From: Halocafeteria seosinensis
Lineage: Eukaryota
Direction of reading: 5' to 3'
DNA length: 64,000 bases
Assembly: GCA_001687465.1 (NCBI GenBank)
Contig: LVLI01000055.1
Span: forward strand, 1 to 64,000
Shown here: positions 1 to 64,000 of the stretch, in pieces
How positions within the stretch are numbered: position 1 is the stretch's first letter
Layout: every line of letters begins with the position of its first letter
The notes under the pieces: model-generated
Seen by the model: only the letters and a program-made list of their open reading frames with translations
Databases searched by the model: none
Told to the model about the DNA's origin: nothing
Position numbers and translations under genes: made by a program

Positions 1-1264
1 GTTGTCGAGTGTGCTGAAGGACAATTCGATCAAAGTTACGCGAATCTCCAGAGGTGTTCAACGCGCAAGCAGCACTTCTTTGGCATCTCCTATTCTCTTT
101 ATAGGTGTAGTTTTCTGCCAGTACTTCTTGAAACAAGTTGTTAGGAGAAACAGACAGACAGCCGATGTGCATATCGACCTTCTTGTCTTTGGATAACTCG
201 TCAAAATATTCCAAGTAGTCTTCGGTTGGGAGAACATCCCCAGATCGTTCCATTTCTGCATTCTCTGTAAGAGCTAGGTCAACACTAATTATCACACCAA
301 ATAGTCCTAGACCTCCAACAACTAAACGAAACAACTCATCAGATGGACAGACCGTCTGTGCTCTTCCTTTCGAGTCTACTACTGTCAGTGACTTAACAGT
401 ATTTCCAATTGCACCTGAGCGAATGTTCCAACCGTGGCAATTTATCGAAATAGATCCACCGATGCTGAAAACATTTGAGGCTTGCATGGTCTGGACTGCG
501 AGTCCGTACTCGTTCACTGCTTGTTGAACTTGTCGCCACGTCGCACCAGCACCTACCGAAGCCACCTTGCCTTTAGGGCGTACCGAGACATGATTAATAC
601 GTTGCAGGTCCAACATGATGTCTCTTGGTTGGACGGGTAAAATGTTCTTCCCCTGGGAAAACCTCGCCCCGGCTACAGATACGCTCTTACCTCTCCGGCG
701 AGCTTCGCCAACGATCTCTTGAACTTCTTCCAGAGTCCTCGGATACCGAACATCTCCTTCATGAGAATTCAAGTCACCATACGGCCGTATAAACCCTTGA
801 GCATAGCGTTTGGTCTTATTATCATGAGGAATAAAGTGGTGAGTGATAGTATCCGGGCAACGCACCCCAGAGAATGTGGCCAGGAACCCCAGCAAGCATC
901 TTAAACTGGATCCTCCACACGCTTTTGCTGCTCGTTGGTGAGCTTTTTTCGCCGTAGTCGAAGTTGATGTGGTTGCTAAAACCCATTCCTTCAGAGCGTA
1001 TCCAGACAACCTGAAGACGTCGGTAATGGCCAGAGCGGGAAACATGAGTAAGCTCAGTACCCTCGAGAGGACTGCTTTGCGGATTTTCTCCTTCACAGTC
1101 GCTTCACTGCACAATTGCAATTCATCCACCCACACTGCCGGGTAGGTGACGTATCGAAATGGAATATCTTCAGGTGGTGCAGGAGCCTCCAGCCAAAGCA
1201 TAAAATTGACAGCCGCCAATTGCACTATCCGACTCACCCAGGAAACCAGGCTATCCATGGACAT
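1..1264 (-). CDS. FAD-binding oxidoreductase (FAD_binding_4 / aldonolactone oxidase-like), multi-exon, 3' end outside window
   Basis: Manual translation of ~360-660 on the minus strand gives ...MLDLQRINHVSV..VASVGAGATWRQVQQAVNEYGLAVQTMQASNVFSIGGSISINCHG..IGNTVKSLTVVD, a PCMH-type FAD-binding domain. The start codon is uncertain (ATG at 1264 or 1045). Confidence 0.7.
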   Translation of the reverse strand, partial: MSMDSLVSWVSRIVQLAAVNFMLWLEAPAPPEDIPFRYVTYPAVWVDELQLCSEATVKEKIRKAVLSRVLSLLMFPALAITDVFRLSGYALKEWVLATTSTSTTAKKAHQRAAKACGGSSLRCLLGFLATFSGVRCPDTITHHFIPHDNKTKRYAQGFIRPYGDLNSHEGDVRYPRTLEEVQEIVGEARRRGKSVSVAGARFSQGKNILPVQPRDIMLDLQRINHVSVRPKGKVASVGAGATWRQVQQAVNEYGLAVQTMQASNVFSIGGSISINCHGWNIRSGAIGNTVKSLTVVDSKGRAQTVCPSDELFRLVVGGLGLFGVIISVDLALTENAEMERSGDVLPTEDYLEYFDELSKDKKVDMHIGCLSVSPNNLFQEVLAENYTYKENRRCQRSAACALNTSGDSRNFDRIVLQHTRQ

Positions 1265-2140
1265 CTTCTTCTTCTTTCTCGTCACGTGAGAAGGCGATCT
1301 CCCATTGGCGTGCTTCATGGCACTACTCGTGGTGTGGTAAATGACGAAAAAGACGAGTTGAAACCTGAGAAATGTTTTGTGAAGTTCAGGTATGCGATGA
1401 TTGCGTGCCAACAGAATGTGACTAAAGGGGAACCATCAGCTCATAGAGCTTGTCATGTAAACTGTGCGTACGGCTGGACTCAAAACAACCTCTTGAATCA
1501 GAACTACACGGCTCTAAGTCGGGCTGTTTTCCAGTTTCAAACATTAATATCAGAAATGTTTGTCCGCTTGAACTCGTCCAATTTGGATATCTGTTGGATA
1601 TCAAGCCGTGGTCTTCAGGAGACACATTTTTCACCTCTCAAAAGGGATCAACTTTGGTAATTGACGCTTGTCTTTTCCATTCAAGGGTAGATTCGCTCCG
1701 ATAGTCTACTGCAATGCACCTACTGTAAAACAAGCTGTGGAAGTGGTGACTCACGTGATGTCGCAATCGCGAAGCATCTTCACAAGAAGTGGGCGTACCA
1801 TACCATACAGTATGCTCGGAAGAGGAGGAATTCTAGGGAAAGAAGGAATCGAAATAACTGCAAATTCCCATGGGCGTACAAAGGGAGTGCATATCGTACG
1901 TAAGCATCTCCTCTTCCACGTTGTACCAACCATGTTGGCTTGTGAAGCCTGAACCATGTATGATGAGACTGTGCATAATATGAGTAGTCATAGAAAGAAT
2001 GCGCGGATAGATAGAAAGAATCATAGTTACACTGTAGATTCCCGGTAGTACGTTTTATTGGACTCTTCTTAGCCGACAGGCAATTATTTTCTCAGATCAA
2101 TAAGCACCAGTGGCCTACGTCATTCTACGCGACTCCATGA

Positions 2141-4413
2141 ATGGCGAGGAGGAAGTTAGTATCTAGTATTCGTACTGCTTGGACCAAAGGAAATATAGTT
2201 CCGTTACCGCAAGTGCTGGAGCCCCTATTCGCAACGCAACGCGTCATGGCTGCAAATGCGCATGGAGCTCCTGGGATGAGCTCACAAGAAGGGACAGCTA
2301 CCACGGAGCAACATACACCATCTGCGCAGCTGTATGGAGTTTCAAAGACCAAGGAATACAAGTCCGCAATAGTAATAATTCCGCCGACTCAGCTATGGAA
2401 GCCGATACAGACTATACGTAGTATTCATGATAGGGTTTACCACCGATGGATGCCACATATAAACTTGTAAGTACTACCGAAGCCTTAGCTCAAGAGCTCA
2501 GCAGGAAGGAATAAACTCGCCGCTTTGTGACTGCAGAATGTATCCGTTTCTGCCAGACGAAGGAACGTGTTTTGAGCAAGCAGCTGCTACCTTGCAGGAA
2601 CGACTGAGAGACTTGGAATCGTTCCGAGTCCATCTTAACGAAATCCAGTGCTTCAAGCACAAGAAGTCCGCAACCGTTTGGCTTGGTCCTGGGGACGATA
2701 GTGAGCGCGAAGTAAGCTTAGATGCTATAACATTTGTTTTGCTTCGTCGTCCTCCAATATAAACTGCCCCTGTCCATCATGCACAGAAACTGGAAGAACT
2801 CAACCGAGCATTGGAGGAGGTGTTCCCGGAGCATAACGATGTTAGCACCATATCCGATAAGGGCTTCACCCCACATCTTTCCTTGGGACAGTTTCCTCCA
2901 CAGTCTGCGCATTCGTCGATATCCGTGATATCAGAATACTTTGGGTCTTCTGATTTTTCCTTAGGATCGAGTGCATGTGTTGATACCCCATCTAGTGTGC
3001 ATTTCGGAAGAAAGCAGGATTCAACGCTCCCCAGTTATACGGAAGAATCTGAACAAAGGCTAAGAAGTCTTGAGTCATCAAAGGAAATAACAACGAAGCC
3101 GCCTCGTGATGGCCTGTCTGCTTGGAGGCGGCTGTCGTTTATGGTAGACCATGTTCATATGATTTCGAGGAAGAATTATCATGACCCATTCCACATCCGG
3201 GCGTCAATACCATTAGGGAATACTTCTGGGGATTCCCCCAATCCGGATGGCGCTCGGTATGTAGCATGGCGGTCCCCAAACAGTCATACTAATACGAACT
3301 CGAAGATCACTCTGAATGCTTCGTCGGTTGCGGAGGGAAAAGCTGGCGCTGAAGGAAAGGAGTCAGGTACCAGCCGGGCAGCTGCGGTACTACCTGCTGT
3401 TAACGAACAAGGGTATTGGAATTTCGCTTTTGGTGCCAACATGAGCAGAAATAAAGTTGAAAAATCACGCAAACTAAAACCTTTAGAATCAGTTCCTGGA
3501 AAGCTTCAAGGATGGCGCCTCTCCTTCAGCCATCGCGGAGGAATGGGCACCATTATTCCCACAGCGCCGGAAGCTGCATTGCAATGGTTGCAAGAAGCTG
3601 TAAAATGCGATTCGGAGCTTCGAGGAGCATCGGTCCCTGAAGATTTGGTCCGGGAATACATGAACAATGGTTCAAGTGTTTCGCGAGACGTCACTCTCCG
3701 ACTACTTGAAAGCTTCCCCGGCTCACCTGACGCGACTGTTCACTCGTTGCTGGAAGAAGCCCCATGCGTTCACGGTGTGCTGCATAAGCTGCCAGAGGAA
3801 GCATATATAGAGCTGCGCCGCGCTGAGAACGGGTACGGGGATGTTGTACTAGGTTTGCATGGAAAGCCAGATGCAGCATGTGTGTTACTTTGTCTCTCCA
3901 GATATCACGAGTTTGAACTGCCAATCGAGGCCTACGATGGAAGAGTAATTATGGCGAAAACGTTTGTGTCGAGACCTGGACAAGAACTTGCGTGCGGCTC
4001 CCTCAGGCCTACTCAAAGGTAACTTTCCAGGTCGAGTGTATGTTGAACCCGGTAAAGGTAATTCCATAAAGAATGCAGGTATCGAGACCTATTGACAAGT
4101 GGAGACAAGGACTATGGAGTCGACAAAGAATATATTTCTTGGATACGTAAGTTTCCGACCGTGCATCCAAAAGAGAGGACGCGTGAATACTACATGTATG
4201 TGGAATGTTTAACAATAGTGACCTCATATGGGTGTGTACCCACTGATTTATGGCGTTTCTGTCTTCAGGAATCCCGAAGGTCCGCCAAAAAAGATAGGCC
4301 CAGAATGGAAGCCCGGAGACCCTGCTAAGCACCACGAAACACACTCTAACAATGCTCGCAAGCCTCAAACACGGGGCAATAAACGAGGTAGAGGTAGAGT
4401 GCAGCATTTTTAG
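2141..4413 (+). CDS. 2H phosphoesterase (2'-5' RNA ligase-like) fused to a gamma-glutamylcyclotransferase-like domain, multi-exon
   Basis: Two 2H-type motifs (RWMPHINLMYPF across intron 2467-2537; FTPHLSLGQF). Later WNFAFGANMS..GKLQGWRLSF..VHGVLHKL..ELRRAE resembles the GGCT/AIG2 fold. Confidence 0.7.
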
Positions 4414-4526
4414 CTAGTCTGTAAATTGGTAAAGAATTATAGAACACCACTTTTCGGCTAGTCAGTACGCTATCATAAAGCAAGAGTAGCATGTGGTATT
4501 TTTGATATTGTGTTGTGTTGAACTTT

Positions 4527-6954
4527 TTACATAGCCCCGTCGAAGTTAGCACTGTCTTTGACCTGCATCGAGGGGTCTGGCCGCACCCACTTGGTGGTGA
4601 TTTTCCGACGTCGCGTGCAAAATTCCAGTTGTCCTGTTGTAATAACAAAATGTAAGCGAGAGTATCATCATCACCACTGTAACAGGTAGAACGTACCGTC
4701 GCCTGTAATATCAAAGTCGCCAAACTTGGATCTGTTCATGCCACCAAATGAGAAGGGTTCACGCGGTACAGGTATTCCAATGTTGACGCCCAGCATAGAA
4801 GCCGAAAATCGGCGAGTAAACCAATCCGCGTTGGCACCAATAGAAGTGTACACTGAAGCGGCATTTCCATATGGGTTAGCGTTCTCAATTTCGATTGCTC
4901 GCTCATTTGTGGGGACCTGGAGAACCGAAAGTACAGGTCCAAAAATTTCATCAGTCATGGCCGGATCTTTCTCCGAGTTGCAGAGGATGATAGTGGGTCC
5001 AATCCAGTTGCCCTTTGAGAACTTATCCCCCTGTGCCAGCCGAAGAAGATAAAAATTAATAATAAATGAGAAAGGCTAATCGCATTGGTTTCGTTCTATT
5101 TCTATGCTTACCCAGCCTCGTCCATCCAGCAAGATCTTAGATCCAGACGCTTCGGCGTCGTCTATATACTTCTTAATCTTCTTGTAGGAGGCAGGGTCGA
5201 TGACTGGACCGATCTGGCCTGGTTGTTGCCCGGCGGTAAATGATCCAGCCTTTTCAACAAGCTTGTTCATTAACTCAGGCTGCTCGCCGACCACAAGCAA
5301 GACACTAGCAGCCATACACCGTTGACCAGTGCATCCGGCGAAAGAGGCGACAATGTCTTGCGCGGCCATGTCGCGGTCACAGTCCGGAAGAGCAACAAGG
5401 TGATTTTTCGCCCCGCCCAACGCAAGTACACGTTTGTTTATTGCGCTGTGCCCAAATTTTGTTGCAAGTTACTCGGTACGTAAAGGATCGCATATAGTCT
5501 CTCACAGAACTTACCGGCAGCGCTGTGCAACGCTCTCAGCGATCTTGGAAGACCCAACGAATGTCATCGCATCAACGCCTTCGTTATCACACAGTGATTG
5601 AACAGCCGTTCCCTGTTCGCAGAAAGGAAAAAGCGAGAGATACTTCTTAATGCTAGTTTTTTGGGGGTGGGGGGAGGAACACTTGGAACGCACCTCACCG
5701 CTGACGATCTGGAAGACTCCCGGAGGCACCCCGGCTTCAGTTAGCAATTCCGCTATACGAGTCGCAGTTGAAGGAACCTTTTCCGACGGCTTCAAAATGA
5801 CACTGGCCACAAGCAAAAGGATGGTTTGAGATATATGTACTGCACAGCCGAATGAGTACGTCCAATCTTACCAGTTTCCAGCAGCGAGACAGATCGGGCT
5901 CGACCATAGGGGAACCATAGCAGGGAAGTTGAACGGACAAACGGTACCGATCACTCCAAGAGGATCTCGCTGATCGTGGCAAGTAACGCCTCGGGAGACT
6001 TCCAAAAATTTCCCTTGACTAGTCTGGGGAAGAGAGCAACCCCATTCTACAGACTCATTACCTTTGGCAACATCCCCAGCGGCCTCTGTACGATTCTTGC
6101 CTGAAAAAATGAAACGCGAGGCGCAACACAATTTCATCATCTGATGTAAACTCTTCTTCATTGATTCAAAAACACACCATTTTCTTCAACGATAAGCTGG
6201 ATCAGCTCTTCAGAGTGCTCTTCCATCAACTGGTGGAACTTGTAGAGCACGGCAGCACGTCGTTTCACAGTCCAGGTACCCCAATCTTCGAAAGCCTTCC
6301 GCGCGGCATCGACAGCATCCTGGACATCTTGGGCGTTGGATACTGCGTATCTGGCGCACACTTCATTCGTAGCAGGGTTCGTCACATCCTTGTATTCGCC
6401 TGAGCGGGGAGCCACGAATTCACCGTTGATGTAATTGTCATTGATGCGGATGCCGCTGTTCTCCACGCTGCAATTCCACGAGACAGCACCCAAAAGTCAA
6501 GTAGGAAGAAACTTTCTTCTATAATAAACGAATATGAATATGGTCCCCCAAGTTACTTCGATGCAAGTGCCCTGGGACACTTGCAGTTCTATCGACGTCA
6601 AACCTGCCACATCGTTCAACGGTGGACGAGGAAGAAGCCACTCCCTCACACTCTTTTTTAACCCCCCTTTCAAGCCCGTGCGACACCTTATTTGCCGCCA
6701 AACATGTACTGAAACACGCTGAAAAGCCCCTCGATTCCGGTGTTGTACACGTGGAATGACCGACCGCGGGCGTCCTCTTCATTTCTCCTCCCCCACTTTG
6801 TTTTCTAGTATTCACTCCACATGCACTAGCATACCAATCTTATCTACCCCGTGATCATGGTCTATGGAAGCGTGGAATGGAGCGTATGGACCGAAAACCC
6901 TGCGCAGAAGGCAGAATAGACTTGTTCTTACCGAGCGCGCTTGTTCGGAGCCAT
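4527..6954 (-). CDS. ALDH6A1: Methylmalonate/malonate-semialdehyde dehydrogenase (ALDH6 family), multi-exon
   Basis: PFNFPAMVPLW, ILKPSEKVP, TFVGS, GGAKNH, AGCTGQRCMA (catalytic Cys), EIFGPVL, GVNIGIPVPREPFSFGG. Exon 1 MAPNKRAR (6954-6932) splices in frame over a 464-nt intron (6931-6468). Confidence 0.93.
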
Positions 6955-6976
6955 TGTTTCAGTTCCTCGTTTTATG

Positions 6977-6996
6977 CACACACACACACACACACA
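6977..6996. repeat. (CA)10 microsatellite
   Basis: cacacacacacacacacaca immediately upstream of the ALDH6 start codon. Confidence 0.9.
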
Positions 6997-8424
6997 ATAT
7001 TTGCTTGAACGAGTCTATTCGGACAATAGAACTCTTGTTCGCCTCGAGAACCAACAAAACCACTGTGTAAGCAATGAATAAGGGCCCTGGCGGCCCTTAG
7101 GAGTTTTAAGAAGTGTGTACCATACAGCTCCTAATGCAGGAGCACAGGTTATTTGTAACAAGTAGCCTCGGTATTCAAAAAAAAAAAAAGTATATTGAAA
7201 TGAAGTCAATGATGTGCCACATCCTAGTAGATGATCCTACTCGCTTCCAGCTTCGCGAAGGCATCCCTACCGTATTCACTAAGCACCACACGAACCCAAG
7301 CCTTTCACTTATGGTCAGTGTGCTCAAATGATTATTCTGACATTGGTAAAGGTATATGAACTTGGAATCAGTCCTATTGGAAGTTTTGATGCGCATTCGC
7401 TTCACCCTACTGTACCACTGGTACATACAGTAGAATTTTGCGCAACCGATGCCATGGCATGAATTTGCTGCGACTTTCAGTTCCTGGGAGCTTATGCGCA
7501 CACATACGATGGTGGACATACCAATGTTGCAAACTAGCAATTAAAAGCTTGCAGAGTTTGTGTTGCGGACTGCCTAGCCCCGTGCGGACCGCTGGAATCC
7601 TGAATTCCTGGAATCGTTGGCGACCGCTCAGGTTGCGAGCCAAACTATGTGGTGTGTCTCAAACTCCATTGACCCACGCTGAGCTATGTAGATATTTCCA
7701 TATGTTTCCGCAATCTCAATAGCATAGCATACTCTATACTTTCCGTATCCTGTCTATCTGGTGTGAGGGTTTCAAGCAACAACAATTTGAAACATTAAAG
7801 GACGGAAAAGATTGTCGTGTCCTAGCACGCATTTTCTGAGGCAGTGCAACATGGTGCATAGCGGGTTCGTGCTGGGATATACAGCAGTTTACACGCTTAA
7901 ATGGTGTTGAATCAGCATCATTGTATATATATCATCGTGAATCAGGTTCATATGCCACGAAATAAGGCTGGGAACATTGACATATCTTGAGAAAAGAGGC
8001 TGGGAAACGGTAAAGAGAGTGGCTGACTTCTTGCTCAGGTAAGCACCGTTTGAAGAGCCGCTGGGTCAGTTCTCGCCATGCCATACAGTAGAACATTGTC
8101 CGGAGAACCGACTCGACGAACTCTCAGTTTGGGGGAAAGACGCACAAGAGTGTGAGGGAAACTCAGGGATACAGGCCAGTTGGCGCAACCTTTTTTGTAG
8201 TTTCTTGGCCCCTGAAGCCCCCTGTGGGGGCTAGCCAGCATGTTGGCTATGGCACTCACAAATACTTTTTGAGGTTCTCATGAGGCCCTTTGGAGCACTT
8301 TAAGGGAAAAACTACGCTGGACGCTGTTAATGAAGCTCTTGGTCGTCGTCGAAGCCGTCTGGGGATCTTGTAAATACACTGTTTTGAACTTGCTTCTGCA
8401 GAGAAATACACAAAACTCGCCGCG

Positions 8425-9878
8425 ATGGGGGCCTTTCTTGATAAACCAAAGACAGAAAAGCACACACAGGTTCAAGAGAGTGCGTCTGTACGAGCTGGTC
8501 TGACTTCCATGCAAGGATGGAGAGTCGAGCAGGAAGTAAGCTTGAACTTGCAGTTGTGGTGGAGTTCAACACAGCGCTGGCTCACTGGTACTGATATTTT
8601 TTACGCAGGATGCCCACTCATTGATACTAGAGTTACCAGACAATCCTCAGGCTGGATGGTTTGCAGTATTTGATGGCCACGGAGGCAACTTAGTGTCTGG
8701 GAAAAGGTGTGTTTTTGGCCTTGTGCTCCTGCCATCTATGGCAGACGGTTGACAAGGTTCTCATCCACTGCAGCGCGGAACGACTTCATAAGCTTATTTC
8801 AGTTGATTCACTGGTACGGTTTTACTTCAGTGTTTCTTTGAACGTGTTGTATGTGCTGAAACGCATGCGTTGTTTTTTGTGCTGGCAGGAACCTGAAACG
8901 CTGAAGCCAAAGATTCGAAATGCCTTCCTTCAGCTGGATAAAGAGTTACATGAGGACCCAAAGGTCCAGAGAGGGGAGGACCATTCCGGTACAACTGCTG
9001 TGTCATGTCTATTAACACCTCAACATATGATCTGTGCTAATTGTGGTGATTCACGGGCTATCCTTGTACGCAACCGAGAGGCGAAGCCTCTATCCTACGA
9101 CCATAAACCGTTTAATGTACGTTTTCACCCAATACTGAGCTTCCTTATTTTTGTTTCTCTTGAAAAAATGGGCTACTAACGACACAGGACAAAGAGCGAG
9201 AACGCATCTATAAAGCTGGTGGCACAGTCACCATGGGCAGAGTGAATGGTGACCTTGCAGTAAGCCGCGCGTTAGGTGACTACGTCTACAAGTTTGTGTC
9301 GGTAAGTAAACCAAATGGGGTACTTCCCAGTAATGTTGACAGCTATCGCTCACTTGTGCGCTTACAGGATTTGCCTGCGGAAGAGCAACAAGTTTCTCCC
9401 GAACCGGAGTTTGTGGTAATACCGCGAGATCCTCAACAAGACCAATTCATGGTCTTAGCATGTGACGGTATTTGGGATGTTATGAGTAATGATGAAGTTG
9501 CTAAGTGGGTGCTAGACCAAACTGAAGCTGGCTGCGACAATGTCGGGGAAGTAAGTTTCATTATTGTGCTAAGGCTCTTCGGATTCTTTAAAGAGTGAGT
9601 CGTCGTCTGTACTACAGCTAGCTGAGACCTTAGTAGATGAGTGTTTAAGTCGGGGAAGCAAGGACAATATGAGTGTTATCATTGTTGCATTTGAAGCAGC
9701 CCCTCGACCTTCGAAAGAAAAAATAGAAGAATACAAGAAACGCAAAGAGGAAGAAGCCAAACGACACGAACAAGAAGATTACGGTAATACCAATATGCAG
9801 TCCAACCCTAATCCTCCCATAGAAGTTCCTATGGGAAATATCGCTTCAGAGAATCAACATCCAGGGAACAACACTTAA
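8425..9878 (+). CDS. Protein phosphatase 2C (PPM1A/B-like), multi-exon
   Basis: [79 protein letters not shown]. Confidence 0.96.
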
Positions 9879-10070
9879 GTAGTTCTTCTGTAATGCGGCA
9901 TATGGAGTTTGTAGACAGTCCTGGTCGGCAGGGATGGCCAGCGGTACCACTCAGTGATAAATATACAGCAATGCTTGGTACTTCAGTACGTTATCTTTCT
10001 TTCCACGGCTGGTGTTAATTTATACAGGTGAAACTGCTATAGGGTAGGCGTATCATAGGATGCCGGCTTT

Positions 10071-10696
10071 CTATGCCTTCAACGCGAAGCGCCTCATGGG
10101 GAAGTTGTCCTCTTTCTTCTGCTGGCGAAGAGTCCTTTTGCTAGCTTCCTTTACAGAGAGTGCTCTTCTCATGGCACGGGTCTTCTTAGGTCTCAATTCC
10201 TTAGGGTAGTATTTGGTGTTCTTGCTCTTGAGCAACTGTCGGAGTTCTGACTTCTTCTTTTGGTTCAATACGGTCAAGACACGAGCGATATCCTTGCGTA
10301 CAGTGCCAATCCGTGCCAACTTGGAAGCAGCACCTCCGGTCACCTGGGCAATTCGGAGCTGCAAAATCGAAAGACCGACAACCCATGAAAACATGTAATA
10401 TCGCTGTAGCTGCTGCATCCATCAACTACATACAGTGTTCAATTCATTCCTGAGTTCCTCCAATTTCGACAGCAACTCAGTACGGTCCTTCCCGCGGAGT
10501 TCATACGCTTTAAGTTTAGCTGCAAAACAAGATATTACCACGTGAATACAATGACTAAAAGAGCCATGAATGCCATGTCAAATGCGTCCCGAAAAACTCA
10601 GTTGCTTTCCCCTTTTTGACCCCTCTTTCCATTCTCCACCGTCATTACGCCAACGACATGTCTACACTGGATAAAATGCCCAATGAACTTACTCAT
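10071..10696 (-). CDS. RPL35: 60S ribosomal protein L35 (uL29), 3 exons
   Basis: ATG-A|GTAAGT at 10696-10693 and intron 10692-10520, then KLKAYELRGKDRTELLSKLEELRNELNT|LRIAQVTGGAASKLARIGTVRKDIARVLTV..PKKTRAMRRAL. Confidence 0.95.
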
Positions 10697-11374
10697 TTTT
10701 CCTCGTTAATGTGTATAAAAAGCCGTGGAAAAGACACTATAGTGATCTCCTTCCTGCACCAAGTCAAGCCATACGACGGAGAAATTAGCTTCTGTACGCT
10801 TTCCTAAGCAATATTCATACGTTCCAACAGCAGAGACGTGTACAAAGAATGTATCTTATCCTACTGGTGGGTGCAAAACTTACCTCTATTGTGTATAACA
10901 CCACAATACATCCAATGATAGCAGTAGTGCCCTCTCCGGCCCCCTATAGAAAACTACAAAAAGCATGGTCCTTCCGGTGCTCCCGTAAAGCCTCCCTTGG
11001 GACCATCCCCCTGGGTTAGGGGTGTCACTCACTACAAGCTCCACAAAAGTGAACGAAAAGATTGTCTTGAAACGGCGAAGGAAGCCTGTTTCTTCAGTGG
11101 AGCTGTTTCCGAGAGCGTTGTATACAAAGTAAGTTCTTCCCGTCGTCCTGTGTGCTATCTTTTCCACGCTCCCAGTGGAGAGGAAGACGAAAAAGGTGGG
11201 AAATCTCGTGTTGGGCCGGCGTATTCGGTTCCCCCTTTAGGAGCCCCCTGAAACCCTTTTTTGGCTGGATTTCCATTCACTTGTGCATTACTGTTTTACA
11301 GGTGCATAGTCGGGCCAAGCTGAACCGAGGTTATTTCATATAGACTCATTCCGGAACCGAAAGCAAACATTACG

Positions 11375-11694
11375 ATGTCGTCTTCGGGAAAAACGCAATC
11401 GGAAGAGCATCCTCTCCAGTCCCAGGTGGTGGACCCCCTCATTGAATTCTCCAAGGATAGCGTTAAGTTGTTGAATAAATGCCATCGGCCAGATCTTAAA
11501 GGTAAGCCTTCGATAAATTGTTGAGAATGTCAAGGTGGGGACGGAAAGAAATGCCGTGCTCGATTTTTGGGTTTGCAGAGTTTCGGCAGGTTGCATTCGC
11601 GACTGGAGTGGGGCTTTTGGTGCTTGGATTCCTCGGATTCTTTGTTAAGTTGATTCACATCCCGATTAATGATATACTCGTAGGAAGTGGTTAA
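11375..11694 (+). CDS. SEC61G: Protein transport protein Sec61 gamma subunit, 2 coding exons (absent from ORF track)
   Basis: Manual splice gives [81 protein letters not shown] probable 5'UTR intron lies at 11129-11301. Confidence 0.93.
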
Positions 11695-12261
11695 GCAACT
11701 TGTAATGAAAGAAAGGCAAGGAGTCGAGTTAGCTACAACCACAACTACAGATATGATCAGCGATGTTCACGTATGAATTAGCACACGAGGTAATTGTATT
11801 CCTTGCCTCCATTTATGTCCTCGAGTGCATCCTCGTGTCATCTCTTCTGGTTGTACCATTATAGAAGCGGTGCCCCCAGAACGATATCTGGCGAATGGAA
11901 GAGGAGGTAGCAATGAACATTCACAGCCATCTCAAAACTCATACCTACTGCTACGCATGCCACATTTCCGCCTTACCTCATATGCATGCTAGATTATGCT
12001 ATACACACTGGTAACAACATGTTATTGGCCCAGTAGTCGGGCTTGAAGTTGCCCCCGGTAGGTAGACGCGCCAAAACTGGTCCAAGTTTTGCACCACCCC
12101 TCGTTTTCGGCTCGTACAAGTGATACTCTGGGATCATCGATTGTCAGGGTTAACTCATACAATCGAGTACTATTCGAGCATTCGCATCCCATTTTTCTCA
12201 CGCAGTAGATAGTGTGTATACCTTGACTGAGTGGATTTCCTGCGAGCTCCGTTACAGCGCC

Positions 12262-13119
12262 ATGAGTGATCACAATGGCTACGACACCTATTCCCGGTCC
12301 CATACACCAGAGGGCAGTTTGGGAGGAAGTCGGCCTCAAACGACTGGGATAGATGACCGCGGACTACGCGCCACTTCGTCAGCGTCGTTCTCACGTATGG
12401 ATAGTGCTGCTGGACGAGACCGAGGACGCTTAGGATCCTCGTCGACTTCCTTGGGAGGAACTCGCCGAGGGGTTAAGCCGACGCTGGATAACCTCGAAAA
12501 TATTGTCCACGAGCATTCCGAACAACTCCGAAGACATGAGGAAGAAATCTCGGGAGTATGTGGGAATTTAGAGTTTTGGGCCACACAGTGTGGTACGTTC
12601 ACGTGTTTTGCTGTGTAACCCATCGCAGAAAAGCAAGGCTTCTCAAGAATACGTCGACGGATTGGAAGAACGTCTTCGCTCGTACATAGATGTAAGTGAG
12701 CACAACAGGCAGCTAGATTATCTTCTTTCGCTCAATTGCTGCCTTACCACACTACCCCGATTATCTGCGGCACTACAGGAAGTGCGCAATGAATTGTCTC
12801 AGAAACTTTCGGTGTTGTCCAATGAAGTTGGTCAGGTAGGTTAATTCTTTTGTCTGGTACCTATTAAATTTTCTCTCTTATTCAACATATGACATTTCCC
12901 TTCAGGTGCAAAAGCAACTGAATGTCCAGAAAGGCGAGTGTAACATTATGGCTCAGCAAAACAAGGATACTAATCGGTTCGTTGGTTTTTACAAACTATT
13001 TTATACAACGTGCTGTGTTTTCAAATCCCATTGACTTCGCATGCAGGAGGGTGATGGAGCTTTCGGATCAAGTACAGGAACTGTCTGTCGAGTTGTTGGG
13101 CGAGAATCGGCCGAGCTAG
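12262..13119 (+). CDS. Hypothetical small coiled-coil protein, multi-exon
   Basis: Exons with GT-AG borders encode heptad-like segments (LDNLENIVHEHSEQLRRHEEEIS; YVDGLEERLRSYID; VRNELSQKLSVLSNEV). Confidence 0.55.
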
Positions 13120-13493
13120 GATAACTTTAAAGTGTTATCTGAACATGCTAACGATCAGTATAGTAATGTTATTTCGGATTAGTATGTTCTTCGCTGCTGT
13201 AATGTAAATAGATATGGTGTAAATGAGAAACTCTTCAAATGAAGAAATTCCTGCATTCGATCAAATTTTGATGGACGCTTGGTTACACGGATGAGTGACG
13301 CGCTGTGACTGTCCACGCGACACAGCATATATTAAATGGTACACAGTATTTGTTAGTATCAGTAGTCACGTTTTGATTCCGTTTTATGGAGCTCACTCGG
13401 TCTGCTAGAGTGTGTGGGTCATTCGAGGTATCGTTCTACTACAAATTATTTCACCGCCGAGTCAACAGAAGATATATGCACCCCTTAAGCGGA

Positions 13494-14021
13494 ATGTCCA
13501 CGCATGAAGATGTCGACGCATCCGATGCAAATTACATGTTCCAAAGGCTTCAAAACCTGCTACACGAGTTTGGTCCAGAATTGCCGAGATGGATTGAAGA
13601 AATTGCACCCGGAATGCTCGACGAGTTGAGGGACCCAAACAACAGCGGTTTGGTGCAGCAAGCCATACACGAACTTGAAACCCTCCCGGAACCGGAATAT
13701 AGTCCCATCCAACGAATAAATGTTCTAAGGGAAGACCAAGAACATTTTCAAGAGACTTCAGAACCACTCGCCGTTCGCCTTTACGTGACAGTGGTCGCAG
13801 AAAACGCCCCTAATATTGTACGAGAAGTTGAAGTAACGTTTCCAGGTGATACCACTGCAGAAGAAGCAGATGAGATACTCGGGCTAATACAAGATCAAGT
13901 CGGGGCGGAAATACTTGAAGGTAAGCGTTTCAATCCCGCATTCTCCCGCTTCTCCAACCAAAACCAAGGCTTCGCAGACGCAGCATACAACCAAGAAGTG
14001 ATTTCAACCAATACGGTATAG
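13494..14021 (+). CDS. Hypothetical acidic protein
   Basis: Open frame of about 175 aa with protein-like composition. No family recognised. Confidence 0.5.
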   Translation: MSTHEDVDASDANYMFQRLQNLLHEFGPELPRWIEEIAPGMLDELRDPNNSGLVQQAIHELETLPEPEYSPIQRINVLREDQEHFQETSEPLAVRLYVTVVAENAPNIVREVEVTFPGDTTAEEADEILGLIQDQVGAEILEGKRFNPAFSRFSNQNQGFADAAYNQEVISTNTV

Positions 14022-14030
14022 GAACCTTTT

Positions 14031-15158
14031 TTATGAAACAGAATTTGAGGGCGCAAAATGTGCTCCGATGCCTGTCCGATCTGCTGCCTCTTGTGATGCA
14101 AGAACGTGCCGAGCAACCACCAGTTTCCATGACAACACTAACATAACGAACGATAGAACACTTTGCAATATCATCATCAACGCACAAGAGTTTGTTCCGT
14201 ACCCAAGGGACTGTATTTTAGCCAGAACAGCATATCCAAATCCCAAGAAATATATTAAGAGACGACTGGCGTGGGTACTTACCAGAAAGGAAAATGCTAA
14301 ATGAGAAACTACCACTAGTCCCCATCGAAGGTACGACTTCCATCCCACCTTACGGTACGCGTCAAATGCCCAAATCATCATGCCCATATGGAGAACGTTC
14401 ACCAGCAGAGCATTCCCAGCTGCACCAAGCCGACAATAGAATAGAAACGACTTCTTCAAACAAGAAATATCATTGAACTCTTTTGCTTACCTGAAATATT
14501 GAAAACTGATAAATCATCGCAGCTAGACACCCGCACCGACTCCACACCTCCACCTTGAGAAATAATTGCTCCATACATTACTAAAGAGTGTGTTAATCCA
14601 AACCCTAGCCCCGATGCGATAGCCGAGGAGGCATCACTGAGCTGCGCAACTGATCCTTTGGGAAGGAGAGCTGGAAGGCGAAGCTCTACTCTGAGCCGAA
14701 GACAAAAATTTCGAGTCTACACTAAAAATCGCTCGAAGAACTTAAAACACCCCCACATACTTCATGTAAGCCTTAACAAACATATACCGAAAGAGCGCTT
14801 GACAGAGTATCGCTGCCACAATATGAAACTCGTGCACCTCCTGTATAACAAGTTTGAAGTGGAAATTCTTCGATACACGCCAAGATAAGCTGTTGGTCAG
14901 ATACGCACCTTGAGTGGAGGAATAGCTACCCAGATGATCGCCGCTAATAGCGCTGCCAGGAGCCAGAAGAACCCGCTGCAACCGGAATAGACAAGCAAGG
15001 ACATTGATCCAACACCTAAAACCTCGAATGACCGGAAAAAATTACCTGGTTATAGTGATAATGAAGAGTATAGAGCGAGGAGCGACGAACTGCAGCAGCA
15101 CCACAGCACTCGGACCGTAGGCAATCAATAGATTGCCGAGCAATCTCATCGCCCCCAT
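14031..15158 (-). CDS. APH1: Gamma-secretase subunit APH-1 family membrane protein, multi-exon
   Basis: MGAMRLLGNLLIAYGPSAVVLL.., ILCQALFRY, AIASGLGFGLTHSL (GxxxG), VNVLHMGMMIWAFDAY and VVSHLAFS (conserved intramembrane His residues). Confidence 0.8.
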
Positions 15159-15502
15159 TTCGAATACACCTTTCCCGGACACTGTACAGACTGAAACACC
15201 CCTCAAATGTCAATACTATTGTATACTCGATGAATACAACAAACTTCAACTTGGGACCAACCGTCGCGACTTTGGCTCGGAATACGGAAGTCTGGTGAAG
15301 CACCACTTTTCGGCTCCATTTTGTAGATGAACCCTGAAGGTGCGTGTACGTTTGAATTTAACTCGGAACAGGAGGTGATTACGGCAAAAGCCATCAGAGT
15401 TCGTGTATTCAAGGTTACTGGTACGCGATACGAACCTGGAATGGGGACAGGCTGGTGGCCACCACTCATACTGCAGTGATGCTATATCTCTTCGATTATT
15501 TA

Positions 15503-17629
15503 CTACGAAGTAGTCGGCGTCTTTTCGCCTTCCATATCGGGCTCTAGGAGACTACTGATATTGAGCTGCACAGCATCGTTCATACTCTTGCTGCCATTCC
15601 ATCCAGCTAACGCTACTAGGTCTCCTCCGATGGCTGTGAAAGAATGTCCATATCGTTTGCCTGTAATCACTATTTTTTTGCACTTGGTGAAGAAAGCAAG
15701 CAAGCAGGCAATTTTAGGGAAATACATACCGACCGGCTGGCCTGCTATTAGTGGCTGAGACCACATCATGTTGCCATCAGTTCCAGGAACGTCGAGTCTT
15801 GTGTCAAGGATCCATACATCGGGATGACGGCCGATGGGGACCTGAAAGTACATGCGTTTTGTATCAGAAGTCACAGCGGATTTCGCGCAGCGACAGTACA
15901 AAAGAACCTACCTCCTCTCCGCTATCGGCTACGGCTATACCAACAGGAGGGGGTAATTCGTCTGGGTGCAACGTATCGGGCACCTTTTGAATATCTGCAA
16001 GGGTAGCGGAGTGCGTCCAGTAAGCATTGCGTTGCCTTGAAAAGACGAAGCCGAACCGCTTACCTCTCTTGGAAGACATTTCGGAGGTAATTGATCGCTG
16101 TGCTGCCTTTGCTGCGGCAGGAGGTGCCTTAGATCTGGTGCCGTTATATCCTCCAAAAATTACCTGTGGTCAACAACAGGAGTTCCAAACCGAAAGAAAG
16201 AAAGAGGTTCATTGCGCTATAAAACTCACCATATAATGATCGACGAGTACGCATCCGTGGTCAAACCGACCGCTAGGGTATTCACCGGTCACTTTGGGTC
16301 TGTGACAGCAGCCAACAAGGTTTGACAAACATACAGAGAGAAGCACACAGAGGACCTCCTACACACCTCGTCCATGCCATCTGATGCATATCTAATTGAC
16401 GCAAGTCACCAAGATACTCTGGCCATCCGCCTTGGGTCATTGCCCAGCTGCAAAGTAGAATTGGACTTAATGGTACTCCCTTTTCTATGAAAATGCAACC
16501 GCATTCAGCTTACCCTCCAAACACGAGTATTCTCCCATCCTCTGTCATTGCCATGGAATGGCCATGGCGTGCAGTCGGTTTTGGTCCACCGATCTTAGGT
16601 CTCATCCAACTTCGGGCAGCTGCAACTCACTCCTTGTGTTGATAAAATCCCAACCAGAATAGCATAAGCAATACCTACAGACGCTATAAACCCAAAAATC
16701 ATTGTAACAAGTCTTGCCATCCCATCCACCAAAGATCGCTATCTTCGCTCCTACCGCACAAGCATCATGATTAAAGCTGCAATCACAAGTAGTGAATCCA
16801 CAACAACACCGTTTCTCCAATCATGGCGCACACATACCGTTCAACGGGGGGAGCAGAAGCACTGGGCAATAAACTCCAAGCCCAATTTTCAACATCGAGG
16901 CACCAAAGATCATTATATAGCATTTTATTAGGCCCCTTTCCCCCGAAAATATATATCTGTATAGGTGTCGAAAACCGGCTATTCAGGCAAATGAGTCTTA
17001 CTGTTGAATGCCAGGAAGTTATCGCACCTTGTAATCAATCACCGTTGCCGAGTGTCCATATCGGGGCCCTGGACCTCGCCCAGCACACTTGGGGTTGTGC
17101 CATGTCATCGTATCAATATCAATAGCCCAAACATCCTGCGCGAGACCGCACATTTTATAGACTGCATGCAACAGAGATCTTGACGGTGGCGTCGCTCACG
17201 TTCAAGTACTGGAATTTGCCTCCATCTCCGAAGTAGTGTCCTCCAAACAGCACCAGCAAGTTACCCACTAAGGATGCAGTATGACCACCTCGTGCCGGTG
17301 GTGCCTTTCCTGTATAGTGCTCATTAAATGGCGGTATAATGCACATCTTCACAAAAGACACGTTCTACCTTCGTACCTGAAAAGGTCGGATGGCTCCAGG
17401 ACAAGATAGGCGTATCACTGAGATCCACTTCCTGTTGGCTGGAGCCCTGTACACCTGTCTGAGGGGCTCCAGCTTCCGCGGCGGCATCTTGTTGGGACAC
17501 ATGACTGTATTCGTGTGCGATTTGTGAATGGGATTCATACACCGAAGAGCTGCTATACGCCATAACATCCCCTTCTTCATGGTAACTTTCAGCGGCCATT
17601 TCGGCCGGATATTGCCCACTGGAATCCAT
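15503..17629 (-). CDS. Kelch-repeat (beta-propeller) protein, multi-exon
   Basis: Repeated PPARGGHTASLVGNLLVLFGG, KIAIFGGWDGKTCYNDFWVY and KRYGHSFTAIGG motifs. The 3' end is approximate. Confidence 0.85.
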
Positions 17630-18145
17630 CTTGAAAACTACTGGAGGGGCTTTAATCGAGGCAATATCGGCCTCGAAACAGCGTGATTCCTGGATTAACG
17701 CTTCTAACCGTCGCGCGAGGAGTCAAGTTGCTGCCGGGAAAATCCAATTTTCAGTCCAATAGCTCTGCCGAAATTTTTATGACCCTTGTACAATATCAAC
17801 TAAAAAAAAATACGCTCCTACAATGCGTAGCTCTCTCGCATCGCCCACAATGCTCGCTTTCGCACACAAGGTGGAAGCCGCACCATGGTGCGGCTAAGGT
17901 CCGGGCTCTACCCGACTTCACCGGGACCTTGCCCACCCCATATCCGCGCCTTCAACAGGAAACTGGGGAAGGGAATGTCCATTCAAAGCCCATTTTAGCC
18001 CCATTGGCGTCCTAGAGAAGGATTGTCTTTGGTCCTACCGGATTCTCTGTGTTTTTTTCTATACCATGAACACCAAGACATACGAGAAACGGCGCTGAGA
18101 AAGCCAAACTAAGCCTGAAAACTTTACCAGAGGAGGAGAGGGAAA

Positions 18146-21135
18146 ATGCCTATTCTGCGCAGTTTATTTGGCCAGAAAGGCTCTTCAGACAGCTCTTACA
18201 GCAGTTCCAGTGCGACCCAAGGCTCCTCATCGCACTCTCTACCCCCTACCACATCTACGGGGTACATCTCTGACGGAAACAAAGCGTCAGGAGACAATTT
18301 TGCGGCCTCGTCTTCCTCGTTACCTCCGAACCGGGAGGCCCCAACGGAGCGAATTAACTCTCATAGCGCTCAACATGACGATTATGACGCTCTCTATCAC
18401 GTTCCAGAGTCTTCTACGACCTCTACGGCAGCTACAGAGAGAAATGTTGGAGCGAGGAATGCGCTCATGAATCCGGGAGAATGGGCCAAATCCCTTGGAA
18501 AGTGGTTCTCGAGGGCGTCAGACGCGCTTCCGTCCCGACAACGTGTAGCACAATCTGCTCGACAGACATGGGAAGCAACTCAGACGGCATGGAATGAATT
18601 ATCACAGGAGCAAAAAATCCGCATGATTGCGCTAGCGTTTGCAAGTGCAGCCGTCGTGGTATGTCTGCCGCATATCCACGGTTACCACAAGCTTCGCCAT
18701 TTCAAAAACTCTCTTGTGTGTATATACAGGTCTTAGTGGCTCGAGGTGGTCCGCGTCTTCTTTCCCAGAAGAAGAAAGGACTTTACAAGCGTCACAGAAA
18801 AACGAAATACAAAAAGACAGCAGAAAATGACGCTGATAAGAGTGATGCGTGCGAACGAGGGCATGAAATCATTCGAGAGGCAAAGAGCCCTGCCCGCGAA
18901 ACAAATGGGGGTAGTGGTCCATCGAGAACCCGAGGGTCTGCCTTATATAATGTGTTCTTTAATCGCGATCGACAGTCTATGGATCAAGCTAGTGGAGATT
19001 CGCTGCATAACGTTGAGGACTCTGAATCGGCTGTCAGTGTGAAGACCGAAGAGCCAAATGGCAGCCAAAATGGAGTACACGAAACAGACACTCCTCCTCG
19101 TCCTCTTGAGAACCCACCCATCGTTCAGCGGAAACATCATCATCGGCATAATCATATGGATCATCCTGTCGGCACCAAGATTGAACGAGATTCCGATTTT
19201 CTTGCGTCTAAAGTCGCTTCCGCGTATACCGGTGCCTTCGTCCTCCCCTTCCATCTACGAAGAGGGACGAAACCCTCAACTGAGTCTGAAACCAACGATC
19301 GCCAAAACCGAACAAAGGCGACAGTCAATCCCGATGCTACCCCAAAGTCGCATAAGAGGCACACTACAACGGCCTCTGCTGGTCCTTCGGAAGTGAGATC
19401 AGTTGAAGCGGAGAAGGCAGTGCCGAACTACCGTATTGACACCAGCAAGGTTGTTGCCCGTCCAGAGCCGACTACCCACGCTTCACTGGCTAACTCCGTA
19501 GTCAAGAATCCGAGGGGTTGGCTTGATGTTCCGGAGTATAACCCGAAGCAGTATTTGACCCCGAGTAACATGCCTGTTTCCTTCGGAAGCATGTCTCAGA
19601 CGAGCAAGGTATCTGATGGATACAGAAGTTTGGACGATGCAAGGGGAGGCAACCCGGCGATAAGGCCGGGAGAGCCATCAGATTCAGCGTCTGTGCTGGA
19701 ACGCGCTAGTGTTTCCCCATTGGCAGAAAAGTCCCATAGACGAATGCTGACCCAGGAAAACCGGCCGTTTGCTCCAAAAGCCACGAGCCATTCTGCAGAC
19801 AGCTATTCTCATCGGTACAGGTCTACAACGGCACAATACTCCAGGACATACGAAACGTACGCATTTACGGGTTCTATCTCCAGTCGTATAGGCAATGGGC
19901 CTGCCGTTGTCCATGCTCCTAGCGCTTATGGCACTGCCTATACCAAAGACCCTCACAGAAGCTATGTTGAACGCTCTGCCGGGTTTTACCAAACTAGTCG
20001 TTACGAGAATGGTTGGAAGTCCAACCGGTGGTCGGCCCCAAGGCATAATTCAGGTGCACTTTCACGGAGTCAACTTGAAGATAATCCACCAAGAGTTGGT
20101 ACGGGCGAAAAGGCGCTTTCAACCTCTGCCATTCATCGCACACCTGTTGCAAACCGACGGACGCATGTTTTTACTGACGATGAGGTTGACCAACACCAAC
20201 ACAGGTTCATGGGATCCTTGTCTCCTGGACGGGCCCCTGCCACCCGTCGCAATTCCCACGACGTACGACGCTCGTTAATGGAAGACGATTTTGAAACAGA
20301 ACCGGGATCAGACAGCCGATCTGAAATAGGACAGCACGATGGTGTGGTACTTCCTCGCCACGGAAAGGGTAAACGAGGTGTCGCCGGCAACCGCATCCGG
20401 GGCGGTGTTGACACGGGGGTGAGCTTTGGATTGGGACCGGGAAGAAGACAGCAGCAACAAAATGTTAGCGAACCTAACCGGAAACGACAACAGCAGACTA
20501 CCAGAGCTGTCCGGAGAATTACTGAAGTGCCTCCTGGTGTTGATGAAAGTGAATCTCTAGCAAATTCTCAAAGGCAATCGCCTTCCCCGAAGCCCCCGGC
20601 TTTACCTCCCCGACATGGTCCTGAAGCAGAGGAGGCTGCTAGAGTGCGACGAGAACGTGCTGATGCTCAGATAACGGAGCGGTATGTTAATGACAATGAC
20701 AATGCTGTAGAGAACACCGGACACGAAGGACCGTATTCGGGGAATGGTGATCATTTAAGCAACGGTGTAAATTATACAAGTGAGCGAACGGATCAAAACG
20801 GGGAGGCTCCGCCAATGAGAGAGGCAAATGTTGACGACTATTCGTCTAAGGGAAACACGTTTATAACCGACAGGGAAAATAACTTCTCGGACTTCTCTTT
20901 TGCCAACGGAACTGCTGAGTCCGCACAATACCTGAAACGTGGAACCACTGGTCACTTCAAACAGGAAGATGGATCAGTGGAGTCGGCAGCATCCCAAAGC
21001 CCATCTCCTTTTCACAACTCCAATAATAGTAATGGCCCCGAAAACGGAAATGTAAGCAGAGGATCTCCTGATTCTCCCACCGATTTGGACCATATCACTC
21101 GGACACTAGGGCACCGACTCCGGAAGAGCGAGTAA
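18146..21135 (+). CDS. Large low-complexity hypothetical protein with one hydrophobic segment
   Basis: The 196-aa and 824-aa ORFs can be joined by a GT-AG intron at ~18659-18729. S/R/N-rich and probably disordered. Confidence 0.65.
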
Positions 21136-21166
21136 AACGTGGTTTGTTGCTTAGACACCGGCCATG

Positions 21167-22213
21167 TCAACCCTTTGTATTGTATGCTGGATTGTCCTGA
21201 TTCATGGGATTCTCGGGGCTCTTTTTCCACTGCAAGAAACGATGACACCACAACACACAAATCAACAGTGCGCGACTTTATACGCGACAATGCGTTTGGT
21301 CTCTCACCATTTTGAACAGTTTATTCTTCCGCTGCTGATGGCGAAGCTGGGGGAACTCTTCCTTCAACTTTGGCATTTCTCTCTCTTCGAAGGCACGGTA
21401 CGCCTGCATCGCAATATGCGTAATGACGACTACATCAAAGAGATAACTTCATAAGGAACCTACAGCTTTGGCACGCCGCTCAGGATGGCGATCTACGCCA
21501 GCAGCTGGTGCACCTGCTCCTCCTGCAGCTCCACTGTCGCTCGTAGTTAGTGATTCCAAGGCAGCGTCCAATCCAGAAGCTGCGGGTCGGAGAATATAGA
21601 ATGCACCTTGCAGATTCCAGAACATTGCTTTCTTTTATACAGTTACTTACCCCAAACGTCCTCCGCCGCTGATTCTTTTATCTTTATCTCGTCCCCTCTC
21701 TCTTCCACGGCTTTCTCTCTGCGCTCAGCCACCTTGTCTGTGCCTCGTGCCGCCGGTGCCACTGCGTACCAAACCATCATGGTTAAAGAGGCAGACCACT
21801 TTAGAGTTGTATCGGACGTACCTGCTGCTGCGGATGCACTTGCGGGAGAGACTGATGGTCCGGAAGGACCAGATGATTTCCCTTTGGCTTTCTTAAGGCG
21901 GGCCAGTTCCTTCTCATCCTCTTCTTTCTGCTGAGCTTTCAGCGCTTCCCATCTTTCTTTCTCCTCCTGTTTACGCCGTTCCTCTTCGGCTTTCTTCTGC
22001 GCACGCTTATTAGCGCCTTTCTGCCATTCAGCTTCCCGCTGACGTTCTAACTCGCGTTCACGCTCTAGTTCCTTCTCCTTCTGCAGAGTTCTCACTAAGC
22101 ATTCCACTCTCACTGTCAATGGCCTTTGGTACACTTACGCGAGCTTTCTCTTTCTGTTCCTTAGCTTTTAACCCTCGAGTATCTTCTCCCCAGTTTTTCT
22201 TCTTTTTGGGCAT
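21167..22213 (-). CDS. CCDC124: CCDC124/Lso2-family ribosome-binding coiled-coil protein, multi-exon
   Basis: MPKKKKNWGEDTRGLKAKEQKEKAR.., ASGLDAALESL, VDRHPERRAKA, and C-terminal WKKSPENPMNQ. Confidence 0.8.
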
Positions 22214-23280
22214 TGTGGATAATTCCAGAATGACTCATTCATGCACGATAACTGGAGCATTCACTACCACCATACAGTGTGGAATCGGATCATAAGGAAA
22301 TCCTTGCGTCCAAAATTGCTCTAGGGGAAAATCTTTACCGGAACAGAAAGTCCCGCGGAAGTTGTATAGAATTCTTTCCCTTACACGATTCCTTCAAAAG
22401 CGATTGGGAACTAACATTTCGGAAGCGGCTTTCCTGGAAGCCAAATGTTTGTTTGAACTCCCTGGACAACAAACATTTCGCAGGCTTGAGAAGAAGATGC
22501 AGTACGGGGACCGTATACACGAGACTGCAGAGCTACAAAGAGCTTCTCGCTATTCACGAGAACGCCATTGGCTGAGGCTCTTGGATTCCTTCCTCAGCAT
22601 CACACTTTGAGGAACTGTGACACTGTGAGGGACGATTGACTGTTCCTCTTTGAAGGGTGACTCATTGACTCCGGAGTTATTGGCGCAGTGAGGAAGTCAC
22701 TGTTCCAGTTTTTTCTCAGGTATACTAAACGAACATCTTACTAGGAAACCCATGCTAATATAAATTGACTTGCGAATCGTGATAAGCGTGGCTCAGAGGT
22801 TTCATCAACGTGAGTCACACTTTAGCGGTTTCTGGGTCACACAGGTTCCGTTTAACAAATAGCACTTTTCCGTGTCCTTTTCCACCATTCCTCACGTTTT
22901 CTACTGCCACTATAGTACATGCTATTTTGGATCCGACCGGTTCCGTAAAGCGCAGAGGCTCAATTCCTGTGGGCACGCGGGGATCTATCCTAACAACTCC
23001 CGAAATGGTGACTGGGCGGGGATCCGGGCGGAGAAGAAAGAAACTGTGCCTTTTATCGAAGTTTATAAGAAGTTTGATGGATTGTTGACAGCCAGGCTGC
23101 CAGCTCCATGAAAGTTCGGTCGTGCATGCATGCTTCCCATCTTGTCATTCTTCCTGTGGAAGGAGCAATTTGGGAGTGAAGAGAAAGAGGTGATGCATGC
23201 ATCTTTTCCTCTCATCCTTGTACGACACTACAAAGAAGGACATTTTCATCCATCCGCTTTTCTTAAAGTCTCCCACAAGG

Positions 23281-26149
23281 ATGGACACAAGGAGTGAATC
23301 GAAGCTGCTGGGCACGAGTAAGCCCCAGGATAGCACCTCAGAAACCAGTGTAGGCCACAGTTTGGAAACCAAGAAAGCTTGGATAAACCCGGATTATGAA
23401 CCATATTGGTCTCCTCCATGGATGCCGACCGATTTAGAGGATGTGCAAAGGACGAATTCCTCCCTCTCCGGAGGAAGTGCCATTGATGTGCGCTCGTACA
23501 CGACACGATCTGGCTCGAAAAGCTCCATCGACACGGCCCAGCTCCAACATGACGACGTTCGTCAGCTTCCACCGCCGCCATTGCTCAACGAAGGGGTTGA
23601 GGTAGCTCTCTTTCGTCCACACACGAGGAGCACCCTCCAGCATACCCGCGTCGCGCGTGGTGAGAAGCAACGTGGGTGTACAGCTACCCGTAGTCCGAGG
23701 AGCTTCCAACATGGAGGGGTTGAACTTGGACGCGAGTTTCAGGATATTGAGCTTGCACTGCCTACAGAAGGTGAAAGCGATGTTGATCCGCCTCCTGGAA
23801 TGCAATACAAATGGGAGACATTTAACACCGAAGGTTTCTTGAAATCACGAGAGGATTGTAGCAATGCTCACTCGACACTGACAGCCATAACGGGCTTGCT
23901 TGGAAGCAGCGTGACCCGATTGAGCAAATATCACTCTGATGGAAAATTTGAGGCAAGAAGATATTATTGGAGGACTGCTGCAGATAGGAAAGGACTCCTT
24001 TCGACGACGACGTGGGCGTTTCTCTTAGTGGTCGTAATTCCGACAGCTATTAACTTCCTTCTTGCGTGCTTGCCACTGTACGAGTTACGAAGACCAGTGG
24101 GGACAGAAGGATTTGTTCCCTTGGCCGAGAATTGGGGCTGGCTGGTACATGTATGTAGCAACTTTACTTATTTTTGCTCTTGGAAGTTTTTACTGGGTTC
24201 TCCAATGGTCGGTTCTTGTTTTGCAGAATTACGTTGAGCTCCTGTTCGTCGATCTCGTCTTCATGTGTACTCAAACGCTCTATCTTTCGTCTACGGACCA
24301 CTTGTACTTCTCTATGTGGCCGACACTTCTGAAAGTCATTCTTGCCTCAATCATTCAAGATTTTATTCCCCGTTTCTTTCATGCATTCCCTGTGCGCTTC
24401 TTGGCCGGACTCACTCATCTTGTCCTAGGGGTAACAGTGGCCGTTTACCATTCCTGGAGCTTCGTAACACATGAATTACCTAAGTTTGAGAGGGGCAGAC
24501 ACACTCCTACTATCGTCGAGTCGTTCTTTTCCTTCGGGTTGAGTACTGTGGAGAAAAAGAGAGTTTGGGACAAGAAAATGTCTTCCTTACTAAAACAGCA
24601 AAAAAATTCAAGACAGCGTTCACAACCTCCAGAAGAAAGGCGCCAACTCAATCACCAGCAACCAAGAGCGTTTACTGAAGAAGATAAGGACAACATTACT
24701 GCCGGTTTGTTTCTGCCAGATTATGTGGTGTTTCGAAGGAGAAGATTGCTTGTACTGGTTAGCAGCATAGGCTTATTTGGAGCGTCATACCTTGTGTGTG
24801 CTTCTTTGGTCCCTTTATTGCGAATCCTGCAAGACTATGAAACCGGGCAATGTCTGTTACTAGTTTGGTTTCATCTTATGCAATTATTATTTCGAGAAGT
24901 CTTCAATCCTAAACTCATCGAAATAGCACGCTATGGTGGTTCATTTTGGGATGGACAATATTGGGCCAATTTGAGGACACTGGAACAGCAGAATGATCCG
25001 CACGTTCGGTCATCAGGCATTCGGTGCTTGGAGTACTACTACTGTGTCTTGCATGGTATCTATTTAGCTTATGCTGTCCCTGAAATTTCTTCTTTCGCGG
25101 TTTTGGCTGTCCTACTACTTTGTCAGATTGGGTTGCTCCTGGGCCCCGTGTTTACGTGGCTTCTGTTTCTTCCTCAGGGGCTAGGGTCTACATCTGGGAC
25201 TTCTCCACGGACTGTAGTACCGGAGAATTCATTCGAGGAACTCTTCTCTGATTCACCCAATTCACTTAATGTTTCTCACAAAAAGGCGTGCTTTGGTTTT
25301 GTATACAGCGGAAGGTGGATTGATGAAACTACGAACGCTCTTCAAGCTCTCCCCGATCCGATACTGTGCACTTATAGTCGATGGTCCTCTGACTTTGACC
25401 TAAGGAATGGAAGACGGGCAACGATTGCCAAGGCGTTCGGACGACAAGACACTGAAGAAAGTATCAAGCAAGGCAAATTTACACCATTGTGTGCCTCTAA
25501 GATTCATAACCCCCAGTGGCAGTTCTGCCGGCAGTGGACGCGACAATGGTTGGTCCCCTTCAGGGAGATCATCTCAGATTCTGGTTACCCGCATCAACAG
25601 CGCGCTGCACGAGAAAGCGTTGCGGAGCCGTATGCCACAACCGAGAACTCTCCACCCTTAGAACGCCCTAAATTGTGGCCACGCCCACGAAGACAAGAAA
25701 ATACGCTGGATAAGCCATTAACCTTGGTTTCGGCTATGATGAGCACCACACAAACACTATTCCTGATGTTTATGGGTAGTCTCTTCACTGGGATAAACTT
25801 TTTGATCATATTCCCGTTTTTTGTGTTTGGCAGCAACAGTCACTCCTTCCCTTTCGAGAGTGTATGCCACACCCAATTTTCTGTGGCAATGGTGTTTACT
25901 GCGGTGAGTGTTGCTACTACTTTACTTTCGCTGGCCGTTGCGGAGTGGGCCATACGACAAAGAACCGGATTGAGCATCTATTCTTTAGGAGTATCGCTTT
26001 TTTCTCATGGGCACTCCAGAATGTCGCTAATATTTCTCAGTCTCTTGGTATTTTCATCCGTCTGGAGATTTATGGTTGATCATAGCCGCTTGCTTCTATC
26101 TGTTGAAGAAGACTACGGTCTGTACATATCTGAAGAGCTATGCGTCTAG
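23281..26149 (+). CDS. Hypothetical multi-pass membrane protein
   Basis: Two long ORFs joined by intron ~24151-24227, with roughly 10 or more hydrophobic segments. Confidence 0.65.
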
Positions 26150-26586
26150 AAGGGATCCAATTCTTTGACGCACATTGCAAAGACCTGTGGCCATTAGTGT
26201 ATACAGAAACTACATCTGGTATCGGAATACTATGCCAGAACTACTGATAGTTCGAAGGGACTGAACAACGCAACTCCGAGCTTGGAGCGTCCCTATCGTC
26301 CCAACTCCCAACGCTTCGGGTTTTCAACCTCATTGTCGTTGATATGTTTTCATGTAGGCTTGTCAGAAATGTACAGAGCCCAATTTAACTACTATATCCA
26401 AACAGCATTCGCAAGATCTAGTTGGTCCCTATAGTCACAGTCGTGATTAATAAGCCAGTTGTTTCCCTTGAGCGACGTTTCTTCAATGAGTTGTAGCATG
26501 CAGTGTTGAATCGTTTCGATGCTTGTTATGTAAGACCTGACATTGCAACCTCACTCGAAAGTGTTCTGTGGTTTTAAAGATACAAA

Positions 26587-29500
26587 ATGGCTACACGTCC
26601 TGCGGCCGGAGTGCCAGAAGCACATACGGCAGTGGACGTTGGCCATTTGTCTCCTCAGCAACGACAGCTTTCCTCGGGTTTCGGCTCTGAGACGAATTCA
26701 TTTCGAGCAACTGTGCAGAACGAGACAAAGCAAACTTCGTGGGTATCTGAAAATGGAAGGCTGTCTGACTTACTGAAGCGCTATCTTCCAAATATTATGT
26801 GGAGACCCGAACCAATTCTCCCGCTTCGAGTCAAGACGACCGACATACTCGAAGGACCCCAACTTTACTTTGGCGTGCATTTGCGTTTCCCTTCGGAACG
26901 GGTCGAGTGGTGGTATCAAATTCATTCTCGAGGTGCGTTTTGCGCCATGCTGGTTAGAAACTATCCCATGTATGTGTTTAGCGTACTTTCGCGCAGAGAG
27001 ACGGATTCCGGCAATGTGGTGCATTGGGATACTGTCGGGGCTTCTCTTCGTTTCGGCTTTGGTGCATGGAGTTCTTGCTGAAGTTCAGGCATCGTATCTT
27101 ATTCTAGCCACAGTTGGTATCGCTTTCGCCATGTCACTGGTACTGGTGACGTTTGAAGTGGGGGCTTACGGAGACGGTAAGGATGAAGCTTTAGCACTGA
27201 GCCTCTCGACAAATAGTAACAGAAGAGACCCGAATTGCAGAATTGGAAAAGTTTAAGGAAGATGAATGGGGATTCTTTAGAACACACGAAGGGATTATCT
27301 CGACGACCATCTTAATGGGAATTATGATAACTGTTTACTCCATGATCATGGACATGTATAGTCCTGAGGAAGTCAGGCTGGCTACGAATCAAGATTCGTA
27401 CGTCAAATTCAACAGCTTGATGAGTCTCCTCGCGATGGTAAGTTCCTTGTGTTAGCAAGTGTTTAGTTCAGCATTTTAATGCTAGCGTCATGAGTGGATG
27501 CATCGCGCAGTGTGGTCTTGCATTGAGTATCTTGAGACCAGTTTCACATTTGGGGCTAACTTTGCTGGTAGCTCTCACTGAAGGAGCTGCCTTAGTGACT
27601 GTCGCGATAAGTGGACTACCAACCCAGCCGGCAGCGGACTCAGACCTCAGCTTTTTTACAGAAGCCATGTTCATTATCGGAGCAATAGGGATCTTCTCAC
27701 AGTGGCTGATATTCTCTGGAGAATTCAGCCAACGGATGCATTACATAGTCATGTGCAGAATGCAACAGGATCATTGGAGAACAAAGCAAGAATATGTCCG
27801 CACCAGGTACGTTTTCTGCGGAACTCAAGGGAACTCTGTCCCACACACTCACTTACACACCTAGCTCTTGCAGGCAATTGTTTAACAAATCTAACCTGGG
27901 AGTTTCTTGTCATAGCGTACAAGCTGGGTTACCATTCAAGCATGTTTCTCCGGGACTCATTGAATTACTAGGAGGACCACCAGAGAGTAGTAACATAAGA
28001 GGTAACAAAGTCGAAAAGAACTTGCCCGATCCAAGAAATCGGTACGATGAGCCGCAACATTTTCCCTCGTCTAAAGATGCGCAAAGCCCACAACAACTTC
28101 GTCACCCTTCCTCCGGTAACGCAAACTCCTTCGTGTCGTCAACTAGAAGCCTTGGCGGTATTCATCCAGAAAATGTAGGCGAGGAGAAGACGACCACTCT
28201 AAGGCGATGGTTCCAACAGTCTGGAGTACCCGAGAGAAGTGAACAGAGCACTCTTAACCTAGTCCCATCTCAGTCAGATGTACTCCAATCTGATGTAAAC
28301 GCCTGTGAGACGTCGCAGACATTTTTTCTGACCGATACTTTGTCCGTTCATCCGGAAGATCAAGAGGCATTCCTGTTCCTGCAGCAGCAGTGGTTACGCA
28401 CAGCGAAACAAAGAAGGGTAGAGCTGGAAAACCAGAAGCTCCAAAGCCAAGCCGACAGTTTTACTACGACTCCAGAAGAAGGCTCCGCGAGAAAGAAAAT
28501 ATGGCCCCAGTCAATATGTATCCGAGTCCGTTCTGGACCTGGTCGTGCTTTTCGGAAAGGTGTAGCGAGTGGTATGAGCTACGATGAGGTAAACTGGAAA
28601 CTAAATGGTTCAATTCCCGAGGAACTGGTGAGGGAAGAAAATGACAACGAGATTCATCGTGTTATTGTAGTGAGTGCTCTGATTCGAGCAAACTATGTTA
28701 TTTTAGTGTGGAGAGATTTGGCAGATGTCTTCACCTCCTGTGCCTTGATAAGAAGCTTGATGCTTCTGGAAACAAGAGAGAAGAAGGCTGCGGCACGTGC
28801 ATATTTGGAAAAGAGCGTGCTGTCCGTTACCCCTGGTTTCGATGATATCTGCCAGTACTTGTCCGGGAATGATGAATTGCCTAATGAGATTCATAGGGAG
28901 CAAGTTAGCTTAGATGGTGCCGCAAAAGGATTCGGTGCAGCTTTTGGTGAATATGAAAACCGAATTGAAACTACGACAAGTGCATCAGTGCTTCCTGACG
29001 GAAGTAGTGTTACCGAGCCTTTTGAAGCGATAGTTGAAAATAACGTTGCCGATGTCGAAGATGATAGCGAAATTATTGCAGGACATTTATATGGATCTCG
29101 GGTATTGCTGTAAGTACATATAGATACCACAACCTTGCAATTGGAATGTATTGGAATTTTTTTACGCTTTTTTGAAACTTCTACAGTCTGAGACGCCTGG
29201 CATACACTGCGGACGGCATAAAAGAAGCGTACCAAAATCTTGCAACGGAGTATCCAAATAGGCAACGGAAGATGGCAAAGCGTCCAGGAAGCAACTTTGA
29301 AGATCCACTGTTTTCTATGAAGCAATCGCTTAGCGCCCTGATGACGCAAATTTATCGAAGTAAGCCCGAAGCCTCTGGAGTCCATGCCTTTCACACCACC
29401 TCATGCTGTCTATGCAGCCATCATACTTGATGTCTACTCTTCATCGGAGTTCATTTCCTCGCTGCCGCCGGAAGACGATTTAGACTGGCTTTATAATTTG

Positions 29501-31081
29501 TTTGCCGGATCTCCAATTACGGGTTCCAGTCTTCTACAGTTCTTCAAGTTCGAACACCTAACAGAAGAGTTACTTGGCACAATAGTTCGTTCGTTAGATG
29601 GACTTGAAATTGGTAAGTGAATAAAGTTGGTCGACCGGATATGGCTTCAAATTAGAAGCTCAACCGTATGCAGATGCCTTGCGAGTAAACTGTAACATTG
29701 GACACCTGAGGCAGAACAACTTTGGAATCTCGTGCACGACGTTATCGATGAGCTTTTCGGCCGTCCATGAACTTTTACAAAAGGTCCGAGTTCGACACGA
29801 TTATAGAGTTGGTATATATTACGACACTTAAGTTTCTGGATGTACTTCCTTACAGCTGCTTCCGAAATCTCCTAGAATTCGACTCTCGTGTGACGTCAAC
29901 AGCGAAACTGGTTCAAGCGATCAAGAGGATTACTTCCTCGATGTAACCGTGAGAGCAAATTCCTTGCTGAAAAACCGTGACAGAGAATTGATACTAAACT
30001 TTTTGCAATACCTACGAGGAGCTGCTGTGTATTCAATGCTATTTGAAGATGCCAGCAACATCAGCCAATTAAAACGTCTGTCTACCAGGGTCAATTTTGC
30101 TACAAGCGCTTTAGCCCTTTTCTCTATCGGTGGAGACCTCACACTAGAAAAGGGGTCTAAGGATAATAACGGGATGTTTCCATCCATGAAACTACGGTTT
30201 CCGATAAGTGACTTTAACGATTATTGCCAAACGACAAGTAACTCCATGCTCTGGCCAGCTTCAGTTAAAGAGCAACCAGTCGGGAAAACTCCGGATATAC
30301 CTGAGGCAGACCACGAAGCTCGTCCAGCGTCGACAACAAACAAAGCGGACCTAAATATCACAGATGCACAGCCGAGAATACAGAGGCAGCCACAGGATTT
30401 CCTTAACTTTTGTGACACTAGTTCTTCAGAGCTCGAAGCCAAGTGCAGAGGATTGATTGGTGGTGGTACGCTTCTCTACATTGACGAAAATAAGAAAGGG
30501 AACCGCAAGACAATGAAGCTTATCGCAAGGTGAGTGTGTAACAACAACGTATCATCCTCAGAAAGTACACTGTCAATCATCTTTCTATGCAGGAAACTCA
30601 AAGGAATTTGCACTTTCTCTGAACCTGGAGAAGATGCCCTCAATGAGTTCAAACCTAGGGAGTTTTCTGCAGGGATAGGTGTGTCTTCGGAAGGCTCGGT
30701 GACGAAATTGATCTTTCTCGTAAGTAATAATTCAACTAATGAAGGTCTACGTGAGTCCGTCAGCTCATACATGATGCTGCATCTCTCAGGATGTTAGCGG
30801 ACACGAAGATTTCGGTCGATCTTTCATCAATTTAGCCAGGGCAAAGGGCTATAATGTACCAATTATTGTAAGTGCCAAAGGCAACCTTCACTTTGCAAGA
30901 CGTTGCGAAGATTGCTGGTAATACCCGGCATTACAACTTGCAGAGTCTTCATCAGCTGAATTCGACAAAAAGTGATAGGGAAGAATGCTTGCAAGCTGGC
31001 GCTTCGGCTATCGTGGAGAAGCCTATTACTCTCGAAAAGATTTGCGAGAGCATTCTCTTCGTCCTCGACGTCCGCCAATGA
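26587..31081 (+). CDS. Membrane protein with C-terminal receiver-like domain (divergent hybrid histidine-kinase-like), multi-exon
   Basis: N-terminal TM helices, then C-terminal LLYIDEN..IARKL....STKSDREECLQAGASAIVEKPITLEKI, typical of the end of a REC domain. Confidence 0.5.
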
Positions 31082-31828
31082 GCAGGACAAACGCGCATTG
31101 CGGTTACAATCTACGACGGCATGTTGTACCCGTGTGTCATAACAATTGTGCCTAAGGAATCTATCTTGGTGTCCATCTGGGGACTAAACCTTCTTCGGCC
31201 CTCGACGCGACTATGACGGATCATCTTGCTTGCTGAACACGCAGAATCAACATTCTACCCGTTGTATGTCGTCGTATGTCTAGGAGAACTAGTGACAGTA
31301 ACGGCGGGCGTCACAGACAAAGCTCGTGGGATTCGAGACTCACTGGTAGCTGAGGTCGGTGCGGGAGTAGATGCGCCAGATGGAAAGCCTGGGGAAGTCC
31401 TGCTGGGACTGCTCGTCGGTAGCTAGTTGGGAGGGCCTGCGAGTGTCGGGCACAATAGTTTAAAGTGAATATTGGCAGATCTTGATTGTGAACCATCCCA
31501 CAAGCGAAAAATAGAATTGGAAACCATTGCAGCAGTTTCAATCCCTAAAGAAATTTCCAACAGGGGTAGATGCGTTCCATACAGAGGAGCATGGTGGTAT
31601 CAACACTGCGCAAAGTGCTGCTGAAAAATAAAGCTAAAATTTTGGATACGATTGAGCGAGTCGAGATGCTGTGGTCATCGGACCGTTTGTTACCCCCTTT
31701 GAGCCAGAACCTCTTTGTGGACACACAGATTTAGCCGCGGCATATATCGTAGACATAGCGCTTAAAATGCACTATCTGACGCTCTGTAATCTTCATGATT
31801 TCGAGACTGAAGTATGTGTAAAACAGTG

Positions 31829-33099
31829 TCAGTGAGTTTGATCAACGCGTGCAGTATTGTAGGAGCCACAGGTAGAGTCTGAATCCTCCCGTCCGTCCTC
31901 CGCTAGCGAAGCCTGGCAACGCAAACCGATGGGGTGATATGGAGTTACACTTCGCTGTTGACAGTCGTTGCAATATACCTGTACAAAAGAAAAGCGAATC
32001 GACCTCGTTGGAGTCATGATTAAGAAGCGCTTGAAGAATTCCTTCCGTTCTCTTACAGTGACGTCATACTGTGCATCAGCTGGAAGTGGCCACCGCTCAA
32101 TTTCCCGTTCAATATTTCGGTAGAGACGTCGTGTCTGTTCGCGGTTCAATAATGATTTGGAGCAATACGGGCACTTGTAACTGTATACAGTTACGACCAT
32201 TAAACGGAATTAAAGATATGACCCTACAACAGGGGCAGCTGTACGTACTTTAGCTGCTGAATGTAGCTGGTCATACAGTCTATGTGCATCCAGTGGCCGC
32301 AAGGTCCGTAAGTGGCTGGCTTTACAGATGCAAACAACTCCTGTGAGAATAACAACTTGTAGATCGCTGGGAGGGAAAAGAATACACGCTAAAACAACAC
32401 GAACCTCCATGCAAATGGGACATTGTACACTCAGCGCCCTTTCGCGGCAGGTATGGTTATTGTACGCCTCGTGACCCAAGCATATTCCACAAGTTGTGCA
32501 ATGCACATAATTATCGGCTCCACCGACGCGACAGATTCCACACTGGTTGCAGTGAAATTGTCCTCTGCATTACGAAGAATCAAACCACGAATTCGAGAGG
32601 CAAAAATCGAAAAAAAAAAAAATGTGTTCCACTTTCAAAGCTTACTTGTCGTCATCGTCCCATAAATTACAGATATCACAGAAATACTTCCCCATCACCT
32701 TGTTGCAATGCATGCAGACTTTTCGCGGCTGCGTTACAGGCATAGACGAACATAAATTCAACCCAAACCACAATGAACCTATGCAGTAAAGAAACCTCTA
32801 ACTGATGAGCACCTCTATTTCATCTCACGTACAGTCTGTGTTGTGCCACAAGCTATACAAATACACTGCTGAATAGCGTGACGATCCACCGTGTGAGCCA
32901 GTCTTATGTCCAATTGTTCGTCGCTCTCCTTCGCATCATGGCACATCCGGCACGTGTACACTTTGTTACAACACGGGGCCACGATTTGAGCCCCTCGGCG
33001 GTAATGAGTGCATCCGTATGACTGCGTATCGGAGGCATTATGCTCGGTATCCACATCCTGTGAAGTCGGAGTTGTTGAAGATGACTCTTCGTGCTCCAT
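31829..33099 (-). CDS. RCHY1: CHY zinc finger / RING E3 ligase (Pirh2/RCHY1 family), multi-exon
   Basis: GCTHYRRGAQIVAPCCNKVYTCRMCHD, HCTTCGICL..HTC, CPICME, CGHWMH, YKCPYCSKS, VYCNDC..YHPIGLRC..CGSYNT. Confidence 0.92.
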
Positions 33100-33409
33100 T
33101 TCCTCGCTCTACAATGATCTAAACGCCCATTCAACTATAACCCACAAAAGAGTATACATATATCTATCCACCTGACCCGTCATTATCTGCATCGGCCCAG
33201 CCAGTATGTTCCTCGGAGGTGTATATGAGAGGAAACAATCTTTTCGTCGACATGCCTTGAAGGTGCATACAAATTGCCCATTTAATCGACACGTATAGAC
33301 AGAATCTAAGATTGATGCTCGATGGAATTGTTATGATCCTCGTGTTGTGTCGATGAGCCAGCGTGTGGGCGTTGGGATAGGTTGAATTGTACGTCCAGCA
33401 GCCTCGAAA

Positions 33410-36400
33410 ATGGCTGTGGCGGGAGCTGGAAGCGCTCCCGTACGCATGGAAGTGGCTAAATCGAGGCTTAATGCGAGTTTATACAGCTTTGACGTGAAAA
33501 ATGGGACCGCTGAGGACTTTGCCTCCAAGGCAAAAATGGCCGACGGCATCAGCAAACTGTCAGGGAACTGGTGGAAGTCGTGGCAGGAGAGATATTGTGT
33601 GATGAAACCCTGCGTATTGCTCTTTTATTTTGCTCATAAACATGAAACGACGCCTCGGGGAGTGGTGATGCTCGATGAAAATGCCACTGTGGAGAATCAC
33701 CGTACGTACTTCTCCCCGCATTTTTGTGTGTGAGGGTTTGCATGAGGTGGAGGCCAAGTACCACACGTCATTGCTTCGGTGGAACCAAGCGAGAGACAGT
33801 GATGCCTGGGTAATATATTTCACCTTATTGCGCATGTTTTACCTTTGATTACTTGTTTGCAGCCGATCCGCTAGGAATTCATGATGAGGCCAAAGTGTTT
33901 GCGATTCGGACGTCACCATGTGATCCAGTGGCTCGTACGGTAAGAGCGCTGATGGCTAGGAANATTCATGTATCAGGGTACATTATTGCACTATGTGACA
34001 TGAATTTGCTCATTTACAGATGTACTTTAGCACAGAAAGTGAAAAACAAGCGAAGGAATGGCAAGAAGCCCTGCTGTTCTGGAGAGCAGATGTGCTCGCC
34101 ATTGAGAAAGACGAGGCAAAGAAAGATGTAGGTAGTTAGCCCATTCGCTGTTTGTTTTTGCCTAATGGATGGCCTTCGTAGTGATGTATGAAAATATCAG
34201 GTGGGGAAGTATTGGAGGCAGCTCAAAGCACTAGAGCATAAAATGGGACAGATGGAACAGCGTTCCAAGGAGGACGAGGAGGTCCTGAATCAGATGGGCA
34301 GACGCATGTCTGGGCACCTTGCAGCACTGTCCAATTGTAATCTGAAATTATGTACCATCTCTAAACAGCTAGCGGATAGTCTGCCGAAATTCGTGCAAAA
34401 CATGCACCTTGTCTATACTCTAGCGTGTCCTAATTTATTTGGGAGCATGAGGAATAGCACCAGTAAATCCAGAGAGCACAGCGGCGAAGAGGAAGGTACA
34501 GAAGGCCGACAAAGATCTGAAAGTATTTCTAGTGTTGTTGATTTTGACAATGCTGCGGATAGCCACGATGAACATGAAAGTGGCTCTAAGGAAGAGGTGC
34601 CGCCTCCACCTCGTATTGACATTCCCAAAAGTCTACTCGATTGTTTATACGACCCCGCTGCCGACGCTAGCCAGCAATCACTCCAGCAAAATGTTCTCGG
34701 AAACAAGGGATACTTAGAATCTGGTTTAGCAAAGGAAAGTGTCGATAGTACTGCCGGAACTGGGGGACAAGCCCCCACAGGAGTTACAGAACGAATTTCG
34801 GGAAAACATCGACGGCAATCGCTGGCACATTTGGCATTCGAGGCTGCCACTCGAGAAACGGGAGGAGCGATGACACCTGCAACAAGAGCTAGGGCCTCAA
34901 GCGATGCAAGCAACTATTCTCAGAGTACATCCAGGTCCGGGACTTCCAACCAACCTGGGTTGGTCTCCCGAGAATCAACCAGTTTTCCTAGCTCTTCGAA
35001 TACAAAACCTATGCGGACTACGGCAATGAGCAGTGCCATGAAGTCGTTGTCCTCGCTGCATTTCCAAGCCTACTCTGAATCGCAGGCTCTGCTATCCAGA
35101 GGTTCGCAGGCACTTCATTTGGCCAATAAGACCGCTGTTTGTGCCCAATATCTTGCCGACATTACCGAGTCTGCTAAAGAAGCTCACTATAGGAAGTTAG
35201 AGAAAGCGCTGAACCAATTGCGTCTTACTGCACGTGCTGCACGCCGCTACAAGATGAGAGCAGGGAAAGCCGAAAAAGCGGCTGTCCGAGCGTATACACT
35301 CAAGCGCCAAGCAGAGGAGCGTGAGGTACAGGTGCGCGCGGACGCGCAGTCAATTGTATACATGATACAGCAGAAAGCGAATTCCAGAATCGATGCAGCG
35401 CGGCATGCGATCTCCAAAAGCCTTGAAGATAAATCGAAGGAGCAAGTAATGCCTGGTGGTAGCTCTGACGATCAGCTTTCAACCCCACGTACCGTAAGTG
35501 GTGAACAGCAGACAACCGAGATCCCGTCCAGCAGTCAACGTCGTTTATCCATGCCTCAAGTACTGCCTAGCCGTGAGGATCCCACCAAAGACACCACAAT
35601 GTCGGCACTCACGGAACTTAACCGCCTGAAGACCGAACTGGTCGACAAGGATACATACAAAGAGTACGAGCACTTTGTTCAGACATCCTGTGTCTCTGCT
35701 GAGGCCAGCGATTCCCCTCAGGATATCGTTGGCATTGCTAGTGAAGACCATGGCACAGACAGTGCGGAGGCTTCAAACGCGTCGGGCTACACTGCAACCA
35801 GCATCCCTGCAAAGCCCACGTCATCTGCGAATAAGCCGGCGATAGCAGTGTACATTGGCAGCATAAGAAATCTACAGCCGCAACCCTTTGGACGGCGAAA
35901 TGCTCATGCGTATGTTAAAGTGTCGGCCCTTAGCTCCCTCCCTAATGGCAAGGCTTCCCATAACCAATTTGAGCAAAGCAGGAACGTTGTAAGCACTGCG
36001 GTCAGTGATGTTGTGGAATGCCGGGAACAAGATCAGAGTCATCTTTTGTATACCAGCTTTAACCAACAATTGCTGTTGACCATTTCACAAGCGGCAAACA
36101 GGGCTAAGGGTAACGAAATCGCTCCCTATATCCGACTCGACCTGTACGCCAAACGAACTCTTGCGAGAGATGTGCTTGTTGGGTCGTCGGTCATGGATAC
36201 CACAGCTCTTTCTAGCTGGCCGTATCAACCTCACGCTGTTTGGCTGCTGCTTCACGACGAACGGGAGACTCAACTGCATCCAGCTGATGACGAAGTTCTG
36301 GTCCCTGTATCAAAGAACGCCAACATGAAACAGGACTTTGCGCAACAAGACTGTTTGAGTGATAGTGAGTCGGAAGCAACGACACATGAATCCCAGAACA

Positions 36401-36939
36401 ACTTTGCTCTGCCTTCGCTTCCCCCCGCTCCACTTAGTGAAAGGCCTATTGTGTTAATACAGTCCATCTACATGAGAAAGACTATGCATCCAAAGAATGG
36501 AATACCTATCCGTCCCCGCTTTCATAATGATAATTTGCCACCTAGACGAAATCGAGAATCCCAGCGGGCACAGCAACAGCTACCTACAAGCAAGAGTTCG
36601 CAAAATCTTCGCAGTGACTCCAAGAGTTCCGAAACACGAGTAGCCGAGGCGAGGACCCCAGACCCACCGGGTAGACGAGCTTCTCAAGCTAGCAAGCGCC
36701 CATCTTCGCCGACCCTTTCCCAAATTACTGGTGAATCTAGCATTCCAGAGCACAAGCAATGGGAAACAGAATCACTCAAATCAGATACTGCAGGTGGGGC
36801 GGAGAAGAAGTTGAAGGTTTTGGCCAAAGCTCACAAGCGCCTCAGGCAAAGCCATGAGAACACAAAGAAGGAATTAGAGGAAGCTAACCAGGAAATAAGA
36901 AAATTGCGCTCGCTTCTTAGGAGACAGGAGCAGAAGTAA
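33410..36939 (+). CDS. PH-domain, coiled-coil and C2-like-domain protein, multi-exon
   Basis: PH: KLSGNWWKSWQERYCVMKPCVLLFYF..PRGVVML. C2-like: IRNLQPQPFGRRNAHAYVKV..FNQQLLL..IRLDLYAKRTLARDVLVGS. Confidence 0.7.
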
Positions 36940-36951
36940 TTTTGGTGTTGT

Positions 36952-38671
36952 TTATTCATCGACGAAGAATTCTTCCAAACATTGCAATAGGGCATAGAGT
37001 TTGTTGTGTGTGTACTCTTCTACCTGCTGATTACTTTGCTCCGTGTTGGTTCCTAGTTCCACTGCGAGGGTTGCTGCTGCCTGGGCAGAACTCTGTTTCC
37101 CGGATTTGGAGAACACGGCCTCAGGGTGCTCTGGTGGGGAATCAAATTCTGTCGACGTATGGGTTTCATCATTACCCTCTTGGTCTTGATACAGATGCTT
37201 AGTCGCATAGTCGAAAAGTAGAACCGCTGCATACTTGCAACTCATCTCGAACGCAGGCTGCCATAGGTCAACTTTGGATTCTTTCTTCCCTTGGATGCTC
37301 TTGAGAACATGGGACAACACTTCCTGTAGGATGTACGTAAGGTACGTCCTCATATGGTTCCAAAGACTAGCTTTTTCAGCAAGCATGTGCGATGCGTAGC
37401 CAGACTTCTTTTCCCAGTAGACGACGTACTTGCGCACTTGTTTCTCCCCATGAGTTCGAGTTACGGGCTTCACGAGAGCCATGCGTCCGTTTTTGGCTTG
37501 GTTTTCCCGAACAGTACTTTCAATGTAGCTTTGAAGAACACTTGCCAAAAATGAACCTACATCAATCCACAGCGGTCCAAAGATATGCTTGTTCTTTGGC
37601 CCACAGAGCACTACAGGTTGCCCTTGCCCAAAGAACTCGTCATCTTCCATACTCTCCTCATGCTCAGACTTGGTAAGAGGACGTACCAGAATGGTTTCAT
37701 TGTTTAAATTCCCATGACATAATGAAACCAAACTCTTGGTGCCGGCGCTCAGGTCATCGCGCAGCGTTGCCACTAGTTCTTCAAAACGGCTAGTTTGCTC
37801 ATAGATTCTGTTGGCAAGTTTCGCTCCTTCCGACTCAGTGTTGTTGGAGAGCCTCATCTGTTCTACTTTTTCAGCGCTTTCTTTGAAATCTGACGCAATT
37901 TTGCTTAGGTTGGAATCTCCAAATGTGGTAGCTGAACTTTCTGTTCCGGAAAATTCAGCCGCGGCAATGCCATTCAGGAAAAAGTTGGCAATATATTTCG
38001 GAACATGTGTGAACGTTGTCCCGTGAGATATCGCGCCTTCATAGGTCGTGTATCGACGAGGATAATACTCAACGGCTACCGCTCCTGGAATCCCAGTCGG
38101 ATTTTCATAGTTCTTTAGCGCTGCTGCAAAGTACAGTGGCGATATTTCGGCGCTCTCCTGGTGAGGTCTCTCCTGGTTCCACGCTGAGCTTTTTGCAAAA
38201 GCATGCAATGAGTCGATTTCGTTGCATGCATCCTCAATACAGCTTGCAGAAGAATTCCACAGTTTTACAATAACTTCCTGATTTCCCAAAGATACTATAA
38301 AGGATACATGGTCTGGGCCTTCAGCCATCTGTAGCGTCATCCTACCGCTGCTAAGCTGAGTTCCATACCCACCGCTTGCATATCTATTCACTTACGGGTT
38401 TCACCATAGCATGGTCTAATTCCGCTTCTAAACTTTCCGTTGAATCCTCAAATTTTCCATAGAGGTCCTTAATAAGCTGAGAGCGCCCCGTCACATAGCC
38501 CTCGGGCGTGCTCTCCGTTTGCTCCTCACTAATCGCGTGTTTGATGACTTTTACCACATCTCCCTTCCCTGGAGGGTACTGAATGGTCTTTAATAAAGCT
38601 AGCGTCCCTTGATCACTCCCGTCAGTTCCTCGTATAGTTGGGATGACCAACGGGAAAGACTTGGCAGACAT
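36952..38671 (-). CDS. Atypical kinase-fold (APH / methylthioribose kinase-like) protein, probably degenerate
   Basis: VIVKLW, SLCHGNLNNETILV and FGPLWIDVGSFLA resemble the APH/MTR-kinase HGDL and GP..FD.G motifs. Intron ~38393-38329. Confidence 0.5.
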
Positions 38672-40588
38672 GGCGAAATTTGAATTCAAATACCCGACTT
38701 CACCCACAGATGGAATCTAAGGCATAAACAGAGCCCAATTCTTAACATCCAGTTATAGAAGAGATTCACACACGGTGCTTCTTCGAATACCGTAGTGCCG
38801 CGTATCAATACACGGTCTTGGTGCAAGCCTAAGCAACCTGTGGCGTCATCCTGTTTCAAATGCGAGAGACATGTACAGTACAGACACACACACTGTACAC
38901 CACTGCCAGTTTGCCGTACGCACTCTTAGGCACATCATCATTTATCATATAGATTATGACAGTCACTTGAAGTCCGAATCGCGTATGTTGCTGTCGACTG
39001 TCTCGAATAATCGATCGACTGACTTTGAATACCGTTTTCGCACAACTCTGTTCGCCGCAAGGTTTAGGGTGTCCGGTGATTAACTTGTCCTGGCCGCTTT
39101 GCGATGAATTTGACCGGACGAATTGTTTTCAATTTCATTTCTTGCTCTATGTCTTTTGGATCTACATATATTTCGGAGGGGTTTCAATCTGGCGCCTAGC
39201 GCACACTCTTGGGGGATTGCAACTTTCCGATACACTTGATGCATATCGTTCTTGAGTGGAACACGAGCAGCACGTCAAGAGGTTACAGGTTATTAAGTGA
39301 CTGAGTATTTGTACCAGTGCTAGTGTTGGTCGTGGCGGGGGCTGCTGGGTGCGTTGGACTTCCATGTTTTGATGTATTGCTCCTGCCGGAAGACGTCTAC
39401 GCTACGCCGTGTGAGGAGTGAACCGTAGCAGTTCTGCTTCTTCACATACCGTGGCCGCTATTTGTTGCATGTACATATTGCATTGTTTCCTCTGCTTATG
39501 TTCTTCATGTATCGACGGACTTACAACCACGGCAGGGCCAATTCTTTGAATAATTTTCATTTTGAAGTCGTTGTAACGGAGTACCGGTAAACGCAATAGC
39601 TGTGAATACCGCTACGGCACGTTTTGACAGCGTGCACGTCTAAATAATTAAGCTGGACAGCTACCAGAGTGAATGATAGGCACAATGTAGATAAGCAGTG
39701 AGTGGAAGTCCCGAATTCCAGACTCAGACTACAATGTACTGTATTCCATTCGGAAACCTCCATGTTCCATACATGTATGATGTTGGTGCCATTTCCACGC
39801 TTGGCTTTCAGAGGTACTTGGATTCAGACACTCGCCGCATCCATCCGACTTCGCGGGCTGGCTAACCTACTCTACTAGTTTGTGGACGGCTAAACTAATA
39901 AACATACATCCGGGAACCCATCCCAAGATCCTTAGGGACAAGCTCCGCAAGCAATGGGAACTTTTTTCTGCTTTCCTTTCACGGACCAAGGCGAGAATAG
40001 TGGATAACCTGCTTCGTATCCGGGTATAGAACACTGTTGTGGAGGAATATGCTAACGCTGGTTTTCAGTTGGCCCATAGCGCCCATTAGATCAGAACTAC
40101 GCGTCAGCTTTGGCTGGTGCACTGCAGTTCCTTAAACAACAGAGTTTTTCCGATTACTCATCCCGTATGATGTCCACGACCATTATACTTGCAGCATCCA
40201 ATAGAGTTTATTCCAAAGGAAGATACCCCGCGATGAAATGACTGTGGTACCCACTAGAATGAGGAGCTATAGAGTCAGATCAGCCACCTCGAATCTTCCG
40301 CATATTCCTTCGCATGTTCGTTCTGCACGATTCAAAGGACGCACGCGACTCCGTAGAAGCATCGGCTAATTTCAGGTATTCCCCATTAGCAGGAAAGCTG
40401 TTTGTATTGATACCGTCTCACACCTTGAGAAATTGTATGTCTTGCTCGCTTGTGTTTTTCGGAAGCGAGAGGAAATTGAATACCGGTACATAACGATTGA
40501 CACTGGGATACAAAGAGGCTGCGCAGGAAAAGACATAGAAAAGACGGGCTGTATAGGTTAAATTCAGCGACTTTTGGGGACGAAAACG

Positions 40589-41839
40589 ATGTTTTTAAAG
40601 CATTTGCCAGAACTCTTTCGAGGGGCTGTCTTCGTCCTCTCTACGGCCTCCATGCTTCTCTTGATTCGATTGATCGGGGAAGTCTTTGGAGATCATATTT
40701 TCTTCTTCTTGCCATGGATGTTTCTGCTTCAGACGATCTGCTTGCTCCTATTATTCACCTTCAGAAACTTGAGAAGCAAGGTTGAACTGGATCCGATTCT
40801 CGATCATGCACCTTGGAAGAGCCGAGTGATCCTGATAATGTCTGCTTCGCTGACACTGAATGCGGCGGGGGTCTTCACAACATCAAAGTACATATCTGGA
40901 CCTCTGCAAACGATTCTGGGCATGTCTCCTCTTATTTTCGCTCCGCTCTTTGACTATCTGTTCTTAAAAGCCCAAATTACATGGAAGCAGATGTCAGGAG
41001 TTCTTATCTGCTTGGCAGGTGTGACAGTGTCGCTGGTAACTCGCGGTCTGGATGGGAAGGAGAGTACCAATGTCCTGGCAGTCGTAATCCAGATATTAGC
41101 CTTGGCTATCATGCCAGGGCTCAGCATACTCAAAGAGGTATGGTTCGTTCCACGGCCGCAGTGGCATCGAGCTTCTGGGAGGGCACCAAATATCGAATGG
41201 AACGTGCTGTTTTACTGTTTCTTTCAAATACCGTGGCACTTCTCGTTCCTCGTTTTCTACGCAAGTGTTGGGATGCCGAAATTCGGAGATATCGGATCCA
41301 ATTTCCACAGTGGTGCCAAATGCTTTTTCGAAAGGACAGGAGGTGCCTCTAGTGAAAACTGTTCGGACGTTTGGTGGGTTATAACCGTTCTCGGAGTGGT
41401 CACAGTGGTTCAAATCACCTCCTCGTTTTATGTTGCAAAGGAGGACAGCGGCGCGTACAGTATTGTTTTGCAGTCTGCTGCCCCATTCTTAGCTGACCTC
41501 GTATTTGGCAGCAAAAAGATTATGGGACAATATGAAGAAAACGTCAGTCCCTGGATTTGGCTGTCCTTGGGACTCACAGTTATTGGATGTGGAATCTACC
41601 GATGGGGAAGCACCGATCCACTAGAGAAAGTAAATCAGGACCCTACTTGGTTTCACAAATTTGTGTTGGGCGCTCCCGACTCATCACTCAAATCAGCACC
41701 TTTGGTGAAGCGCGACCACCTTGCAAGTGAACATAGTAGTATTAATCCCCCGAATGACAACATGGAGAACGAGCGGGATCCCGAAGATGGCGATTGCAAT
41801 CCTTTGCTCTCAGTTTCAGGATACAAAGAGGAATCATGA
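40589..41839 (+). CDS. Drug/metabolite transporter superfamily protein, CRT/CLT-like, intronless
   Basis: About 10 TM helices. YISGPLQTIL..FDYLFLKAQIT..QMSGVLICLAGV (DMT), plus a Cys-pair loop GAKCFF..SENCSD as in CRT-like proteins. Confidence 0.7.
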   Translation: MFLKHLPELFRGAVFVLSTASMLLLIRLIGEVFGDHIFFFLPWMFLLQTICLLLLFTFRNLRSKVELDPILDHAPWKSRVILIMSASLTLNAAGVFTTSKYISGPLQTILGMSPLIFAPLFDYLFLKAQITWKQMSGVLICLAGVTVSLVTRGLDGKESTNVLAVVIQILALAIMPGLSILKEVWFVPRPQWHRASGRAPNIEWNVLFYCFFQIPWHFSFLVFYASVGMPKFGDIGSNFHSGAKCFFERTGGASSENCSDVWWVITVLGVVTVVQITSSFYVAKEDSGAYSIVLQSAAPFLADLVFGSKKIMGQYEENVSPWIWLSLGLTVIGCGIYRWGSTDPLEKVNQDPTWFHKFVLGAPDSSLKSAPLVKRDHLASEHSSINPPNDNMENERDPEDGDCNPLLSVSGYKEES

Positions 41840-43240
41840 TACGCGTACAATGATGCTGCTAGTACAAGCATTTGCAGTTTCGAATGCAGAAATCTTTGTC
41901 CCAATATAATTCCTGTTTCAAACATAACCAAAATTACACAAGCAATGGAGGGAATCCAGCCATGCCAGTAGCAGTGCTGCTGTAACGAATATAGTCAACG
42001 TGGATTTCAGCCTAATAATAGTGCTACCATCCACTCACGTAGAATAACTTATCCCGACCTCCACGCTGAGCTCACTCAAGGATAGAGAGTGGGCGGCCTC
42101 GGCCGCCACCTCCATATTTCTGTGTACTGGAATTCGGCACGTTGCCTTGCCAACCAAACGGCCAACGTTCTCACGCCTACGAAAGCTACTGGAACAAACC
42201 GAAGCTACGAAAACACCTGGGCAAGATGTTGCAGAGAGTAGCTACACGGCCTCTGAAAGGGACGCTGAACCCACAGCAGAAAGCGTTACTGAGAGCATGC
42301 CGAGCGGACGGAGCAGCAGCAGCAGAAACACTTGGCTAAGCAGCATGGCTATACGCAGCAGCACCTTGAAAAGGATTTACACTAACCGACCCTGAGTACA
42401 TGGTAGCACTGCGCCTACACCTAGGGCTCCCCCAAACTAACCTTTTTACGGGGCCATCCAGTGAATGCTGTGGAGATCGACGAACCGCTGCACCACGCAC
42501 TGGGGTGCGGCAAAGCAGGGAACGCCACGCAAAGGATCCGTCGTCATGACGGGATAGCAGTGGAACTGGAGAACTACATCTGCATGAGTCAAATGCCAGG
42601 AGAGAGAAAGGTGCTCGTAGATCCGTGAAATGAAGGAGAGGCGAGGCCATTAATGGACCTGGTAGCAAAGGGCCCAACGAGCACACTGTACGTCGATTAG
42701 CTTTCCTGGCAATTCTCTTGAGGAACTTGATGGCGTCTTCCCGAAGCCGCCCGTCGCCTCTATCGCGGAGGGGATAATTTCCGTGTGGTAGTCCCTCAGG
42801 TGCCCGTGTATTTTGTCCGCTTAATCTTCTCCGCTTTTGCCGCGATGTTGAGGGGCTTCCTGCTGTCCTGGCGATCTCCCGCTGGGGAACAAGGGAGATG
42901 CGGAACTTCCGCAAGCTGATGACGGCCAAACTGTCAGTCACGTTGATGCGCCACAACGTGAAGATGTTGGACCGATTGCGGGTAGGGTTTACCTCTCATA
43001 CGGCGTAGCGTAGGCTGTAGCAGACACGTCTTCCGGTAGGAGCAATACCACTACACATCTTTGAACTTGAACTTCGGCGGGAAGTAGGCACAGTATAGTC
43101 GAAAAGATGTCGTAACACACGAAATGTACTTGATAAACCCTACGTGTGTTGCTGTATAAGATTGAGTCAATAAGATCATCATCAACATCTTGAGTATTTT
43201 CTAAAAGGACTACCTTTAGACCAAAACCACATCGCCCGTC

Positions 43241-44152
43241 ATGTCCATCGCCACACAGTGCCTTACGCTTAAGGCTTTGAAAGCAACCGCGGAATATTTA
43301 TCATCAGTCCTGCAAAGAGGAAAACTAAGCTTACCCCTGGAGAATTGGTGGAGGCTCTATTACAACCCTTATCAAAATATGTTGTTCACAGCTGAGCTAG
43401 ACCGCGAGTATCGACTCAACTTTTCCTTTTCCCGTAGTGAGGTCCCCGCGTGCTATTTGGCCCATTCTCTAGGTCAGGGTGCAAACCAATTTACGTTAAT
43501 TCCAGACGCAGACAGGACCAATTGGACGCTTGATACGAAAGGACAAATTCCCTTTCGATGGTTGCTCATGTTACAAGACTTCTATTGGGGTTTTCAGGAA
43601 AATCAAGCCAAAGTTGACAAACCGTGTACTAATGACTCGGTGAATTTCTGGCGACGCTTATTGAAGGAACTTCCGGAGGAAACCTGTTGGGAACTGGTTC
43701 GCGAGGCTTGTCGCGGCAGAACAAAGCGATTTGAAGTGGTCAATGCAGATCCTAATTTCCGCCCTTATGGTACCGGTGGGGAGACCTTCCGCAAGACGCT
43801 TGCACCTCCGCCCTCACCTCCCTATTTCTGGTGTACGGACAATGTGCGCATTTCTTCCCAAGCAGCGTACGTTCTGGAGCAAAGCAAACAGTTCATGTCA
43901 TTGGACCACCTGCCATATCAAAATTTCCCGGCGGCGGAAGGTGGTATACAGGTACCACGGTCGAGGTTCGTCGAGGACTGGACTAAGTTCAAAGCTGAAG
44001 CACCCGGTCGCACATGGTATACTGGTGCCGATGTTAGAGGGACTAGTGAGTACCACAATGGTTCCGGTGACGTCATTACCCCGGAAGAATTAACTGTAAT
44101 GATGGAAGCATTTCGGTTCCTTGGCTGTAACGTCCGGACGGTTCGGTCTTGA
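43241..44152 (+). CDS. Orphan intronless hypothetical protein (303 aa, Trp/Tyr-rich)
   Basis: Long ATG-initiated ORF with globular composition. No family recognised. Confidence 0.55.
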   Translation: MSIATQCLTLKALKATAEYLSSVLQRGKLSLPLENWWRLYYNPYQNMLFTAELDREYRLNFSFSRSEVPACYLAHSLGQGANQFTLIPDADRTNWTLDTKGQIPFRWLLMLQDFYWGFQENQAKVDKPCTNDSVNFWRRLLKELPEETCWELVREACRGRTKRFEVVNADPNFRPYGTGGETFRKTLAPPPSPPYFWCTDNVRISSQAAYVLEQSKQFMSLDHLPYQNFPAAEGGIQVPRSRFVEDWTKFKAEAPGRTWYTGADVRGTSEYHNGSGDVITPEELTVMMEAFRFLGCNVRTVRS

Positions 44153-45018
44153 ATTTAGTGGTCCTGTATGCCTTGCGAAAAAAGGCAAATTTTTTATGTG
44201 TGGCAGCAGCATAGTTCCAGAAGAATGCGAAAGCAAGTAACCTATCAAAACATTCACGTTACAGAAACAATGTCTGAGCCGCCACTATTTCTCCGGGTAG
44301 GAGCAATACAAACAGACGCCACCACCCATGAACATGGATGCAGGCCCACGCGGATATCCAGTGACTTGTTATCTCCCCTTGATTCCCTCATCAAACTTGC
44401 AAGTAGACAAGTTTACCTTACCGGCTCTGGATATGCTGTTCAGCAACCACTTCTTATCCGGAGTGATATACAACCTGCTGCACGTTGCGACGTTGCGAGC
44501 CTCACTTCCTTGAGTTCAAATGGTATTTTTACAATTTTATCGGGACCCTCCCTGCCTTGCTGCTATTGCTAGAACCACTCTTTCACCTCCTCTATTATCC
44601 TTGTTGTTCACGACTCTCGATGCCAGTACAGCCAGGTAGCCTGCAATTCTAAACTTTCTAAAGTACTTGTACAGAGGAGTTATCTTCCTGCGGAAAAAGG
44701 GAGTATAAGACCTGCGCCACTCTGCAATACAATGGCTTGGTTCCGTAATCAATGAGTGTTGGTGACCGCTGGCTGTAAGGAAATGTTTCAAATGATTCCA
44801 CATGGGATCTTCACGATTGCTGCTACTGTTTGAAAACAGTGAGCACAACAGTTTCGATTCGTTTTGGTTTGTTGGTGTCCAAAGCATGTTTGTTGTTGAA
44901 GATCCATGTAATAGTGGCAAGAAAAAAGAAGAGGACTACCTTTTTTTTCTTTCTCTTTTCGTTACTGTATTTCCCCCAAGATTAGTGTAGAAGTCATCCA
45001 AGGATACCCTCCCAAACT

Positions 45019-46971
45019 ATGAGTACTCCCGATAAGAACACTTCCAATGGCGCTGGTGCCGGGGACGGTGGGGTGAATGAAAGTGGTGCACCACCTTCTA
45101 CTTCATTATCTCCTACCACAGGAGGAGCTGGAGCTGGTGTAGCTTCTGGCGGCAACGATGAGGAAGCTGCCGCTGCCACCAAGTTCGTCGATGAAGCCGG
45201 AAATTATTTGAGCGAGTTTAATTTCCGGACTTTAATGGAATGGCTGACGGCAGAGGCTCTCTTTGAGATGCCGGAGGACCCATTGAGCTTCATATGTGCC
45301 GTAACAAAGGACCGCTTGAGGCAGAGAACGCAGCCGGGGTATCGGGCCTCCGATGCTGACGATTATCTCCATGATTGCTATGATCTCCAGACTTCAGATT
45401 CGAAGAGGAATGAGAAAAATGCTCAATTGAGGTCTCTGCAAAAGGAAATGCTCCAAGGAACGGATACCAAAGAGCAACAGCCAGTTGCAAGTGACGAGCA
45501 AACCACCCAACGGCTGCATCTGCTGCAGAGCCTTATTCAAGCCTCCCGGGCCATTGCCACCGAATTGGACCCCATGGATGCTACCAAGAATATCATTAGT
45601 GAATGTACTCGACTGTTGGAGGCCGATCGTGCAACGCTATTCAAGCTGGATGAACCCAAGGAGGAACTGGTGCTCATGGTGGCGGAAGGTGCCAAGAGCA
45701 TTCGCGTCCCCCTAGGACAGGGGATCGCCGGTACTGTTGCCTCCACCGGCAAGACAGAGAACATTGTCGATGCGTACCAGGACAGCCGCTTTGACTCGTC
45801 GAACGACCAGAAGACAGGCTATACAACGAAAAACATCTTGGCGGCTCCCGTTAGAGATGCAGGAGGCCGCACCGTGGGCGTGGTACAAGCTATAAACTGC
45901 ATGAGAGAGGGATCAACGGGCTTTTCCAAGACCGACGAGGAAGGTACGCTAAAGAATATGTAATCATTTGTTTTGATTCTTCCCGTTTTGCTCATGGGTT
46001 CCGAATGTTCTATACAGTCATTGACATTCTGGCGGCCCAAGCTGGGATTGCTCTTCGAAACGCTGACTTGTTTCAAGAGACAAGGCGAAGCCAAAACAAG
46101 GTTCGTCAAATGAAGAAGACGACCCGATACATCGAGAGTCAATTTGTCACTTTAAGCGTCTTGTGCTATACTTGTGGGATCAGGTTCGGGCGATGGTGGA
46201 AGTTATCAAGAGCATTAATTCTGACTTGGGCATCAACAGCTTGATGTTTACGATTGGTCAGAAGACTCCTGCGCTAGTGGATGCAGGTACGATTTTCTCT
46301 TTTCCAGTAAACGTTGACCGTTTTTTCTTTAGGATACGCGATGAGTTGCAGAGAGGTGCACCTTCTACTTGGCCAAGCATTCTGCAAGAGAGCTATGGGC
46401 TGTCCAAGGTGACATCAATTTTAAGATTTCCATTGACCAAGGAATTGCTGGACTAGTTGTGACCGAAAGAAATGGTATGGATATACACTACCAGATGCCC
46501 CGGTCTCTTCTATGTAACTTCTGTTACTAATCACTGATTATTTTGCTTGCAGTCTTGAATATTGTGGATGCTTACGAACATCCCCGCTTTAATCCCGAGA
46601 ACGACAAATCCACAGGGTATAGGACACGCCAAATGCTTTGTGTCCCGTTGTTTGGCTCTGCCAGTAATAGTGATAGCGGGGAGTCAGAAGTTATTGCTGT
46701 ATTGCAATTGATCAACAAAGTAGGTACCACGGAGTCCTTTAGCAAGGAAGATGAGGAGTTGGTGACATTATTCGGAAAGCTAGTGGGCCCCATCATTGAG
46801 AAGAGTCAACTGTTCCAACATCAGAACCGCAAAGGTAATGCCAACGAACTTGGAAGTGATTACACCAAAGGAAGGGGGACTAAGGATTCGTCTGCTGCAC
46901 CTGCCACGATTCAGGAAGGCGAGGAAGAAGATGGAGAAGAAGAAGAAGAGGAAGGTGCTGGACAGTCATAA
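45019..46971 (+). CDS. Tandem-GAF-domain protein with N-terminal RIIa/Dpy-30-like docking segment, multi-exon
   Basis: Two PDE-type GAFs (LLEADRATLF..GIAGTVA..NIVDAYQDSRFDSSNDQKTGYTTKNILAAP..VVQAIN; NIVDAYEHPRFNPENDKSTGYRTRQMLCVP..VLQLINK..FSKEDE). N-terminal LMEWLTAEALFEMPEDPLSFI. Confidence 0.85.
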
Positions 46972-47101
46972 CTGTTAAGTCACTATTGTCTTATTCACAT
47001 TACATAATAAATACCCGAGGAGTGTAACACACATACACTGGCAACGCATCGAGGTACTGCTTCATCTCTCCCATAGTTTCTCGCGCAGATAGATTGGCGG
47101 G

Positions 47102-48405
47102 TCAATGCCCCGCGCAAAACCACGTAATATTGAGTTCCTTTGCCAGTATCGTTTGCTGTCTTCCTTTGCGAACGCATACGGCACCTTTATAAAACGGTTC
47201 ACCTACTATTTCTTCGTCTGGCGGGTGATCATCTTGATCCATGGCAGATCCGTTCCGAGAAAAGTGGTCTGGCAGGGGATATTCTCCGGGTGCGGGCATG
47301 GTAACCCAGCAGCATTGACATGCGTACGCTACGGCACCCTCTAAACCATGTAGTTCTTTATCAAGCGCATCTCTATTAGGAAAATGATTCCTGAAAAACA
47401 TGTAGTCCACGTTGTCGCTCCACCCACGATTGTAGAATTGCTCGACGTTAAAGTCACAGCTAGTGCATTGCAAAAAGTTGCAGGCGCTGCAATATGAGCA
47501 TTCACGAAAATAAATATGTATGATGCATCACGCTTCTACGACAGGTATATATCATAAAGAAAACCTTACGTTTGCTGACTGACAGGACGTAAACAACCTC
47601 GCTTCATACTGGTCCCACCAAGATACACCGAAGAGCAACTGCAAATCCGTCATGACCCAAACACCCGATACAGATTCCACAAAGTGAACAGACGAAACAC
47701 AGCCAGAACGTACTGTAATGTAGAGGTCATACTGCGCACACTTTTGGAGTCTTTATCGCTATCAGAGTTATCTGTAAACCCACTTCCGTGCATAGCACTT
47801 TGGCTAAATCCCGTTGTACTTGCACGTTCATACGTGGGTGAGCATTCCGTCAGGTTCAAGAGTTCATCCAGTTCATCATGGTGTTTGGAACCGCCGCCAC
47901 ATTCGGAGCGACTGGACGTGAATTTTCGAGGTCGTGAATTGGACACCTTCCCCCCGTAGCCAGTTCCTGATCCCGTGCCTCCAAACGAATTGTGGCTTCC
48001 TTGACGCGTCGGAGACAAATGTCCTATGAAGTCATCCCTCGTGCCGGAGTCATCCCCGTCATCGTCACCCTCTAGGCCAGCTGTAAAATCAGGGTCGAGT
48101 CCCGAAGACCTCCTGGGATGCATGAAATCGCCTCCTGCAGCTCCTCCTCCTCCTTCGTCCCCGTCCGCGTACACTGAGGCCGCAGCTCCTCCTCCTGAGG
48201 GGCCGTCATTCTGAACGCGATGCAGGTGATGCTGGCGCAGACGAGACTTCATCAATTTGTTCGGGTTCCCGTGAGCTTGCTGTGCAGCTGCACCCCCACG
48301 AGCGACGAACCCTGTAGAAGAGGCATGGCGAGTTTGATGATCCGGTGCCGAAGCTGTGCTAAACGCTGAATTCACCTCATTCAAGAGGTCATCCAGGTCA
48401 GACAT
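47102..48405 (-). CDS. CFAP418: CFAP418/C8orf37-like ciliary protein, multi-exon
   Basis: MSDLDDLLNEV N-terminus; QCTSCDFNV..W..VDYMFFRNHFP..GAVAYACQCCW..WFCAGH C-terminus. Confidence 0.85.
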
Positions 48406-48815
48406 TTTGTTTAAATTGGTTTATTTATCGAGTGATAATCTAACTGGTCCAGTGGATGCAGACGTCCTAACAACCCGAAAAGGTTCTCGCGGACAGAAAC
48501 TTGTAGGTTTGTTTAACTAGCTTCCGGTAAACAGTAATTAGGGAACAAAAGTTCAAAATATAACGGGGAGTGTTAATTTCTCAGAGAGTAATGATAACTA
48601 CTCAGGTTACTAAGCAACCATGCTCTTTGTACTATGGATTTCTTCGCAGCTTTAATGCAAAAGGTCCTCGAAACCTTGAAGGTGCAAAATACACCACCGC
48701 ATCCATTCGATTTACAAAAATTGTATAAATCATGAATGCGCAAAAGGAGAAGTAGGAAGAAAAGTCTTCATAACACAAATGAAGCAAGAGCTTATCCTTC
48801 CGCTTACGGCATCAT

Positions 48816-50853
48816 TTAGTTAGAAACACCCAATTTCTTTTCGGCCGCCGTGAGAGCATCCGCGAAAATGTTCATGCAGGTGTCCAGATCATCTTCCTCG
48901 ATAATTAGAGGGGGTAACATTCTCATGACAGCTCCACCACGTCCTCCTTTCTCAAGAATGAGGCCGCGGCGCAGACACTCTTCTTGGAGTTTGTTTGCAA
49001 GAGCAGAGTGAGGCACGGGGTTCCCAAGATGATCATGAGTGGCTGCAACAATACAAGCGAAAAAAATAGTAAGAGATGAGACTACCTGCCCAAACGAATG
49101 AGAAATAACAACGTACTGTTATCCACGATTTCAATTCCTTGGATAAGTCCACGACCGCGGACGTCTCCGATGCTTTTGTGTGTCTTCTGCAACTCCGTCA
49201 TGAATTTGGTCATTTGTTCTCCACGCTTGGCTGAGTAGTCCCATAGCTTATGTTCCTTCATATATTCCAAACTTGCGCTTCCAGTCGCGAATGCCAAACC
49301 ATTGCCACGGAAAGTTCCAGTGTGCGCAGCAGGAGCCCACTCGTTCAAGTGCTCTTGGAAGGCGAACACCGACATTGGAAGGGAACCACCAACCGCCTTG
49401 GACATACAGACGACATCAGGCACGATTCCTCCATGCTCGTACGCAAAGAAGTCACCAGAGCGGCAGAAACCAGCTTGTACTTCATCGACAACAAGCGGGA
49501 TGTTGTGCTCCTTGGTTATTCTTCTAAGTTCCTTCAAGGCGTAGGCACTCATTGGCTGCACTCCGCCTTCACCTTGGATGGCTTCCATTACGACACACGC
49601 TGGTTTAGGGATACCAGATTCATCGTCTGTTAGACAAGTTTCGATGTACCGCATCACAGCCTTCTCTCCTTCTTCAGCGTCCATTCCGAATCTGCATGAT
49701 AGATGAAAACTCGTCGTTGAAAGATGTACAGCTCGTGGTTTCAAAAAAACGCTAACATACGGCTGTCTGTAAGGATAGGGGTAGGGGAAGAAGTGAACAT
49801 CAGTCATAAGACCTTGTACAGCATTCTTGGCACCGAGATTGCCCATCATTGCCAAGGGAGCTTGTCCGTGACCGTGATATCCTCCATGGAACGAAATCAC
49901 TGAGCGGCGTCCTGTGGCAATTTTGCACATTTTGACAGCGGCATCCAAACAATCAGTTCCAGCGGGAGACGGGAAGTGTAGACGAGTCAATTCCTTGGGA
50001 AGAACACTTGCCAAGTCAGTCATGAATTTATCCTTCCACGGAGTGGCCATGTCAAGATGTTGCAACGGTGCCTTACTGTCCAAGTACTGCATTTTCAACC
50101 GACGAGACGCGAAGGTAATTTTCACCGCAAAATATCCAACGAGTAACAAAGCGAAATACAGTTCACACTTACGCTTCTAATGGCATCATGGAGAACTGGG
50201 TGGTTGTGGCCCAAAGCTAGAGTTCCAGCCACTCCCAAGCAGTCATAGTACTGCTTTCCATCGGTATCTGTGAGGATGATACCTTCGGCTTTCTCAATAG
50301 CAAAGGGGAACTTTCGCACATATCCACGTGCATTCGATTCACGGAGGGCCGAGTTCTGTATGGAATAGAATCGACAAAAGTGACTTCCTGTGGGCGAGAA
50401 AACTACAAAAAAGGCCTGGGTTATTCCGTTCCCCAGAACACCCCTGCCCGCGGAACTGAAGTGAAATTTCAGAACACAAGGGGCGGTTCCATAAGAGCTT
50501 CGGAACAGGTGCTTCAAAATCACTGATTTTGAGCCCTTCATGAGCCACACAGAGCAGAGAACGAAACTAGAGAAAGTGATCTAACGCATGCATACCTTGA
50601 GAATTTCGTTCTGAGAAAGGAAAGGGCACTTGCCGGCATTTCCGTCGACGGGAGACTTTTGCGTCACATGGGGTCCAAAGGCGGATACACCATGCTTTTC
50701 TTCCAATGCGTCCAAGTTCTTGGTCAAGTAGCCGACAGGACCTTTGTTGTTGACTGTGGAAGCAGCTCGACGAGCAAGAGAAGGCCCTTGCTGGCGAGAA
50801 GTGCTCATTAAAGAGCGTGAAACACTACGGGTCGCCATGGAAGCAGCTGCCAT
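48816..50853 (-). CDS. ectB: Diaminobutyrate-2-oxoglutarate transaminase (EctB function; Dat-type class III PLP aminotransferase), 5 exons, mitochondrial-type presequence
   Basis: Introns 50595-50356, 50172-50087, 49760-49692 and 49116-49043 splice in frame. Motifs RESNARGY, GTLALGHNHP, FHGGYHG, EAIQGEGG, VDEVQAGFCRSG, SKAVGG (PLP Lys), HTGTFRGN, DVRGRGL, GLILEKGGR..RMLPPL. Confidence 0.9.
50356..50595 (-). other. Candidate structured RNA element in ectB intron 1 (240 nt)
   Basis: Four internal hairpins plus a closing stem found by eye. Carries the TTTTTGTAGTTTTC motif. Confidence 0.5.
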
Positions 50854-51293
50854 TTTCACTGTTCAAAATTGAACGATTCGCGCAGTAAAACAGACAAGCG
50901 ATTCAAAGCTTGGAATCAGTTGAAGGACAATTTTTTCTTTCGGAGAAGTTGACTTTGTGTCAAACACCTGAACTGGCTCAATAATGGAATCTACGTCACT
51001 AGGCTGTTCCCGCGTTTGTGAAGTTGGAAATGGGGTGGACCGTCCCCCACGGGGCCCCACCGTGGACGCGAAATTGAAATACTCAGCATTGGAGAATTCA
51101 CTCGTTTCCTTTTGTTAAGAGCTAAAAGCTGCAATCAGGAGACAGGGTCGCTGCTCTTTGAACGACATACAGTTGATTGGTAACATGATGTCTCAGTATC
51201 AAAGAAGGCAAACGGAGGATGCTGTAGACAGTACTGAGACGTATTCATTGCTTTGTTGGTGCCCTGTGGAAAACAGCGACTAATATACGTGCA

Positions 51294-51309
51294 TTAATGA
51301 CGTCATTAA
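51294..51309. promoter_or_regulatory. Perfect 16-bp palindrome with CRE core in the divergent ectB/ask promoter
   Basis: TTAATGACGTCATTAA. A G-box palindrome GCCACGTGGC follows at 51358-51367. Confidence 0.5.
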
Positions 51310-51693
51310 CACGCCATATAGGTTGTACTATTGGAGGCTGCATGTCGAGTCATCACGGCCACGTGGCACACCGTCTTCCGCCTTATTTCATTGACTGCTG
51401 CCAGAATGCCCGGAACTATCCATACAGACGATACAAAAATGTACCCGACATGGCTACAACGCTTCTGGTAGATTACAGACAAAAGGACACCACGCAGTTG
51501 CCAATTGCTGACTCGCCCGGACTCCGGACTCCGGAGCCACCTTCACAAGTGAAGTGATTGACGAATCCTCTGACACAAACTCAAATTCTCAGGGATTGTT
51601 GAGGTCCGGATTTTGAACGTTTATCGTATTCACACTGTGTTTTATCGTCCTATATTTGTTGCGTACATATACAGCAACTCTTATAACAGAAAA

Positions 51694-53716
51694 ATGTTGT
51701 CCAGTATTGCCCGTAATACTTTAAAAACCAGCAGATTCCTCTCTGCTCGGCCGTTTTCACAGGCTGCTGCCTCCGATCCCATCCTCCAGTCCACCGACAG
51801 CGCTCAGTATCCTCGCGAGACCCTTGCCAGAAAAGTAATGAAGTTCGGAGGATCTTCTGTTGGTAATGCCGAGGCTTTATATCGCGTTGCTGAGATTCTA
51901 CGCAACGAGAAAGAGGAAGGAAACGAGTAAGTTGAAGGCTCTGAGGTGTTCTCCCAAAAACTACAAAAAGGGAAACCCGGGGGGAACAGGCAAGGTGTTC
52001 CGACTTGTGAGGGATATTTTTTTGAAATACCTCAGCTATAGCCGTCATTTTATAAGGGTTGCAATGGCGATACGAAGCTGGAAGTGCGATGCTACGATGC
52101 AAAAATGACTTGTCTATTCGGTGACGGTGTTTGAATCGCGTCTTAGGGGCTCGGAAAGGGGCAAAGACGATCTGGATACGTCTTAAACCTAGATGCGGAA
52201 GGCCGGTGCAACCTAGGGAGCATATGGTTCTTAGGCCTTTTACAAGTGTTTGATGGCTCTATATTCACGCTATTTACTCGTCTATGTTTGATGTTTTTGT
52301 GTACAGGCTTGTGGCTGTATTGAGTGCCATGTATGGCGTCACTGATCGCCTTGTAAACTCGGTAAAATATGCCGAACGAGGTGAAATGGACCCCGTCGGG
52401 AAGAACAGCGATGAGATCAAACTCTACCATGAGCGCACCATTGACTTAATGCTGGGTGACACCCCTTGGGCATCAAATGCCTGCAAGGAATATCTCCATG
52501 ACACCATGCACGTAAGTAGTAATCCAGTGGAAGTAGAGCGACCGTTAGTGAAGTGAAGTCGGAAAACCGGGGTCAGGTTCAGGGGGAGTTAAAGGGGGAA
52601 AGCATTGAATTGTGTCAGACCCGGAGATGGGGATAGTGTTGTTAACTGACTATTTACCAAGGCAACTTGCACAAGCCATCTAGCAGACATCTAACCTGTT
52701 TTTGAATATTGTTGAACTTGCAGCAATGGTATGACCAAGTGCTCAACAACATTGCCGAGAAACAATCGTTCAATGACTACGACATGGATCGTGTCAGCTC
52801 TATTGGCGAGAGACTGAGCAACTTTGTAATGAGTGCTTACTTGCGCAGCAGAGGAACTGGAAGCCACTTTGTCTCGGCTGACCAGCTAATTGTCACCTGC
52901 GGCACCCACGGTAATGCTGAACCCGATCTTCAAGCCACCAGAGCACGTGTGGCCCAGCATTTGGAACCCTTGTTACAAGACTCCGTCCCATGCGTTACTG
53001 GTTTCTTTGGAGCTGGACCCAATGGCAAGGTTACTACCTTCGGACGTGGTGGATCTGACCTAACCGCTGCCGTTCTGGCCAACACATTACGCGACGTCGG
53101 TGAAATGATTCTCTGGAAAGTGGAATGTGAAAAGAGAGACGATGGGTGGCTGAAGGAATGGAAGCCAGGTTTTACTGGTGTCGTTCATGATGCTGATGTG
53201 GACTATACTATCCCCGAGCTGTCTTATGACGACGCAGCTCAGCTCGCCGCTTTCGGAAAGAAAGTGCTCCACCCGTCTACTGTGTTTCCCGCCATCGAGA
53301 AGGACATTCCCGTTTATGTGAAAAATACAATCGACCCTAATCACCCCGGTACAAAGATCCACAGTGATGTCGACACCGACGTTCAGCCGGTTTCATCGAT
53401 TACGAAAGCTGAGTTCAACTTCTGTGAACAAAAGCACGAGATACAAATGGGTGATTTCGATTGGGACAACTTGGGCGTTGGACCCGATAACGCCGGCGTA
53501 GTCGTGCTCGTTGGAAACGGCGTCTACCGGAGTGTTGAGCTCCGAAAACAAATCTCGGCCGTTCTTGATGACAATAACATCAAGAAACACTTTCCTGTGC
53601 GAGTGAATGGAAGTGAAAATAACTTCTGTGTTGTGGTACCTAAATCGGAGATGAAGACTGCCGTCAAATTGCTACATAAGCATATCATTGGATGGAGTGA
53701 ATCCGACACTGAATAA
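51694..53716 (+). CDS. ask: Aspartokinase, 3 exons, mitochondrial-type presequence
   Basis: Introns 51927-52306 and 52512-52723 splice in frame. Motifs VMKFGGSSV, VAVLSAM.GVTD, SIGERLS, TTFGRGGSDLTA, LAAFGKKVLHP, VKNT, plus an ACT-like C-terminus. Confidence 0.93.
51927..52306 (+). other. Candidate structured RNA element in ask intron 1 (380 nt)
   Basis: Multiple G-U-containing helices, competing pairings, and motifs shared with asd intron 1. Confidence 0.55.
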
Positions 53717-54080
53717 GTGAGGATTGGAATGTGCCATCCTACTTGTACGTTTAATATTGGCTTCTTGGTTTAAAAATTGCCATAAGTGTAAGTTCGATTA
53801 CGAAAAACAATAATTTAAAGGACTCCTCTGGTTTTCTTTTACCGCCCTCAAATATCGAGGGCGAAGGTCGGCACGAATATAATATTCGTAAATGCCGACA
53901 CCCGTGGAACCGATGGCCATTGCTTTGTGATGGTTGTCTAATTTCCACATGAAAATGAAGTACGCTTCTCCCTAATACACTAATTAACGCGCTGTACACT
54001 GATACGTACCCGAAGCCAGTGTATTATTTTTGCTTGCACGAGATCATCTGCGTTTCTATCAAGCACTTCACTAACACCTC

Positions 54081-54953
54081 TCACTTTCCTGTGGCTTTCT
54101 CTTCCAGCTGTCGTACGGCTTCATTGATTTGGTCGTAGTTAAATGGGCCTATGTGGAAATGGTCCTCGGCCTCGTGACCTACTCCATCGGGGAAGTCTTC
54201 TTCCTTGATCCAGGATTCTGTAATTTTCACATCTACTCCAGCCCGACGTCCAACCCCTTGGAAGAGGTTCCGAGAGGCTTCATTAGTTGGTGTGACTGTT
54301 GCTTGGACATGTGTGACCCCTTCAGGACAAAGACGACGCGCAAGATGAGCTATCATCCTGCCTGCAATTCCTCGTCCGCGGGCTTTTTCGCCGACTCCGA
54401 CTTGCCATACAAAAATGGCATGGCGTTCACGTGGGGGTCGGTACCCTTTAATAAAGCCAATAATTTCACCATCGAGTTCAGCCACTGCATATGTACCATC
54501 TTGTCTTGAATGGCCCTTGTATCTCGACGGGGAACCAAGGCAGGAGGAACGCACCTATACATTCATCCTGGAAATGCTTGCAGAAAGCTATATACGCGTA
54601 CGCTGAATTGTTATCCAAAGTACCACTAAAGACGATATCACACCTGCAATAATTACACCCAATTAACTCAGTACAGGCAATGACTGGAACAGGCAGTCAA
54701 GGGAAGCTTACATTCCCTTTGCATCGAGCGCTGTAGGCGCTCGAAATGTCACTCCATCTTCCGATTTGGCATCTATGAATCGTTGTTGCTCATAGTTCCC
54801 GACGGAGGAAGTATTGGAAGCAAAGCACCTCTGTATGGAGTGCACACGAGAACCAAGTATCCCGGAACAGGCTTCCTGGAGGGGTAATATCCCACTTCTC
54901 CGTGTCCATTGCGCTACTGCCTTCTGGAGGCTTTTCCGCGGGAAAGCTCTCAT
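54081..54953 (-). CDS. ectA: Diaminobutyrate acetyltransferase (GNAT), 3 exons, N-terminal presequence
   Basis: Introns 54711-54644 and 54554-54485 give FRAPTALDAKGMCDIVFSGTLDNNSAYAYIAFCKHFQDECIVAE..GFIKGYRPP..IFVWQVGV..RGRGIA..ATVTPTNEASRNLF..HEAE..IGPF, the EctA signature. Confidence 0.93.
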
Positions 54954-55203
54954 AGTCTTTGTGCAGTACCTGGTGTTAACTCAGTCACATGTATAAACCG
55001 AAAACAAGGCAATCCGGCGTTGTATCATTGAAGTGAACTCTGGAGGCAGTGTTCCTAGGTGCATCGCATTCACAAGTACACTGAGGGGGAGAGGGTCTAT
55101 AATAGCCCATTGCCATTAGTATATATCGACAGAATAGGATTGTTAGTTCTACAGATTCCGCACGTGGAAGTGAAGAGAGAAAAAGAAGAATTATTACGCA
55201 AGA

Positions 55204-56024
55204 ATGTCGTTCATAGCAGCATCAGTTGGGCGTCGTGGTGCTCCAGGAATTGTCCGTAGAGCTCTAGGGACTTGGAATGCGCCACAAATGCAGCAAAAGC
55301 GCGGGTTCATCCATCGGACGTTTGAGGATGTCAAGGAGGCAGGAAACCACCACATTGCGGCCTCGGGAACATGGGAGAGCCGAAGATACTTGCTTCGCAA
55401 AGACGGAATGGGCTTCTCCTTCCACCATACAATCCTGTATGAAGGTAAGGTGTTGCATTGGAACCGACTTGTCGATGCTTTTATGACGGATTCTCCGTCC
55501 AGGTACTTCGACCCTGATATGGTATCGCAACCATGTGGAGGCGGTATTTATTACCCAAGGCGAAGGAGAGATCGAACTTGTGGATGAGAACCAAAAGGTA
55601 TGGGACACTGACGCGCTGGATTTGGATCAGCACATTTTGTTTGAGACCATCAATGCGAGTCTACTGTCGTACCACAGGAAGGAGAAGGAGTGGTATATCC
55701 CTTGAAACCTGGAACTCTTTACGGCTTGAACGGCCACGAGCGCCACTACCTAAGAGCTACCAAGGGAGATTTGCACGTAGCATGGTAAGACTGGTATCTG
55801 CATCAAGCTCTAGTCCATTAAATTTTATGATTGTTTTGCGTTCTCCTTCTCTTTCAAACCTATGCAGTGCATTCAATCCCCCTGTTGCGGGATCTGAGGA
55901 CCACAATGATCAAGGTGTATACCCTGTTGTGGATGATGCTGACAACAAAATCTACGATTACAGCGTTGATGATTTGCAAGAACTGATCAAGCCTCCTCAG
56001 GTAATGGCCAATAAGAAGAAATAG
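55204..56024 (+). CDS. ectC: Ectoine synthase (cupin), 4 exons, mitochondrial-type presequence
   Basis: Introns 55445-55502, 55598-55677 and 55785-55867 give WESRRYLLRKDGMGFSFHHTILYEGT..WYRNHVEAV..GEGEIE..PGTLYGLNGHERHYLRA..CAFNPPVAGSEDHNDQGVY. The metal-ligand Glu, Tyr and His are present. Confidence 0.96.
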
Positions 56025-56259
56025 GCATGTCGCCTACTACTAGGTAGCTGGAACTCAAATAAATTCAAGTGAACCACTGTTTTAATACTCTGCAAAGTAA
56101 AGCTGCAGCTGGTCTTGGACCATTCCCATCACATAGCAAAGAGACGAAACCGTCAATGAAACCTATACCATCAGCAAGGGGGAGCCCACCCAGCGGGTAT
56201 TTCAGACTCCGTGGCAGTTCAGTAAACCCAGCAATAGACGACTGAGTTTCTCAAGTGGT

Positions 56260-57468
56260 TTACTTTTGGCACACCTTCTTGTGCCGGTCAAAGTCAGCTT
56301 TCTTACACTTTTTATTGCAGTAGTATGCTTTGCGGCATTTGTTGCAAGCATTCGTTGCCCCAGGACTTTTGCAATGCATGCAATGGCTATTTTCTTCTTC
56401 ATCGTTGTCCGGGCAACAGTCAGAAGTCGTTGCTTCCGTGCTACCACTTTGTGGGCTTCTCATTCCACGCTTTGCCCTGCGAATAAAAGGGAGAATTTGC
56501 GGTACCAATAATGAAGCCACACGCTCTGGCGTCATCGTTCCTGATGAATCCTTGCGAAAAGGATCCGCCCCAGCTTCCAATAGAAACTTGGAAGCTTCGA
56601 AATTGCCAGCCATGAGCGCACTCAATAAAGGCACATCCAGGAAGCGGTTCGGCATATTAGGATCAGCTCCAAATTGGAGTAAGATGCGTGCGAGATCGAG
56701 TCTGGGAATTCTCGTTGCGGCATGATAAAACGCCGTGTAGCCTCCACCGTCCTTCGCATCAACTCGACACCAACCGTTTTGCAGTACTAGCCGTAAGATT
56801 TCCTCGTGCTGTAACGGCTTGAAGTGATCACGAATATAATGCATTCTCTGAGATCCAGATACAATAAGTGACGTTAATGGAGTCCGTACAACCCAGCTAC
56901 GCAGGTGTGCGTGCTTAGGAGCGTCAAAGTTCTCCTTGAAAGTCTGCAGATCCCCTTTGAAGGCAGCAACATGAGCAACACTTGGAAGTTCAGCAAGCGC
57001 TTCTTTTGTATGCATACGTGCCCCTTCTTCACCTTGCACTTTCCTCAAATCAGCAGCAGGACTGCCTGGCATTAAACCTGGAACAAAGGATTGATCTCCA
57101 TTGTCCATTTCGTAAAACTCCTCAAGTGTAGTCCGCAGACTTCTGTCGTCCGGCAGGTTTCGGATTCCTCTTATCAATGCTTCTTCGGCACGCGCGGGGA
57201 TACCCAAAGTATAATAGGCTCGATACTGTCGAATGTAGGCCTTGGGAAAGGTGGGATCGAGAGTCTCTGCCTTGATACCGTCTTCCAGAGCCTCGGACAC
57301 TTGGCCGCTTTTGAACAAAGCCGCCGATCGATTGCCGCGCAGGGTTGCAGAGTTATCCCCCAGTTCGATGGCTTTGTTGTACAATTCGACGGCTTGGGCA
57401 AACTCCCCTTTCAGGAAGCACCGATTGGCTTGTTCCTTTACTTCCGCTGCATCAGCTTCAGTTCCCAT
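56260..57468 (-). CDS. TPR + ankyrin + MYND zinc-finger protein, intronless
   Basis: TPR (KEQANRCFLKGEFAQAVELYNKAI), ankyrin (GYTAFYHAA..LLQFGADPN; LLEAGADP), MYND (CMHC..CNKCRKAYYCNKKCKKADFDRHKKVC). Confidence 0.92.
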   Translation of the reverse strand: MGTEADAAEVKEQANRCFLKGEFAQAVELYNKAIELGDNSATLRGNRSAALFKSGQVSEALEDGIKAETLDPTFPKAYIRQYRAYYTLGIPARAEEALIRGIRNLPDDRSLRTTLEEFYEMDNGDQSFVPGLMPGSPAADLRKVQGEEGARMHTKEALAELPSVAHVAAFKGDLQTFKENFDAPKHAHLRSWVVRTPLTSLIVSGSQRMHYIRDHFKPLQHEEILRLVLQNGWCRVDAKDGGGYTAFYHAATRIPRLDLARILLQFGADPNMPNRFLDVPLLSALMAGNFEASKFLLEAGADPFRKDSSGTMTPERVASLLVPQILPFIRRAKRGMRSPQSGSTEATTSDCCPDNDEEENSHCMHCKSPGATNACNKCRKAYYCNKKCKKADFDRHKKVCQK

Positions 57469-58162
57469 AATGTGTTGACGTTTAAGGTTCTGCCGGCACT
57501 GGCCGTGATGATGTTGGTACCACAGTGTACAAATATACGAAGTAGTAGTTCAAGTAGAATTATGTCGGACTATCATGTCTGACAAACAAACACGTTGTAT
57601 GCGTCCATTGTGCTTGTGTTTTTAAACAATTTGCAATATGAGCCGCTGGTCAAAGCGGTAAGAATGCACTCTTGTGAAGCAAAAGTAAAAGCCCGTAAAT
57701 TAGCGCCGCCGCAGCATAGCGTGCAATGCATGGCAATGCACAGTCTGACAAACCTCTGAGCAGCGCGCGGCATGGCACTTAGTTGCTTTTTCGGCTGCCT
57801 TTACCCTGTCGAGACGGGCCAAACTTTAAACACGTACGACCTCACAGAGCAAGCGTTATGCCATTTCCAGCCATGGTGTTCCCACCAACCACTCGCGTAG
57901 GGCACCTACCCCCCGAACTACGTCCGCGGTCAGCCCAGTGGCAGTGGCACCATGATACTGACCACGAATCGAGGCAATTCCCGTGTTGAAGTGGTGCTTC
58001 ACAAAGCACCGCGACCAAAAAAAGCGCGCGTTAACCGCGATACCCAGCTCATTTGCCTCCCCATTCTCTCCATATCCACTCATCCGAGTCGATTAGGTTA
58101 TAAAAATGGGGAAAGAAATGGGCGAAGTCGAGTAGGGGGGAAAAGGTCTTGAAATCTGAGAG

Positions 58163-61100
58163 ATGGAGCCCTCAACGGCGACGTCCTCCTCCAAGGAGGA
58201 GGAGGATAATGGCCCTCATGCTCCTTCAGAGGAGGACCAAGGACAACATGAAGCAACTGGTGGTGAAGGGAGTAGCAGCGCCACAGGTGGTGAGCAGGAG
58301 GAGGGGAAGGAGGAGGAGGAAGAAGTGGATGCAGGTCGAGAAACGGCGGCCAACTTGCAGCAAGTTAACGCAGAAGCTGCATTTGACTTTTTAGATCAGC
58401 AAGTGGAGAAAGGGGCGATTTCTTCCGAGCAGTACGTTGCCAACCAATCTCTGACACAATGTAGCCTTTCTTTGTTGGGTTGCACTGAATCTTTTATATA
58501 TATATTTTTTTTTTCGTGTGTACCAATGACAGAGCGGAGGAACTACGCAGCCGATTCAAAGAGTTGCAACATACAGTATCCGAAACGGCCGAACAGGAGC
58601 AGAATAATGCTCAAGAGCTAGAGCGCCTTAGACGCGTCACTAGGGAAGAACAAAGAACACTGGACACCACGGTACGCTCGAAGGAACGCCTTACAGATGC
58701 GGTGGAACAACTTGCACAAGAAAAAGACGAGGTCAGATGAACTATGATGGGAAAACGTCTACGTGACACTGTCCTCAACCAATTACTTCCCTAATGCAGG
58801 CTGCTCAAGAACTCGAAGAAGCAGAGAATGAGGATAGCACTTTACACTATGAACATAGCGAGCTCAAACGAAAACAGGAAGAGCTGAAGGGACAAGTGGA
58901 GGCTGTTCGTCAAGCCAACAAGGACTTAGTAGAGCCCGAATTAGAATCATTGATGGAAGAAATCAAACAAGGAAAGGAAGAGCTATCCAAATTAAAGAAC
59001 TGGACAGAAAATGCGGAGAAAGAAGAGAAAGAAAAGCGCTCCAAAGTGGAACAACTCCTTGTCATGAAGGAAGAAGCAGCTGAAAGCCTGAGTATGATGC
59101 GGCAAGAATGGACAAGAGTAAAGAATGAGCCTGAAAGAGTAAAGTAAGTTGTTTACGTGTGGATGTTAAGAATGGGAGCGATTGCGATGCTTGTCGATGC
59201 CCTCCATTTCTCTACAGCAAACAAGCGCAGAGCGTGCAGACTGCTGTCCGGGAAGTCAGTACCGAAGCACAGAAGCTGAACAACAAGATCGCTGATGTTG
59301 ATAATGAACTTTCACGACATATAGACAAGCGCTCTGAGGCAAGTAGGTTGCATTCACAGTTGCAATCATCAATCGACAAACACCGGACAGATGTGGAGGA
59401 GTACCGTGCCAATGTGGCTGAACTAGATAAGAGTATCAAGATCGAAGAGCAGGAACACAAAGATCTAACTGAAAGGAAAATGACATTGCAAGCGGAGCTC
59501 AAGCACGCCGCGAACAGTTTACGAGATGCTCAATCTTCCTTATCTTCCATGGAGTCTTCGTACGAACGAAGCAAGAAGGAACTGAAGCGCCGGATGGATT
59601 TAGCAAACGCGGAGAAGGCGAAGGTTCCTGCTGCTGAAAATGACGTTGTAGATGCGACACATGCGCTGCGGGCCTTGGAGAGGGAACATGAAAGTATACA
59701 GAACCAACGGGGCAAACTCCGTAAAGATGTGGACGTGTTGGTGCATAAAGTATTGGTTCAAGAAGCTGGCGAAAGCAAGCTTGCGGAAAAGTTGCAGGAA
59801 ACGTTAGATGTTGAAGCATCGCTAGAGCAAGAGAAGACGAATTGGAACAAGGAGGAACAATTGGCGTACAAGCAGATAAGTGCCTTGAAAGCACAGCGAG
59901 ATCTGAAAAATCGCGAACTCTCTAGAACACAGCAGAAGATCAAAAGTAGTGAGGAAGAGCAACTCATGAAAAATTTGCAACTTACAGATCTCACAAAGCA
60001 AGCTAATGAAACTATCAGTAAGCTGAAGAACTACTCAAAACTATACGAAACGGTGAAGAATGAGAGAAACTCTTACGTGAACGCCATACAAGCCTCGTCA
60101 CAGGCATTAGCTGAGATGAAGGAGCGGATTAAAATATTACAGAATGAAGTGGAAATTTTACAAAATGAAAGCATTGCAAAAGATAAAGCGCTGTCGAAGG
60201 AACGGCTCGCTCATGCAGACGCCTCAGTTCAGAGAGATGCATTGCGGTTTGAGACCAACAAATCACACGCTACTTACCGGGAAAAGCAAAGATCTGTTGA
60301 ACAGCAGATCGTGCGGATTGATAGGTTAAACTCTGTTATATCGAACTTGGAGAAGACGATGCTTCAGCTGAAGAAGCAATACGAAAAGGCTGTGGAGGAT
60401 AGGAATCACACCGGCATACAGCTGATAGATAGAAATGATGAACTGTGCATCCTCTATGAAAAGTCGAATATTCATGAGGATACGATGCGTAAAGGAAATG
60501 AATCGTTAGCAACATTGGACAGAGAGATACAAGAGCTTCAAATCAGGGAGAAGGATCTCGAACGGGAGCTTGACGTCGTCCGAGAAAAGTTCCCGAAGAT
60601 GCCACAGTTGGCGGAGAGGGTGCTGTCGTTACAAAAAGAACTTGCTTCTGAACGGAAATTCACAGAGAAACTGTCGTCAGAATTGGAAAACCCTAGCAAC
60701 CACCGTAACTGGCAACCATTGGAAGGATTCGATCCTGATTCCGATAGGTTAAGTGAACAGGTTTCGGCGTTGGAACAACGGCTAAACGAAAAGAGAGAAA
60801 AGCTCCTAGAACGGGAACTGGTTTTGGAAGAGTTAAACTCCTTGAGTGAGAAGCTGAACGATAAAGCTGTAGAAGGCAAAGGTGCCACATCAGAGCGAGT
60901 TGATCAAGTCCATTCCTTGCAAGCAAAATTGCAGAATGTAACCAAAAAGATGATGGCATTGGTTTCAGAGTTATCCATGTACCAGGCTACGAGTATGAAG
61001 CTCGAGGAAGAAAAGACCGAGCGCCAGAAACAAGTCGAAGAAGCCGAAGCTGCGTTACAGCGGGGTGAAGTACCTTCAGAGGAGGCTGTGCAAGCACTGC

Positions 61101-61351
61101 AACGCAAGGAGCGTTATCAAGAGGTACAGCGGTCCCGCAAAGAGCGGTTGAAAGAGTTGGAGAGGCAGAAGGAGATGCCAGCCTACGCAACGCGGACCAC
61201 CGCGGAGCAGCGCCCGAATGCGTACGTGCCTGAAGGCGAAGCCATTGCTGTACCGAAACCTTACGGAAAACATGCTCCATTCAAGCCCCAGAAGCCCGGT
61301 GCCACTATGCGAAACATTCGAAAGCCACAACAGAAAGAAATTGAAGTTTAA
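58163..61351 (+). CDS. CCDC146: CCDC146/MBO2-like flagellar coiled-coil protein, multi-exon
   Basis: Long coiled coil with GIQLIDRNDELCILYEKSN, KMMALVSELSMYQA and C-terminal RTTAEQRPNAYVP..PKPYGKHAPFKP. Confidence 0.85.
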
Positions 61352-61529
61352 TCTGGCCTTGGTCTTGTTTTAGTTATGCGCCGCACACTGAAGGCAAACA
61401 ATCGAACAGCAGTGGATCGCTGATGAGCTACACACATGGCTCAAAACCAAGCAATATGTGCATTGGAAATAACTCCAACGAATGTGTCTGTAATGCCCAT
61501 GCCACAGGAAAATTCGGTGTTGGCTTAGG

Positions 61530-62578
61530 CTAAGGATTTACCTCTTCTGCAGCTGTTCCCACAAGTTCCCCCGACGTTGTGCAGTCGCCCGAGCCCACTG
61601 CACACGGAACACATACAGTCAGTACTAGTAGATTCACCAAATAATACCTACGAATACGTACTTCCCCAGCTACCTGTTCAATGAGTTTGGGATCCACCCC
61701 TTCGGTATTCCATTGATTCAATGAACCTAACGCGAAGGAATGCCATTGCTCATAGTCAACGAAATTTTGCCTTTTTTCTTGCGCCTCCTTGCTTGGTGTT
61801 TCAGGAGGCTCATGAAAGCTACACTCGGAAAGATCATAAGTATGGTTCTCATGAGAGACTTCACTGCTGCGGTCAGTTATACGACTCGGTTGTTCTTGCG
61901 TATGGAGCGGTTTCTGCTCGTCAACTGCTCCCGATAAACATAGATTGAAAGCGCGACTCCACAAGTCGACAGAGCGTTGTCCGGGGCACTGCAGATAGCA
62001 AACGCCAACTTTGGGGTCGTACTGCTGGGCACCAAACCCATTATGAGGAGACGTACCTGTAAGATGACCGCACCCATGCGGCATCCCAAAATAAACATAC
62101 GATATTCGCGTTCTTCCAAAAGTGTCTCAATGCTTTGACAGCGGATTAAGCCTTTTGACGAAAGTCCAGACGATAAAAACTCCAGAGCCGCTTCGTCACT
62201 GTACTCAATGTTGTCCTCATCTTGGTCGTCATCATTTTGAGTGGCGGACGATTCTACCATCGTGGAAGCGGGACCCCATCGAAATGTATCTCTTGTCAAA
62301 ATACACCACGTTTTCATCCACTGTCGAGGATTTTCGTTTTGAATAGCCTCCTGTGCAGCTTCCACGGGCGCTTCGTACGTATGGCGTCCCCGGAGCCGTA
62401 AATACCCTTCCAAGAGTTTCGGCCCCCCTCCATCCGTCATCCCTGCGGCTGCCATCGATGCTGTGGTAGAGGTCTGTGGCGTCTGCTGACTGGAAAAATT
62501 CGACCAAACATCCCGATTACGCTCGGAAACTACATGAGAGGCAGCCGGAGTGCCTGGGATCTGGTTCATCATGCTCAT
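61530..62578 (-). CDS. PH-domain-like protein, multi-exon
   Basis: LLEGYLRLRG..QWMKTWCILT..GLIRCQSIE..MFILG..WSRAF. Boundaries are approximate. Confidence 0.6.
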
Positions 62579-62879
62579 GGAGCTGGCATGGAAGCTACCT
62601 GCTGGTATGCCGTCGCACTCATTCCTTCAACCATCACACATAATACACACACGAACGAGTGTAATGGCACGCTGATTTCGCTTCCTTCATAATTCAATGA
62701 ACGAACTTCAACGACTCCCGGCTTCAACTTCACGAAGGTCGCCATTCATTTTCGGTATACACAAGAGTGAATTTCAGGATTTGTCATGCTTGGACAAGGT
62801 AGAATACATCCGTCATCATAAACGATCAATTTTTCTTCGGTCGAATTTTGTGCTTCATCATTGCAAGAAGCGAACAAAC

Positions 62880-64000
62880 ATGCTGGGTAGAAACATGAAT
62901 CAATTCCGTAAAGCAGCTGCTCCTTTTACAAAAAGAGCTGCTCCATTGACTCAGACTGCTGGGACTGGAGTGCGCCTGTTTACCAGCTCGTCACCGCTGA
63001 TGAAGGCTGACTTTAAGAGTGGATCTAGCAAACCCAATGTGGCAATTGCTGGCGCGACAGGCGCTGTCGGCCAGGAATTCCTGCGTATTCTAGAGCAACG
63101 CAACTTTCCCATGAACGATGTAAGTATCCAATCCTGCTCTGCATACTTTTTTGTACTGCTATACCGTGAGGGTTGCATGGGAAAGGCTCCCGAAATGGCG
63201 TGGGAGCGCCTCGAGAACAGCCTGAAGTGGGATATTCCTGTGGTGTCTCTGTTCACAGGGCCACCACAGGGGTCCTTACCCTTTTTGTTGTTTTCCCCAA
63301 GGGGACGTTCTAGGGAGCTAGTTTGCCCTGTTCCGTCGGCGGGATTTGAGTGTGAAGTGTGAAGCTGAACCCGAAGCACGGGCTAGCTTCGCCGTCACCA
63401 CCGGCGGAGTCATGCCGTATTTTTTACCTTGAGAATTGAACAAGTTATTTGATTCATTTCCCTGTTTCCTTCGCAGCTCAAATTACTCGCCAGTTCCCGC
63501 AGTAAAGGCAAAAAGATGGAGTATGCCGGCAACGAAATCACGATCGAGGAACTGACGGAAGATAGCTTCAAAGATGTAGATATCGCCTTGTTCAGTTGTG
63601 GCGGGAGCCAAAGCAAAAAGTAAGCGTCATAACATCCTTTAAACCGTCACATACGCTTCTATCATTGTTTGCTCGCCTTTATTGGGAACGCAGATTTGCT
63701 TCTCCAGCTGTAAAGGATGGCTGCGTGGTTGTAGACAACAGCAGCGCCTTCAGAATGGACCCCAACACACCTCTGGTGGTTCCAGAAGTGAATCCATCTG
63801 CTGTAAAGGCACATAAGGGTGTGATAGCCAACCCTAACTGCTCTACCATTATCATGGTCGTGCCTATGTGGCCGCTTCACCAAGCTGCTGGTATCCAGCG
63901 GGCGGTTATATCCACCTACCAAGCTGCTTCCGGATCAGGTGATCAAGCCATGCGCGAGCTTGAGGAACAGGCGCGACAATGGGCCCGTGGAGAAACTGAC
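62880..64000 (+). CDS. asd: Aspartate-semialdehyde dehydrogenase, mitochondrial-type presequence, truncated by window end
   Basis: Introns 63120-63476 and 63620-63693. Motifs VAIAGATGAVGQE, LLASSRSKGK, DIALFS, VVDNSSAFRM..PLVVPEVN, IANPNCSTI (catalytic Cys), STYQAASGSG. Confidence 0.96.
63120..63476 (+). other. Candidate structured RNA element in asd intron 1 (357 nt)
   Basis: Multiple helices with motifs shared with the ask and ectB introns. Confidence 0.55.

Follow-up and report, generated by a model that had tools for sequence, protein, structure and literature searches.

A recurrent 12‒15 base word near gene starts of Halocafeteria seosinensis as a candidate protein-binding DNA element

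Five copies of a recurrent word and their neighbouring genes

The window analysed here, a 64-kb stretch of Halocafeteria seosinensis DNA, contains five copies of a 12‒15 base word, AAAACTACAAAAA, in either orientation and always in non-coding DNA. The copies lie around the starts of six genes, three of them belonging to the ectoine pathway, and each is 220‒460 nt from a start codon. The gene order corresponds to that of the published H. seosinensis ectoine cluster (PMC4987115). All five copies were confirmed at the positions given in a first-pass annotation, with none in coding sequence. The 12-mer AAACTACAAAAA occurs exactly at 8192, 10951, 50400, and 51958, and the copy at 63282 has one mismatch. 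As the annotation had also stated, the 15-mer AGAAAACTACAAAAA is exact at 10948‒10962 and 50397‒50411, and 13 nt of it recur at 51957‒51969; copies with two mismatches to the 15-mer are found at 8192‒8206 and 63282‒63296, both on the minus strand. The consensus of the five copies is (R)AAAAC(T/A)ACAAAAA(A)GG. The A-rich strand is plus in three copies and minus in two; relative to the nearest gene, four copies are U-rich and one is A-rich.

Copy 1 (8189..8207, A-rich strand minus, CAAGAAACTACAAAAAAGG, position-weight matrix (PWM) score 26.6) is located 220 nt upstream of the ATG (8426) of a PP2C gene, in which PP2C domains were found by family search, and is U-rich in the PP2C sense. It occupies positions 151‒169 of a predicted 363-nt intron in the 5'UTR (8039..8401, plus strand; cag/GTAAGC...TTCTGCAG/ag). 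This intron is a prediction that is absent among the 15 joints listed of 44 spliced joints. The X2 bin depth around PP2C corresponds to 232 nt covered (397.9 × 667 / 1145.1), and 231 nt would be expected if 8039‒8401 and 8536‒8608 were both skipped, which is consistent with skipping of the predicted intron.

Copy 2 (10947..10965, plus strand, TAGAAAACTACAAAAAGCA, PWM 24.9) sits between two divergent genes, RPL35 on the minus strand, which carries a Ribosomal_L29 domain, and a plus-strand gene with its ATG at 11376 that is probably Sec61-gamma, judging from a reading of its open reading frames and not from a family match. RNA support for RPL35 ends at ~10891, about 55 nt short of the copy, the putative Sec61-gamma ATG lies 414 nt downstream of the copy, and an intron location for it is unsupported by joints. 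On the RPL35 sense strand, TATAG follows the word directly. A loose end was seen at 10755.

The remaining copies lie in unusually long first introns of ectoine-pathway genes. Copy 3 (50396..50414, plus strand, GAGAAAACTACAAAAAAGG) has the highest PWM score of the five, 28.9, and occupies positions 182‒200 of ectB intron 1 (50356..50595, minus strand, 240 nt, phase 0; joint 50355/50596 in X2‒X4), 41 nt from the 3' splice site; it is U-rich in the ectB sense, and the intron follows an exon of 87 codons (ATG 50856). Copy 4 (51954..51972, plus strand, CCAAAAACTACAAAAAGGG, PWM 27.6) is at positions 28‒46 of ask intron 1 (51927..52306, plus strand, 380 nt; joint 51926/52307) and is the only copy that is A-rich in the sense of its nearest gene. 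Copy 5, a variant (63279..63297, A-rich strand minus, GGGAAAACAACAAAAAGGG, PWM 26.5), is U-rich in the asd sense and lies at positions 160‒178 of asd intron 1 (63120..63476, plus strand, 357 nt; joint 63119/63477), after an exon of 80 codons (ATG 62880). These three introns are skipped, with GT..AG ends, in spliced contigs of runs X2‒X4. The intronic placement in the first-pass annotation thus holds for ectB, ask, and asd, while the upstream intron of PP2C is predicted and has no listed joint.

Background frequency and flanking sequence

The word is a real over-represented motif. Under Markov backgrounds of orders 0‒5, a comparison proposed genome-wide in the first-pass annotation and run here within the 64-kb window, AAACTACAAAAA is expected 0.011‒0.023 times, against the four exact copies seen, and it is the sole 12-mer in the window that is not of low complexity and has four dispersed copies. 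Matches to the AGAAAACTACAAAAA-type word numbered five against 0.26 expected, and at least five were reached in 0 of 100 shuffles. In a PWM scan the five sites scored 24.9‒28.9 bits and the runner-up 13.8 bits, which marks the sites as a discrete class. The word is nevertheless A-rich, and order-3 Markov simulation of the window, used to obtain a family-wise rate, gave some dispersed 12-mer with at least four copies in 7 of 500 simulated windows (2 of 100 and 5 of 400). Chance recurrence of an A-rich low-complexity word is still scarcely credible, since beyond the four 12-mers, 13 nt are common to three copies and 15 nt to two, the fifth copy is one base off, all five lie in non-coding 5' regions, and the PWM scores are bimodal. 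The identity of AAACTACAAAAA in four copies is tighter than in most collections of transcription-factor sites, leaving some probability for shared ancestry or for recognition through base pairing.

Common descent would be expected if the word were what is left of a mobile element, or a conserved end of one, such as a MITE or an introner-like or other insertion that lengthened the first introns, with the word as the part recognised by a transposase. A small mobile relic was among the suggestions of the first-pass annotation. The either-way orientation, the long introns, and the exact identity over 12‒15 nt are compatible with such an origin, as is an imperfect inverted copy of the motif (11/13) near the opposite end of ask intron 1, at 52287‒52299. 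Introners and MITE-derived introns of Micromonas, Aureococcus, dinoflagellates, and others likewise place repeats, in either orientation, in introns much longer than the norm of the genome. However, the copies of an introner can be aligned from end to end, bring or generate splice sites, and are bounded by terminal repeats and target-site duplications, whereas only 13‒19 nt are shared here, at varying places in the introns. In a 230-nt alignment of the five sites, mean column identity was 45% and the core alone was invariant; none of 20 same-orientation comparisons of 200 nt beat shuffles (lowest 34/200), and no 7- or 8-mer was common to at least four of the five flanks as a second box. The search for inverted repeats and target-site duplications proposed earlier gave nothing consistent: neither terminal inverted repeat pairs nor direct duplications were found at the four sites besides ask, and the inverted copy of ask lies within the T-rich stretch before the 3' splice site, where such words readily arise. 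The offset from the 5' splice site is not fixed, as the motif starts at 28 (ask), 151 (PP2C, predicted), 160 (asd), and 182 nt (ectB), and one copy is outside any intron shown. In X1, a single DNA-like contig at 95% likeness covers 48500‒56387 at uniform depth, so no extra copy appears to be stacked on the motif introns of ectB and ask. Repeats make up ~19% of the H. seosinensis assembly, many of them unclassified, according to its preprint (10.64898/2026.06.25.734631), and this abundance speaks for a mobile origin. A shared ancestor decaying neutrally would not spare 12 of 12 bases in four copies, which points to selection on the word itself. We consider a mobile origin unlikely.

RNA structure and RNA-level alternatives

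The first-pass annotation had described the segments as hairpin-rich, with each copy unpaired and abutting a hairpin, a picture that folding did not bear out. Ten 139-nt windows around the copies had folding z-scores of −1.98 to +1.08 against dinucleotide shuffles, and when seven long introns were folded in full, asd intron 1 alone was unusually structured (z −3.86; the other six, −0.46 to +1.72). In predicted folds, the mean probability that the motif is unpaired was 0.74 for ectB and ask, 0.44 for PP2C, and 0.24 for asd. The window holds 17 perfect GC-rich hairpins, one of them within 80 nt of a copy. Across the sites there is neither consistent folding better than shuffles nor the constant pairing state of a structured RNA. 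Rfam, which was also the search for H/ACA families, gave no match at the gathering threshold and none at E up to 5, no tRNA was found, and box patterns gave no C/D-box snoRNA candidate in eight regions; with its polarity also inconstant, the word does not behave as part of an intron-hosted snoRNA. Varying intron position, varying pairing, and the lack of an Rfam match amount to no RNA-level signature. Together with the absence of common flank similarity, a second box, and consistent inverted repeats or structure, this leaves the hairpin and unpaired description, an Sm-like site, and the mobile relic unsupported.

Recognition of the word as RNA could take several forms. The most probable of them, though still unlikely, is an element in 5'-proximal pre-mRNA whose U-rich reading, CCUUUUUGUAGUUUUC, is bound by an RNA-binding protein, for example to define or regulate unusually long first introns in a genome of 58‒86 nt introns. 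Read along the nearest gene, four of the five copies are U-rich, four are in long 5' introns (one predicted) with none in 24 short introns, and predicted folds leave the motif mostly unpaired in ectB and ask. Against this, the ask copy has the reverse polarity, the copy at 10948 is past the last RNA-supported RPL35 base with no CAG acceptor from there to the next exon, the offset within the intron varies, predicted folds have the motif paired in asd and half paired in PP2C, and an exact 12-nt word exceeds the usual length of an RRM site. Nor does the word mimic an acceptor, since it carries TAG, or TTG in the asd variant, and all of the 30 real acceptors have CAG at their end. Independence from the orientation of the host gene would be natural if the word instead served as the promoter or terminator box of small RNA genes missing from the annotation, which would lie in long introns and intergenic DNA and each have a structured body of its own. 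On that view the variable GC-rich flanks would be these bodies. Read as U-rich, the word has a short stem ahead of its T run, and a scan for terminator-like sites flags two of the five motif sites, asd and ask. Such sites are no more frequent in the window than in shuffles (15 versus 15.1, and 8 versus 7.3), however, asd is the one case in which the flanks outdo shuffles in folding, and the Rfam, tRNA, and C/D-box searches were negative; small RNA genes are thus quite improbable. The complementary loops for RNA‒RNA pairing suggested in the first-pass annotation are conceivable for the ectB and ask introns. The A-rich ask copy and the U-rich ectB copy, 1558 nt apart in adjacent pathway genes, have 13 nt of perfect RNA complementarity, and both are predicted to be mostly unpaired; pairing in trans would couple the processing of these divergent neighbours. 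Yet a 13-bp A-U-rich duplex is weak, the remaining three copies have no such partner, and the motif is not consistently unpaired; nothing supports pairing, and we give it very little credence.

The Sm-like protein site, also proposed earlier, is not supported. The Sm consensus is R-A-U(4‒6)-G-R, in which purine-A precedes the U run and the G is followed by a purine. The U-rich reading resembles it in having a U run followed by G, in a single-stranded stretch beside stems, but all five copies read C-U5‒6-G-U, they lie in introns of protein genes in both polarities, their orientation to the host gene varies, and no snRNA was detected (Rfam, 0 matches).

A candidate regulatory site and the ectoine pathway

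The intact core, the unrelated flanks, the occurrence in both orientations, and the location near gene starts are best fitted by a protein-binding DNA element, the orientation-independent DNA-binding site that the first-pass annotation had listed and that the sequence comparison favours. We tentatively propose, at a little under even confidence, that the word is a docking site on double-stranded DNA for one sequence-specific gene-regulating protein. It is over-represented against background composition, and its core is conserved amid unrelated flanks, with a drop in PWM score from 24.9 for the lowest of the five sites to 13.8 for the runner-up. The copies are in start-proximal non-coding DNA in either orientation, though the window has little other sizeable non-coding DNA. 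The motif is present in three of six RNA-supported long introns (173‒464 nt) and in none of 24 short ones (58‒86 nt); because long first introns are nearly the sole sizeable non-coding DNA in this compact window, the start-proximal position is partly forced. A DNA site also suits the copy between two divergent genes, with TATAG adjoining on the RPL35 sense strand, which favours this reading. As a counterpoint, the U-rich sense of four of five copies would be expected of an RNA element as well. In the proposed mechanism, the word would be an orientation-independent regulatory element near gene starts, with selection acting on the word to preserve its core. Its reader would be a DNA-binding protein, either a transcription factor or a factor that organises promoters in general, and binding may raise or tune transcription of the adjacent genes.

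Promoter-proximal sites of this kind are known for yeast Rap1 at ribosomal-protein promoters and for vertebrate ZNF143/Staf with its ACTACA extension. The likeness is one of description, with no sequence match claimed: a 12‒15 bp, non-palindromic, near-invariant word near the starts of a gene subset that includes a ribosomal-protein gene, with unrelated flanks and in either orientation. Unlike those sites, four of the five copies here lie within first introns, past the start. The copies do not fit the ACTAYRNNNCCCR pattern, as the A run is followed by G, not C. Plant first introns carry signals for intron-mediated enhancement, such as a TTNGATYTG-type motif. The word resembles them as a short word in 5'-proximal introns a few hundred nucleotides from the gene start, but it has no sequence relation to them, one copy is outside the introns shown, and one has reversed polarity.

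Within the ectoine pathway, the putative DNA element may mark salt-responsive genes. In the ectoine-cluster paper, ectB and ask are up at high salt, ectA is unchanged, and ectC is repressed; the fold changes are small (1.3 and 1.8), and the three methods of the paper disagreed on ectB (PMC4987115). The same paper found no EctR or MarR-type regulator and left unexplained why ectB and ask, but not ectA and ectC, respond to salt (PMC4987115). The motif is present in ectB, ask, and asd but missing from ectA, from ectC, and from the gene for aldehyde dehydrogenase, so that its presence follows no simple rule for the whole pathway or for expression. Set against the published salt response, ectB and ask have the motif and are up, whereas ectA and ectC lack it and are not up, a comparison of four genes only (PMC4987115).

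A more specific possibility, which we consider unlikely, is that the word is a salt-linked enhancer in first introns gained after transfer of bacterial ectB and ask into a halophilic protist, and that it wires them, along with native asd and a phosphatase of the PP2C type, into a single host circuit to which ectA and ectC do not belong. If true, it would be a concrete case of acquired genes domesticated through intron-borne regulatory DNA. To our knowledge, almost nothing is known of how transcription is controlled in bicosoecids or, more broadly, in halophilic protists. Should the word turn out to be a common feature of promoters or introns, present at thousands of genes, it would be useful for annotation but ordinary. 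As a discrete 13‒15 nt word in ectB, ask, and asd but not in ectA or ectC, it provides a testable handle on the salt-response question, and it is relevant to the way in which genes derived from bacteria gain eukaryotic regulation.

A recurrent A-rich word in the window

A short A-rich motif recurs at five places in the window, and this motif is real, discrete and conserved. Exact copies of the 15-mer AGAAAACTACAAAAA lie at 10948 and 50397, and five matches to it with at most two mismatches were found against 0.26 expected; none of 100 shuffles gave five. Its 12-mer core, AAACTACAAAAA, is exact at 8192 (− strand), 10951, 50400 and 51958, and the copy at 63282 (−) departs from it by a single change, T to A. 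AAACTACAAAAA is the sole 12-mer of the window outside low-complexity sequence with four dispersed copies, and its expected count is 0.011–0.023 under Markov models of orders 0–5. To allow for the post hoc choice of the word, any dispersed four-copy 12-mer was counted; one turned up in 2 of 100 simulated windows in one set and in 5 of 400 in another, and we regard chance recurrence as highly improbable.

Under a weight matrix derived from the five sites, these score 24.9–28.9 bits, and the next best match over 128 kb (both strands) reaches 13.8. This gap indicates that the copies stand apart as a discrete class instead of forming the upper end of a low-complexity continuum. The claim of the first-pass annotation that one word recurs in either orientation at five places holds. 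Aligning the copies gives the consensus (R)AAAAC(T/A)ACAAAAA(A)GG, flanked on either side by G/C-rich bases. Among the literature matches listed for the word itself, there were only primers and unrelated sequences, and the word is not described in the literature found on Halocafeteria cis-regulation, promoter motifs and introns; the "promoter motifs" in the available part of one preprint concern endogenous viruses.

Gene map and placement of the copies

The window is eukaryotic. GT..AG-bounded segments, 30 of them listed, are skipped by the spliced contigs of three coded sequencing runs (X2–X4), and the contigs of run X1 are DNA-like and collinear with the DNA. The joints listed are 15 of 44 in one placement and 15 of 19 in the other. 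The gene map, which combines Pfam domains on open frames with these RNA joints, comprises a FAD-binding gene (2–1435, −), an aldehyde dehydrogenase (~4674–6950, −), PP2C (ATG at 8426, +), RPL35 of the Ribosomal_L29 family (−) and Sec61-gamma (ATG at 11376, +), the last being our reading of the open frame, with no family hit behind the name. Further along lie ectB (−), ask (+), ectA (−) and ectC (+) in that order, followed by an ankyrin/TPR/MYND gene (−), CFAP58 (+), an unknown gene (−) and asd (+). The same order, with asd three genes past ectC, appears in the available text of the published Halocafeteria seosinensis study (PMC4987115). The GC content of the window, 46–51%, agrees with the 46.8% that the available part of a preprint gives for the genome (10.64898/2026.06.25.734631). 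Gene order and GC content together point to this species or a very close relative. A metagenome scan with ask exon 3 revealed no close relative, only two weak, unrelated loci (L001, 38%; L002, 57% over 21 residues), which were set aside.

Three copies of the motif lie in RNA-supported first introns, namely those of ectB (50356–50595, 240 nt, −), ask (51927–52306, 380 nt, +) and asd (63120–63476, 357 nt, +). A fourth lies in a predicted 5'UTR intron of PP2C (8039–8401, 363 nt, +), whose joint is absent from those listed. In the X2 depth bin 8005–8671, 232 nt are covered against 231 expected for one contig skipping 8039–8401, suggesting that this intron is skipped in RNA. The 30 listed introns are bimodal in length, with 24 at 58–86 nt and six at 173–464 nt; each of the six is the first or second of its gene, and the motif is found in three of these six, and all 24 short introns lack it. 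The longest (464 nt, 6468–6931), which is intron 1 of the aldehyde dehydrogenase gene, is without the motif. A (CA)n microsatellite (6977–6998) and an A13 run (7177–7189) lie just upstream of that gene.

The divergent genes RPL35 and Sec61-gamma have the fifth copy (10947–10965, +) between them; it sits about 55 nt past the point where the RNA contigs of RPL35 end and is directly followed by TATAG on the RPL35 sense strand. Bin depths indicate that ~10893–11330 apparently has no RNA contig cover, which is not evidence that the copy is untranscribed. This copy does not belong to an intron ending at the next RPL35 exon, as no CAG acceptor occurs in between.

N-terminal extensions before the enzyme domains are encoded by the first exons of ectB (ATG at 50854–50856; 87 codons), ask (at 51694) and asd (ATG at 62880; 80 codons), which agrees with the mitochondrial targeting signals that the available part of PMC4987115 describes for these proteins. 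In all three genes, the long motif-bearing intron directly follows the extension-coding exon. An RNA-like X3 contig (record 15) covers 50596–51927 without a break, from ectB exon 1 across the whole "intergenic" stretch and on to where ask exon 1 ends, a pattern that suggests either an additional transcript or divergent 5' transcripts that overlap. Allelic indels of 10 nt are also present in the contigs, at 51045 and at 51491.

Flanks, structure and alternative readings

In a 230-nt alignment of the copies, the mean column identity is 45% and the core alone is invariant. None of 20 same-orientation comparisons of the 200-nt flanks was better than shuffles, and no 7-mer or 8-mer is common to four or five flanks. 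Four 6-mers, in two reverse-complement pairs, are common to four of five flanks against 2.2 expected in shuffles (maximum 10); nothing is shared at 7–8 nt, and a second shared box was rejected. One of 20 opposite-orientation comparisons beat 200 of 200 shuffles. Its match is the exact 13-mer TACCTTGAGAATT, at the ectB exon 1/intron 1 junction (50593–50605) and inside asd intron 1 (63425–63437); it reads donor-like (AAG|GTA) on the − strand and shows no collinearity with the motif. An inverted copy of the motif was found only in ask intron 1, imperfectly (11 of 13), within a T-rich stretch before the acceptor. The unrelated flanks speak against a recent shared insertion of any kind, introners and MITEs included, and neutral descent cannot account for four intact 12-mers next to such flanks. 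With these flanks and the single imperfect inverted copy, the proposal that the copies are relics of a small mobile element finds no support. Exact identity over 12–15 nt is tighter than is usual for a factor site, so that the conserved end of a mobile element is conceivable, and we consider this reading rather unlikely.

Two further repeats were noted in the window. Long, imperfect inverted repeats at 39364–39427 and 42983–43058 are complementary over 42 nt at 81% and 31 nt at 84%, and the ~3.6 kb between them contains a CRT-like transporter ORF (40562–41836); a third related arm lies at 44290–44310. The arrangement may represent an inverted duplication or the paired terminal inverted repeats that bound a DNA transposon. 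Three copies of the 12-mer AGCTCAGCGTGG were noted, at 7674–7685, 38179–38190 and 42061–42072, all on the − strand with unrelated flanks; this triple may mean nothing, since about 1.6 three-copy 12-mers are expected per window by chance.

At the RNA level, the hairpin-rich context with unpaired copies described in the first-pass annotation found no support. Ten 139-nt windows around the copies gave folding z-scores of −1.98 to +1.08, the probability of the motif being unpaired is 0.24 to 0.74 across introns, and an association with GC-rich hairpins was rejected because, of 17 in the window, only one is 80 nt or less from a copy. Among seven long introns, asd intron 1 alone is unusually structured (z = −3.86 against dinucleotide shuffles); it carries a hairpin with 16-nt arms at 63237–63270. 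Terminator-like architecture was likewise rejected, with two of five copies flagged and overall counts equal to shuffles, as was mimicry of a splice acceptor, since all 30 real acceptors of the listed introns end in CAG.

The suggested Sm-like site fails as well: on the opposite strand the word reads C-U5–6-G-U, which does not fit the Sm consensus, and Rfam gave no hits at gathering and E-value thresholds. Read in the direction of the nearest gene, four of the five copies are U-rich, so that a U-rich site for an RNA-binding protein is possible, if unlikely. A small-RNA gene box, with neither tRNAs found nor C/D-box candidates in the eight regions scanned, appears improbable, and pairing in trans between the ectB and ask introns is scarcely credible. 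Each of these two, like chance, is less likely than an RNA-level site or a mobile-element end.

A candidate regulatory site and the ectoine genes

The word is best explained as a DNA binding site of a sequence-specific protein near transcription starts, and most likely represents a new cis-regulatory DNA word. This reading draws on an exact word amid drift, its occurrence on both strands at no fixed intron position, and one copy in a bidirectional promoter region. The word itself would be kept exact while its surroundings drift, and the site may act as a first-intron enhancer or as an element of the promoter; both protein binding and a transcriptional effect are inferred from the conserved word. 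To our knowledge, transcriptional control is unstudied in this organism.

In the weight-matrix scan, the motif is present in ectB, ask and asd and absent from ectA and ectC. According to the available part of PMC4987115, ectB and ask are up at high salt, ectA is unchanged and ectC is down, the fold changes being small and the methods disagreeing for ectB; no regulator of the EctR or MarR kind was identified there. The gene with the strongest salt induction in that study is ectD, located on another contig. In 12 of the 19 supplementary files of PMC5447177, no expression values are given for asd, PP2C, RPL35 or Sec61-gamma. A link between the motif and the salt response of the ectoine genes is possible, and is a lead and not a result, since it concerns four genes with small fold changes and disagreeing methods for ectB. 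The finding would be of greater interest if this link to salt and ectoine holds genome-wide.

Follow-up and report, generated by a model that had tools for sequence, protein, structure and literature searches.

The closest described system is the ectoine gene cluster that Harding et al. published in 2016 (PMC4987115) for the halophilic bicosoecid flagellate Halocafeteria seosinensis. According to the available parts of that paper, (i) ectB, ask, ectA and ectC lie at contig nucleotides 48000-56100 (figure legend), with the gene for ASADH three genes beyond ectC in the downstream direction, (ii) introns occur in every gene, and mitochondrial signals are predicted for all of them, (iii) ectD is on a separate contig, (iv) four mRNAs are documented, and ectB and ask are upregulated at high salt, and (v) ect homologues are listed in several protists. 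As of Czech et al. 2018 (PMC5924519, available in part), proof of ectoine production by H. seosinensis was missing. The ect genes of other protists (Cafeteria roenbergensis, Bicosoecida sp. ms1 and Gymnodinium smaydae, with fused EctA-EctC in Vexillifera and Azadinium) are known mostly from transcriptomes alone. Bacterial ectABC(-ask) operons encode the same enzymatic steps on one polycistron; among the operon loci that we compared, which include L083-L087, L097-L103 and L187-L216, ask was linked in 1/13 loci of one sample and in 10/30 of a second. Finally, the Dat/PvdH-type transaminases (TIGR00709, PRK06938) of Acinetobacter, Haemophilus, Pseudomonas and Bacillaceae would carry out the same step as the transaminase described below.

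We consider it very likely that the window, i.e. the whole 64,000-nucleotide stretch of DNA that was analysed, contains a nuclear, spliced and transcribed cluster that is predicted to lead from aspartate to ectoine, probably in mitochondria, and that matches the published H. seosinensis cluster. ectB (minus strand), ask (plus), ectA (minus) and ectC (plus) form two head-to-head pairs within 48816-56024, a span of 7,209 bp, and asd (plus) starts at 62880 after a gap of 6,856 bp from the end of ectC, as in the original prediction, which had placed the four genes within 7.2 kb and asd ~6.9 kb further on. The locus shares with the published cluster its gene set, order, linkage, introns, targeting-like N-terminal extensions and the location of ectD elsewhere; the published range is 48000-56100, and GC is near 47% in both. 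We found no difference in layout from the cluster as described in the available parts of PMC4987115, and the match, which rests on layout, coordinates and GC, makes the window that locus or the equivalent one of a very close relative. Because Harding et al. published the same arrangement, the cluster is not new, and the precedent in Halocafeteria that had been named in the original prediction proves exact. Unlike the bacterial operons, the window has separate genes in two divergent pairs, with introns and N-terminal extensions; unlike some of the other protist genes, those in the window are without fusions.

In the gene models, which were built from the sequence, 13/13 introns across ectB, ask, ectA, ectC and asd are of the GT..AG type and restore the reading frame. 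Transcript comparisons covered 11 of these, i.e. the introns of ectB, ask, ectA and ectC, and contigs of the public runs X2-X4 skip all 11 exactly at the predicted boundaries. We take X2-X4 as RNA because their contigs skip introns. By comparison, a single, DNA-like contig of run X1 covers 48700-56100 (7.4 kb) unbroken and unspliced with zero intron joints. The genes are nuclear, and their spliceosomal introns are removed in transcript-like contigs. GC is even along the window (0.45-0.51), and a GC of 46.8% is given for the H. seosinensis genome in the available part of a preprint (bioRxiv 10.64898/2026.06.25.734631).

The surroundings are those of ordinary eukaryotic genes, as had been claimed, and intron-split eukaryotic genes flank the cluster on both sides. 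The first of three genes between ectC and asd (56260..57549, minus strand) lies outside the pathway and encodes a TPR/ankyrin/zf-MYND protein (Pfam Ank_4, Ank_2, TPR_11 and zf-MYND on a 429-aa frame). The second (58160..61351, plus strand, 5' limit approximate) encodes a CFAP58-like coiled-coil flagellar protein, with a match to Pfam CFAP58_CC at 69 bits on a 738-aa frame (59135-61351) and frames in the same direction upstream from 58160. The third (61530..62626, minus strand, limits approximate) comprises overlapping frames at 61530-62126 and 61877-62626, with zero Pfam matches on either. Other neighbours include, by Pfam, a PP2C, a GAF-domain protein and a CRT-like transporter. A PhyH/EctD-type match was absent among the 60 long frames (17 + 43) of the window scanned with Pfam, in agreement with the claim that ectD is missing here, in a scan that short split exons could escape. 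ectD would yield hydroxyectoine.

Since the organism feeds on bacteria and prokaryotic-type enzymes are encoded here, and since contamination is a concern voiced in general terms in the literature (PMC5796728, available in part), bacterial DNA or a chimeric assembly has to be weighed. This reading is contradicted by the 13 GT..AG introns, of which transcript-like contigs lack 11, by the X1 contig that holds the whole stretch of the four genes, by the even GC, by the eukaryotic intron-split genes on either side and by N-terminal extensions that are absent from the bacterial homologues; we regard its probability as negligible.

All five products fall in the expected enzyme families by Pfam and NCBIfam, and together with PDB matches these assignments agree with the claim that the full Ask-Asd-EctB-EctA-EctC route is encoded. 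The closest database proteins are only 64-90% identical to the window products, and the searches gave no identical one. ectA (54081..54953, minus strand; exons 54953-54712, 54643-54555 and 54484-54081) encodes a 244-aa L-2,4-diaminobutyrate N-gamma-acetyltransferase with an N-terminal extension of ~70 aa; its two introns (68 and 70 nt) are of the GT..AG type and skipped in X2-X4. Exon 3 scores 106.6 bits against TIGR02406 (ectoine_EctA) and exon 2 adds 21 bits, a rough sum of 127.6 that reaches the equivalog score of 120.6, and the orthologue P0178 scores 135.6; Pfam Acetyltransf_1 and PDB 6sjy, an EctA (88.5 bits), also match. ectC (55204..56024, plus strand; exons 55204-55444, 55503-55597, 55678-55784 and 55868-56024) encodes a 199-aa ectoine synthase with an extension of ~35 aa and introns of 58, 80 and 83 nt (GT..AG, skipped in X2-X4). 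Pfam Ectoine_synth matches on three pieces, the NCBIfam ectoine synthase model also matches, and the positions of the metal triad (E57, Y84, H92) are conserved relative to the ectoine synthases PDB 5onn and 5bxx. EctA and EctC are 31-46% and 39-57% identical, respectively, to their operon-borne counterparts, and horizontal acquisition of ectA and ectC is plausible.

The ectB-like gene (48816..50853, minus strand; exons 50853-50596, 50355-50173, 50086-49761, 49691-49117 and 49042-48816) encodes a 522-aa Dat-family L-2,4-diaminobutyrate:2-oxoglutarate transaminase that is extended at its N-terminus by ~86 aa; its introns of 240, 86, 69 and 74 nt are all GT..AG, and 4/4 are skipped in X2-X4 contigs. 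Pfam Aminotran_3 matches at 198.7 bits, the top NCBIfam models are PRK06938 and dat, and the protein aligns to the diaminobutyrate transaminases PDB 9s1q and 6rl5, with the position of the PLP lysine conserved (K where PDB entry 9s1p has A). It fails the NCBIfam EctB equivalog model, and three named orthologues from eukaryotes score above the cut-off of dat and below that of ectoine_ectB. The transaminase is 43-52% identical to prokaryotic Dat/PvdH-type genes and 31-36% identical to 42/42 operon-linked EctBs (13 + 29 from two separate searches, in which genomes may recur). Unlike the window gene, which lies in an ectoine cluster, 0/80 of its nearest prokaryotic loci have ectA or ectC within 10 kb. 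The Dat-family identity of "ectB" is one point in which the analysis goes beyond the account of the cluster in the available parts of PMC4987115.

ask (51694..53716, plus strand; exons 51694-51926, 52307-52511 and 52724-53716) encodes a 476-aa monofunctional aspartate kinase whose N-terminus is presequence-like and whose regulatory region is shortened. Its introns are GT..AG; the 380-nt intron is skipped in X2, X3 and X4 and the 212-nt intron in X2 and X4. Pfam detects AA_kinase and one ACT_9, NCBIfam aspartate kinase models match, and the protein aligns to PDB 2j0w, LysC (103 bits); aspartokinases are the top Foldseek matches of its AlphaFold model (pLDDT 88.8). By sequence as well as fold it is closest to LysC/AKIII-type kinases, and operon-linked ask genes (1 locus and 10 loci in two samples) are only 23-31% identical to it. 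asd (62880..64000, plus strand), for an aspartate-semialdehyde dehydrogenase of the asd_B type, is partial, with exons 62880-63119, 63477-63619 and 63694-64000 in the window and the rest beyond its edge. Its two modelled introns (357 and 74 nt) are GT..AG, pieces of NCBIfam PRK14874/asd_B cover the profile in order, Pfam Semialdhyde_dh matches, and the N-terminus is presequence-like.

These data bear on the origin of the cluster. The view in print (PMC4987115, PMC5796728 and PMC5924519, in their available parts) is that a pre-formed bacterial ectABC-ask operon entered in a single transfer, and that introns, presequences and separate promoters were gained later. The gene content, which equals the bacterial ectABC-ask set, the tight linkage and the identities of EctA and EctC speak for this view, to which we would give a little under an even chance. 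However, because ectB and ask of the window differ from operon-linked ectB and ask in the identities, neighbourhoods and cut-off results given above, entry of the whole operon as one block is doubtful. The claim of horizontal acquisition in the original prediction accordingly stands as plausible for ectA and ectC, and a one-block origin is doubtful for ectB and ask.

The same observations argue for assembly of a mosaic in a eukaryotic ancestor from an operon-type ectA-ectC, a separate Dat-family transaminase, a LysC-like aspartokinase and a nearby asd, which we put forward tentatively, likewise at a little under an even chance. In a quick ML tree with SH-aLRT support only, the window transaminase and 22 other proteins form one clade (99), whose named members are two bicosoecids and one dinoflagellate and in which the orthologues of other protists are 58-64% identical to it; this clade is nested in the Dat-type clade (98), apart from canonical EctB (99). 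PMC4987115 (in part) itself recovered no supported Ask_Ect clade and describes asadh as not closely related to bacterial sequences. Against this, an AU test did not reject a tree in which the eukaryote-like clade joins the canonical EctBs (lnL difference 9.74, p-AU 0.311), the operon sample is limited to Pseudomonadota and Bacilli, and the long stem of canonical EctB (1.09) could alone account for the lower identity. The comparisons of the transaminase and Ask with their operon-linked counterparts give a hint of a mosaic and not of a captured operon, although the AU test did not reject the joined tree.

The N-termini of all five proteins are basic and acid-poor (4-6 R+K vs 0-2 D+E in the first 35 residues), and the first acidic residue is at position 27-48. 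The extensions may serve as mitochondrial presequences, and on the basis of this composition and the published prediction the route is probably located in mitochondria. There, Ask would phosphorylate aspartate and Asd would reduce the product to aspartate semialdehyde; the Dat-family transaminase ("EctB") would form L-2,4-diaminobutyrate with glutamate as amino donor, EctA would acetylate it with acetyl-CoA and EctC would cyclise N-gamma-acetyl-diaminobutyrate to ectoine. The cluster thus likely makes this salt-protective osmolyte, judging from its predicted enzymes. Bacterial Dat-family members serve diaminopropane or siderophore routes, and the family membership of the transaminase would fit expressed genes that yield another diaminobutyrate-derived product or only N-gamma-acetyl-diaminobutyrate, as would the existence of solitary EctC-like proteins of uncertain function (PMC5924519, in part). 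We find this improbable, given that EctA reaches its equivalog score, that EctC keeps its metal-ligand positions, that the five genes jointly are exactly the ectoine route and that a salt-induced ectD is present elsewhere in the published genome (PMC4987115, in part).

Each head-to-head pair may use one short bidirectional promoter. Transcript-like contigs such as X2 record 6 (54710-55442) run across the ectA-ectC intergenic region (54954..55203; 250 bp between start codons in the gene models). The corresponding ectB-ask region (50854..51693; 840 bp), presumed to hold a bidirectional promoter and 5' UTRs, is fully covered by such contigs, e.g. X3 record 7 (50596-51927). The two regions had no k-mers in common beyond those in shuffles. 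Separately, two 10-nt indel variants were seen in the ectB-ask region, at 51045 and 51491.

In the part of the window from 48.8 to 64.0 kb, stop-to-stop frames encode pieces of the five enzymes of the ectoine pathway, and joining the exon pieces at GT..AG boundaries gives unbroken reading frames for all five genes: ectB on the reverse strand (5 exons, 522 aa), ask on the forward strand (3 exons, 476 aa), ectA on the reverse strand (3 exons, 244 aa), ectC on the forward strand (4 exons, 199 aa) and, also on the forward strand, asd, of which 3 exons are present up to the end of the window, where the gene is cut. The ectB-ask-ectA-ectC group spans 48816-56024 (7,209 bp) and forms two head-to-head pairs, with start codons 840 bp (ectB/ask) and 250 bp (ectA/ectC) apart, and asd starts 6,856 bp past ectC, at 62880. 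Between ectC and asd lie three unrelated genes: one encodes a TPR/ankyrin/zf-MYND protein, another a CFAP58-like coiled coil, and the third has no family match in Pfam. Four non-homologous pathway genes within 7.2 kb and a fifth 6.9 kb further on constitute a eukaryotic metabolic gene cluster, and the order, strands and distances of the five intron-containing genes are those of the original prediction. The five products match Aminotran_3, AA_kinase plus ACT_9, GNAT acetyltransferase, Ectoine_synth and Semialdhyde_dh in Pfam, and the NCBIfam names are diaminobutyrate--2-oxoglutarate transaminase, aspartate kinase, ectoine_EctA, ectoine synthase and aspartate-semialdehyde dehydrogenase. Judged from these family assignments together with the introns, the locus is probably, as had been proposed, a complete eukaryotic ectoine pathway cluster. 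None of the 60 frames of the window scanned with Pfam is ectD-like, in agreement with the expectation that this gene does not lie here.

The remainder of the window carries intron-split eukaryotic genes recognized by Pfam, namely an FAD-binding oxidase (FAD_binding_4; 2-1435, reverse strand), an aldehyde dehydrogenase (4674-5468, reverse), a PP2C (8694-9595, forward), a CRT-like transporter (40562-41836, forward), a GAF-domain protein (44986-46968, forward) and an RMP protein (47105-47527, reverse). Many long frames between 1 and 48500 are without a Pfam match, e.g. those at 18598-21132, 24038-26146 and 34192-36936. The GC content is even along the window (0.45-0.51). In a search for promoter words common to the ectB/ask and ectA/ectC intergenic regions and the region upstream of asd, counts of 8- to 12-mers were not above those in shuffled sequences (for example, one shared 9-mer versus a shuffle mean of 1.71).

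The cluster is already known and has been in print since 2016. The available text of Harding et al. (PMC4987115) places ectB, ask, ectA and ectC of Halocafeteria seosinensis "between nucleotides 48000 and 56100" of a contig and the ASADH gene three genes downstream of ectC, reports spliceosomal introns in all five genes and assigns ectD to a separate contig. As far as that text goes, the layout and the coordinate range of 48000-56100 agree with what we find in the window, and the GC content agrees with that published for the species, so that the precedent in Halocafeteria named in the original prediction does exist. We regard the window as carrying this published locus or the equivalent one of a very near relative. 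The same text states that the cluster gives rise to four mRNAs and that expression of ectB, ask and ectD is higher at high salt. The 2016 report was the first evidence of intron-bearing, clustered ectoine genes in eukaryotes, for an osmolyte that had been thought to be prokaryotic. Later accounts, in the portions available of PMC5796728 (Czech and Bremer 2018) and PMC5924519 (Czech et al. 2018), regard the genes of the locus as stolen from prey and note that proof of ectoine production by Halocafeteria seosinensis was missing. What the present analysis adds to the description of the locus is an independent re-derivation of all exon boundaries and a test of 11 of the 13 introns against transcripts; the remaining scientific interest lies in the origin of the transaminase and the aspartokinase.

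All 13 introns over the five genes have GT..AG ends, and for 11 of them splicing is documented by contigs from public sequencing runs. Four coded runs from one study (X1-X4) were aligned to 48700-56100. In X1 this entire region is covered by a single contig with zero splice joints, i.e. all introns are retained, whereas contigs of X2, X3 and X4 skip 11/11 introns of ectB, ask, ectA and ectC; from this pattern of retention versus skipping we infer that X1 is DNA and that X2-X4 are transcript assemblies. The skipped lengths (in nt) are, for ectB, 74, 69, 86 and 240; for ask, 380 and 212; for ectA, 70 and 68; and for ectC, 58, 80 and 83; and once cut offsets are allowed for, every one of them coincides exactly with the predicted boundaries. 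The third ectB intron (49692-49760) is in frame and stop-free over its 69 nt and could therefore be read through, yet it is removed in X2, X3 and X4. The spliceosomal introns that had been proposed to restore the reading frames are thus removed from ectB, ask, ectA and ectC as expected of eukaryotic nuclear genes. The two introns of asd are predicted from their GT..AG ends, the restoration of the frame and exon pieces that follow one another along the asd profile in the right order.

Transcript-like contigs also cross both divergent intergenic regions (50596-51927 and 54710-55442) and the tail-to-tail gap between ask and ectA (53109-54141). Because every intergenic gap is bridged, we suggest that the cluster is transcribed wall to wall and that the UTRs of neighbouring genes abut or overlap at the head-to-head pairs and at the ask/ectA gap, a contig covering two genes not being proof of a single transcript. 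Contamination or chimeric assembly as the source of the locus is contradicted by the introns, the contiguous DNA-like X1 contig and the eukaryotic neighbours. Over 48700-56100, 17 of 7,401 positions differ between the X1 contig and the window, and at many of these sites the transcript-like contigs show either letter; the region between ectB and ask contains two indel variants of 10 nt, at 51045 and 51491. This pattern looks like two alleles, in line with the diploid genome (46.8% GC) that the available text of a 2026 preprint describes for Halocafeteria seosinensis (10.64898/2026.06.25.734631).

By its profile scores, the transaminase belongs to the Dat family rather than to EctB sensu stricto. 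Its large piece scores 394.6 bits with PRK06938 and 363.9 bits with dat versus 248.6 bits with ectoine_ectB (NCBIfam). Over the whole protein, the EctB model (TIGR02407) gives pieces of 248.6, 49.5 and 35.1 bits that total roughly 333 (cut-off 552.2), and the Dat model (TIGR00709) gives pieces of 363.9, 69.5 and 44.4 bits that total roughly 478 (cut-off 401.6). Full-length orthologues from three eukaryotes, Cafeteria roenbergensis, Bicosoecida sp. ms1 and Gymnodinium smaydae, behave in the same way, reaching 478-490 bits with the Dat model, above its cut-off, and staying well below that of the EctB model (P0007, 331.9; P0001, 347.3; P0004, 336.8 bits); operon-borne EctBs score 582-706 bits with the latter. 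The protein can be aligned with two diaminobutyrate transaminases, 9s1q and 6rl5, and keeps the PLP lysine (...CMSKAVGG...), which aligns to K of 9s1q; the same position is alanine in 9s1p. This Dat-type affinity goes beyond the account in the available text of PMC4987115.

The best 80 prokaryotic loci for the transaminase, from Bacillaceae, Pasteurellaceae, Pseudomonas, spirochaetes, haloarchaea and others, are 43-51% identical over the best segment, and at none of these 80 is a relative of ectA or ectC present within 10 kb, in a neighbour test that readily picks up both genes in true ect operons. Transaminases that do adjoin ectA/ectC are 31-36% identical to that of the window, both at 13 loci found via the EctB model and at 29 of 30 loci found from EctC in 401 Pseudomonadota genomes, no transaminase being seen at the thirtieth. 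Some of the genomes with ect operons contain in addition Dat-type genes, and these are 45-52% identical to the window's transaminase; its closest database match is 64% identical. In a quick ML tree of 68 proteins, canonical EctBs form one clade (SH-aLRT 99) and the window's transaminase falls apart from them in a Dat-type clade (98), within which it groups with 22 database proteins (99), the only named members being the three eukaryotes mentioned above.

The aspartokinase likewise stands apart from its operon-linked counterparts. It is an aspartate kinase by its AA_kinase domain (PF00696, 66.5 bits, cut-off 24.9); the ACT_9 match (26.4 bits) falls slightly below its cut-off of 27, and TIGR00657 gives pieces of 162, 26.2 and 15.2, together roughly 203, the cut-off being 208.7. 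The nearest proteins in sequence are class-I aspartokinases, E. coli LysC (2j0w) among them, and the predicted fold of exon 3 (AlphaFold, pLDDT 88.8), for which the top Foldseek matches are aspartokinases (E 1e-22), would also be nearest to class-I enzymes such as LysC. It shows no close relation to Ask_Ect, the aspartokinase specialised for ectoine in bacterial ect operons: eleven ask genes located beside ect operon genes are 23-31% identical to it (49-69 bits, n=11 loci), and other prokaryotic kinases are 29-43% identical. Only such distant kinases (29-43%) appear among the matches listed in a metagenome scan with the Ask alignment, in which 0 of the 80 loci listed have an EctA or EctC neighbour and 13 have an Asd-like one. 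The closest database match to exon 3 is 90% identical, and the domain lists of the nearest relatives contain PF00696 only, sometimes with PF22468. The regulatory region is approximately 50 residues shorter than the two-ACT region of E. coli LysC, with a single full ACT unit detected in exon 3 (52724-53716) by Pfam, the LysC alignment and the model, and the kinase domain has an insertion of approximately 12 residues, seen as an alignment gap against 2j0w. On these sequence features, feedback control of the enzyme may be altered.

The two remaining ect genes and asd conform to their families. EctA reaches 106.6 bits in exon 3 and 21.0 bits in exon 2 with the TIGR02406 equivalog model (rough sum 127.6, cut-off 120.6) and 88.5 bits with the PDB EctA 6sjy; its closest database match is 77% identical, and P0178, a full-length orthologue scoring 135.6 bits with TIGR02406, is 68% identical over 241 aligned positions. 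For EctC, two exon-bearing frames score 39.3 and 32.6 bits with PF06339 (cut-off 27); with the subfamily model NF009806 the pieces of 40.4, 32.0, 29.6 and 22.1 bits give a rough sum of 124, slightly below the cut-off of 128, which is therefore not clearly reached. Two ectoine synthase structures, 5onn and 5bxx, can be aligned with its exon pieces, and the E at 5onn chain position 57 (HVEAV), the Y at 84 and the H at 92 (GTLYGLNGHERHYL), which we take to be the metal ligands of EctC, are all kept. The asd product is of the asd_B type (NF011456/TIGR01296), with NF011456 pieces of 149.1, 52.7 and 30.7 bits against a cut-off of 223 for a gene truncated at the end of the window, and carries Semialdhyde_dh and Semialdhyde_dhC, the NAD-binding and dimerisation domains, in Pfam.

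Homology of EctC begins near residue 38, which indicates an N-terminal extension of approximately 35 residues preceding it. All five proteins have basic, acid-poor N-termini: their first 35 residues contain 4-6 R+K and 0-2 D+E, and the earliest D/E is at position 27-48. This composition would be compatible with mitochondrial presequences; the available text of PMC4987115 reports predicted mitochondrial signals for EctABCD, Ask and ASADH.

Two scenarios for the origin of the cluster can be set against these data. In the first, a bacterial ectABC-ask operon was transferred in one block. In the second, the cluster is a mosaic that was built in a eukaryotic ancestor, bicosoecid or earlier, from (i) an operon-type ectA-ectC pair, (ii) a separately derived Dat-family transaminase, and (iii) a separately derived LysC-like aspartokinase with a reduced regulatory domain, and was then kept linked. 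The horizontal acquisition advanced in the original prediction is plausible for ectA and ectC, which are operon-type; arrival as part of one operon block is doubtful for the transaminase and Ask, which are unlike the operon genes. An AU test did not reject a single clade of the eukaryote-like proteins and the canonical EctBs (lnL difference 9.74, p 0.311), and the canonical EctB clade sits on a long stem in the ML tree, so that a mosaic origin is a live hypothesis rather than a result. We put it forward tentatively, as a reading that we still hold to be somewhat doubtful. If the transaminase and the aspartokinase did not arrive with ectA/ectC, the pathway would have been assembled by clustering in the protist and not by theft of an operon. 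Plant and fungal metabolic clusters, to which a mosaic can be likened, are pathways assembled by clustering.

That such a set would be kept linked is suggested by the co-linkage of EctB with Ask, in part also with EctA, on at least three other public contigs. Taking contigs of equal size as the same contig, relatives of EctB and Ask apparently share a contig three times, the lengths being 61121, 114621 and 19304 nt (with 30741 nt for further cluster members). An EctA relative is present as well on the 61121-nt contig, whose EctB, Ask and EctA proteins (P0018, P0121 and P0179) are 85%, 90% and 74% identical to those of the window, and both ends of the EctB fragment coincide with the exon-4 limits of the window's gene. 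From these proteins and the exon match, a sister lineage seems to retain the cluster and at least the exon-4 structure. A separate observation concerns a genome of Bacillota (G001, with loci L028, L081 and L105), in which a strong EctC match has neither an EctA nor an EctB relative within 1.5 kb of it. This genome has no transaminase above the EctB cut-off and does have a Dat-type transaminase, and it may be a solitary-ectC case like those reviewed in the available text of PMC5924519.
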